64,000 nt of DNA from Thalia democratica (taxonomy: Eukaryota), in NCBI GenBank assembly GCA_965202585.1, contig OZ241826.1:79918001-79982000 (forward strand), given 5' to 3'. Shown here in pieces: positions 1-64,000 of this stretch; within the stretch, counting starts at the first letter, position 1; every line of letters starts with the position of its first letter. The translations under genes were made by a program, and so were the position numbers. The notes below the pieces were generated by a model. That model did not search any database and had not been told where the DNA came from. It saw nothing but the letters and a program-made list of their open reading frames with translations.

Positions 1-3000
1 GTTTTATAAAGAAATTTTTGTTTGAATTTTATGCATAAGAATGTTTTTTGATGTGCTTGAACCACATGGTCTTTCTCTAGCTTTTTTTAATTGCCTTTTT
101 GCCACGTTAATAGAATGTATGCTAACAAAATTTCTGAAAAAAACCGTAAACCATTAAAAAACACATACTTTTTACAGCCCTAAACTTTTATAAACCTTTA
201 AAACCCTAGTGTTGAACTATTTCAAGACTTGAAAAGAAAAAGTAGTTTAAAAGTACTTTTTTTTCAAACAACATACAAATAAAAAGAAACGAAAAATAAA
301 AATATACATATTTTTTCTCTAATTAAACCTATCTGTTAACGTCCTTGAATGCTTCAAGCTAACTTTTTTATCTGAAAAATATCAAACAGTGATGAAGACA
401 GGTTCTGAAGATTTGACAGAAATGCTTGTTACAGGTATTTGTTGCTTTGGAACGTATAATTGGAGATTGGTGACTTTGGAATCGTTGAATTGTGAAAGTT
501 TTAATTTATTCAGTTTTGACTTTGTATAAGTTTTATGTTTATGTTTATTTAACCACTGTAATTTGTTTTTTTCTTTTTAGTGTCTTTCAGTTTAAGTGGC
601 CTAGGTTTTAATGCCTAGGTCCTTTGTTGGACAATAAACTTGATAATAATAATAAAAACATAAATTTCCACCGCAGATCGTTTTATGCCACTACGAATTA
701 CAAGCAAATTGCTCAGATAAAGAGTCGTTTGTTGATTAATAAACAGTTTTCGAGGCAAGTCAGCTTTTTTGTGGTTTTCACTTCCAATGTTGACACAACG
801 CTAGTTTGCGGTTTTTAATTTTACAAATCCACGGTAAAAACAGTCTTAAACCAAAATTGTAATTTATCATTACTTTAATAATCTGTAACTCCTAAGTTTT
901 AATTTTTGGTTTTTGAGGTGTTTGAAGTCGGTCGTTTTATAGTATGGATTTTTTTTGTGCTAAATTTACAAAAATAAACGTTTTGGTTTACAAAGTTTGA
1001 TTAATCTCAGGTTTTTTTATTTTGATTTACTACAAATTTATGAGGTTTTTTAAATTTAAAAAGCTTTTTATCTTTTACAGTAAATTTTTTTATTTTTTGT
1101 TGCAATCATTATTGAAATACTTGTGAGCATAGTTTTATGTGTAGTTCTGTTTAAAAGGTGTACCAAAAACTAGAATGTAATTCTCTTTAACTTTTCAAAT
1201 CTCTCATTGAAAGTTTTGAATATCTAAGGAGATTAAAAATATTTCATACAAATGTAATATAAGTAAAAAATATTTAGCACTATTGGGTCTATTAACAGCA
1301 ATAGTAAACTGTTTGCTTATTATTTCACCACCAACTTCTCTACAAAGTCTTAATGAATTTGTTTTTATTTTGCCAAGTGTATTTTCACACAATATTAAAA
1401 GCTTTTCACGGTTTTTAAACGTTGACTTATAGATTTAGTTAATTTTGTCAAAATTTAAAATAAAAAACTTGGTTATATCTATACAAACATTATCGCCCCT
1501 CCTACGATTTATCAGTAGTTTTCAGACATCAATCACCGCTCGTAAACGTCAGTAGTTTTCCGGTAATTCAGTCAATTAACTTCTACGAAAATGCTTGACA
1601 ACCTTGTTGCCATGCCACCTTGGTTACCATGGTAAAGGTCATCATCGCTTATCGGATTAATTTGATTGGAGATTAACTAGTTCGTAGCTCGTAACTATGG
1701 CGACAGAAATTAATCAGCAGCGGTATTGTAACCATGTAATACGACTTGTTACTAAGTAAATGGCTTGTATATGCGTAATTAAATTAAACAGTTTTTTACC
1801 GAGTTTTTTGACCTTTTGATCAAATGAACTTTTTTTTCAACAATTAAAGAATAATTAAACAGTTGAATAGCCTAACTCTAAACTTATTACTCTCGCGGGT
1901 TTTCTTAAAATTGTTTTTATTATCTTTAAACGAACTGAAAACTTAAACATACTTTTGTATATGGTTTCAAAGCAAGCTTTTTTTCTTAAACTAAAAATTG
2001 TTGCTTAATATTTTACAATTTTTAAGGTAAAAAAATTAATTTGTTGTTTTTTTTTTTGAGTAGGGTTTTCACTTTTGTAGTTTAGTTTTTTATTTTTACT
2101 CTACCGTTGATTTGATAATAAAGCTCTAAATTATTACATTAAGTTTTAGCTTGAAATTCAATTAATAAAGTATAATACATAAAATAAAAATATGTTTTTT
2201 TAATATAGTAGCTTTTTCACATAAAGTTTTTTTTTCACAAAATTGTATGTTAGAATATTTTTTGTCTAACCAACTCAATCATTATTTGGTTTTAACGCAA
2301 TTCACTTCCGGTATGACGCCATAGCAACATATGTCATCACCCCTAACAACAACTTCCGCTGTCGCTCGTCACTAATCCCCTATTGTTACCAGCAGTAACT
2401 GAGCGGAGGTTATAACGCAAATTGTTTTATTTTTACATGTTTTTGGTTTAAACTATTGCTTTAATTTTAACCAATACTTTTTTTAACAGTTTAAAATTGA
2501 ATAAAATAAATAGTCAAAAAATATTTATGAAAATTGTATATAAATCTAAAATTTTGCTTACTATAAAAAAGTTTATAATAAATTTTTAATAAGTAATGAT
2601 GACTATTTCTGCCGAATTTGTTAAAAACATTGAAAAGTACTAGAGATTGGAACCTTAGTATGAATTAAATTAAATTAAATTATAGTTTTGATAGTTATTT
2701 TTTTAAAGTTGAAAAATATAAAAAACAAAAATTATATTGTTGCTGACATTAATTAAAAACAAATTATCTCAAAAGTCAAAAATACTTTTTTTAGGTTAAT
2801 TATTAAATATAGAGTAGCAATCATAAAGTAATTTATACAAAACAATCTGCTTAAAGTATTGCGTGAAAAATGTTTCTATCTTTTTGATTATCAATCCTTC
2901 AAACTGCCACCCTGGTCGAAAAAACGGGCGACAAAGAGTTTCGTTGCCAGGGTAACATGTCACCGTAGTTACGGTTCAAACTTGCTTACAAATCTCAACA

Positions 3001-4082
3001 GCATCTGAAAAAAAGGGTGATCAAATGACACCTTCGCCCTATTTAAGTAGCTACGAAAGATTTTGCCTTAGATTGAAATAGCTGTTAGTTTCAAATTTTA
3101 GAAATATGAAGCTTACATTTTGTACTAGATAACTTACAGACTTAAACTAAAAACATGTTGGCGTTTCATCAGCTCAAGTATCGGTATATTCGCCCTTAAA
3201 AAACTATGTTTAACCTACAAAACTTATTGAATTTCGTTCAAAACCTTGTTATTATATGTATGGAAGCTGTTCATTAAATCAAAGCTTACGTTATCTCATA
3301 ATAATATATTCTTATGTTATTCTATGTGATACGTTTCATGTAAACAATATAACTGTCAACATTGACCACTTCACGTGTGCTTATGGATTACGAATGCTTC
3401 CAGTTAAAAGTTATGCCTTTTTAGACCTTATTATTATAAGTATTTAATGCCAAATACCAACACACAGGATAGAGAGTAGATTTATAGCTTTTTTATTGTT
3501 TTAGTACTTTGCTACAGTCTCGAAAGGTATTTTTGGTAGTATAATAAATGCTCGTTTGTTTTGTATGTCGGCTTTAAGGCAAACAAAGATATTTAAAAAA
3601 ATGTTAAACAGAGATATTTGTTTCAATTTTTTTTTTCTAAGCTGTTGAATTATTCTTTTTTATTTAACTTTTGTGTCTGCTAAAGCTTAACATAGTTTAT
3701 CAAGACTGTATGTCTCTATTGAATTATTTTGGCAATTCCATTGTTTTTCAAACTGTATTTATTGAACTAAATTATTTGTAAAAGCGCTTCTTTACTTGTT
3801 TGCTAATTAAAGCTTGTTTCTGATGATGTTGGATTAAAGCAAAAAAAGAAAGAAAGGCCAAGTTATAAGACAGCCTTGTACTTTCAAAAATATTTAATTT
3901 CAGTTTCTGGACATCCTTAAAATTTTCATATGTTTCTACGAGGAAATTGTCGGTACACGTTTACTTATCGTAATAGTTTATCAACTCTGTAAAGTTAAAA
4001 GCCGAGTAATTATTTCTTTTCGGTGAAATGCGTAAAATTTTTAAACACGAATTTCAAAATTAAAAGCTAATTTCTAAGAATT
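1..4082 (+). repeat. left arm of ~4-kb inverted duplication (continues beyond window start); 5'-half pseudogene of the SAMD11-like locus
   Basis: Reverse complement matches 11735->8298 throughout, e.g. 1-60 vs 11675-11735, 1493-1790 vs 10230-10512, 3140-3180 vs 9165-9205, 3945-4082 vs 8298-8450; roughly 80-90% identity by eye, including non-exonic DNA. Confidence 0.9.
2268..2410 (+). pseudogene. decayed homologue of coding exon 3
   Basis: NQLNHYLVLTQFTSGMTP*QHMSSP...RH*SPIVTSSN* aligns to copy 1 NQLNHHRLVSTLQRSTSAMTSSP...VVTSSN; TAG at 2322-2324. Confidence 0.75.
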
Positions 4083-4944
4083 CTTATATTTGGTTTATGC
4101 CGAAAAAAAAGATCAAAAAAAAGCAAAGCTTAAATTAATTTCGCTGTTGCTTAAATTGCTTAAGAAACGCGCAAGCGACAAACAAACATTGACGATACTT
4201 TGTATAATTGATATAACTTTTAAAGACACAACATTAAAGTTTTTTTCTTTTCATTTAAAAATCAGTTTTCGATCTTTTTTTTTGCTAAGTTTTATCTCCA
4301 CTAAAACACTTTTTCATAAATTGAAAACACTCTTTCATGTTTTTAAAGAAGACACATTGCGTATAAATGAACCGATTGAGTTTATCTATTGATGTAACTA
4401 AACAGGATAACTAAATTATTTCATTAAGTACAACGCAGTTAAAACAGCGTTGACGAATCACTGCGTAGGAACAATTGCTAAGCAGTGCCTTTCCGGTCAA
4501 ATAATTATTTAATAAGGTTAATCCCTATCCCAAAGAAAAAAGTCAAAAACAACATATCTCCCGCGTGACAAGTAAGGTTGTAAAGCTTTCTGTAGTTTCG
4601 TAGTAAGCAAAAAAATAAGTACTAGATATTGTAAACAAGAATATCAGTCATACAGTATATTTTAAAGTTTATAATTTATTTATTTAAAAAAGTTATATTA
4701 TTTTCAAATTTCACCTATTAAAGTATCGTCAGCTTAAAAAGATATCTTATAAATAAGTTTTGAACACCTTATATTTGCTATTTTTTAATTGTTTCAAAAA
4801 AACTTATCTCTAATTTTGCTTCTTAATATTTTCTAACGTTTAAATAGCCTTATATGCCAAGTTAGTAGTCGAAAAATAGTAAAAATTCTGCAAAAAAAAT
4901 AAAGTTTATTTTTTACAGTTTAAGTAAATGATGAAGTTCCAAAA

Positions 4945-5885
4945 CAACCGATACCAACCACTACAACGATTAAAAGAGGACGGAAAAAGATAAATCACTA
5001 CAAACTAACGACGAAATAAATGTATCATCATCACACGTTGCTAAGCAACCGATGTTGCGGTTTCCATTCTGTAAATATTTTAATTTTCTGCTATGCGGTC
5101 ATTTTGTTCAGTAGTGCGAAAATTCTTTAAAAAACAACTAGCAAAAGTTTACCTTCTTTTTTAATAAGGTTTAAAAAAATAAGCTCGGTACGCTGCTTTA
5201 AAACCCTTAAAACAAATAATAACTAAAATAGCGTATTGAATCGTTTAAAAAATGATTTATTAGATCTTTGATACAAACGTAAATTCTTACACTGCAGTAA
5301 AGTGGCAGATAATGATAGTAAGCGCTTCAACTGTGTGGTAACAAAAACACCTTGTAATTGATGTGAAGCAGATAAAAAGGCGAGGTGAAAGCCTGCGGAG
5401 TCGGCGACGTTTCAAGTTATGTGTTCGGAAATCAACGTGAAGCTTTTCGTCTGTATTTCAATAATTGTTTGCCGTTAGGAATTTTTCTTAGCACTTTTGT
5501 TCAGATTGTTTATTTTTCACCTGACTTAATAGTGTATTGAAGTTTTGCATATAGTTTAAACAAAATAATTTCTAATAGCTTAAAACTTTTTATACATAGA
5601 TTTAACAATACTATTTTAACAAACTAGTCAAAATATAAGTTTAGTGCAGTTCCTACTACAAAAGTATAAGTAAATAAAAATGATTAAAGACAAAACTTAA
5701 TTTCAAAAGATGGCTATAGTGTTTTTAAAACACAAAATTGCATAAAGACAGTGAGTATAACAAACCGCCTTTGCCAGAATAAATCGTTGATAATTTGCAG
5801 CTCCTATCTTTTAAAGAAGCTGCCTTAAGAACCAACGTAAAATCGGCTTGAGTTCAAAACAAAGTCGATTTTTTGCCTATCAATC
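4945..5885 (-). repeat. partial copy of the upstream modules G, A, B2 inside the inverted-repeat spacer
   Basis: caaccgatacca (4946) as at 62894; module A 5371-5460; gagttcaaaacaaagtcgat (5850) as at 63644 and reverse at 39122. Confidence 0.8.
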
Positions 5886-8297
5886 AAAAAGAAAAATCAA
5901 CAGTCCTCACCTAATTTTGTTCTTTCTTTACACTGTTTTATAATAAAAAACTTTTGGTTTAAAACTTAATGTAGTCTTTAAAACTTTTAATATGTTTTAA
6001 ACAAATTCGTGGCTCGTATTAAGGTTTTAACGTCTTAATAACAAATTAATAGCATCTTGTAACTGATAATTTAAATAATATGTTTTTGCAAAACGATGAA
6101 ATAATGTTTTCAAAACTTCTAACGTGTTACTGATATAGTAAATTCACATTGTCTTGTAAAGCTTGTAACGTATCAGATTTGCGGATTATATTTTATAATT
6201 TATCTACACAATTGTCTTATATCTAGATTTAAAGAAGTTGCTTGTACATACTTTAGTTTATTTTTTAGATAAAATAATAGTTTCCTCAAACAAATGGTAA
6301 AGTGAATTGATAGAACAGATTGATCTCTAACTACCAAATCGCTGTGCATAATACTTTTGTATATTGATTTATTATATAAACTAACTTATTCATTTTTATA
6401 GAACTTAAAATTATAACATTTATCTATCCCTACTTCATTTAACGATCAAATAAAGCATCTAGCTAATCTGTTTTAACAACCATTGTAATTCATTCAACTT
6501 TTTGTGAAACAATCTTATACAAAATTTCACATCATTTAAAAATCATACAACTTTGAATTAAACTAATAAGAATTAATTTCGATACAAAGTTACTAAGTAT
6601 GTATTGTAAATATTACTTTATTAAGGGATTCAGTAAAATATGTTAGTTTACTTTTTATAAACACAAATGTTAAATTTATTTTATAAGAGTGCAAGGTCTG
6701 CCTACAACCTTTAAGAAGCAAATTTTTCTAATATATTTTGTACTATACTACATTGTATAACAGTGTTTTAAGACTTATTTATGGTTTTCTTAAAGTTAAT
6801 ATATTTTATTCTTTTATGAGTTTCAATATTTCTCTTTTATCAACTTAAAAGTAATAATACTAGAGATCACATGTTACATTTTTTATATTTTATTAATGGT
6901 TTAAAGCCGTTTGTTGGTAAAGTTAAAGTCACTTAGTTGTAAAATAAGCACGTGGTTTGTTAAGATAAAAAACAACTAAACTGTTGCTGTTTAAAGTTTT
7001 GAACTACTAAGTTTACAATTGTAATCGGTACATAAGACCAAAAAAAAAAAGAAACTGTAAGTCTTAGGATAAATTAAAATAAACAAAAGTCTTTTTAATT
7101 AACAATTTTAAATAATCATAAAATAAACATTTCAAAAAACTACATACTTAAAAACTTATTAACCTTTTTCTGTAAAAAAAGTGGATTTTACAAATTACAA
7201 CAACTTATTTTCTTCTAATGTTCGTTTCTTGAAGGTTTGAAAAAAGCTCATTAGAAGCAAATCACTTAACTCAAAATCAGCGCAGAATCTCAAAAAAAGA
7301 TCTCGCCACAAACAAAACAAAGCACCAAAAAATATATAAAAACCTTCTCCTCTTTACGAGTTATTAATGACAAACGAGCAAAAATCGTAATGTTTCATGT
7401 AAAAAAAGAAAAATTCACATTTAGTTAACGCACATTTAAAGGTATTTTTTAGAATAGTATCGACAGTTAGTAAGCCGCATACATCATTGTGCAATCTCAA
7501 GTTTTTTATTGATTAACTATGACTTAAAAATGTAAATTTCAAAGGTTGCATTAAAAACGTTAGGACTGTTGACGATAATAAACATCTTAAAAAGTATAAC
7601 ACTGAAAACAAATAAAACAGTCTTATTTAAAACTTTAGGACTGCTTTACGATAAGAAAAAATATTAATGTAGTTATTAGAGTTTGAATAAATTATTCCTT
7701 TAGTCAGAACTTTGATTAGTTTTCTAATGTATAAATTTGGTGTAAATAAATACGAAATTATCTGTGGGATAGTTCAAACATAGTTCCCAGATTGTTTTCA
7801 GTTGGCTTCTTAATGCCAAGCTGCTTTAAAACTGGTTTATTTATCATTTATTGTGGCTTCATTTTGTTAAAATATCAGTATTTTAAAAAAGCACTCCTTT
7901 GCGGTTAGTTTAAACTTATTTAATTTTGCGTTCTTTAATACATATACATATTATGTATATTTTTAATCATTTCAGCACTTCTAATTTAAAGTACAAGTAT
8001 ACTCTTTTCTTAAACTTAGTGAATTTGATTATTTTTATTGTACGTATACTAACTGAATCATTAGAAAAAAGATAAATAAATAGAAAGGCGCAAAATTCGC
8101 AGTACTTAAAAATTGTGCTCTTCATAAAAAAGCGACAATTTTGCCGCGGTTGTCCCGCCATCGTCTTTAAGCTGAAAAGTTTAATTAGAGCAATTTCTTC
8201 GTTAAATTTTCTTTAAATGTCCTTCAAAACTGAAACGATTGAGAACAGATGACAAATGCTAATTGCTGCCGGTAATTACAAGATTTTTACAAAAAAA

Positions 8298-11200
8298 ATC
8301 TGAGAAATTAGCTTTTAACTTTGAAAGGCGTGTTTAAAATGTTACGCATTTCACCCACAAAACAGAATTGCTCGGCTTTTAGTTTTACAGAGTTGATAAA
8401 TTATTACGATACGTAAACGTGTACCGACAATTGCTTCGTAGAAACATATGAAAATTTAAAGGTTGTTCAGAACTAGACTTAGATATTTCTGAAATTACAT
8501 GACTGTCTTATAACTAGGCGTTTCTTTAATTTTTTTTTGCTTTAATCCAACATCATCAGTAACAAGCTTTATTCAACAAACAAGTAAAGAAGCGACTTTA
8601 AAAATAGTTTAGTTCAATAAGTAAAGTCTGAAAAAACAATGCAATTGCCCACATAATCAAATAGACAAACAGTCTTGATCAACTATGTTAAGCTTTAGCA
8701 GACATAAAAAAAAAAAAAACTGTTCAATAACTTAGAAATAAAAAAAAATTGAAAAAAACTTCTCCTTGCTTTTTAAAAAATGTCTTTGTTTGCCTTAAAG
8801 CCGACATCAAAATAAAACGAGCAATTAGTATACCACCAAAAATACATGTCGTTTCTTTAGCAAAGTACTAAGACAGTCTAAAAAAATAAAATAATTTCTA
8901 AAAAATAATAAGGTCAAAAGAGGCATGATTTCTAACTAGAAGCATTCGTAACCCATAAACACACGTGAAGTTGTCAATGTTGACAGCTATTTTGTTTACA
9001 TGAAACATATCACACAGAATAATACAAGTAGATAGTGTTTTTACGAGATATCGTACGCTTTAATTTAATAAACAGCTTCTATACATATAATAGCAAGGTT
9101 TTGAACAAAATGCAACAAGTTTTGTATGTTGAATATACTTTTAAAGGGCGATTACACTGATAATTGAGCTAATGAAACGCCAACATGTTTTTAGTTTAAG
9201 TCTGTAAGTTGTTAAGTGCAAAATTTAAGCTTTATATTTATAAAATTTGAAACTAACAGCAATTTAAATCTACGGCAATATCTTTCACTTAAACAGGGCG
9301 GAGGTGACATTTAATTGCCCTTCTAATTCATATCAATTGTTACCATCTCTGGTACTTTTCAATGTTTTTAACAAATGCGGCAGAGATGGTCATGGTTTAT
9401 AATTAAAAATTCATTTTGAACTTAATTAAAACACTTTTTTTATAGTAAGCAAAATCATAATTAAATACTTTATGAACATTTAATTTTCCAGTTGTAAACT
9501 GTTAAACAAAGTATTGGTTGAAATCATAGCAATAGTTTAAACCAAAAACATGTAAAAATTGAACAATTGGTGTTACAACCTCCGCTCAGTTACTACTGGT
9601 AAAAATAGGGGATTAGTGACGAGCGACAGCGGAAGTTATTGTTAGGGGTGATGACATATGTTTCTATGACGTCATACTGGAAGTGAGTAGCGTGGAAACT
9701 AGATGATGATTGAGTTGGTTGTTGCAGCGACAATAAATAGTCTAACATGCAATTTTGTAAAAAAAGATAAATACTTTATGTGAAAAAACTTCTAGTTTTA
9801 TAAAAAAAAGTATTTATATTTTCTGTATTATACTCTACTCCATTAAATAACTGCATTCTTCAGCTAAAATTTTATGTGATAATTTAGAGCATTATTATAA
9901 AATCAATGGTCGAGTAAAAATAAAAAGCTAATGCACAAAAGTAAAAACCCTGTTAAAAAAAAAATATCACTTCTTTTACCTAAAAAATTGTAAAACAGTA
10001 AGCAATAGTTTTTAGTTTAAGCAAAAAACTTGCTTTAAAACCACGTACAAAAGTCTGTTTCATTTTCAGTTCGTTCAAAAATAATAAAATCAATTCTAAG
10101 AAAACCCGCAAGAGTAATAAGTTTAGAATTAGGCTATTCGACTGTTTAATTGTGCTTTAATTGTTGAAAAAAAAGGTCATTTGATCAAAAGGTCAAAGTA
10201 GTCGGTAAAAAACTGTTTAATATATTTTATACGCTATCCAACGAATTAACTTAGCAACAAGTCGTATTACATGGTTGCAATACCAATGCTGATTAATATC
10301 TGTTGTCATGGTTACTAGCTAAGAACCAGTTAATCTCCAATCAAATTAATCTGATAAGCGATGATGACCTTTACCATAGCAACCAAGGTGGCATGACAAC
10401 AAGGTTGTCAAGCATTTTCGTAGAAGTTAATTGGTTGAATTACCGGAAAACTACTGAAGTCTACGAGCGGTGACTGATGTCTGAAAACTACCGCTAAATC
10501 GTAAAAGGGGCGAAAGTGTTTGTAAAAATATAACCAAATTTTTAATTTTTAACTTTGACAATATTTAATTAAATTTATAAGTCAACGTTTAAAAACTGTG
10601 AAAAGCTTTTAATATTTGTGTTAAAAAATACTTCGGCAAAATAAAAATATACTTATTAATGCACTTACGACTTTGTTGAGAAGTTAATAGTGAAGTAATA
10701 AGCAAACAGTTTGCAATTGCTGTTAATAGAACCAACACTGCTAAACATATTTTACTTATATTACATTTGTATGAAATATTTTTGAATCGCCTTAGATATT
10801 CAAAATTTTCAATGAGAGATTGGAAAAATTAAAGAGATTAATTTCTTGTTTTTGGTAAACCTTTTAAACTTTTAAACTAAACATAAAACTATGCTTACAA
10901 GTATTTTAATAATGTTTTCAACAAAAAATTAAATAATTTACTGTATAAGATAAAAAGCTTTTTTAATTTCAAAAACTTCATAAATTTGCAATAAATCACA
11001 ATAAAAACCTGAGATTAATCAAATTTGTAAAACCAAAAGTTTTTTTTTGTGAATTTGGCACAAAAACCAATACAAACTATAAAACGAGCGACTTAAAACA
11101 TCTCAAAAAACATGAATTAAAATTTAGGAATGATAAATTATTAAGTTAATAATAAATCACACTTTTGGTTTAAGACTTTTTTCGCCGTGAGTTTGCAAAA

Positions 11201-11735
11201 TCAAAATCCACAAACTAGCGTTGTGTCAACACTGGAAGCTGAAAACCACAAAAAAGCTGATTTGCCTCGAAAATTGTTTATTAATCAACAAACGGTTCTT
11301 TAGCTGAGCAATTTGCTTGTAATGCGTAGTGGCATAAAACGATTAGCGGTGGAAACTTCTGTTTGATATTTTCAGATAAAAAAGCGAGTTTGAAGCATTC
11401 AAGGTCGTTAACAGATAGGTTTAATTGAAACAAAAAAGATATATGTTCTTATATTTCGTCTTTACTTTTGTATGTTGTTTGAAACAAAAGTACTCTTAAA
11501 TTTGCTTTTTTTATCTTGACATAGTTAAACACTAGGGTTTTAAAAGTTTTCAAAGTTTAGGGCTGTAGAAAATATATGTTTTTTAAAGGTTTACAGTTTT
11601 TTTCAGATTTGTTAGCATACATTCTATTAAGGTTGCAAAAAGACATTTAAAAAGGTCGACGAACGACTATGTGGTTCAAATACATCAAAAAACAATCTTA
11701 TGTATCAAATTCAAACAAAATGTTTATTTAAAAAT
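8298..11735 (-). repeat. right arm of inverted duplication; 5'-half pseudogene
   Basis: Mirror of 1-4082; lacks ~350 bp corresponding to 2665-3010 and lacks the ~270-bp insert at 390-660. Confidence 0.9.
9575..9720 (-). pseudogene. decayed homologue of coding exon 3
   Basis: NQLNHHLVSTLLTSSMTS*KHMSSP...RH*SPIFTSS; the first two stops are shared with 2268-2410. Confidence 0.75.
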
Positions 11736-14700
11736 CTTAGATAATTTTAGATGCTCTTTGCTCAGTAAATTAATACAAAGCTTAACTAGTTATTTTATAC
11801 AACAAAGTATTGAAAAAAAGTCAATTCTTTATATTACCATCATTCGAACACACGAAGTTCTAACAACCCTTAATCAATCTGGTCAATTTTTTTTTGCAAT
11901 TGTATTAAACTTTAACCTTTTTGTTTGTTAGCAAGCTGACTATTGACAAAACAGAAAAAGATATTGAGATTGAAGAAAGAAGTTTCAATGCAAAGGGGAA
12001 ACTTTTTACGTTTTTATTTTACTGCCGCAATAAAAAAGTCGTTGGTGTTTTTTATTGGTGTCGCGAGAGACAATTAATTTTCGCTACTCGTTGAAACGCC
12101 AACGTCTTAAAAATTAGTCATGCTAGATGCTGCAGTAAATTAAAAAAAAAAAATTCAAAAATTTTAAAGTTGCTTCAGTATTATTAATTTGTTAAACATT
12201 TTTAATGGCTTTTTTTAAACTTACCTAACTTATTTTTTTTACAAATAAATTTTTTTATTCGTTTAAACGAAGCTAAATACGCAACATGAGCCTAACATTT
12301 CAATTGTTATTTAATTAATGGCTTTAGAATGTTATGAAATTTATTCAAGTATTTTTATCTAATATCTAGTTTTAGATTTTATTATCTTCAAAAAAAGCAA
12401 ATTCTGATATAAATTGGTTAATATGTATAGTACATATATTTAAAAGGTAAGGTTTAAACTAATACATAGTCTTTTACCTTAAAACCATTAAAAAAATAAC
12501 TTTGTCAGTTTTTGACTGTTTGTGAATTTAAAAAGTTTGTTAGAATAATTTAATATTTAGTATGATAGAAGTGCATCGAATTTTATACTAACAAAACATT
12601 TTGGGTACCATAAAAATAACTCAAATTTTACAAATTTTAGCAAACACTTCAACTACAAAGCATTTAAAATTGAAAGTAGTCGAGTTTGAAAAAATTGCAT
12701 ATTTTAACTTTAAAAATTATAGTTTGGTATGTTAATAAAGTTTTTAGTTTAAAATTTAAAGATTAATTTTGAATAACTTGCTGCTTTTACTTTAGTTGTT
12801 AAATTACACAATATACAAACTTTTTAGTAAATTATACTTATTGGTGTATAAAAATAATTAATAATCCTCGCCAAACTAGCTGCAAAAGCGTCAGTTAGCA
12901 AACATATTGAAGGCTTTCTATAATGAGGGCAAGTGAAAAATTCGAGGGTCAATAATGCAGCGATATTTTCGACGGCAGGAAATGGTGGTGTCAAGCAAAA
13001 AAACGAAGACAATTTTCTTATTCACTTCGACATCAATTACAAAAGCGTTTGAAGTTTTTTTTTGTGGTGGAAGTTGGTGCTATGTAGTTAATGATAAATT
13101 AAACTATATGTTTTATTTTGTTGAATTTGGTATTCATTCAACATTTTTTACCCCGTTTAATAAGCTTGTTTTTAAATTCATTTGTAATTGTTAAAGTTAA
13201 TCTAGCTACAACTTTTGGTTTGCGAACAGTAAAAAAAAACACTTTTTTTTAAATAAAATTAGCCAGGTGTAATAAAATTAGCCTGCAGGGAATTTATAGT
13301 ATATTAATTTTCTGAGGAGAAATTTATTTAAAGATAAACCGACCGCTTATACTAAGTATAACAAAAACTTGTTTTAAAAGCTTAAGAGTTTTACTCAATA
13401 ACCTTGTAAATAGTTTAATATAAATTTTAAGAGCCAAGTTATAGTTAAACCGCAAACATGTAACAGAAAGGCCATTAGTAGAACAAATTGTAATTCCCAA
13501 AAGATTGTTGGTTTACTTTCTTTAAAGTTTACTTCGGTTTAAATTTCAAATCACTGCTTTATAAGTATCCGTGCTCATTAAGCAGTTTGACTTTGTTCAA
13601 CAATTTTTGAAAACTTGCTTCGTTGTTAGATGATTTTTGTATATATATATTAATTGATTTTTGCCCTACCGTTGACATCATTACTTTCACCATTAAATCT
13701 TATTTTAAGGTTTAAACAGATTGAATAATTTTTAAACTTTACTAGCATAAACAAAATTTTAATTTATTAGAAGTCTTATTATAAACAAAATTAAATAAAT
13801 AAATAATTGTTTAAATTGTTTTAAAATTTTAGGTTTAAAAAAAAAGAATACAAACTATATAACACAACAAAAAAGCAAGATGTAAGTTTTTGTAGTAAAA
13901 ATAATATGAATAGTAGCTTTATAACAATATTTGTAGTAGTTCACCTAATCTTAGTTTAAACAGAAATAAAAGAACAATCTAACGCTTATTATTTTATGCA
14001 AGTTTTACTTGAAAAATATTTTTATTTTTTCATAGTATTAAATTTTTTTTTATAAATTTCTGAAGAAACTTTAAAATTTATTTAATATTGTTTAATGGAA
14101 CATACAAAAAAACACTCAAAAAGTTTTGTCTAAGGACCTGGTGTACAAAGAAACCTTTCGGTTATCGAGTCGTACACCTGGTCGTATTAGACGTTTCTAC
14201 TGCAAACAACTGTTGTGTATTGCAATTTATTTATTGTATCTAAACACAAAAAACACATAAACTTTTTTATAAATTTTAATAATACAAAAAAAAATTCTTC
14301 AAAAATAGAAAAATAGTTTTAGTAGTACATGAATATTTAAGGCCAAAAAAATATAAAATTTAACTGAAGTTCTCAACAAAATTTATTCGTAAAAGACTGT
14401 TTTGTTTTGAAATATTAAAAGCTTAACAAATTAAAAATATATCAAGTTAAAGTAATTATCTATTAATATATTTTTTTCTTAAATGTAGAAATACAAATAA
14501 ATTTTTGTATGAAATTATGTTACTGCAAAATCTTACCTAGTGTTTGAAAATCAGTCATTAGTACAAAAATAAAGTTTTTTTTTAGTCTGTTGAAATAAAA
14601 CCTCATACAAACTTCAGACTTATAAATTTATTTTTTGCACATAAAAAAACCAAAAGTTGTCGATCTGGTAAAAAAAAAAGTTAATAAACTTATGTAATTT

Positions 14701-14951
14701 TTTTACAAATATGCTTTCACTCAGAAAAAATAGAACAAGGAGCACTAAATGTAACTGCTTTTAAAAACAACAGAAAAAAGACTGTCGGTCAAACACACTC
14801 TTCTGCTAATTTGAGATGTGACAAAAGTTACTGTAAAATGATTTTTTTAAAAACCTCAACAATTAAAAAAAGGTAAACTTTAGAAGCGCTGTGTAAGCAA
14901 ATAGAGACGTTAAATTAAAGATTGCACAATTATCAAGTTTCAATCTCGGGT

Positions 14952-15143
14952 TTACCCTGATTCATTAAGAGGTGAGCAAGGTGAATGGTGAGCTTCGAGG
15001 ATGAATAAGTACGACCCCAAGTGACGGTGAACGGAGGAAATGAGGGTGTGAGCGTGACCCAGTTTCATTTGCAACCTGTTCAAGCATGACTCCTCCCTAA
15101 TGAACTGGAGGGAGTGTCCATTGATGCCGTTGTCAAGAAATAT
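14952..15143 (-). CDS. SAMD11: copy 1 exon 14, end of SAM domain and stop (not in ORF track)
   Basis: IFLDNGINGHSLQFIREESCLNRLQMKLGHAHTLISSVHRHLGSYLFILEAHHSPCSPLNESG*; 192 nt, same length as copy 2. Confidence 0.9.
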   Translation of the reverse strand: MFLDNGINGHSLQFIREESCLNRLQMKLGHAHTLISSVHRHLGSYLFILEAHHSPCSPLNESG

Positions 15144-18100
15144 CTGTTGTCATGGTTACTTTTGCATATTTTTATTTTGTTTCGTGTTGTAGAACAAACA
15201 ACAGCTAAAAAATTTTAATTTAAACAAGATTGAAGTCCTTTTACTATTTAAGTTCTAGTTTTAAGTAAAAAAACATTTGACTACGTTAGAATTTAATTTT
15301 ACATACTCTTAAGAAGTTTTAAACAAAATTGTGTATTTAGAGTTAGATATATTTGACGCACTTGTTTATATTGCCCCAAATTGATTTCGTCTAAATATTG
15401 ACCGACTCTTTTACAACTCCATTTGCTCATTTCATTTGTAACTTTGTCAGCAGACATGAAAGATGTCCTGTTGTTAGTTTCACCCAACAATGAAGCGTTT
15501 TTTGTTGAAGTGTGAGACACAGGTTCAGTTTTATAATGTGTTTTATTGGTCAGAAGATTAGAGTTCTTAAAAGAAGCTCCTTCTAAAGAGGAGTTTCTGT
15601 ATAACAAAACAAATTTAGTTCATTTATAAATACATAAATTTATACCTAACGTACTATAAACTTACAAGTCAAAGAGTGAACCAGAAATTATTGGTTTTTT
15701 TGTTTCTTTTTTGAGTTTTCTGAAATTAAAAATTGTAGAGTTTTGTATCACAAAAACAATTTAGTTTAACACATTACTGCAGAAGAATTGTTTTTTACCA
15801 CATTAGCTTTACAAACTAAAAGTTGTATAAATATTTTTAATAAAGTGATACGAAGTATGCGTTTTTATTTTGTTCGACTATATCTATATTAATATTTAAG
15901 TGTATTACTAAATGAATTGTACAAAACCATACTTACATAGGAACGCTACTTGATCTTTTTACGTTCTTCTGTATTGATTTTTTAACAAAGGTTTCATTTT
16001 CATCGTTTGTTATCCTAAAAAAAAACTTGAAAAGTATAACGTTGTATGCTATCAAGTTAATTTAAAAGAAAAAAACTGAGTATATGTTTTTTAGCTTTTT
16101 AGTTATACTTTAAGCCGTATCAGTTGATACTATCTATGCTTTAAACTTATACACGGATTTATTTTTTATGAAAACTAAATATACTTTACAATTATAATCA
16201 ATATTTGCATTTTTTTAGGTTAATGTTTCATCTTAAAAAAATCTTAAATTAAGTTGAAATTAAAGTTTTAAAAACACAAAACTGCTTACTTGTCTGAAAT
16301 TTCAGCGTGATCTTTAACATCATTTGAGTTATTTTTCAGAATTTGTTCAAAAGATTTTAGTTCTTCTGATTGGTAAACTTCTTCTTCTAACTGAGACTTG
16401 CAGTTTACTTTAAAATTGTCAAGTAAATTTGGCGCCAATTGTCCGAATGCAGCTGCCATGTTCTTTACAAGATTCGACTGATCCTGCATCAATCTGTAAA
16501 CAAATAGTTAGTTAAAGAATACATTATAAGTTTTCAAAAATACTTTATGTTTAAATAAAGAATATTGTTGTTAGAGAACATGACTTAACTTTTTTTAACT
16601 AAAATTGTAACTCTAAATTACTTATAATATACATACATAAACAATTTTTTTAGGTTTATAATGGTATAAATTGTTTAAAACAGAAAATTATCTGCGCTTA
16701 GATATTGACGGAAACTTTATTTTGAACAATTTGCTGTTTTTTTAAAGGGCAACTGTGAGCAATTTTACATATAATAAAATAAAAATAAATTACTTACTTT
16801 TTATAGTCGAAGTTGATTGAACTTTCATTTAAATTCGGAAGAAAGTCTATAAAATCTGTTTGTTAATATTCGTAAAATCGTTATGCATATATAGTTGGTC
16901 AAAAATTTTATTTTAAATGTATGCTAAAATATAAGCAGGTTTCAAAATTACTCATTACTTATTTTAGTGTTTAAATACTTAAAAAAAAACCGTTTTCTAT
17001 TTTTGATTTCTTGTTAACAGTTGGATGTAATTCGTTTGCTTCTTCAATCAACTGATTCTGCAAGAAAAGAGTTATAATTAAATGAAAAAAATATGTATAT
17101 ACTTGTATCTCTATCTAACTAACTCTCAACCTGATTTTGTTTAAGGTCGTTCAAAGACCTTTTTCTAGAAGCTGTATCTTCGTTTGCTGCAGGACTTTTA
17201 ACTTTTTTATCAGTCGAACATGGAGATTTTCGTTGCATTTGCGACGGAGAAGCTCTGAATAAAAACTCTATTATTAAATACATACCCCTTAACTTCAAAA
17301 ACGTGAAACATTATCTAAAATATTTTGTTGTTTATCTTTTAAAGTTATAATTACTTTTAATGCATTTATTTCATGAAAAACAGACATAAAAAAATGTATA
17401 CATTGAATTACAAAGTGATAAGAGAGGTATATAGATTGGAAAGATCAAAAAATTATTTAAATAAAAAAATAAGCAACATACATTTTTCTAGACGGCAGAA
17501 CGCAAGTAAAAGCGGAATTTCTCGTCTCTGATTCGCTGATTTTGGCTAGCAACGGCGAGTTGTCGAAACCCATCAGTGAAGAGCTGGGCAGGTTGCTTGG
17601 CAACGAAACCAACGGTTGCCATGCAGTGACGTCATCATGATCTCCCCGCTGGTTGTTTATGGTGAAAGGGAAAATATGGGTGATTTTGTTTGGCGCGTCA
17701 TCCTCAGCAGAACTTGTCTGTTTGATATTTTTGCTTACTTCTAAAAATTAAGTAAATAAATTTAGACCGAATATTGAGTGTTTCGAAAGTTTAAATTTTA
17801 ACATTGTTACTTGACTCTTCTTTCTTTTATTTATTTATTTTAAAAGTAAAATCCTTAGTTTTTTAACTTTTATTTTATTTGTATGGAAAGCATTGTCGTT
17901 TTTTTTACTATTTTATAAGACAAAATTTATGTTAAAAACCATTAATTACACTATGTTAAAATGAATAAAAGATCATTGTGGTTTAAGATTGCTACAAAGT
18001 AAATAGTCTCACCCTGTTTTGTTGAGCGAAGAAAGCGATGTTCTTTAGACACCATTCACATTCGCATTCGTTCTGATGATGAATGATCACCGATTTTGAC

Positions 18101-21100
18101 ATGAGAGCTTTCAGACTTTTCCCGTGATGTCTGATGCTCCTCTTCCAATCCTTGGCAGTCTCCCTCCCGCTTATCGCTTGGAACTCGTTGGGGTACATCC
18201 AGTTCTGCTTGCCCCCGAGCTCGTACAGAATTGATTTGCCTGAAAAGTTACAAATAGTTAGTATAAATGTTTGTTTTAGCAAAAACTTTTGTACTATTGA
18301 ACAAATCTGAGATTGTTGTTTCTTTCAGTTGTTAATTTGACAATATTAAACGCACTATAAAAGGAATTATACTTAATTTTTTACGAAAAAAATTGAGATC
18401 AAAAAAAAAAAGTCTGTGTTCTTAAAACAAGCAGCTCACAATACTGTTGTACTCAATATTCCAGAGAAACACGACAGACTGCTAATTAACAAATTAAACG
18501 AAAATCGTAACTCGTTGTATAAGTTTGTAGTTCTCTCATTTTAAACTCGTACCAAGCTGGTTTTTATTGTTTAATAAACTGGAAATAATCCACCTACTCA
18601 AAGGTTTCAAATTTTTTGACATATTTACAGCTTTTTAAATCTTGATCGCTTACAACTATATTGTTTACTTTTAATTTTTTATTAATTTCTTATTATACTA
18701 CCCATTATAATCACGAAACTTATATGCTCATTGTTTGCTAACAAAGTAAAACCTGTTAATTTTGTGAGCTTTTAGATTTTGAAAATGCCATTAGTTAAAA
18801 AAGTTTTAAGTAAGCTAAAACTAAAAAAAAAGTTTTAAGAATTTAAGATGTAAAGACACTAAGTAATAAACAAAGAAACTTGATTTGCCAGTCTAGTTTA
18901 GATCGGTTGAGTTCAAAATTACAATGTTACTAATACAATTTACAGATAGAGACGGCACTCCGAGCAAAAATCGACTTAAACATGAAAAGAAAACTTCTCT
19001 AAAAAATCACGAGCGGCCTTATTGAATGGAATTTCACGTTCTGGTCAAACAAACGAAAAAAAACGAGGCGAAGCATAAGGAACAGTCTGCGTTGCGAGAA
19101 AGTAATTAAATTGCAACGAAATACTTTTGTGCGTAAGCATCTAGTGTGTTTTTTTTTTGCGCTCGTGATTTAACTTGCAGTCTGCTTTGCAACCTTTTGT
19201 TTGAGCTGTTGTCAATTAAAACATTTATTTTAAGCTAAACATGCTGTTCTTTTACGTTTTTTAGTTTTCAAATTCTGCAGAGGTTTTGTTTGAAACGGAC
19301 TTTGACTTTTATTATTTACTGTTGTTGATAATGTTTTTTTAAAACTACGAATATTTTATTTTAAATATGTAAAACAATATTGATACAATGTTTATGCATA
19401 CTTAAGACAAAGAGATATAACAGCTTTTACAAAGAAGTCGCAAAAATTCATTATTATTGAAATAAGTTTTTACATGCATTTATGTAAACTTAAAAAGTTA
19501 TTACGCTTAGGCTTTATTTGAAAAACAATTTTGGTAACTATAAAGGTTATTTAAACTTTTTTTTGATTTAATTATTTCTATAAACTTTATAATCAGCACA
19601 AATTCGTAAAGGACAAAAAAAAAGCTTAAACGTTTTATACTTTAAAATAAAAACTACTTTTTAATTTGAACAAAAATATAATTTACTGTTATAAAGCAAG
19701 GAAGTTAACTAGATAAAAAAAAGTACCCTATCTGAATAAATTTTTAGCAGCTTTGAACATTGCAGACTAATAAAAAACTAAACAAAAATAATTTTAATAT
19801 AGACATAATGAGAAACTTGTTTTTTAGATTTAAATAATAAATTCATAAAAATGAAAACTTGTTTAAACTATTCTAGTTTATAATTTGTTACTTATTTATA
19901 TATGCATTAAACAAATAACAAACAAATTCAAAATAATACATAAGCTAAACAAATATTTATTAATATAAACCCACCTTTGCTACCCTGGCTGAGTCTTGCG
20001 ATGTAGAGGAGGGCATTGTTGTCGCCGCAAGTCACCTCCAAAAACTCCTCTCCTCCTTCGTCCTTCTTCACTTCCACCTCCGAGCTGCTCACGTGACCTT
20101 TCGGCAGGTTCACCGTCCACCTGCAACCCTCCGTTGCCACATGGTGATGGCTGTTTGCCCCTGGAAACCGGTTTTGAAGCCTCATTTTGCTCACTGAATT
20201 TTCCATCAAATCTGCAAATGTTTAAACTTGCATTTAAACAGATTTCAATTTTAAGTTGAAATAAGTTTATATATTATTTTTTATGGTTTTATAAATAAAT
20301 CTATGTATTATTTCAGATCAAAATATTATTTGTTAAGCTTTATAGCCTGTTTTGGTTAATAGTTTTATGATCAGACTCACTTGTAATAATATTAGTAAAT
20401 TAAAATCTTGAACATTTAAGTTTTAGAGTGAGCAGCTAAAAATAATTACAAGCAACGTATGTTTCAAATACTCACTGACGACAGTTTAGTTTTTTTCAGT
20501 GAAAAGGCAAAACACTCGCAGGTTGCGATTCAAAAGCTTGAACGAAAAGGAAGCTCGTCAATCGATAAATTAGACACGCAGCTAATGGTGACCTCTAGCA
20601 ACGCTTCTATCGACGAAGGTTGGCATTAGCAACACACAACGAAGCAAAGAAAAAGCCAGATGAGCTGCAATGACGTGACAAAGGATTAAGAGCCGCGATA
20701 AAAAGAAGCAGCGACAGCAGCAGATAACCTCGAGTAGAACGAAGCGAATAACCGTGACTAGCTTTCAATGTTTGTATTTTGTTGCTCCCTGTACGAACGA
20801 AATCGAATGATTGCGGTGTCAACGCGCAAGCGATATACAAACATTGACGGTGCCTAGCGAAAAAAAAAGAAGAAGAGAACGCCGCTAGACGCTTTGTGGT
20901 AATTGAAATTTTTTTACTGCCGCTAGGTGTGACGTCATAATGCATCAAAAGTGCTCGCTCTCGTCACACAATAGGCTTTCCAGCTTTCTTTGTTATAAAG
21001 CGCCGCCCGACAGCTGAGGATCGGTAAATTGAACGACGAGATGCTTTTATTCATTATTTATCGCCGCGCCACATTCTGCTTCTTTTCGCTGCGGCTGTTT

Positions 21101-24100
21101 AAAACTCTCTCTCTCTCTATTGAGATGTGTGAGTTGAGTGGTGCGAGAATAATTACCGCCGAAACTTGCTGAACGATTGAACGGCAGATAAATAGCTGAC
21201 TGATCTCGCCGCGACACTCAGAGCTTCTAGTTGATTTCAGAGGCGTGTTCCGTGATTTAACGCTTTTCAAAAACACACATCGCGAGACAAGTCGACCTTT
21301 TAGTGTTTCAAAAATCTTAGCGAGGTGCAGCTTAGTTAATGGCTGTAGGTAGAGGGTTTTGCAAAACCTTTTAGCAGAGAAAAACTTTTGATATTTTTAT
21401 GCAGGCTTTTTTGCTTACTCGCAAATTTTTCTGTCATTCATTTTCGTTGTTAGCTTTCTTATTTTAGATATCAAAATACGTAAAATAATAAAAGTAATAT
21501 TTATTAGAAGCACAAGAACTTTTTGACTAGATCAATAAAATTAATCAAGCTTTACAAGTTTAACAAGAAATGCTCATCCATAATCCTAAATACACAAAAA
21601 GTCATCAACATGTTGGCAGTTGTCTACATTGACCTGTGTGCGAATGTCGCAAGCATATTTTTTGTTTGAAAACTACCAACAACAAAAGAACAAGAGATCT
21701 TCTTGCTGTTTCTCAATTAGTATAACTAATCACCTTCTCTATACATCAGCGTTGCGCAGTATCGGTTTTACAGCGGTGAAGATTGATTGGAACAAACAGG
21801 AAGGTCAACGCTAAACCGCGATGTCAGGACTTGGCACTAAAGTTACTGAAATCAGCTTTATTTAGCAGAATAGCAATTAAATACGCGCGAGGTTGTACGG
21901 TTGATCATTTGAATTTAAATTTGTTGAAAAACCATTGCGCTTGTAAAAGCTCGCGAGCCCGAAAAGCTTTGACGAGTGTAAGTTAACATGTGTAAGTTTC
22001 GTTTATATGTTCAAGCGGTTATTAACATTTATATATATTAAAAATCTGATTCATTTTCTCTAGTCGTTTATGTCACAAACGATTTCAAGCTTGAGAATAT
22101 TAAAACCGTTGCTCGCTTCAATTAATTAAAAAAAAAGCATAAATCAATTTTACAGCTGCAAAATTTGTTACACATATGCAAGGCTAATGGCCTTGCATAT
22201 CATAACAATTCATAACAATTTTTTTAGAAAATCATAGACGAATTAATAAAATGTTTAAAAATATAAATTATACATATATATATAGAAAAAATTGTACTAA
22301 ATATAAACGAAAGCTTTAATTTTGTATTGACTTTTTTATCATGTGCAATATACAGTTTAACAAAAACTAACTGTTGTTGTTAAGAGTAACTACTTTTTTT
22401 CCGTTGCTACTAGTAACAACCGAAGGCTGCTTACATTCTGTAACGGAAATCGTGGATGACAGCTCTGGTGATGACGTCATAGCGGAAGTTGACCTCTGTA
22501 GCGTAGAAACCAGCCGATGATGATTGAGCTGGTTGTTGCTGTGTAAAAGAAGAGAATCACGAACAAAATAAAATAAGTAAAACGGTGTTATAGTTAATTA
22601 AAAATTTAGTTGTAAAAAGACTGCTGACTAAATAAAAAATATCTTGATGAATAAAAAATTTGAATAACAAATACTTTTTTTTTGTTTTTAGGTAAAAAAA
22701 TTTTTAAGTTATACTGCAAGTAAAAGTTAGTTTTTAGTCTAAAAGCTGATAAAAACACGCTTTATTCTAATTATAATTTTACCGTGAAAACGTTGTGTTG
22801 TCGAACATTGGCATATTAGAAAATGGCAATAAACTTTCTTGCTTCTTGTTCAAGTTCATCAGGTTTAAAACTTGTAACCTGAAAGTTTTTAGTTTTAAGC
22901 AATACAAAACTTAAAATCTGTTTGTGAAAGTTTATAAACTTTCATTTATGAGAAAATCAGTTCATTGGAAAGGTTGGAAAAGAACAAAAATCAAATTTTA
23001 TTGTTTTAAAGATGTTTCCGCCTGCAAAATATTCAAATACTAAGCGACCACAAATAAAAACACAAATTAAATGAAATTAAGTTTTTGACACTAAATTAAG
23101 AACATAAATTAAACTAAAGGGAACTTCTTTTTTGCAAACAGCGTACCGGTTGTACAATCTAATTTTACATTCAATATTTTTGCTGTTACAACTCAACAAG
23201 TCAGCAGTTGTCATAGCAACCAGCCACACACGCGGCAGTAAAAACAAATCCAACGAGCCCACCACGTCGCCAAGTAAACAAGCTTCTTAGCAACGGTTGC
23301 CAAGTTGCGAGCTGCATTCAAGCAGATAAACGCTTGTGGTCTCTCGCATGGCAACCGAGCTGGCATGGTTGCTTGGCAACCGGGTCGTCCTGCTTTCAGC
23401 ACTTCCGCACTTTTAGTTAATCATCTTTGACGAAAATCACCGACGTCTGCGAAGGCGGCTTTAAGTTTCCTCCAGACGCGGTAAAGTATACCATATGTCT
23501 AAAGTTTCAAATTTTTTCTCAAGAAAATTTTTTTTGATGTAAATGTTTTCTAGGATTAGTTTTCTATAGTCTTTAGCAGCGTTATTTTAAAAAACACAAC
23601 TTGAATAGTTAGTACTACTTTGAAGTTAATAAGTTTATTATTGTCTAAAAATAGTTCAAGTTTATTTACTAGTACTTCATACTATCTTTTAAATAAAACT
23701 TGTGCCCGATTGAGTTAATTAGTTTTAAATTTTTCCCCCTAACTATAAACGCCTGTAGTAAATTTTATGGTTGTTAATTGGTTGATATGTTTGTCTTTTG
23801 ACCTGTAATATTAGAGTATAAATATATTTAAAGAACTACCACACAACAAAGTTAAATAATAAAACTTATTTTAAAGCAAACATTTCTTTATTTGAAAACA
23901 TTAGTACAATTTTTCGAAGTTTTAAAGGATTACAAACAACGAATTTTTTAATAGGTATTTTCAACAGTTGATAAGAGATATTACTAAGTTTTTGTTTTAC
24001 TTAGTTAATGAATAATTTGTTTAAATACTCACCAGTTAAACTGATTTGGGCCTCCTAACTGTAGCGGGTCGAACCCGGAAAGTTCATCTTCTTTTTGATG

Positions 24101-24307
24101 TTTAGCCCCATTTATCCCACCGAAATTAGAAGGAACTTGCTGAAATCCCCCAGGAAAGGGGTTACCAGGCAACATGGCTGCCGGGTTATTAAGCATCCAC
24201 ATACTGGCAAGGTCGGGTTGAGAAAAAATATCCCCGAACTCGGCACCTGATTGGCTTAAAATTGTCGATAAATTAGGAGAAATACCCGGAACTGCTGAAG
24301 AACCCAT
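14952..24307 (-). CDS. SAMD11: SAND + SAM domain nuclear protein, SAMD11/SAMD7-like, copy 1 (14 coding exons, 746 aa, intact)
   Basis: Manually spliced exons (minus): 24307-24033, 22878-22783, 22538-22372, 20211-19975, 18239-18013, 17717-17482, 17254-17131, 17057-16991, 16846-16798, 16493-16290, 16014-15937, 15719-15666, 15596-15362, 15143-14952. All introns are GT-AG, phases are compatible, and the total is 2241 nt with no internal stop. SAND with KDWK motif (LEVTCGDNNALLYIARLSQGSKG/KSI..PNEFQAISGRETAKDWKRSIRHHGKSLKALMSK..CECEWC) and C-terminal SAM (WSCKRVGQYLDEINLGQYKQ/IFLDNGINGHSL..LQMKLGHAHTLISSVHRHLG). The SAND text matches my recollection of long-isoform SAMD11; the symbol means 'like', orthology not tested. 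Confidence 0.88.
15362..15596 (-). CDS. SAMD11: copy 1 exon 13, start of SAM domain
   Basis: KWSCKRVGQYLDEINLGQYKQ, donor CAA|GTGCGT phase 0. Confidence 0.9.
18013..18239 (-). CDS. SAMD11: copy 1 exon 5, C-terminal half of SAND domain (KDWK)
   Basis: PNEFQAISGRETAKDWKRSIRHHGKSLKALMSK; acceptor ttttcag, donor GTGAGA. Confidence 0.95.
19975..20211 (-). CDS. SAMD11: copy 1 exon 4, N-terminal half of SAND domain
   Basis: EEFLEVTCGDNNALLYIARLSQGSK; acceptor ttgcag, donor AAG|GTGGGT; phase 1/1. Confidence 0.93.
23200..23420. promoter_or_regulatory. module C, intron-1 cluster of RFX X-box-like palindromes
   Basis: gttgtcatagcaac (23208), gttgcttggcaac (~23368) and several half sites; homologues at 1493-1790, 10230-10512, 35070-35320 and 41385-41462. 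The X-box consensus GTNRCC(N0-3)RGYAAC is established. Confidence 0.55.
24033..24307 (-). CDS. SAMD11: copy 1 coding exon 1 (MGSSAVPG...FNW)
   Basis: ATG at 24307, donor TG|GTGAGT; near-identical paralogous exon at 40391-40665. Confidence 0.8.
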
Positions 24308-27199
24308 ATTTTAAATATTTTTGTTTAAACTAAAAGTGTTATTTTGTTATTTGATACCTGTAGGTGATAAGTAATTGTTTGTAATTTAAAAAAGTATTCT
24401 TCGCAAGGTAAACTTTATTTCTTAAACATAAATTTTATAGTTTGCAAAAAAAAGCAATCTGCTTAAAATTATTTTTTTTTACAGTCTTTATTATGATTCT
24501 CAGTTTTATGTTGTTTCTATCAGGAACAAAAGTAGTAATGACTAACTTAAAAATAAGTATAATTTACCAATAAATTAAATTAATATAAAGTAGCTGTCGT
24601 TTTGAATGAGCCATAGTAACCAAGTAATTCATAAAAAACAGTAAATTGTAAAATTTTTACTAAAAATTGCTTTAAAACTATGTGAGAAAGATTTTGAAGA
24701 AGTTTTACATTTATAACAAAATATATTTCTTTTCAATGCATTATTCTTAACACCTCGAACCTAAACACTACCTAAACAACAACTTATTTAAAAATTTCAA
24801 ATTATAAAGACCATTCTTACGCTTATGAATTGATTAAAAAAGAATTAATAAAAAATTATACTTTAATAATCGGTTTTACAGTTACTTACTTATAAAAAAA
24901 CAAGGCACTGTAAATGTGCAAATAAAGTTAAGTAAGCTTAAGGTATCTCAGATACTTTTAAAAATAATATCTAACCGCATCCAACCTCTTTTAAAAGAAG
25001 ATATTTTTTTTGAAAAATTATAGCCCTTTAGACTTGAGACAAACGCGCTCCTCTCATCATTTCGTTACCACAGCAACCGGTTTCGACCGTGGCGTTGACC
25101 GGGGAGGAGGCACCGTGGAAGACAGATTGCGATCAGCTCCGTTGCCTGGCAACTGGTTGAGGTGAAGCGACAACTAGTTAAATTTCTGTTGCGGTTACAA
25201 ACCTTGGACCTTGGCGAAACAGGCGAAATCGTGTTAGCAGAAGCGCGCTGTGTAAACACCGAAATCTAAGCGGCGCGTTGTGCGAAAAACGGCAGCTTTT
25301 TTTATTGTTTGTGTGTTTGCAATAAAACACGCAACCGAAAACACACCGAGCAAAAATCGTGACCCTTTGTGCTTTTAAAGCTTTTTCTTTTCTAAATACA
25401 AAAACAGCGACGGCTACTAACGAGCTCAAAATTAGCGAGAGAAGAAATCAACAGCGCGTTGTGTGTGGTAGCTGTCTGCTAAAGCGATTTGAAAATTGCG
25501 TATTATGAGGTTAGCGGATAAAGAAGCGAGGTGAAACTAGCGATGTCGGCGACAGATTTGCTTTTTGTTCGGAAACTAAAGTGAAGGCGACAGTTTTCGG
25601 CATACCACTTGTCTGTCTCGATTTTTTGGTTCGCCTTCCCAAGTAATTTCGACACGCTGATTGTTTTTTAAATGATTTCTGATGGAATACTGCGTGTAAA
25701 AAGTGAAAGAAATGCTTGCCACCAGATAATAAGAACTTAAAAACTTTATTGTTTGTTAAAAAAATAGTAGTTTTTATAAGTAGACTATTCAATAATGTAT
25801 TAGTTAGAATTAAAACAACTAAAAATTAAGCAAACATAGGAATTTCCTTGCTATATGAGCATTTTAAAAAACTTTTACAAAGCGCAAGGAAAAAATAAGT
25901 TATCAAAGAAATCAGTATGGCTTCTGCTAGCATGCAAGTGGCCATCAGAGACTATGACTTTATGTAAGCCAACTTCCAAATGCAAAATAAAATAACAAAG
26001 CTTCTATGCTGCCAGAAAAACGAGACTTCTAAAAGGTTGATAACTCGGCGCCTCTTATTAGCGGCATGTGAGGAGCTGTCTTCACTTGGAAGCCATAAAA
26101 TGAAAGCTCGAGTTCAATTGATTCTTCCTCCATCATTCACATACGACTTGCCCTCACCTAATTTCGCTGCTTCTTATCTTGCTGAGATTATCCCTTTTCG
26201 CTTTTCGTTCACTCGCAAGCTGTTGTCACTCGTTAAACTAGGGAAAAGGCAGCTAACTGCTGAGATAACTTCGCTTTGTGCGACAACGCTTTAAAAGGGG
26301 GCGGTTTTTAAGGGTCTCTAAATCTCGCTGGTGTTCTGGATGAATTGTGTAGCTTCGTTGAGACTTTTGAAGAGCCCGCAGTTCAACAACCCTTTGAATA
26401 TTTTTACGGCGTCGTTATAAAAAAGACAATTTTTTTCTTTCTTGATTTTTACGCATACTTTTATTTACTCAGTCTACTTATTCGATGCATAATTAATTTA
26501 CAATCTTCGTTTGTCTACCAATGAACATTGCTACAAAGTTATAGAATATTATAAAGTTGTTAGTTTAGGCTTTTAAGTAAAGGTATTATAAACATTCAGT
26601 TTATTAAACAGTTAGAATTAGTTCAAAAAATGTATATAAATAAAGATATCAATTAATTTTGTTGTTAATAAAATTAGACTTTTTAAAATTATCAAAAAAC
26701 TGTTTGCTACACAATGTCTAACTGTTTACTGTTTTAGTATTATTTTATTTTAACAATTAGAACAATTATTTTGTAATCACTTATTTTATAGATAAGAGGA
26801 GCTAGTATTTATATTTCGGATACATCGATTATTAATAGTTTACTGTATAGTTTTTAATCTAACAGTAAAGTTAGAATAAAAAATTATTGTTTGAATCTAT
26901 AAAAAAATTTCCAAATCAAATTAGTTGTTTAGTTTTCATTTAATTGATGTTGAAAAATAGTTAAAAAATTTTAAGTCTCGTTTTTTAAATTAGTTACAAA
27001 AACTGCAAAAAAAAATATCAAAAAATTTTAAGTATACATCTTAAGTTGTTGTTCATACTATTTATAAAACAAAAAGTATAGTTGATCGAATTAACTTAAC
27101 AAATCTAAACCTAAAGTTTCAAACAACGGAAAACATATAATAAAAATAACAAAACAATGTGTTTCAAATAAAAACTTTTCAAACCAGCAAACTGCTCAA

Positions 27200-27675
27200 A
27201 TAACCGCCTACGACGGCAGAATCTAAACTTTCAAAACTTCGACAAGCTTCCAAAGCTGCCGTCTCGCTTTGCTTCTGCTTACATTAAAAGCTTCTGCTCG
27301 TCGACTGCCGTCGAATGCACTTCTTTCCGCCGCTCGGTTCTCTCCGCTGCGTCGCCGCTCAGCAAACTTTTAATCGCCGCCGCTGTTGCTCGGAAGTGAA
27401 AAGAGAGAGAGAGAGGATACGAAGCATCAGATCACACACGACCCTCAAACGAAGCCGCCACCCCTCAAAATTTCGCCCCTGCGAAAATTTTCGCCCACTT
27501 TTGCGCCCGTGCGACCGAAAAGCTATTGCCGAGCTACGAGGGGTCGTAATTGTGATGCAATAACCTTGCTGTGCGCTGTGCGAGGAAAAAACTTCGGTTA
27601 GTGTGGGGAGAATGTGAGCTTTTATTGGCTTCGTTGTTGTGCTTTCGGCCGGCGTCGCTTGTTTTCGGTAAGTGC
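27200..27675 (+). promoter_or_regulatory. CpG-rich promoter-like island with E2F-like sites and a GTAAGT donor
   Basis: GC/CpG far above background; tttcgccc x2 and tttgcgccc at 27471-27508; donor tcg|GTAAGT at 27668. Confidence 0.45.
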
Positions 27676-30230
27676 TTTTTCTCAGTAAATGGCTGTTTTT
27701 CGGAAAGCAAAACGTCTACTGTAAAATGTACATACATAGTAATACAAAATATACATAGTTTATTGATACAATGCATCTAAGTTTTTTTTTTTCTTTTTTG
27801 TTTTTTTTTTGTCTAAATGGGCTTGTTAAAGTTATACATAGTAATACAAAATCATCGAAAAAAAAAACAGATCAAATCGTAAACGAACAAAAAACAGCGT
27901 TGCGAAATATTCACTGCTCTCACCGTTCAGCCATCTGCTTGTTACGTCATAAATGCTCACCGAGCTCTATTTTTTTTTCGGTGGAAAATAGCATCCAATC
28001 ACGAGCTCGTGGAAAAATATCATAAATCAAACTAAAGTTTCACTGGGATTATGAATTTAGAGAAGGAAATGTTTCCCATGGAGGAGATAAACCGCTAACC
28101 TACAATGCATTCAGTTACATGCTGATGTGCTGATTGTTATTAGCGCTTCAAAGTTCGTTGGATATAATTTCGCAAAGTTCGGTGATAATTAAATCGCGAG
28201 GTCGTTCGGTTTCGCTTTCAGTCAATAAATCGAACTGAAATTCGCTTGTAATAGAGAGAGTAGCGGTGTAAGAAAGCCACTAGGAAAATCGAGTTACGAT
28301 TCCCTCACGGCCGTTCTGGTTAGTAAATGTTTTAAAGCGCGCTGCAGTGCTAACATATTTCAGTTGTGATATTTTATTAGCTGCTTGAAGCAGCTTTATT
28401 TTGTTTAAATGATTTTACTTCTTATATGAATTTTGTATCTCGCAACTGACTCCTTTATCAGCAGACTGAAATTTTTGCAAGTGTTTTGATTAGTAACTTA
28501 TAAGTTGTGTTGTAGAGGTTTTTTTATAAGCTTTTTTCAAAATTAAAATAATGTTACTGTGCTAAATTGATAATTAAAAGGGCATTTTTATCAGGTTTAT
28601 CTTACAGTAGCTGTTTAAGATTTCCAAGAAAATATATACTTGCAATAATGTGGAAAACTTTAGTTTTAGTATAAATAGTACAAGTTTTAGTATTTGAGCC
28701 TTTCAAAGTGATGTTGTTTTATAATTATTGTTTAGTAATAACTTTATATAAAAAAATTAACATTTTGTAAAAAAATATGAAAAATGATTTTTTGCATAGC
28801 TATAAAAAGTAGTATTTATTTGAAAAATATTTTAGCAAAGTAAACACTTTTTGTAATGTTTTATAGTTATCGAGTTAAACAAAAAATAGTTTTTATAAAT
28901 TGAGTTTTGTTTGCTATATTACAGTGCATTTTGAATATAAATCTTTTTAAAGCAAAAGTTTTTGACCGCTTGAATTCAGTTTTACAGTTAGCAATTAACT
29001 AATGCACATCTCTTTATTTTTAACCGTAGAGGGCAGTGATAGTTAATTTCACTAAAAAAATTGTAAAACTTCTTTATTCCCAATACAAAACATTTTGCTT
29101 AAAACTAGCGTATAATTTATAATTTTCACTAAAACTACTACAATTATTGATAAATAGTATTTACACTAGTTGAACCGTTGAGATTTGACAAAAAGTGTCT
29201 TTAAATAATATAAATACAACATAAACATATCTAAGACAAAAAAATATTCGAAAGCTGTATATCAAGTACATTTATTCATTGAAAAAAACATTCAGACGAA
29301 CTATGTAAACTTTCATTTTACTAAGACTTCACTCGTAGTAATATAATTTTAAATATACAATTATAAATACGCTTATAGTTTGTAACTATTTTGTTTACAT
29401 TATTTTTAGTAATCTAATATATTTCAATGTTATTTTTATTGAAAGTTATCTACTCAATTTTCAAACAAAAACAAGAATTCTTGATAAAGTTCCTGAATCA
29501 CAATACACATTTTTTTTTTGTAATAAGTAAGGTTATACAAGCATACAATAAAAAAATTGATTAATTTACACTGATTTTGTAACTGTAGTTTCTACACTAG
29601 TAAACGGCAGAATGGATACCACAAAACTATTATTTCATATTTTACTTACCAAATTCCAAATGCATCATTGATGTTATGTTGAAACTCTCTACATTTGAAA
29701 TATAATAAACTAAAATTTTTTTTTTGTAAGTTTTAACAAGACAAACTGCACAAAACTAAAGTTTTTATCAATCTAGTTTGGTAAAAAAGATATTTTGCTG
29801 TCAAAACACAAAGCGAATAAGTTATTTATGATAATTTTTAAAGCACAATATGCCATTAAAAAGCATCAGTCATTTTAAATTAATTTAAAAGAAACTCAGC
29901 TAGACTATTATTTTTTTAAATTTTTCAAATAAATTTAAAAATATTATCTTAAAAATTTAGTACGCATTACTTATAAATTTCTTAGAAAATAATATTTAAT
30001 TGAATTGTATAGCTAAGCTTGCAATAAAAATCTTTAACTATAAAATTTGTTTTCATTAATTATTTTGCAAAAATACCTGATAAAATTTGATTAAAAAGAA
30101 AATTTTACAAAAGACTTACGTATCTAATATATTAGTTAAAAAAATTTTTGTTTTAAAGTTCAGTACAACCGTTTTTAATTAGCTTAGTATTAACTCCATA
30201 CGTAAGCAACTCTTACATTTTGATTTAAAT

Positions 30231-31850
30231 TAGTGATGTACCAGACCCACAATTTCGGGTCCGGCCGAACCCGGATCCGGACTTTTTTTCAAATTAGAAT
30301 CCGGCCGGAACCGGATCCGGACTTTTTTTTCAAATTAGAATCCAGCCGGATCCGGATATCAGACAAAAATGGCAATATCCGGCCGGACCCGGATCCGGAT
30401 AGTGAGTCTGGTACATCACTAGTATAAACTTGCATGAATGAGAATGAGGATTTTGAAAAATGAAAAAACAAACTTTAATCTAATAATAAGTAGAACAGCT
30501 TGCCACAGGGTTTAAAAATTTAGGTGTTATTTACAATTAAAAATCTGAAATCAAGTTCTTAAACAAAATATTGAAAACTGGATCTGCTCAAACTCATTTA
30601 AAATCTAAAAGAAAACTAGCCTGAGTTTTTATAAAAAACTAAACTAGCCTGAGGCAAGAATTTCTAAAATTCCCAAAATTTTTCAAACTAGCAGGGTTGC
30701 CACTGTTTAAGTCAATAAAACTAGCTAGAGTGAGTATAAACAAGCCTGAGTCAGATTGAGGTTTTTAAAAACTGAAAAAATTACTTTAATCTAATAATCA
30801 GTAGAACAGCTAGCAAAGGTTGACAATTTGGTAGTAAAGTTGTGGACTGATTGTGGTACACTTAAGTTATTAGTACTACCCATCATAATTAAATCCTACC
30901 TTATTTAATTAATATCTAACAAATACTAAATTCTAACTGAGACTACTTTCTATAATCAGACACGACAGTTTTGAGTGATGAATCTTTTATATAAAACACA
31001 ACAAGAAATACTAGCATATACAAAATTATTAATTACTTTGGCAACACTTTAAAAACTGAAAGCTATTTAAATCTATATCAAAAGACTTAAAACAATAAAC
31101 TAAAAATTAAATAAAACTTTTAGTAAACAAGAAACTGTAAAATTTTCAATAAACTATTAAGCTATAAACCTGGCTTAAATATTTAAACAATTAAAAACCA
31201 GTTGAAATATTAACTTTTAAAACAAAACACTACTTACAATAAGCATTCACATAAAAGTTCAAGATATTTTGTTGCTTCAAGCTACACACCAAACTAACTA
31301 ACTGCTTACATATAAACTGCCTGTCATGTTCTTATGTTTTGTTGCATCAGTATTTAGTTTAAAACATTTCGTCATATGATTCTTATTGGCTCGTACATTT
31401 AACCGTATTGACTCTAAATATTGCCTGAGCTCAACTTTAAACAATAAATAATGCAAGTATTAATTTCAAAGTTTTCAATTTTACAACATATGTAAAGAGT
31501 TTTATTCTGAAATGTTTATTTCATAGTTTAAATGTAAACGAATGTAAATTAGTCACGTGTACAAAATGAGCCAATCACGGTAGGTGTTTAATTTTAACTG
31601 ACGAAAATGACTCTTATTAGTTTACACAGGGGTTGTTTTTGAAAAAATACGTTTCAGTTTGCTCTTTTTTTTCTAACTAGATCCGGGTCCGGCCGGAACC
31701 GGATCCGGACTTTTTTTTCAAATTAAAATCCGGCCGGAACCGGATCCGGACTTTTTTTTCAAATTAGAATCCGGCCGGATCAGGATATCAGACAAAAATG
31801 GCAATATCCGGCCGGACCCGGACCCGGATAGTGAGTCCGGTACATCACTA
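30231..31850. mobile_element. non-autonomous hAT-type element / composite MITE
   Basis: TIR tagtgatgtacc...ggtacatcacta; internal CCGGATCCGG-rich subterminal repeats; full MITE 30231-30421 plus 5'-truncated copy ~31684-31850; 8-bp flanks atttaaat (30223-30230) / atctaaat (31851-31858). Confidence 0.85.
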
Positions 31851-34729
31851 ATCTAAATGCACATTAACTATTTTATTAAAAGAAAATCACTATATACTTA
31901 ATAAAGCATTCATTAATTCGTTATAAAGTATTAATATTATTTAGAAAAATAACATAAAAATATTTCCTAATACTTTTATGTTATTTATTCCAATTATTAC
32001 TATGTTAGAATGATTTAAACTAAATAACTAAATTTTTGGATCTAATAAATTTTACTCGATATGTTTTTAATTTGTGCGTAAGAATAATATATATGTATAA
32101 ACTCAAACGATATTTGATTAGTTACAAAAGTTTTCTTTATATCACAAGTTTTAATATAACTATCGTAACTTAAGTTTTATTAAGTGGACTTTTACAACTT
32201 ACTGAGAACATCATTAAAATCATATCACACACATTACAAAACTTATAATAAACTTGTTTTACAACATTGTATAGTAACTTATAGTTAGTGTTAATCAATC
32301 ATTGCTGAATAAACGTAGGGGTAATAAATAGTTTACATGTTTTATTTGTTAAATTGACATATAGTATTATCATTTTCTTTAGTCACTTTTTTTTTCGTAT
32401 TTTTCAAAGTATTTAAACTTAATATTATAATGACTAACAATGGTGAATTTTAAGATTAAAAAACCTCATACTCTAATAGTTTAATTAATAATTTAGTAGT
32501 TTTATTTTTGTAGTCTAAGTCTTAATTTTAGTAAATAGGAAAAAAGGTCAAAATAAATGCCTTGATTTTCTGTAAATAGTTTGTTTATAAGTCGTTCTAA
32601 ATACTAGTTTAAAAACCTGTTAACATCATATAATTATATACATACAGCATGTTAAAAAAATAAATAATAATAACTTGAAATTTATAATTGTTGTGTTAAG
32701 TTTAAGTACTTAGTTTATATTACTGAAATTAATAACAAAATCAAAGTTAAACAAAATAACTTCTACAGTAAACTATAAATATTTTTACTTATTTATATTT
32801 TAACAGTTACCCAACTTTTTGTTCTTCGATTAATTTGAGTTGTCTATTTTTCGTTTAACTATTAAACAATTAAAAATTTTACGTATGTTTTTTTTAAAAA
32901 TAAGCTTTTAAAAATTACTTAATTTTTCAAACGATTTTTTTCTTTTAATGTGTCCTGCAAAGAATTTTTATTTCAGTAAATCTTGCCATTATCTTAAAAT
33001 GCCGACCTCTGATTTATACCAAAGTTTATATTGACAAATCGGTTTTTCAAGTTTTTTCATAAACAATTTTGGTTCACATTTGTTATAAACTACCTACTAA
33101 ACGCAAATTTTTATTAATTTAGTTTAAAGATTGCGTTTTAGCTTTCATAGGTATAATTTAATTACTATAAATAACAGTCATTATTTTTATAACCAAAAAA
33201 AAAATGTTTATCAGAAACACACACTTATCCAGCAGATGCTTATCAAGTCCAGCAAGAAGACAACGCCGTTAGTAAAATAGCAATAAGGCAAAAAAAAAAA
33301 CAAGAACGCTTTTGTTGTCATCATTTTTGTGCCAACATATCTCAGCTCTTTCAATTCTTATTGACTCCTAAATGTCCTATTATTACACATGACAGCCACT
33401 TTACAAATAAAAAGCAGCAAATTTTAACGAAACACGAGTTGAAGTTCTTTTCTCTCGTCGGCAGAAGCCTCACATGACATTGAAGGAGAGAGGCGATAGA
33501 AGAAGCGGCTTCTCACGACGGTGACAGAACTTTATGACGTCACAAACAAAAAAGTTACTTTATTCTTTTTTTTCGAAACTCGTCCTTATTGGTTTTTTGC
33601 TCCGCTCGATACAAGATTGTTTTCGAGATTTCGCCGTCAAGTTGTTGGCTTCAATTGCATTTCGTTGAGTACCATTTGTTGCATAATATAGTTGATTTTA
33701 TCATATAGCTATTCTGAGTACTTTGATCGTAAATTTAAGTCCATTTTGTAAAACATAAATCCTGTAAACTGAAGTTATTTTGCATAATAGTTTCTAAATC
33801 AATCAATAATCGAAAAATTTAAACTACTTGTAAACTGAAATTATAATTTTTGTTATTCCGTGTAAAATTACCATAGTAAGTAATTTCAACTAAGAACGAG
33901 CTTTGTCTAATGAAAAAGATTTTATACAAACTGTTCAAACTACAATGTAAGGCAAGAGTTAAGTTGCAATTAACAAAAATTGTTTTAAGACTCTTTAGGC
34001 TATGAAGTCATGTTTTACCACCTAGAAAACATTCGTTTACTGAAAACGGTTATTGTTTTTCAGTTTTATAAATAACTATTATTAAAAACAACTTTATTTC
34101 AAAATAGATATCCTAAATTACGGGAAACTAAAAGATAAAACACAAAAATCAATATAAGTTATAAAAAATTTTACATATAGATAAACTTTGTTATAATAAA
34201 ATTATACGGAGTTTACCTAATATTAGCAAATTTTATCTAAAAAAGAATATTCTAACGTTTTGTAAAACTCAAAAGTTGAATTAAACCGTAGTCGTTCTAA
34301 AAGTGTAAATAAAACACAGATATTAAAAGTATGAAAAATAAATCAAAATTTTAAAGACCTAAGAGAAGTTTATCAGCTTAAGTTTCTTAGCGTAAATTAG
34401 TAAAGTTATAAAACTATGAAAAAATTAATTTCTTAAACTGATAAAAAAACTTAACTTCTAAAATTTTGATATAAAAAAGTTTTTAAAACGAATCTTTGAG
34501 TTTTGTTTTTAATTTATCTTTTAAAAAAAGCAATATATTATCTTTATATAAGATTTTCCTAACAATGAAAAGAGCAACAAATTACGTTGAACTTTGAATA
34601 TGTGATTATGGGTGCACGAAAAACTTAGTTTTAAACTTTCTTTAATTTTCCTTCTTACTTAGCTTCTTATAGTAGTTAATTATAATTTGAAATTAGCAAC
34701 GGTTTTTTTTTTTGTGGTAAAATGGCTCA

Positions 34730-36990
34730 TCATTTTTGTGGTCTTCATAAGAAGCTCTTAATGCTACTTTACAAACTAAGTATCTAAGCAAAAAAGTACA
34801 TTTAATCAAAAAAAAAAGATCGACTAAGCATAATGTCAAAATACGTATAGTTGAACTGTAATAAAAAATTATTTATATTTAATTAGTAAAGTACAAACAA
34901 CTCTCAAAATTTTCCTAAAAAAATTAAAAGATCGAAATTTAATAAATAATTCAGTTTAAGCAGAAGTTTTTTTTTTCAATAAATAGTTTAAGTTAACAGT
35001 TGTATAAATACGATTTTAAAATAAAATTTTTCTTAATCAATCGTTACAATGTATTTTCAAACAAAATTATTACCTGCTTGTTCCGGCAACCCACTGAAAC
35101 ACTTCAATCTTTTATAATCTACGGAAGTGCTGATTAACAGCATTGTTGCTAAGCAAATATGCCACCTTGGTTGCTACGTGAAATGCGATCCGCGCTTATC
35201 AGCTTAATTTGATTACAGATTTGCTCGTCCATTGCCTAGCAACCGTTGCCAGCGAACAAGTTGTTTGAATAGAAACAGATTTGTCAGTTTAGCTTGTATG
35301 CTGTGTAATTCCGCTTGTTACCAGACTTTTATCTTGTTTATTAGTAACAACGTAGACATACTTAGTAGATCCTCCCTGTTTTAAACACAACTTGTTTTAT
35401 GTCTTATTTTGATGTTTTAGTAGGTATAATTATAAATAAGCAGTTGGGTATCTTTAAACTTAAGTAACCTAGTCTGATTTATTTTTCTATCTTGCTTATT
35501 GTTGTGTAACCAAAACTCTACTGTTTAGATTTCACAAAAGTTATTTAAGTTTAAAAGTTAAAATAAAATGACGTCTTTAAGTACATAAACGAAACCCCAA
35601 ATCCAAACTTATCGGGCACGAAATAAATTAAATGTTTTAAAATTTGTACGTTTTTTTATATTAGTCAATAATTGCAATGAAAACTAGTAAAAACTTTCAA
35701 AATTTATTTTGAAAATTTAAAAAATACAATAAATCAAGTATTAAAGAACTTTATTTTTGGAGAAATATATTTTTTATAATTTTAAATTAAAAATATAATT
35801 TAAAAAATTTAACTTTTGAAACTTTTTTGTAACAACTCAATCATAATCAACTGGTTTCCACGCAACGAAGATTAACTTCCTGTGTGACGTCATAAAAGTA
35901 ACATAATTTGAATCGAAATGTACTTCGGTGGCCACCCATTATTAGTATAAGCAACTAAGCGAAGATCAATACTCGTAACAACGAAAATAGGTTTTCTAAC
36001 GAGTGAAAGGTTTTTAAAAAGTTAACTTTCTACTAAACTCTATTTTTTTTTTGTTTTATGAGCTGTTTTGTTAAATTTTAAAGTTTATTAAAGTATGTAA
36101 AATAATATTACAGTAACAAGTTTTTTTTTTACAGCAGTGTCATAAAAGTAATGGAACTAGGAAAAAAGATTTAGTTAATTGTGTTTTTACTTATATAACT
36201 TGAAATTTTTGCACTAAAGAGTCCGAACCTGTCACTTCCTAATGCTTAAAACCCTTCAAAATTGCCACCCTGATTGACAAAACAGGCAATAATGACTTTC
36301 GTTGCCAGTACAATGCGTCAACGTGTTTACGGTGCAAACTTGCTTTTCATCAGATTAAAACATCGAACGAATTACGCTCTCGCCTCTTTTGAGTTGCTTC
36401 TAAAAGATTTATGTGAATTTGAGAAGCAACGGTTTGTAAAATAAAACTAAGTCCTCTCGACTCGACCTCAAAGATCTAAAAACTACTAAAAAACTTTAAA
36501 ATTGTCGATACTCGCATTTCAACACTTTCTCTGTAAGCAAAGCTCAGCTGTTAAGTTATTATTTTCTAGAAAATGACTAAGTTAGAAGTATGTGAAAGCA
36601 ATAAAATATCACGACTGAGTTGTTGTGAATACAAACGACGAATATAAACGACACGATATGCAATGTTTAAGTTTGCAAACAATTTTAATGTTCGCCACAC
36701 GCGTTTTACATTTGAAAACACTCCATTTCGCTCGAACAAGCAGAAGAACCAAAAAAAACTGTCGAAGATGCTTACTGAAGCTTGTTTTTATTTCACAAAA
36801 GATAAGCTTTTGTACGGCTGCTTTCCACTGACAATATCCGTCGTAAGAATTCTTTGAAAATCAATTTATTGATTGACGAGAGCTTTCTCGTTTTGTCCAA
36901 GTTTCCTTTTAAATCTTCGGCCTGTCGTTTACTATCACAGCTTTTTTTTTTCGAAGCTTATGCGAAGTTGAACGAATGGCTTGCGAGCGT
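34730..36990 (+). pseudogene. partial (non-coding-module-only) copy of the locus
   Basis: In gene order: B3-like cataagaagctctta (34747), X-box module C (35070-35320), exon-3 remnant, module E/F (36250-36450), intron-3 module I (36620-36900); no SAND exons follow. Confidence 0.7.
35833..35895 (+). pseudogene. decayed homologue of exon 3 in partial unit 34730-36990
   Basis: QLNHNQLVSTQRRLTSCVTS* (GTG ACG TCA TAA). Confidence 0.65.
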
Positions 36991-39027
36991 AAAGGTGTTC
37001 ATTATCTAAATTTTCAGCAGCCGTAATGTAAAAAGTTCGTTTTATTGATTTAGACAACGAGTGACAAACATAGATGTAAAGTTTTCATAATTATTAATCA
37101 AAAAAGTTCAAAAAAAAAGCATTTGTAGTAGTACTTTGTGTTAAAAATGTTTAAATTTAAGCTAATCTAAAAATTATCTGTAAGGTGAAATTTTTAAAAC
37201 TTTGGATTAATATGTAGATTTAAATGGTTCCGAATACTTTAGTACGACAAATCAAACTATAAAAATTTAAATTTTGAAATTCAAAGTCAGACTAAAATTC
37301 TATCAACTAAAATTCCGAATTCCTAATTTCCAAAAACTAAAATTTAATATTAAAAGTTTTGACATTTAAAATACAACAGCTCTTTATATAACAATTCAAA
37401 GTAGTTTAAACTTCAAGTAACTTAATAAAATTAATTATTTTGAACTTTAAGTTAGTATATATTTATTTGTTTGTTTAGATATCTTATAAACTAAAAATTT
37501 ATTTAAAAAAGTTTAACTATAAAACTTAAATTACGTTAATTGAAACTATAAAAATTTCATTCACGAAAATTCTAATTTGATTAATTTAAAATTTTTGTAA
37601 TTCTATTTGGTTTGTCCAAACAAGGACTTTATAAAAACTCAAGCTAAAATATTTTATTTTGTGCTTAAATAAAGAAAATATTGAAATTAGTTAATATGAA
37701 GTTTTTTATGTAAAAAAAAAACTATGCATTAAAAAAGTCATTGAATACTTTAACAAAGTTTAAAGTGATGATAGGTAGATTTTAAGAAGCTTTAAAACAC
37801 CGATGGCTGATAACAACTATTTTAAATAATTTTCTTTACAAGAATATTTAACAAGCTTTAGGTATCTGGTTTAAACATCAACAAACATAATAATACCTTA
37901 ATAATACCTAAAAGCTGTCAAGTTTAATGTAAAAGAATTAAATTTTTTTTAAAGAATTATGTAACAGAAAAAAAAACTAGAAGTTGTTAAGAATAAAATG
38001 TATCGTTTTCTTAAAAAGCCTCCAGCTTTTATACATGTGCTTAATTCTTGTAATAAAAGTAATCTAGTTTTGATATGAGTTGTTTATTGTAAAACTAGTT
38101 TTATTAGATAGTCAAGTTAAAACATGTTCTTAAATAAACTTTTATGAATGTCAGCTAGAACTGAAACGTCTATTTCAGGAATTAAACTAAAAATTAAAAA
38201 CTGAATACTAAAACCAATGCCTTTCGAATTGCCAAATTTAACCTTACAATAGAAACGAAAATCAGTATCTTCCGCTCCAACTAAACTTTTTGATATTTCA
38301 GCAAAAATTTCTCGCTAAAAAAGCCTGTTTTATAAATCTGATTTTATTTTTACTGTTAGCCAAGCTGAATGACCGCTTGAATCATTCGATTACATAAATC
38401 TTTAGTGCACATAAGACGTTATGATAAATTAATTTTTACATGAACTTCTAAAATGAAACCTTGTGCCAAAATACTATTTAGTTGCACACAACTTTAAATT
38501 TTAAAAGCGTATTAAAAGTTAAGTTTACTCTTTAAATAATAATTATAAAAAAGTTCAAAGATTACTAAACAAAGTAAAGTTACTTAACAACTGCATAATT
38601 ATCATCTAGAGCTAACTAATAACATTACTAACAAAAAAGCTTCTTTGGCGAGAAATTTTTTGTTAATTTTCTTTTACAAATAAATATTTCTTTTATTCGA
38701 ATTCTAAGTTAATAAAACTAACAAGAATTAGTTATAAACATGCTATTTATTTAAAATATATGCAAAACAAAAAGTTTTACAAAAAGTTGATAAAATTTTG
38801 ACAAATATTGCATTAATAATTCCTGACAAGCGAGTGAACTTTTAAAATAATTTCAACAGTCGAATATCGACGAGCAATAGGCGGCATTCTGACGAGCTGC
38901 GCAAATTTCAGCTCAACAATAAAACAACCAGCAATTTTCCATGACGAACTTCATTTCCCCCCTTTTAAAGCGACACCACAACAATAAAATCTCGAATCTT
39001 CTTTCCCAGTTTCACGAGTGACAGCAA

Positions 39028-39120
39028 CTTGCGAGTGAATGTAACTCGAAAGAGGGGATAATTTCAGCGAGATAATAAGCAGCGAAATTAGGTGAGGGCA
39101 AGTTGTATGTGAATGATGGA
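39028..39120. promoter_or_regulatory. module B core, conserved non-coding element or 5'UTR exon end (3 near-identical copies)
   Basis: ccatcattcacatac(a/g)acttgccctcacctaatttcgctgct at 26130, rc 39028-39120 and 63666; frameshifts between copies exclude a shared ORF. Confidence 0.55.
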
Positions 39121-39545
39121 CATCGACTTTGTTTTGAACTCACTTCAGCTTTTCTTTTAAGCAAAAGCTCCTTATGCCGTTAATTAGAAATGCAGCAAAT
39201 TAGCAGCGGATTTTTGCTGGCAGCGGCGGTTTACTGTTGGCACGATCGTCATAAGAAGCTCTTAGGTGTATTTCGCGCACGTTAGTAACCTTCCACACAC
39301 ACTCATTTCAAAAACTTTTATTTTGATTCTTGTCAATGAGAAAACTTTTGTGGCTGATACGTTTTTCTTTTTCTTTTCGCATTTTTTAAACTTAAATGAT
39401 CGTAAGTAAGAGAGGTATTAGAACATTAATAGCTAAAATTTTAAAGCAAAAACTATTTTCAAATCATTTTAAACTAATTTTGGTAAACACCAATTAGTGC
39501 ATGAAGCATCAAACCTTTCTTTAATTCCTAATGACAAAAAATCAC

Positions 39546-39636
39546 TGAAATACAGACGAAAAGCTTCATGTTAATTTCCGAACACAAAGCTCGAAACGTC
39601 GCCGACCTCGCAGGCTTTCACCTCGCTTTTTTATCT
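39546..39636. promoter_or_regulatory. module A, ~90-bp conserved CpG-rich element upstream of exon 1 (4 copies)
   Basis: Copies at 5371-5460, 25517-25586 (diverged), 39546-39636 and 63156-63233; core aggtgaaagcctgcgaggtcggcgacgtttcgag..tgtgttcggaaat...tgaagcttttcgtctgtatttca. Confidence 0.55.
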
Positions 39637-40390
39637 GTTTATAACCGCATCAAGTTTTCAACACGAGGTGCTACCACACACCATGCGTTAATTACCCCTT
39701 CCCGCCAATCGAGCGCTCGTTAGATAGGCCTAAAAAACAAAAGAAAAAATAACAATTATTTAAACTTTAGTGAATTTACGCTTCGTTTGTTTATTTCACA
39801 TTGAAGTTGTTCGCACAGCGTCGTGCCGATATTTCACTGTTTACACCGCACTTGCTGATGTGAGGTCAAGTTTCTTATTTTCACTGGTGATTGTTGTCAA
39901 AAGAAAATTAACTATCAACAACGACCGCGCTATTTTCCTCGACGCAGTGATAGCCGCCACTGTCGTAGGTAATTTGCGGTCGTGATTGATCGTAACCGTC
40001 GTCGGTTGTCGCCGTGGCTGTTATTGGTTGCCATGCATACAAAGTATTTTAAAGGTCACGTAGTTTAAATTAGCTGTTGTTGTATTAAGCTTTTGTTTTC
40101 AGTTTTGACTAATCAGGAAGTTTAGGTATGATAATAACGACAAAGTTATAAATAATTTTCAAAGCACTTTTAGTTAATTGAACTTATTACAAAATTGCTC
40201 TATGTTAAAATCTAAAATGAAAATTTTTTTATATAAAACATATTTTTAGTTATAAAAAAATATCTTGGATTAGTATTTTTAAGTTTGTTTTAGAAACATG
40301 GTTAGTTAAAAACTGGACATAAAATAGTTTAAAGATACTAAATATATAACTTTTCTTTTAAACAGACTTAAAATTATACAAAATATTTCA

Positions 40391-40665
40391 ATGGGTTCTT
40401 CAGCAGTTCCGGGTATTTCTCCTGATTTATCGACAATTTTAAGCCAATCAGGTGCCGAGTTCGGGGATTTCTTTTCTCAACCCGACCTTACCAGTATGTG
40501 TATGCTTAACAACCCGGCAGCTATGTTGCCTGGCAACCCGTTTCCTTGGGAATTTCGCCAAACTTCCTCCAACTTCAGTGGAATGAATTGGGCTAAGCAG
40601 CAAAAAGGTGATGAATTTTCCGGGTTCGACCCGCTACAATTTGGAGGTCCAAATCAGGTTAATTG
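40391..40665 (+). CDS. SAMD11: copy 2 coding exon 1
   Basis: MGSSAVPGISPDLSTILSQSGAEFGD..., donor TG|GTGAGT. Confidence 0.8.
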
Positions 40666-43600
40666 GTGAGTATTTTTATGATTCCTGTTTAGAAATATAA
40701 GCTAAGAAGAACTGCATCTTGTTAAATAACAATTAATTTTTGCAGTCTTAGGAAATATTATAGCGTTATCTCGCCCTATTTTAAAATCTTGTATATTTAG
40801 ATTTAAAAAATGTATAAAACCTAATATTGGAAAACAATATTTTGTTGTATAATAAAAAAGTTAGGCTGAAAGTACGGTTTAGTCGAAAACTTATAAGATT
40901 AAAACAATTACTTTATATAATAATAAAACAGTCTATATTATTTAAATAAAAAGTAAAACAACAGAAAGATACTGATCGGAATAGCTAAATTTAATCTTAG
41001 TTCATTGGAAACATTTTAGTAACACTGAAAGATTGAAAAAAAAACTTTCATTAAATTAGCGCGAAAATTTTATGTCAAACTTTTTTAATACTGAAATTAA
41101 AATTGCATATAAAGTTTAAAAACACTTGCACGTTTTCCAAATATTTTTTCGAAAACAAACTTGAAATTTTACGTGTTGAGCTTTTTAATGAATACTTTTG
41201 TGTCATTAAAAGACTAATATTATCTATAAACTATATTACAAAGAAGTGTTTTTATTTCTTTGACCGCACACCTACAAATTTTTCGATAAACTTCGCTGCT
41301 GTCTGTCATTATAAACAGCACGATGGCCAATTTTTTCTGCATTGAAGCTAATTACCTGTTAAATATAAAGATTAAAAGATCATACTTGACAGGTGCTACC
41401 CTGGTTACCACCTGATCACGTGATAAGATTATAGGATGAACAATTGCGTTACCATGACAGCCCTTAAAATTTTAGATACTTTTCACCCTTTGTAACTTGA
41501 ATAGTAATAAGTTGATCAAAATTTTTGTTGATTTTTTAATTAATTCTTTTTTTATAAAATTTTATCTAATGTTAATTGGTCCTAGTTTAGTGACGAATAG
41601 TTGAGTTAACTGTGCATTTTCAGTTGCTTTTTTATCTTCAATAAATTGAAATGAATAAACGTATATAATGTGTGAATGATATAGCGTAGACACAAGTATT
41701 TGCTTGTTTATGTTTCATGTGACTAGTAGACAAATCATTGTTTTTCAGGTTGCAAGTATTCAACCTAATAAACCAAAAACATTTAAATAAGAAGCAGGTA
41801 AAAATCATGAACTTTCAAAACTTACCACTGTTTGAAAACAGCACATGTTCTACGTAAGTATTTTTTATGGTTGAATTTAAACTTAAAGAATATTAAAATA
41901 AAAATTATGTTACTTTAATAAGATAGCATTAGTTTTCTAACTACTTAATATCAGTTTTAAACTTATAATAATTAACTTTTAAAGTAAAAATTAATATTAT
42001 GGTATTAAAATGTAAAGATTTTATTTTTTGGTTTCTAGATTGGAATTATAAAACAAAATATATATTCATACTAAAGTAAGCATATATTTTGGTAAAGTAT
42101 ATCTATAATTTTATAAAACCCGGAAAATAAAGATTTGAAATTTTTAAATTATTAGTAACAATCTGATCACCAGTCAGCAACAATCATACACTAATGTGAC
42201 GTCACTAAAACAAAACTTTATCGACCAACCAGCTTCCGGTAACGGATGTCAGCAGCTCCCAGTTACTAGTAGCAACGGGGTTGAAGCCCACAATAACAAC
42301 GGTTGGTTGTTAAATTATAAACTATTATGTGCACGGTTTAGAAAAGAATTAAGGTATACTTTATTTGCTAAAGAATATATTTTAAAAAACAAATGTTAGA
42401 ATAATTATGTAATAATATAGTATCAAACATATGTTAAAAAAAACTTTCATCATAACTATCAGTCGAAAAAAATAAATAAAAGGTGTTTTAAGTAACTAAT
42501 ATAAGTTAAAAATCTAGACTAAAAAATTTTCTGTTTTTTAGCTTCTAACAAATGACCAACATCTGAAACAGGATAATCTGGTTTCGCACTCACTAAAGTT
42601 TAACATTTTTTTTTCTCTTGTTTACCAACCCTTCAAAAGTGACATCCCGATCGAACAAAAAGCGTTCAATTTCCATGGCAACGCGCGATGCTCGTTTATG
42701 GATGAAACTCCCCACTTAAGTTTAGACGGGCGATCTCTCGAGTAATAAATTTCCCCAATTTTCCGCCTCTTTTTTTATTCGTGAAGTGATGGGTCGTAGT
42801 TTTTTTCCGAAGCTTCTCTAGTAGGGCTTTGTTTGTTGTATAAGTGTAGGGTTGTTTTACTTGTCAACTTGCCTTTCTTTCTTATTTCACCGTTAACGTT
42901 CGTGTATTCAGTTACGAGTTCATAGTAATTTAAAATTCAACAAAAAGGTAATTTAGCACAGACGATCGCAATCCAGCGCTAAAGTTTGACAAAAACTGCC
43001 AATTTGACTTTTGATCTTTTATTTGATCAATCTTCTCTAATCGCCCGACTTTCAAAATCGTAGAGCAAAAATGCCGCTGCCAGAATGGATTTTGATTAAT
43101 AATCTTCTTAATTTTTGTTTTGCCGTGTATACAAAACAGCTAGAAGGCTTTTGATATCGCGGTTGTTTTGTGTTTCGGTTTTCAAACAAACAAAAGAACT
43201 CGCGCGAGTATGGAGATTTGTGAGGGTCAATACAGACGGACTTTCTGCCAACCTCGCAGATCCTCGGCGCGACTTTTGCTTTAGATTATAATTTTGCTTT
43301 CTTGTCTTTCTTTTTAAATCCCCTTGCTTTAGCTTGGTGTCGGCTGTTTCTTGTAAGAATTGATTAAGAATATCGATTTTACCAGATGCCTTTTCGCTAC
43401 CGAGTTTTATGGTTTTTGTGCGTTGAGCTAAAAGGGAAAGAAACTTAAAATATCGAAACGAACGAAAGATAAATGTCAGATGAAACCGCGCAAAGGCTAA
43501 AAGTTATTGTAAGTTTTAATAAGAGTGTTGTATTGTGTTATGTACATCTCTTACAGTGAAAAAAAATAAAAATTGTGCTTTGTTATTAATCAGTTTGGTA

Positions 43601-46600
43601 GAAAAGTTGTAAATTAACTAAATGACTAAATGAACATTATTGATATTGATTAAAAACGAAGTAATTTTTCTTCTACAATAGCTTAATGGCTTGCGCAACT
43701 TATTATTTCAAAACATGTTTTTTCTTATTTATTTTAATGTTAAGACAGATCCCTAAAAAATTTTACCAAAAAAGTTTATGTATTTATCCTTGCAGATTTT
43801 AGTTTAGAAGTTAACATATTGCAGACAGGTTGACAACTACGTAAGTAAAAAAAAAACATGCTTATGTTTTTTGTAAAAAATACCTGTTTTTGTTCAGAAA
43901 TGTGTAAAAAAAAAATTCATAGTCGCGATAAAAAATAATGAAAGTAAACTTGAGTATGTGACAAGCAATTGCTTTAGACACATATGATTATGACGTCACC
44001 AAAAGACGTTGTCTGATGTGCGGGCAAATAGCGAACGATAGGCACGCAACGTAGTTAATTTGCAAACAAAAAATTGATGATTGTTCACAACTCGCGCGTT
44101 GAAACCGCAAACATTCTACTTTGTTTGTTTACTAGCAGCAGTGAAACATAAACAAGGCTTTAAGCCTCACTAAAGTTTTTTAAGACTTGCTATTTAAAGC
44201 TGTCACCAGCGACAGTAGTAATTATCGCTGCCATGGCTGTGTAACTTTTAATTATCGTTACTAAATCCAACTGCCGTAACGGCGATTTACGGCTTAGCTG
44301 CTGTCTCTCATGCGTTGCTGTTGGCAACCTTCGTCGACAGAAGCGTTGCTTAAGATCTACATTGGCTGCGTGTCTAAATCATCGATTAACGATTTCTTAC
44401 CGTTTAATTTTGAATTTGATTTTAGCGTGTGCTGTTTTGACTTAACAAATTAAACCTTAAATTTAAGTTTTATCGAAATACCTGTGTTGATTAAAAATTC
44501 GACTGTCGACGAAAAGGTTTGTCAATAAACAATTTGCTCAGAGGAGTTTGAAAAACTAGCTGTATAGAATTGATTTAAAAAAATAGTTGTAAATAACATT
44601 ATATTTAATTACTTTCTCACTAGCTTTCAAATATTTTTAATCTATTTCAAGTTTTAATTTCTGTAAACAACAATAATTATGAAGTGTTTGCTTTGAAAAT
44701 ATAGTTTCAAGGCAATTCAGACTATGAAAACTCAAATTATTATAAGTGAGTTTTTAAAAACTTAAGTTTCGAAAGTTCTAATCACTAAAGTTACACAATT
44801 AAAACTTGAGCTTCGAGGACTAAATTGTTCCATTTTTATTTTATGACTCAAATATATTAGTTCAAATTGTTTCGGTCCAAAAATCAAAATATGAAGCTGC
44901 GTATATGCGACAAAATAATTTTCAATTTTTCATTTTATTTAACTTTTTAAGTTAAATTAATATTAATCTAGTGATTTTTTTAAATTTTATGCGATAATTA
45001 ATTTATATTTTTCAAAAAGTGTTACTTTTTAAGTTCTGTTGTTTTTACCTTGTTAAAATTCTAACACTTTTATTTACTTCGCACAAGTAATTTTACTGAG
45101 TTATTTATATGCACAAAACACAAGTTAATGAAGTAAAAAATTTTAAACTTATTTTTTATACAAAAATTAAGAAATAAGACTTTTTTAAATACAGAATATG
45201 TTTTACAAACAATTTAAGTTGAACCTATACGAAGAATCAGAACAAATAATAACTTTGTTATTCCTAGAGTCTTTTCTAAAAGTTTAATAAATGAAATTAT
45301 TAGTATTTATGTAAACTTGTTCACAATAAGATTATAATTTTCAACTTTTTACATTGTAAGAGTAATAATACTACATTCGTTCTAATTCTTGCCTATATCA
45401 ACGGTCAAAATCACAAAATTATATTTACTTTTAATTTTCTAATGCTTTAAAAAAAAAAAAACAAATTATTTAAATCTAAAACTTGATCACGTGGCAGGTG
45501 AAACTGCAAGCAAACTGAAGCCTCCCGGTTGGTTGTTAGGAGCAACCAATCATCACCACGTGGCAACGGAGGGTTGCAGGCGGACGGTGAACCTGCCAAA
45601 AGGTCACGTGAGCAACTCGGAGGTGGAAGTGAAGAAGGACGAAGGAGGAGAGGAGTTTTTGGAGGTGACTTGCGGCGACAACAATGCCCTCCTCTACATC
45701 GCAAGACTCAGCCAGGGTAGCAAAGGCGAGTTTTGAAAATTATGCTATTTTATTAAAAAACCTATAAGAGTTTTAGATGTTTTTTATACCAAAATTATAA
45801 GGTTTTATATTTAGTCTTAACGTTTACAACAGGAGTAAAAAAGATTTTTTTTAAAAAGCATATGTTTTTTGTTTGTTATTTCGTTTTTTTACAAACAAGT
45901 ACAATAAATTGTAGCAATCTCATTTTAGTTTTAGCCCAGGGGTCGGCAAACTGCGGCCCGCGGGCCAATTGCGGCCCGCGAGCACGTTATTTTTTTGTCG
46001 GAATGCGGCCCGCGAAAGAAAATTTTGTGGCTCGCTGAGCAAAAATATATTTCAAGTTAAATTTTTTCGGGAATTTGATTTAATTTGATTAGTTTGGTTT
46101 TAAGTCTCTGTATAACATTCTAAAATAATTAGAAGAAATTACTGCTATGGTTTAGAAATGTAAAAAATACAGATAGCATTCTAACAGGATATTTTTCTCA
46201 GTTTCATAATAACTTCTTTTTTACAACAGCAAGTAATTATCTGAAGAAAAAGTGTAAAGAGTGCATAGATTTAATAGATTAGTTATATAATACCTATTTA
46301 TTAAATAAACTAAATGCAACTGTTTTCCATTTTGTACAAAAGTAATGCACAGTAATTAATTAAAGTGTCATTTCTTTATAACTTAAACATTTTTTTCAAT
46401 ATTTTTTATACCGAAGTTTCTTTTATAGATTTTTTATTTGTAAATGTTATATTTTAGTGTAAAAACATTTAAAATAGCATAGTAATAAGAAATAAGGCTT
46501 ATTTGAATTTTGTTTTGACACATTTTATTTTTTTAAAAGTTTTCTTTGCATTTTAAATTAATTTCTATGCACACCAACTTTAAAAGATGCTCATTTTATA

Positions 46601-49600
46601 AACTACTTTTTATTTAATACTTCAATTAGTTTAAGTTTACTTTATGCATAATTTTCTAACATTGTTGTTTCTACATGTGATATCTAAATTTGTACAGCCA
46701 CATTTAAATAATATATATGACATAAATTAATGTAGTTTTTGTTAGGTAAACATTTTCAACTTTCAAACATTATTTTTGTCAAACTAAGTTAATTTTTATG
46801 CCTTGCATATCAATATTTACAATCGCTGTTTTTAGGAGCTACCTATCTAATATAAACTAGATTTAGGGATGGTAAATTTATTAAGCTTGTTCATTGTAAT
46901 CAAAACAACTAAACATTGCCACACACTCAGACTATCACTATTTGAAGACTTCAAACCTTAGGCCAACTAAATAATTTTTTTAATTTTTTGGCTAGAACTG
47001 CTTTTTGTATACAAAAATATCAGAATTTTTTTTGTTAACTCAGGCTGGCTTTTTTGCTTAAAAGAGCGGCAGATTAAACTTATGATGTATGTTTTGCTTA
47101 ATCCACATTGTTAGTTTGAGTTATAATATATGTAAAATTTTAAGTCTTGCAGCTGATATAATTCAAAATATTATTTATATTATTGTGTAATTTAAAAGTG
47201 AACAATCAGTGTTGCTAAAAAACTTGAATCCCGGAAAAGCTTTGAATTTAAAAATTCATACTTATTAACTCTAGAAAAAAACTTTAATTTAAGATTTTTG
47301 AAAAAACCTGGAATTTCAAACAATTTTTACATGTAAAGTAATGAAAATTCGATTTGACAAAAAAAAATTACCAAATAAATATTTTTTTATTAAAAGTTAT
47401 ATTAAAGTAGCTTAACTATATTTTATAATATTCCTACATTTTTTAAGATATTTTTAGTAACTTAAACTAAACTTTATAGTAAAAATAAAAGAAAGAATTG
47501 TACTTCCATAATTGTGCATTGCACCTTTACTTGTAAAATTTCACCGATTGTTGTTCTTCGCGTCGGAACTAAAACAAAAAATTTTAGTAAAATGTCAAAG
47601 TTATTAAAAACATCTATAATAAAATTCTCAAATGAGCAATAGTTTTTCTACCAGTGCTCTCATGTTAAAAGATTGATTAAAGTCCTAATTTTATTTATGC
47701 GACTTTATAACCTTAATGCATTTCCTAAACACGACTTCTGGTTGTCATTGAAGAAATAAACAAAAGTATTTCATTACTGCCAACATATAATCTTTAAAAA
47801 AGTTTTCAATTATAAACGGTGTCTAATTTTAAGTAATAAATTTTGCTACTTTATAACTTGCCTTAACAATATTTGTCTGATCATTCTGTAGTTACTGAAT
47901 ATAATCATGTGCTTTGTTGGAACTGACTTGGGTGATTTGTTTTTTTTTATCGTTTCTCGCAATAACTTCTTAAGTCCTAACTAACGTTTTTTATTCCTGT
48001 ACTTCGTCTTATATTTTACAATTACTATTTTTAAATGCAATATTGTTATTGCAGATAAAGCAGTGTTTTATGCTTAATAAGAAATAAGTTTTTCTACTTC
48101 GCTAATGACTCAATAAAGTTTTATACTTTTGTAAAATTTGTTTAAGAAACTTAATTGTCCATTCCAGCTGAATTATATTTTTTTTGGCATGTAATTTATT
48201 TATGTTAATAACCTTCGTTATTTCTCTATGTTGTGAACTTTATTTTAACTGGGTTGCTACACAAAAAGGCAATTTTAAAAGTTTGAAAACTCAGGTGTGT
48301 GTGAAACTTTTATTTCAAACACTACTTATTAAAGCTTGATTAACAACTATTTATTAGCTTTTTCAACTTTTAATAAACTAAGGCTGGTTTGATACAACTT
48401 AGACATTTTTGTTTTTAAATGGCAACCATGTAAAAGACTGATTACTAATAAGATATCTTATTAAGGTATTCGAGAATTAATTATGTTAAAGAATTTGTTT
48501 TAGCTTTCTGAAGTACAAACAGGTACTAATTTTGTTACATTAACTATGTAACTACTAAATTTTTGATGAGTGTAAATTATTTAACACGCAAAAACATTTT
48601 TTGAAGTAAATATTCTTAGAAATATGAAAAAACGGTTGATAATATAAGAAATGTATAAAAGTAACCCATAAATTGTCTTTCAAGTTAAGTTTTTATAGAG
48701 AGTTAGGTTGTAAGTAAAATTACAAAAGTGTTAAGTTTAACTTATTAAGTGCTTATATAAGTACATAGTTATTAACACTTAAGTATATTAGTCAATGTAA
48801 ATTATATTTTAATAAATATTAATTTAAAAAGGCATTCTATGTATAACTAAAAGTCATTTTAAATAATAAAGTGAATTAAAGTAAAACTTTTCTCTAGTGT
48901 GTCTAAAACTAAAACCCAAAAATTATTATATGTCACTAAAACTAAAACTGCGGCCCGCGAAGACTTTGGAAACTTGAAATTTGGCCCGCGACCACCAACT
49001 GCCTGCCGACCCCTGTTTTAGCTGAAAGCGTATTTTCAAATTTTATATAAGCTTTTAGTTGAAAACAGATTTAAAAATGTTTCAGAAATTTTGGTGCTAT
49101 TTTAACTTCTCAGACGACAAAACGTTTTAAACAACTCATGCGTTCACAACATTTATGTTTGTTTATTTTTTCCAGCTGTTTTAACAAAAAAGGCAACATT
49201 GGCACGGATTTGAAACGCACACAACGACGTTTCTCCTTTAATTTAATTACCGACAATCTTTCGGGTTTTGCCTTAATTTTTAGAACAACTGTACTGCAAG
49301 CTTATGGTTTTTACTAGCTTGTTAATCGTTTGTCTTTAATGTTAAATTTATTTTATAAACTTTACCAAACTTATTTTTCAATTCAGTTTTGTAGTTATAT
49401 GGTTTTAATAAGATCTATAGAGCAGACTTGTAGGTTTTTAAATACACAAAATCACTGCTAAAAATCCTTCTTAGAGTTTTTTTAAAGTACAAAAACTATC
49501 CCTTAAAAATTATTAGTCCTAAATGTTTGCCAATCCGTCAGGTAAATCAATATTATATGAAACGGGGGGCAAGCAAAGCTGGATGCACCCCAACGAGTTC

Positions 49601-52600
49601 CAAGCGATAAGCGGGAGGGAGACTGCCAAGGATTGGAAAAGGAGCATCAGACATCACGGGAAGAGTCTGAAAGCTCTCATGTCAAAATCGGTGATCATTT
49701 ATCATCAGAACGAGTGCAAATGTGAATGGTGTCTCCAAAACTTTACTTTGTCAACTGATTTCGTTAGTTTTTGATAAACGTTATTTGATAAGGTTTTACA
49801 TCATTTAATGTTCAGAAGAAAACTTTTATGATATGTAATGCACATAAAGTAATATAATTAATCTTTCAGGTAACTTTAGCTAAATATTTAGATGCACTTT
49901 ACTTAATTCAATATTACTTTTAATGTTGTTTTAGATTATTAAAAAACGTTTTTATAGAAAATACTAAATATTTGAAAAAGTAAATTTAAATCAGGGTAAA
50001 TCTACTGAAGACAGGAATAAAATAAGCCACATATTTCCTTCTACCCTCAACAACCAAAACCAAGATGAAGTAGCTACCTGGCAATCGTTGGTTTCGTTGT
50101 TAAGCAACTTCAACATATCCCCGTCACCCGTGATGGGTTTCACCCAAGAAAACTCCCCTTTGTCGATACAAAATTCAACAGCTAATACAAACTCTGCTTT
50201 CACTTGTGTCCGTCCATCAACAAATAAGTTAGTTAATTTTTATTTAACTTTAAAAAAATAAAGCCATTGTATTTCTTAAGTTTAAAAGAAACTTCAAAAA
50301 TCAATGTTTACTTTACCAATTTTTACTTAATAATTTAAACTAATATTTCAGAGCTTCTCAAAACGCAGTCAAAATCGATTTGCAGCAAAATTTTTCACCG
50401 TTAAAACCCGCAAAAAATTATGAAAAAGTTCAGAATTCTTCTGTAAAAAATAAATTTTCACGCAAAAGACCAAATACCGATACTGACCAAGGCATTGGTA
50501 AATATCAGGTAGGAATTTAGCATACTTAATAATGTAAAAAAACTAAAATTCTTATACCAATTTTAATGTTACAGATGGTGTCAAAAATTGATTTTGTTGA
50601 AGGGTATCCAGCAGCTAAAAAGAAGTCAATTCCTAAAAACGGTTAGTTTTAAAGTTTAAACAAACGAAAGCCTAAAACGTAGAAAAAACGTTTTACGATA
50701 CTTTTTATATCATCAAGAACAATATGTGACTAGTGCCTATTTTTTTGCCTTAAAATATTCAAATGTTTCCTTAATTAAATCTATAATAAACAATAAACAA
50801 TAAAATTCATTGTTTACTATCGATGGCATAAAACATCTCAACTTTTTTTATGATGGCCGCAACAAATACTGCCTATATTAAATCTATGATTCGATATTTG
50901 GTGTTTTAAAATTATTGTAAAATTCAATCATTTGCAGAATATATGTCGAATTTAGATGAAAATTCAGTCACCTCTGAATACAACACGTAAGTAATACTAT
51001 TACTTTTACTTTATCTATTGTATAATTATTCAAAGCCGACATTTTAAATATTCAACAATAATTGTTCAAAGTAAATATTTCCATCAACGTTTAAGCTTTT
51101 AAATTTACATTTAAATCGGTGACGTCGTTTATTTTTAAATATATTGTTTGAGTAAAGTCAAAATATTCTCGCACAGAATTTATTTTTTGTAAATTTAATT
51201 GTGTAAAAGTTTTATTTGATTATTGGCTTGTAATAGTTTCTATTTAACGTAAGTAAAAACGTTCTACAAGAAAATAAAGCTATTGTAACAATATTTCAAA
51301 AGAAAAAATATCAAAAAGTTAAAACTTCTTTAAGTTTTTCAAGTGTGAATATTTAAAGAATTTTTATAGTGTGTTCTACTGTATCAATTTGTACTATATA
51401 ATTGAGAAAAAAAAACATTCTTAACAAAAAAACATGAATTGAAGTCATTATGTTATTTACAAAATAGTACTTAAAAACATTCTTGTATCATATTGTTTAA
51501 AAAATAGTGTTGTAATCTATTAAAAAATAAGCTACTAATACAATAACACGCGATGTTCAAATATTTTAACAATTTTCTTTACTAAAACTATAAAACAGTG
51601 CGATTATGTACATTAAGTCAAATTATATTAAATTATTTACAGTTTTGATTTATTTAAAGATTGATGCTGGATTAGTCAAATCTTGTAAAGAACATGGCAG
51701 CTTTATTCGCACAATTGGCGCCAAATTTTCCTAAAAATGTTAAAACAAATTGCAAGTCTCAAATAGAAGAAGATGTCAGCCAATCAGAAAAAAGGTATTC
51801 TGATGAATTCAACCAGAAAAAATCTTTGAAAAACCTAATGGATACAGACTGTTGTGAACCCCAAATAATAAGGTTCTTGAACAATTATTTAGAAGTAAAA
51901 AAATTCTGCAAATTAATATAAAACTAGTTGAAAAAGTTTAATTGTTTTTCATTAAAAAACTTTTAAATCACTACTTTTTTGAACTGATGTTTAATAAAAA
52001 ATATTGTCTAAATTTTACAGCAAAGACGTGAAAAATAAAAGATTAAAAGAACTAGCAACCAAAAAAAGTACAAAAAGATCAAGCAGTGTTCCATTGTAAG
52101 TTTAAACCATAATCACATTGTAATACATACACAAATGAAAAAAAAATGGGTATAATTTATAAAACTCACATACATTTTAATAACTTTCATAATAAAAAAG
52201 TCTATGGTATACATATAAATTATCTATATAAATCATCATCTAAAACAAAAATTAACCTTAATTAGTACACCTTGTTAGTTTTATAAGTAGTTTCAACTTT
52301 TCAGAAACCAAAATGAGCTCACAAAAAAACCAAGAATTTTTCATTCACTGAACAACTTGTAAGTTTAACTAAACTGATTATTATTAGATTTATAAAAGAT
52401 GTGTGTCAACCAGTTACTTTTTGAAAAACAGAAACACTTTTTCGGATTCAGTTTCTGAAAATTCAAACAATCTATTTTCGTTCAAACAACAAGTTGTCAA
52501 ACATCCTTGCCAAAACCCAACAAAAGCTGCTTTGACATTCCAAGAGATAATAGAAGAATGGAGTCTCAAGTCTACTGACAAAGTTAATATAAATAAAACA

Positions 52601-53023
52601 TTTAAAAAATCCGATAAAATGAGTAAATGGAGTTGTGAAATAGTCGGCAAGTACTTAGATGAGATCAACTTGGGACAATATAAACAAGTAAAATTTTAAA
52701 ACTCTGAATTCACCATTTTAATGATACTTTTCAGCCGTATGTAATATTATTTTATAACTTAATAATCTCTGAGAAAAGATGTTTACTTTTATTTAAAAAC
52801 ACAGATTCTTTTATAATTACCATGACAACAGATCTTCCTTGACAACGGCATCAACGGAAAATCCCTGCCCTTAATGCGCGAAAAATCGTGCTTGAGTATC
52901 TTGCAAATGAAACTGGGTCACGCTCACACCCTCATTTCCTCCGTTCACCGCCACTTGGGGTCGTACTTCGTCATCCTCGAAGCTCATCATTCACCCTCCC
53001 CATCTCTTAACGATTCAGGGTAA
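40391..53023 (+). CDS. SAMD11: SAND + SAM domain protein, SAMD11/SAMD7-like, copy 2 (14 exons; in-frame TAG at 51673-51675, so truncated allele or young pseudogene)
   Basis: Exons: 40391-40665, 41749-41853, 42156-42301, 45498-45725 (GC donor), 49542-49762, 49995-50227, 50352-50508, 50575-50641, 50938-50986, 51660-51872, 52021-52095, 52305-52358, 52432-52687 (alternative in-frame acceptors at 52399/52414), 52832-53023. Every intron phase equals copy 1. The only lesion found is GAT TAG where copy 1 has GAT CAG. Confidence 0.8.
45498..45725 (+). CDS. SAMD11: copy 2 exon 4, N-terminal half of SAND
   Basis: Same peptide as copy 1 over the last ~58 codons; donor AAG|GCGAGT. Confidence 0.9.
45937..49015. 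mobile_element. non-autonomous hAT (Charlie/Buster-like) DNA transposon, 3.1 kb, in intron 4 of copy 2
   Basis: TIR caggggtcggca...tgccgacccctg, subterminal gcggcccgcg repeats, 8-bp TSD ttttagcc/ttttagct; no transposase ORF seen. Confidence 0.9.
49542..49762 (+). CDS. SAMD11: copy 2 exon 5, C-terminal half of SAND (KDWK)
   Basis: WMHPNEFQAISGRETAKDWKRSIRHHGKSLKALMSK; donor TTC|GTTAGT. Confidence 0.93.
52432..52687 (+). CDS. SAMD11: copy 2 exon 13, start of SAM (downstream of premature TAG)
   Basis: KWSCEIVGKYLDEINLGQYKQ, donor CAA|GTAAAA; start chosen by homology to copy 1. Confidence 0.75.
52832..53023 (+). CDS. SAMD11: copy 2 exon 14, end of SAM (downstream of premature TAG)
   Basis: IFLDNGINGKSLPLMREKSCLSILQMKLGHAHTLISSVHRHLGSYFVILEAHHSPSPSLNDSG*. 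Confidence 0.85.
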   Translation: MFLDNGINGKSLPLMREKSCLSILQMKLGHAHTLISSVHRHLGSYFVILEAHHSPSPSLNDSG

Positions 53024-56000
53024 AACCCGAGATTAAATCTGAACTACTTTTTGTTGTGTTGTTAAACTGTTTTGCTACGTGCGCGCTTACTTTGATTCAG
53101 CTCTTAACAAGCATTTAACCTTGATTTGTGACTTATTCCTGTTTCTGAAGTTGATAATGATTATTAGATTGGACCATACGAAACTTTTATTAACGCGACC
53201 AGGTCGGAAATTTGATAACATTGCTTTTTGATAATGGTCGTGTAGTGCAGTCTAGTACTTTTTAAATGGTAGCAAAAAATATCTTTGTTTTGCTAAAAAT
53301 AGCTAAAACTACCACTAATAATTTTTTTTTATAATAAAGTACATGTATTATGTTTCTGTTTTGCTGCTACTTATTCATTCGACTTTTTTACTAGTTTGAC
53401 TAGTTAAAAGTGAAGACTATTAATTTAAATAAGACTTTAAATAAAACTGTTTTGTTTTATTCAATACCTTTTTAAATTGAATAGTTAGTGCATTTCAGTT
53501 TTCTATACCAGTTATATTTTAATTTTTAATTAAATAAACATGCTTACAGCAAGTTTGACTTTTTGTTTATATTAATTGTTAATGATGAACTTTGATAATA
53601 TAAAATAAATGTATATATTGTTTATAACTACTTATAGTTCCTAATCTACAAAAAAAAAAAAGTTTTTGTTTTAATTAAAAGAAACCTTCAAGACATATAT
53701 ATAATAACTAGCATACCAGTTTTACCACTAAAAAAAAATAAAAATTAAGGTATAGCAAAAATTTATTTTATATAAAATGTTTAAATTAAAATGAAAGTCA
53801 TTTCAAACACTGACTTGAAACTTTTGTTCAATTAATGCTTTGGATAGACATAACTAAAAAAAGTTGTTTAGAAAAACATGTTTTTAAATCTAACGAGTTT
53901 TCTTTTAGATACACTAATATTAGTTAAAAAAAATAGTTTTCGCAATTTCGTTATGTTTATTTTAAGAATAGCCGTTGGTAATTTTATCTAAGAATTCGAA
54001 CCTAAATGAAAACAACTAAACATCTATCAAGCTTATAGAATTTTATTTTCAAAGAAACGTATATCAAATTCAAAATGAAAAAAAAAAGATTAGATATTGC
54101 GTTAAAAATAGTTTTGTGATTTTCTTCCGGGAAAATAAAAGATATATGGAAATTTGAATTACATTAACCAAAATGACGAAACATTAAACTAAAGTTATAA
54201 AAGTTTTAACTATGCCTGCGCTGTTTATATACGAAAGCTAAAGTTACATGAAAAAAAAAAGAAAATAACACACAGTTTATGTCAAGTTTTATTATAACAA
54301 CAAAGGCTTTAAAACAGTTCAAAAGTATAAATTCAGTATGTATAAATAACAAAAAGATCAAAGAAAAAAGAAATTCTGAACAAAGCAGTTTTTTGTAAAA
54401 AACCTATAACGTTTTAATTGTATAAAAACAAATACTTAGGCTAATTTAAAAGCAAGTTAAGTAATGAGAAGTTAAGCAGTATTTTTTGTAGCCACTAACT
54501 CAAACAAAACTTAGCTACGTTCTGTGTATTAATGCAGGCAACATAGAAATATATTGGCATTGAATCGCGCTACTTAACCGTAATTCGTATGGGAATCATA
54601 GTTCGATCTCCCAAAGGTCCTTTTTGCAAAACTCTATAAATATATGCTTTGAGCCAAGTTATTATTTTAGCGCGCTGTATTTGAAATAGTGGTTTTATTG
54701 AGTCTTAATTTTGCTTGGTGATTTTACAAATAGAAGAAAAATTGAAAAAAATAGCAAAAAATCGGCTAAAACACGTATTAGTCTTAACCTTAAATGAAAT
54801 TAAAGGTTTATCTCAAAGGAAAGTTCCTGTACATTTAGTGCATGATAGGAAATTCCTGACGATTTATTCCCGTTGCATTTTTCTGCGGTCAAGGGCTAAC
54901 TAATGTAAGATGTTTTCCAACAGTTTATGTTAGAAAGCAAAAATGTCAACATATCAATTTCCGACTGTTGAAGTTGGAACAGATAAAATTCCGATAGTTA
55001 CAATTCAACTTGTTTGATTTAAATGATCGCAATTTGAGTCATGTAACTTTAATCGTCCAAATTGAAAAAAATCGTTTCTGCATTAAATTACCCCTCACTT
55101 CAAAAGTAGCAACAATAGAGTATGCAGGTTTATTTTCGTTCTTAGCTGTGCCATCTTCTTAATTTTCAACATCACGTAGGATTATTTATTTTAGCTTTGT
55201 ATTTATCAAAACGAGTTATTTTTACCGTTTCAATATAGAAGCTTTAGATTTAAATAGAAAGTTTCCTTCAATAAAATTGTTTTTATCAAAATGTGTATGA
55301 TGAACTTTTGTTGTTAAAATATATTGTATTTAGAATGTAGTATTAACTTTGATGTAATGCATTCAAAAGAAATGTTAGGTTTAAATTATGTACAGATATT
55401 TTTACATTCATATTTCTTAAAAGTATTTCTTAAACAGTAAAGACTTTAAAGATTTCTTGATATCAAGTAAGTAGTATATAAAAATGTAGGGAAACATAAC
55501 TTATAAATTATAAATGAGTTTTATTTTTAATTTGATTAGTTCGACTTTTAGTATTTATACCTATTTTGTTTTAAATGATAAAAAGTAGAGTAAATTTAAA
55601 ATATTATAGTTGATCTAAATATGGTTAATATAATGTATTTTTGAGTTATTTAAACAAAACAAAATTGCTTTTTTGAGAATGGTAAAGTAGTAGACAATTA
55701 ATATAGCTATTTCTTAACTTTTCAGAAAAAGTAATTTTCAGAACTTAAGAAAATAAATAAATGAAATTAGCTACCTAAAGTTAAATAAACTTAATGGTTA
55801 ATTATTGTGCGTTTATGTTTTATAAGCTTAAACTTATTTATTAAGTTTGATTTTTATATGAATATTTTTTCTGTTAAAGCTAATGAAAATGAATATTAAA
55901 ACCAAGCTCAACAACTATTTTAAAACACCATGGTCTCTTAAGACTTAATTAATAACGTTTAAGACTAATTTCCCTGCAAGAAACACGAAGATTTCAAATT

Positions 56001-56029
56001 GTAAAGAAGACCAAAAAAACTTATTTCAA

Positions 56030-59000
56030 ACCAAAACATCGGAATATTCATTTTGTTACGAAACAGCCTTCATTCAAAAACTTTCTCAACTCTTGATATG
56101 CAATCTTAGATCGCTACACTTATTTCTAATTTATCACAAGAAAGTTGAAAGTGTCTCGGCAGCGATGAGAAGCAACTTATTGAAAAGAGAATACTGTTTT
56201 TGATTGCAAAAGTGGAAAAAATCGACTTTACTTAGACTTGCTAATTAAAAACGTAAAAGTTAACAGTGAATCTTATTACATTTAAACTCTTGTCACGAAA
56301 CAACTGAAGTTGTACGACCGTCATAAGAAGTTAATTTTAACACGCTAATGACCTTCTGCTATTTAAAAATGTCTAATTTGCTTCTTGTCATTAGTGGGGT
56401 TTCGTGCTGGAAGTTGTTGAATGGCATGGTTAGTCTTTAGTTGTAGTTTTCTTCTTTAAACCAGTTTTAAAAACTAAGTTTTTCAATATTAAAAACTGAA
56501 CATTTTAGTTGAAGCAGTAAGCTTTTTTATTTAGAAAAATGTCAATATGCAAAGACATAATGTTTTTTTAATTCACGAAACGAAAAATTAAAGATAGAAA
56601 TTGAAATAAAAATGTTAAAAACGAAGTATGTAACAAATCTATTAAAATCTTTTAATCTTTTAGTTTTAAAGAAATATATTGGCTTTAACCTCATCTTTTT
56701 TTAAGCCATTTTCAGTTACGCATTGTCTAGTTAAAGTCTCTAGTTAAAAAAAAACGCATAATCGACCGTATAGCAAAAGAACTTTATGTGTTAAAAAAAA
56801 GCAATCTTAAAAACCTTTGATCATTTTTATGTAGCTTACAACAAGTTTTATGCCAAAAATTTTTACGGAATGTCTACTTTTAATAGATAATAAAAAACTT
56901 TCAGACATTTTAATATGTTTGCTTTTATTAAGAAAAGCGTGAAACAAAAGATATTTTTTTTATTTTTTCAGTATTAACATGATCCGATTGCTTAGGAGCA
57001 AAATGTCATCAGCTGATTATAATCAATCATCCGTGTCGTGTTATTGGTTGTTGCAGTGTTTGGTATCGGTTTTCATGGTAACAACTTAACTACAGGAAGG
57101 TGTCCTCAGATCACGTAAATCTCTTGAGAAACTATTTGTTTTGGTTTTAGGTTTGTAAAACGTTTTAGTTTGTCTTTAGGACACAGAAAAACTGTGTTGA
57201 CTTGTTTAAAGTAGAATTTTTATAGTTTTAACTTTTAATTTAAGACTCTAATTTACATTTCAATAATTCAGAAAAAATTCAATGAAAAAGTAAGCTACTA
57301 AAGTTATAATTATAGTATTAAAATTATATATAAGTCTTAAAATTAAAATTGGATGAAGGTAGTCTTCCTATTTTGATTGTAAAGACCGGACAGGATAAAA
57401 CAAAAAATCTCTTCGAAGTGTTTGTTTAAGACCGAGACTGATACTTTTGATGGTTTTAACCATTTTTTATTTTTGTTTAATAAAATCTAGCGTACAAATT
57501 TAGATAAATTTTTAAATGTTTGCAGAAAGTAAAATCAACTTTAATATAATCGAAACCATATAAATTAAAACTTTTATAAAATTTACACATATCTTTAAGT
57601 ATATGCTTTAACTTCAGTTTATAAATCAATTTTACTTATCACGCTTAAGAACATTGTATAATGTAAAATTATAAAAGTATCTATAGTAGTTTGTTATACT
57701 AGTTGATTAATAAAACTTTAAATAAAAAAAAGTACACAAAACCTTAAAAACATTCTTACAGAGAATTGTTATACGTTCTATCCTAAATTTGATTTATAGT
57801 TAATTGTAGAGATTTTTATTTAAAACATCTTTTTAAATTATACCTTTCTTTTTATTAAAATAAATTTAAGAGTTAACAGAAAATTGTTGTATTTAATATC
57901 CTAAGAAACATATTCAATCTATAATCCTATGGTGTAAAAGATTACTGAAATGTTTTAAAACTTAATTACGCTTTTTGATTAGAAAACATTCAAAATGAAT
58001 AAAATTACAATGAAGCTGTCAATGTAAGTATAAATAAAAAAAAATTAGTATATTTAACACTATAATACTAAACACATTTTAATGAAGACAACATTTATTA
58101 AATTTTTAATCAATTTTGTCTATATAGTCAGACTTTTTCGCTAACGTAAATGTTTTATTTTGACTGTAAACAGTATATAAAGCAAAATGTTAATTATTGA
58201 AAAGTGTATAAATTAAATTATCTATAAAACATAACTAGTTATTCAAATATTAACTTCATTGCACTTGTCTATATTTTGTTTTAATAATATGCTAGATATT
58301 TTCTGTTTTATTGGTTAACTAACGTTGTATTTAAATACCTTATAGTTATTTATAAGTATATTCTAAGCTTAGTTATAATGTTATAATATTTTTTATTTTT
58401 AAAAAGCAACTTTTTATACCACTTTGATTGAAGTATGAGACATAATATGTTCTTATCGAATAAATTACAGTTTCTCGTACTGCTATCTGATTTTTAACAG
58501 TTTTGCAAGGTTTGGTCTGCCAAACAACGCTCGTTAAAGTTGTCTTTTATTTCCAAGCTGTGTTGTTCGCTTTTAAGTGATTAGTTTGTTTAGCTGTAAA
58601 GATTATCTTATTTAGTAGATCTGTGCTGTTTTAAAATGATTTTGTTTGTATAAATTGTGAAAAGTAAATGAATAAACGCAGATAAAACTCTTAAATATTT
58701 TTGCTTGTACAGTTACGAGTAGTTGTTTATGCATAAAATTTAGGATACGCAAACTTGATAAAAAAATAACTTTTAAAATTTATCTACTAAGTACTGTTTT
58801 TGTTTACAGAACAAAATTCTACTACTGAAAAAAAAATTTATAAAAATATTAATTTTGTTACGGCTTATTATTAACTTATAAATGAGCAAACTATATGTAA
58901 ATAAGTTTCTGCTTCACTTTCCGACTGAAAAATAAAATAAAAAAAACTTAAAAACCTTCATAATCAAATAAAATTCTGAATAAATTAAATTTTATAACTT

Positions 59001-59350
59001 ATCTAATATTTATAACAAACGTATCGTTGTTTTTTTAGTTTCCATTAAATTATTTACATTATTAACTAATAACTTTTATTCTTGGAATGGATAATTAAAA
59101 TAAAATAGATTTTTTTTGTAACTTTCTTGATAAATAACTGCTGAACTTTTTTGTATGAAATTTTTTTATCCTTTGCCTTCGTTTTTGTTTATCAACCCTT
59201 CCAAACTGCCACCCTGATTGACAAAAGGGGCGAGAAAGAATCTCATTGCCAGGACAACGCGTCAATGTGTTTACGGTGCAAACTTGCTCATAAACCTCAC
59301 AAGCATCAGATTAAAAAGGCAATCGAATAATCAAGTGTCATTTTCCCCCT
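56030..59350 (+). repeat. partial copy: modules B3, G and E
   Basis: acgaccgtcataagaag (56314) ~ 39242; gtgttattggttg...tggtatcggttttcatggtaac (57030-57085) ~ 40015 and rc 62890; caaactgccaccctgattgacaaaa...ggtgcaaacttgct (59202-59288) ~ 36260 and 2900. Confidence 0.7.
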
Positions 59351-61282
59351 TTGCTTAATGTTAAACACTCTTTTCTTATGCACTTTTTTCCCTTTTTGTG
59401 AGCATCAAGACTACTCTTTTTACATATCAATCGAGTTTGATTTTTTTATCTGTGCTAAGCAGAATTAAATAAGATTTTTTTCTTTGAATAAAGATTTGAT
59501 TGCTAAAAATATCTTACTTAATACTCTTTTTGCGTGCAAGTAGTTAAAAATTTCAAATATCTTATATTGACAAGTTTATATTTAATTGGTAGTTCTTGAC
59601 AACTTAATTGTAAAGCTGGTAGAAAGAAAAATTAAAGTTTTAGAACTAATTTTGATTGATTAGTTTTCTTCAAACAAAGTTCAATGGCGAAAAAGTTTCT
59701 TATCTTGGCGGTTGTTTAGTATAGCGGTTTTGTATGGCGGCAAAAGTATTTCGTCGTTGCACTGGCAAAATTTATTTTTGTTTAATAATGGATTAAGAAT
59801 AAAACTTTTCTTTTATAACATAAAATTTTGTCAGCTCGATCTATTTTAAAAGTTATAAACTTGTGTGGATAAATCATCATTTATGTTTCTTTAAATAAAA
59901 GCAAATTATTAGATTATTTTTTAAATTTTCAAATTTTTGTGCAAGCAAAATATGTATAAAAAGAAAAATATAATTTTTATCGTTTTTATTCAGAGTAAGG
60001 TTTGAAAGTACCATTAAAATTACCGGCAGAAATGTTTATTAGTTATAAACAAAAATAATTTTCTAATCCTTAACGACATTCAACAATAAACAAAAACTTT
60101 CAATTAGTTATTATCAAAATAGTAAGAAAAGACAACTTAAATACATTATGAAAAACTTAAAATTACAGTATTTTATAAAGGTACTTTGTTACCAGACAAT
60201 ATACCACTATGTGGTAGTATAAAGTTACGGAGGAAAAGTTATCAGTTCAGTTTAATAGTTTAGAATTCATTGAAATTTAAAATATTGTTCGTTTCAGACA
60301 AGTGTATTTTATTTCCAAAAGAAATACCGAAAAATAGACTTCAGACTTTGTACTCAACCCTTCAGTTAACTAAAAATTAAAAACAAAAGGCAAAACAATT
60401 AAAATAGTTGGTAGTACAAAAAAAATAAAAGTCAACAGTGGTTACTAAGAGTAGATTATGAAAGTTTTAAAAGCAGTTTTTAGAATTTTTTTAATTAGTA
60501 TTACACAAAAAAAATCATTCTTTTTAATTATCAATTTGTAACTTCCTAAATATTTCTTTTTGCATAACGTTTTAACTGTTTCAAAGATTTTTTTGAAATT
60601 TTGCCTGGTTTCAAAAAAAAAAAATTTTTTTTTACTTTTTGTGCACATGTTGACCGATTAAATCATTCGATTACATTACATCAATCTTGTGCACAAGCAA
60701 GATAAATCGATAAACTAATTGGTAAAATTGAGAAGTCAAGCCAAAAATGCAGTTTATTTCCGGGGTTTTAATGCTGAACCAAACTAAATATAAATATAGC
60801 AGAAAAAGTTTTCTAGGGAGTATTGCTGCACAAAAATAAAAAACTGTAAAGTATAGGTAGATAAAACACTTTAAAAGATTTATTTTTGTCGACTGATAAA
60901 GATATTTCATCAATAAAGTTACTTTTTACTTAACGTGCTTTAAGTATTTTTATAAAACTTTTATTAAAAGATTATTAAGTATAGATATTAGAATTTGTAA
61001 ACAAATACACACTAAAAACAATTCAGTTAAAGCATTTATGTCATTTTTTATAGCCAAAGAATAGCTTAATATTAGTAATTCCTAAAATTTTGTAAGCTTT
61101 AGTTATTTAGAATTTGTAAAACTTGAAACATTTGCTTAAATATATTACTTACTATTTTTTATTTATAGGAAAAAAAAGCGTTCGACTTGAACAAAAACCT
61201 AAGGTATTATCAACTTTAAGTTTCTAGTAATTTAAGATTACTTGTTACAGATAACAGCAATTTAAGTGGTTTTACGACCGTA

Positions 61283-61284
<2 letters not shown>

Positions 61285-61331
<47 letters not shown>
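61285..61331. repeat. (AT)n microsatellite
   Basis: About 23 uninterrupted AT units. Confidence 0.97.
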
Positions 61332-61337
<6 letters not shown>

Positions 61338-62884
61338 TGTGTTGTTTATCAAACGAAAAAAAATACGCTTAAAATGTTTTGTCCAAAAATCTTTTGGTTA
61401 TCAAGTTGTACACCAGAACAGTTTAACGTCATGTTCAGGATAAAGCCTGGAAGTATAAATAAAGTCAAACAAAATCCAAATCATATCAAGCTATTTTTAC
61501 CAGAAAAATTCCTATCACCCCACCGTTCAAAATCCCCTCAATTCGTAAGTAATCTTTGCAGCACGATTTCACAACTTATCCATCACCTGGCTTGAAAAGA
61601 AGCTGAACGAATAGTCAAGCTCTTAAGGGTCTTTGCAAAATAAATTGTTGATATTTTTGTGTTCGTACGCCGGTTTTGCTCGTTCGCTAGTGTTTGAGCC
61701 GAAAAAGCGGCGAACAAAAAACTAGTATATCAAAATTCGTTTCTTTTGTCCGTTTGTAATGGCGATAAAGCTTTTGAGAAATTAGAGCGCTGCTTCTTAG
61801 ATAAGTACAGAGCTTTTAATGATTTTTTTCACAAAGATTTTATTCAATAAACTATTTGTGTAAATTAGTTTGTGTTCACTTTTTGACTTTTAGGTTAATT
61901 AAAATACATTGTAACTGAGTAAAAACTTAAATATAAACCTATTTCCTGTTTTTATTGTTAATGTCAAAATTTTCCCAATGCATTGTGAAGCTAACTTGAA
62001 TAACAAAATATTTCAAATATTGGTCGTAAGTGACCAGTAGTTATACAATAAGATATACAAGACACACAATTTCGATAGCTTTTTCTTTCACTATTTCTAA
62101 ATTGTTAGTTATGATGTACGCGAATAACTAAACAGTAACAGTCCCTTTTTTTACTAATGAGTTACTAACTATTACATAATTTAATTAATGATATAAAAGC
62201 TGTTTTAGTTTTTTGATATTTTATTAACGTTAAAGTTAAATATAGTAAGTAAAAATACATATTTTCAGCGGAAAAACTTAAGTTATACTCTAAGTAATTA
62301 TTAAAGCATAAGTTTTGGAAAAAAAAAGATTGTAAAAGTTAATTTAAAAAGTATGAATTTTAAACTAATATTTTTAAAATGTGTTTAAACTTTGTGTATA
62401 CAAGAAAATATTAAATGTACAGAATATAAAAAAAACTTGTATAGTTTATATTCTTAGCTTAATTAAACTTTATAGTTTCTTAGTAGGATTTTGATGAAAA
62501 CACTTTTTAACTCATATACATATTTTTAAGAATAATCTAAGAAAATGAATTCAAGGTGATCAAACCAAATAATAAATTTATTAAAACTTAAAAACTAGAC
62601 TACATTTAGTAGCAAAAACTTGCTGTATTAAATTTCAAGTATATAACAATCTCAATAAATAAAAAAAAAACAGCTAAAAAAAATTGATTTATTTATAAAT
62701 TGTTCAGTTTCTAAATATTTTAGTTTGGAGGATTAATCTAATTGCCACTGAGGCCTTGAATACTAAAGCCAGAATGAAAATTGCTTGGATAAATTTATTG
62801 AGCATCATTTAATGTTCTGAATCTCCAACCGTTAAGGCCATCTTTTTTTGTCTGATCGTCACTGAATTGTTCTATAAAAACTAA

Positions 62885-63900
62885 GTTTCACGGCAACCGA
62901 TACCAGTCACTGAAATAACCGACGACGATCACGACCAATCACGTTCAATCAAGACCACGATTTACGACAGTGGTGGGGATCACCGCGCCACGAAAAACAG
63001 CGCAGTCGTCATTGATAATCAATTTTCTGCTGACGGACATTACCGCAAAGTGAAAACGCGAAAATACAACCTGCCAGTAGCAACTGCGGTGTAAACAATG
63101 AAAGACGGTTTAATACAAAATAAACAGAAGAAACATAAATTCACTTAAGTCTAACAGGTGAAAGCCTGCGAGGTCGGCGACGTTTCGAGCTATGTGTTCG
63201 GAAATAAAAGTGAAGCTTTTCGTCTGTATTTCATTTTTTTTTTCCATTAGGAATTCTTTTTGTTTAAGTTTTTTGCTTCATGTAAAAATAGGTTTTTAAA
63301 TAATTTTGTTGCTGCTTTATCAAAAATAAAATATTTTAAAAGTGACTTAATAGCACTTAATTTGTTTTCATTTAGTTTTGATTTTTACCTTTTAGATGTG
63401 ATGAAAGGTGAAACAAAAAGAAAACTTGTAAGCAATGTATCTTAATTCGGCGACAAGAAGCAAATCTAAACTTTTATAAGACGTGTGTATTGAAGGTTAC
63501 TAGCGTGCGCGAAATACGCCTAAGGGCTTCTTATGGCGATCATGCCAAAAGTAAACAGCCGCTGCCAACAAAAATCCGCTGATAATTCGCTGCCTTTCTA
63601 ATTAACAGCATAAGGAGCTTTTGCTTAGAAGAAAAGCTGAAGTGAGTTCAAAACAAAGTCGATGTCCATCATTCACATACAACTTGCCCTCACCTAATTT
63701 CGCTGCTTTTTATCTCGCTGAGATTATCCCCTTCGTTTCGTTCACTCGCAAGCTGCTGCCTCTTGTCACAAACTAGGAAAGAAAATTCGAAATTTCATTG
63801 TTGTGAAGTCGCTTTGAAAAAGAGGAAATGAAGTTCGTCGTGGAAAATTACTGGTTGTTTTATCGTTGATTTTTTTTAATCACTTAGAAAGTTCATTCGC
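62885..63900 (-). repeat. inverted copy of the upstream block (B, A, G) of copy 2
   Basis: Reverse complement aligns to 38840-40030 continuously apart from one deletion between A and G; no coding exon 1 recognisable to its left. Confidence 0.9.
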
Positions 63901-64000
63901 TTGTCAGCTCTTATTAAATACAATATTTCTGACGTATTCTTTTAAGTTTTTTTTTCTAGTCTTTTCTTGACTTGATATTACCAAATTATATTAACTTTGA

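Follow-up and report, generated by a model that had tools for sequence, protein, structure and literature searches.

Exonic islands in a SAMD11-like gene array of Thalia democratica: probable homogenisation by interlocus gene conversion

Copies A and B, two predicted SAMD11-like genes, face each other head to head in the 64,000-nucleotide window analysed here (the whole stretch of Thalia democratica DNA presented). They share short exonic islands with few synonymous differences, set in coding sequence that is otherwise near saturation at synonymous sites. We consider it probable that these islands were homogenised by interlocus gene conversion across an array of at least 14 copies comprising two subfamilies, with an extra fixation bias acting on the exon-4 block.

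Copies A and B and their shared islands

The two genes occupy the following positions of the window:

14955-26246, minus strand: copy A, an A-type SAMD11-like (SAND+SAM) gene
39002-53020, plus strand: copy B, a B-type SAMD11-like gene

The 5' limit of copy A is set by a match to a conserved 5' non-coding exon or promoter (26129-26246) and the 3' limit by the final codon ahead of the TAA stop (14952-14954); the 8 coding segments checked are all open. In copy B, exon E10y contains an in-frame TAG (51673-51675) where all other copies encode Gln, and the donor following exon 4 (45726) is GC rather than GT. Copy B is thus probably a pseudogene. A stop codon is also found in array copy C6, as a TAG inside the exon-4 block. 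The exon names E2, E7x and E10y are working labels, and the numbering and exact bounds of exons 2-3 and 6-12 are predicted.

The SAND domain (PF01342) was detected using exon 5 alone (E = 6.5e-15, 55 bits, cut-off 22), with its N-terminal part encoded by exon 4 (E = 3.6e-4), and the motif KDWKRSIR was found in every copy. The C-terminal SAM domain (PF00536/PF07647) is divided between two exons, each of which alone gives E = 0.005, under the Pfam cut-off. Both SAM exons match the corresponding domain of P0029 (tblastn E = 1.6e-6 and 9e-8), which itself clears Pfam at 3.8e-12. Proteins publicly named 'sterile alpha motif domain-containing protein 11' combine PF01342 with PF00536/PF07647 in matching domain order. 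On the basis of domain content, A and B are therefore assigned as SAMD11-like (SAND+SAM) genes, in agreement with the identity originally proposed for the pair. The vertebrate SAMD11 long isoforms and Ciona LOC100176298, a tunicate SAND+SAM gene, likewise have a SAND domain with KDWK followed by a C-terminal SAM, and an intron that splits the SAND domain after ...QGSKG; the window's genes differ from these canonical proteins in being only ~50-60% identical to them within SAND. Long exons are found in no other gene of the window. Known RNA genes were ruled out, as the window contains no Rfam match at gathering thresholds and no tRNA.

The window sits inside an array of at least 14 SAMD11-like (SAND+SAM) copies (C1:79.9-80.2 Mb, plus outliers), which are arranged in mixed orientations, some being intact, some fragmentary and some interrupted by stop codons. 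There are ~25 SAND loci genome-wide, with a more canonical SAND+SAM copy at C1:52.12 Mb, and the window's genes belong to a lineage-specific expansion. The copies compared form two old subfamilies, A-type (A, C0, C3, C5, C6, C7) and B-type (B, C8). The six A-type copies align through their introns at 77-89% identity, and the two B-type copies align in exons only.

A blastn comparison of positions 10000-33500 with 33500-58000 returned only 13 short matches (74-95% identity), 12 of which are exon-sized pieces of the two genes. The A and B introns and the 12.7-kb spacer thus do not align. The islands within the exons, together with one non-island control, are located as follows:

19975-20149, minus strand: exon-4 SAND block of A (HHHVATEG...SQGSK), GC 0.57, GC3 ~0.7
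45551-45725, plus strand: exon-4 SAND block of B, with 4 differences from A
18082-18192, minus strand: exon-5 SAND core of A (PNEFQ...KSVII, containing the KDWK motif)
49589-49699, plus strand: exon-5 SAND core of B
24200-24307, minus strand: exon-1 island 1 of A, codons 1-36 from the ATG, GC3 0.2-0.4
24056-24109, minus strand: exon-1 island 2 of A, codons 67-84
40391-40498, plus strand: exon-1 island 1 of B
16361-16492, minus strand: exon E10y of A, an AT-rich island
51661-51792, plus strand: exon E10y of B, with the in-frame TAG
14982-15071, minus strand: exon-14 SAM core island of A (QMKLGHAHTLISSVHRHLGSY...)
52904-52993, plus strand: exon-14 SAM core island of B
15362-15457, minus strand: exon 13 of A (SAM N-half), the non-island control

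Direct counting shows that 4 of the 175 nt of the exon-4 block differ between A and B (2 synonymous and 2 non-synonymous, W>R and S>N), and that the final 110 nt are identical, a run with a probability of ~1e-8 even given 85% background identity. The exon-5 core differs at 2 of 111 nt and the first 26 codons of exon 1 at 1 of 78 nt, while exon 14 contains a 50-nt identical run (15025-15074). The 30 codons separating the two exon-1 islands retain the A-type/B-type split. Identity between A and B stops exactly at the exon-4 donor, and also inside exons 4, 5 and 14. The original prediction had described near-identical tracts in exons 1, 4, 5 and 14, their abrupt ends and the lack of alignable introns; all of these withstood the analysis. 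Across at least 14 genome copies, the exon-4 block is 94-100% identical.

Subfamily divergence inside and outside the islands

Windowed NG86 estimates between A-type and B-type copies gave pS values of 0.7-1.0 in E2, E7x and E13, at the start of E14 and at both ends of E5 (at its beginning, over the first 6-12 codons), compared with 0.02-0.15 in the islands. The expectation of a near-saturated synonymous background was hence correct, and saturation directly adjoins the exon-4/5 islands, with the KSILYE codons of exon 5 at pS 0.8-1.0. Two exons separate homogenisation from protein conservation. Exon 13 encodes a conserved protein segment (pN 0.07), and because its between-subfamily pS is nonetheless 0.4-1.0, it has not been homogenised. 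In E10y, pN and pS are both ~0.1 in within- and between-subfamily pairs alike, so this exon appears homogenised without visible protein constraint. The earlier view that DNA-binding and SAM cores were homogenised while linkers diverged is thus not supported, as the SAM N-half is saturated and the non-domain exon E1 and E10y islands are homogenised.

In maximum-likelihood trees, the internal branch between A-types and B-types was 0.0125 in the islands and 0.23 outside, an 18-fold shortening, whereas the median terminal branch was similar (0.035 versus 0.047). Third positions in the islands comprised 3 fixed and 56 polymorphic differences among 212 sites, compared with 52 fixed and 92 polymorphic among 241 outside (Fisher p = 1.4e-6). 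The tally of fixed differences is to some extent circular, since it was the A x B comparison that served to define the islands; no such circularity affects the polymorphism contrast or the exon-1 test described below. As island terminal branches match those outside in length, homogenisation cannot be shown to continue today and may be older than the most recent duplications. The pseudogenised copies B (TAG in E10y) and C6 (TAG in the exon-4 block) still have islands.

These data bear on whether the islands could instead reflect pure nucleotide-level constraint, with DNA or RNA elements held identical everywhere and no exchange between copies; exonic regulatory sites, small-RNA targets, splicing signals or a second reading frame are candidate elements. 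Such constraint would have to act in five separate elements in five exons. It is also difficult to reconcile with near-neutral synonymous polymorphism in the islands within subfamilies, where 0.26 of third positions vary compared with 0.38 outside, and where E4 pS among A-types (0.10) is close to the intron p-distance (0.10-0.14). The islands are short of the deep branch only, and the equality of pN and pS in E10y likewise speaks against constraint. We judge this explanation unlikely; the cross-species evidence in its favour is given below.

Sliding-window pairwise distances reveal that the A-type copies are mosaic through their introns also. The distance between C0 and C6 is 0.03 over 26500-26240 and ~0.2 elsewhere, while C7 is at 0.05-0.17 from the other copies over 20232-18900 and at 0.25-0.45 from all of them everywhere else. 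At the intron-4/exon-5 junction C5 and C7 are nearly identical, and C0, though close to A in introns (0.13), is farther from it in the exon-4 block than any other A-type copy. Several significant runs also emerged when a GENECONV-like test was applied to the ungapped A-type alignment. We prefer the sliding-window distances because the outcome of this test is sensitive to rate heterogeneity and to the approximate 16-kb MAFFT alignment used.

An alternative history invokes one or a few old chimera-forming events, by unequal crossing-over or exon replacement, followed by birth-and-death duplication in place of recurrent conversion. The star-like island genealogy, with terminal branches as long as outside, fits this scenario, as does the weak pairing of B and C8 within islands (93/93 support, branch 0.011) at an island pS similar to their flank divergence. 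However, five sub-exonic islands would demand several double exchanges, the 5' island edge of the exon-4 block is offset by ~20 nt between B and C8, and the A-type copies carry many independent mosaic tracts of differing ages. Furthermore, B-type copies are present in the second species described below too (contig L034), although in their exon-1 islands B and C8 group with the A-types of this species. Taken together, we find such a chimeric origin rather improbable. cDNA-mediated conversion was also considered, given that the exon-4 island ends at the donor, but saturation of the first 6-12 codons of E5, just across the intron, and the intra-exonic position of most island edges led us to reject it as the main route.

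Originally, the pair was interpreted as an old two-arm palindrome, with arms A and B converting each other and GC-biased repair enriching G+C. The head-to-head orientation of A and B is compatible with this, an ancestral A/B pair may have converted before the array expanded, and the exon 4, 5 and 14 tracts are indeed GC-rich: their islands have a GC3 of 0.68, above a mutational equilibrium of ~0.15-0.3, and the exon-4 block has a GC content of 0.57 in both copies compared with 0.283 for the window. However, inverted arms are absent outside the exons, and there are at least 14 members in mixed orientations. Within the islands A and B are not mutually closest: the exon-4 block of A is 97-98% identical to six other copies and 95% identical to B, with eight copies nearer to A than B is, and over all islands the distance from A is 0.072 for B and 0.071 for C8 (among the farthest), compared with 0.052 for C6. 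With the non-island exons of the same genes as control, island GC3 (0.53) is no higher than GC3 outside (0.55), and the islands of the E1 N-terminus and E10y are AT-rich (0.2-0.4, together 0.35), which counts against GC-biased conversion as a general cause. We therefore hold the two-arm palindrome to be very unlikely. Among polarisable changes in E4, E5 and E14, 12 are S>W and 1 is W>S, as mutation bias predicts; these counts cover private changes only, no family-wide substitution having been seen to classify.

Cross-species comparison and the exon-4 block

A putative second species was inferred from marine metagenome contigs. In the exon-1 islands, the A-to-B distance (0.087) is smaller than the distance from A to the other species (0.124; bootstrap P = 0.012, 162 sites). 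The relation is reversed in the 30 inter-island codons of the same exon, where A-to-B (0.171) exceeds A-to-other-species (0.091; P = 0.0004, 90 sites), and the inter-island tree places B and C8 outside a clade of both species' A-types (95/90 support). Species-level fixed differences are absent from exon 1 despite this reversal of distances. Over both comparisons, the contigs of the related species thus lend moderate support to conversion for exon 1, and the smaller between-type than between-species distance in the islands speaks against constraint without exchange.

A different pattern is seen for exon 4. Its 175-nt consensus is common to 11 aligned copies here and 5 metagenome contigs, and is identical in the second species, even though intron identity there is only 72-80%. 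The cross-species pS of the block is 0.074, not above the within-genome value of 0.10, compared with an intron divergence of ~0.22-0.28 and an exon-1 pS of ~0.2. Invariance of the cores across species, which would point to DNA-level constraint, is hence partly observed for exon 4, where subfamilies and species share one consensus; in exon 1 the distances reverse. Within the exon-4 block, A-/T-ending codons are as invariant as G-/C-ending ones, in further accord with constraint. Unbiased conversion cannot slow divergence between species, and the exon-4 block therefore needs a further force.

We looked for possible elements in the block. Its fold is ordinary (MFE -52.1 kcal/mol against a shuffle mean of -52.2, z = 0.02), which argues against constraint and rules out RNA structure as its basis. 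X-box-like motifs in and near exons of the locus (24161, 25141, 25064, 23368, 20588 and 17592; 40525 and 44314 in B) could be cited in favour of constraint, but no complete motif falls inside any island, and RFX X-boxes were ruled out as the conserved element. In public runs, made up of fragmented contigs of ~100-600 nt in which paralogues pile up, islands were seen in a second labelled organism and in marine metagenomes, with depth concentrated on exons 4 and 5.

It is conceivable, albeit with low probability, that the exon-4 SAND block, and perhaps the exon-5 and exon-14 cores, form a nucleotide-level functional element, through direct selection or strongly biased conversion. The synonymous sites of the element would then be held constant in no fewer than 14 paralogues, in both of the long-separated subfamilies and in two species or more. 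Under selection, the element might be an exonic regulatory or small-RNA target site, for example, shared family-wide; under biased conversion, the array itself would provide the template for proof-reading.

The collapse of the inter-subfamily branch, the contrast in fixed and polymorphic sites, the mosaic introns and the exon-1 reversal together support interlocus gene conversion. From the arm-to-arm conversion originally put forward, homogenisation between diverged copies survives as the best explanation for most islands, whereas its two-arm setting does not. We propose that A and B belong to two anciently separated subfamilies of an array of at least 14 SAMD11-like genes, and that short tracts in exons 1, 4, 5, 10 and 14 were copied among members of both by non-allelic (interlocus) gene conversion. 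The copying would have wiped out old divergence within the tracts, at synonymous and non-synonymous sites alike. Between subfamilies, the tracts are most likely limited to exon pieces because non-homologous introns cannot support heteroduplex formation, while among the more similar A-type copies exchange runs through introns too, as their mosaic distances show. Purifying selection allows almost no amino-acid change in the SAND and SAM cores, and in the GC-rich exon-4 block an added fixation bias, which could be either synonymous-site selection or GC-biased conversion, would maintain one consensus even in a related species.

Relation to known systems

The kind of process described here is known; the gene family is new for it. 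At this locus of a marine animal, a chromatin-regulator-like gene with a SAND DNA-binding and a SAM polymerisation domain forms a large recombining array, which offers a clean natural example of conversion between old paralogues shrinking to small islands of kept homology. Because conversion is confined to islands, these need to be masked before trees are built or dS-based ages estimated for these genes; the results will otherwise be badly misleading. A concrete case in which conversion could be separated from synonymous-site constraint or biased fixation is offered by the frozen SAND block.

Concerted evolution by interlocus conversion is established for the head-to-head hsp16 pairs, col-12/col-13 and fog-2/ftr-1 of C. 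elegans, and the restriction of conversion to exons by intron divergence is a known principle (both reviewed in PMC3966223); the theory of concerted evolution by interlocus gene conversion has also been developed (PMC3924837). As in the C. elegans cases, near-identical tracts lie within otherwise diverged paralogues, most tracts are exonic because homology has been lost from the introns, the copies lie in close linkage with some in inverted orientation, and tract and flank phylogenies conflict. Unlike those cases, exchange here joins two elsewhere-saturated subfamilies and involves at least 14 copies, five exons contain the tracts as sub-exonic islands 50-175 nt long, and the SAND block is also frozen between species.

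The ampliconic palindromes of primate Y and X chromosomes similarly contain mutually inverted genes with sequence homogenised between them. Their long arms are >99.9% identical through non-coding DNA; here, in contrast, alignment is limited to exon pieces and there are many partner copies. Multigene families that evolve by birth and death under purifying selection, histones and ubiquitin among them, resemble the array in their mixture of intact copies, fragments and stop-bearing copies, and in their strongly conserved protein cores. Birth-and-death evolution leaves synonymous sites diverged, whereas in the islands of the window's genes they have been homogenised.

Two facing genes and their near-identical exon tracts

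In the 802 Mb genome of Thalia democratica (G000, G+C about 28%), the window (contig C1:79918001-79982000) contains two genes whose facing 5' ends are separated by 12.7 kb:

14955-26246, - strand, SAMD11-like gene (copy A)
39002-53020, + strand, SAMD11-like gene (copy B)

A SAND domain bearing the KDWK motif spans exons 4 and 5 (exon 5 alone matches Pfam PF01342, E = 6.5e-15), while the SAM domain is encoded by the last two exons. The same domain order is seen in protein P0029 (718 aa), and as both Pfam families are shared with P0029 and with vertebrate proteins named SAMD11, "SAMD11-like" is a fair name. The best genome match of the canonical P0029, with 74% over the SAND exon, is located at C1:52116761-52117471, and this locus is probably the conserved orthologue of SAMD11; genome-wide, about 25 SAND loci were found, some of them clustered at C2:86.27-86.57 Mb and at C2:15.95-16.03 Mb. 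Copy B carries an in-frame TAG at 51673-51675 (exon E10y), a position occupied by CAG (Gln) in all other copies, and the splice donor following its exon 4 (45726) is GC rather than GT, so B is probably a pseudogene. A further copy, C6 (C1:80082641-80082835, about 164.7 kb on the window scale), has a TAC>TAG nonsense codon in an otherwise consensus exon-4 SAND block.

The similarities originally described between A and B were all reproduced on recount. The 175-nt SAND piece of exon 4 (the exon-4 block) has 4 differences, with the last 110 bases identical and a G+C of 0.57; the copies differ at 2 of 111 nt in the exon-5 core and at 1 of 78 nt in codons 1-26 of exon 1, and exon 14 contains an identical run of 50 nt. 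The two genes can be aligned only as exon-sized pieces, with identity breaking off at the exon-4 donor and within exons 4, 5 and 14. A non-coding 5' exon/promoter segment (A 26129-26246, B 39002-39120) is 88% identical with a conserved donor-like AGGTGAGG, and forms a further island outside the coding sequence.

Synonymous sites have reached saturation between the two gene types even where residues are well conserved: pS is 0.80 for the KSILYE codons that open exon 5, and 0.4-1.0 (with pN of 0.07) in the N-terminal half of the SAM domain (E13). In windows across the near-identical islands, pS is 0.02-0.15, so they cannot be due to selection on the protein.

A large array of exchanging copies

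When the exon-4 block was searched against the entire assembly, at least 14 copies with 94-100% identity were recovered. Ten of these lie within C1:79.91-80.19 Mb and the rest at C1:82.06 Mb, at C2:22.45 Mb and on contig C96, in addition to more distant relatives elsewhere in the genome. The A block shares 97-98% identity with six other copies and 95% with B. The A/B pair is not a closed system, and the old two-arm palindrome of the original prediction is contradicted by the number of copies, by the closer relatives of A and by the alignment of exon-sized pieces alone.

We compared the eight complete copies present in the window and 200 kb around it, a region that also holds many copy fragments. 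Six are A-type (A, C0, C3, C5, C6 and C7) with mutually alignable introns; the two B-type copies (B and C8) can be aligned to these in exons only. Pairwise distances among A-type copies form a patchwork along the gene. C0 and C6 are separated by 0.03 at the 5' end and by about 0.2 over the rest of the gene, and C0 and C3 by 0.03-0.05 over 24681-21822. The distance of C7 to all other copies is 0.25-0.45, except along exon 4 and intron 4, where it drops to 0.05-0.17; C7 is nearly identical to C5 over the intron-4/exon-5 junction. This shows that array members exchange sequence, and do so beyond the exons where introns are still similar.

All six A-type copies share a conserved, GC-rich (about 0.5) non-coding patch, which in A lies in intron 1 (23170-23500, - strand). 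Its pi is about 0.045-0.05, compared with 0.16 gene-wide, its indel lengths are not divisible by three, and no equivalent was seen in B. The patch contains many GTTGC/GCAAC half-sites and an exact X-box-like GTTGCTATGACAAC at 23207-23220, and may be an intronic RFX-type enhancer. Other X-box-like motifs (GTNRCC N0-3 RGYAAC) lie in or near exons, at 24161, 25064, 25141, 23368, 20588 and 17592 in A and at 40525 and 44314 in B, none of them within the near-identical islands; among them, the palindromic GTTGCCTGGCAAC occurs upstream of A and within exon 1 of B. Two short interspersed repeats were also observed: outside the gene copies, 21588-21714 has at least 8 occurrences across the 264 kb surrounding the window, and 18992-19159 (intron 4) shows a 10-fold excess of contig depth in all runs.

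Homogenisation, constraint and base composition

The two explanations differ in what they predict: constraint on sites should slow all branches proportionally, and homogenisation should erase the old branches but spare the recent ones. In maximum-likelihood trees, the branch between A-type and B-type copies is 0.23 for non-island coding sequence vs 0.0125 for islands, and the median terminal branch 0.047 vs 0.035. At third positions, 3/212 island sites are fixed between subfamilies and 56/212 vary within them, compared with 52/241 and 92/241 outside (Fisher p = 1.4e-6); as islands had been picked for low divergence between subfamilies, the fixed count is to some extent circular, but variation within subfamilies is not, and is near normal in the islands. 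For E10y, both pN and pS are about 0.1 in every pair, within or between subfamilies, as would be expected from copying and not from constraint.

The GC bias originally ascribed to this conversion is not borne out: islands have a GC3 of 0.53 and the remaining coding sequence one of 0.55, two islands are AT-rich (GC3 0.35), and all coding third positions lie above the mutational equilibrium (about 0.3, estimated from private changes and equal to the value of the introns). This indicates that G+C richness is a general property of these exons rather than a mark of converted tracts. GC-biased repair may act in the SAND block alone.

A related species and the exon-4 block

Further contigs were reached through predicted protein fragments from marine metagenomes in ENA, Tara Oceans among them:

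L030, exon 5
L031-L035, exon 4
L036-L054, exon 1

In a genome-wide search, the introns of these contigs are only 72-80% identical to any copy of this genome, and the same loci are seen again in as many as eight samples, their alleles being 98.8-99.6% alike; the contigs are taken to be from a related species. The 5' half of exon 4 in L034 is B-type (0.29 from B and C8, 0.49 from A-types), so the subfamily split predates the species split.

In the exon-1 islands, A-types of this genome are closer to its own B-types (0.087) than to A-types of the other species (0.124; bootstrap P = 0.012). The order is reversed in the 30 codons between these islands (0.171 and 0.091, respectively; P = 0.0004), where B and C8 fall outside a two-species A-type clade (support 95/90). 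Exon 1 thus appears to carry the signature predicted for conversion. Two paralogues of the related species, L036 and L044, match at 95% along the 2.1 kb that lie upstream of exon 1, at 87% within exon 1 and at 73-79% within intron 1, so the family is a mosaic there too.

All five foreign contigs share the same exon-4 block consensus with 0-7 private changes each, and no fixed differences between species or subfamilies were found among these and the copies of this genome. Cross-species pS of the block (0.074) is not above the 0.10 among A-types of this genome, lies 3-4x below intron divergence and is also below that of exon 1 (about 0.2). As species would diverge no more slowly under unbiased conversion, the block must also be maintained by biased fixation or by selection acting on its silent sites. 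It shows no unusual RNA folding (z = 0.02) and no complete X-box was found within it. The one feature of the whole case that is out of the ordinary is the invariance of the block's silent sites across species and subfamilies.

The observed mosaic is genuine. Its best explanation is a large, partly decayed array in which interlocus gene conversion has operated alongside purifying selection on the domain cores. Of the gene conversion first proposed, exchange between copies is retained, and its GC bias and palindrome are not. Interlocus gene conversion is a well-known process (PMC3966223, PMC3924837).
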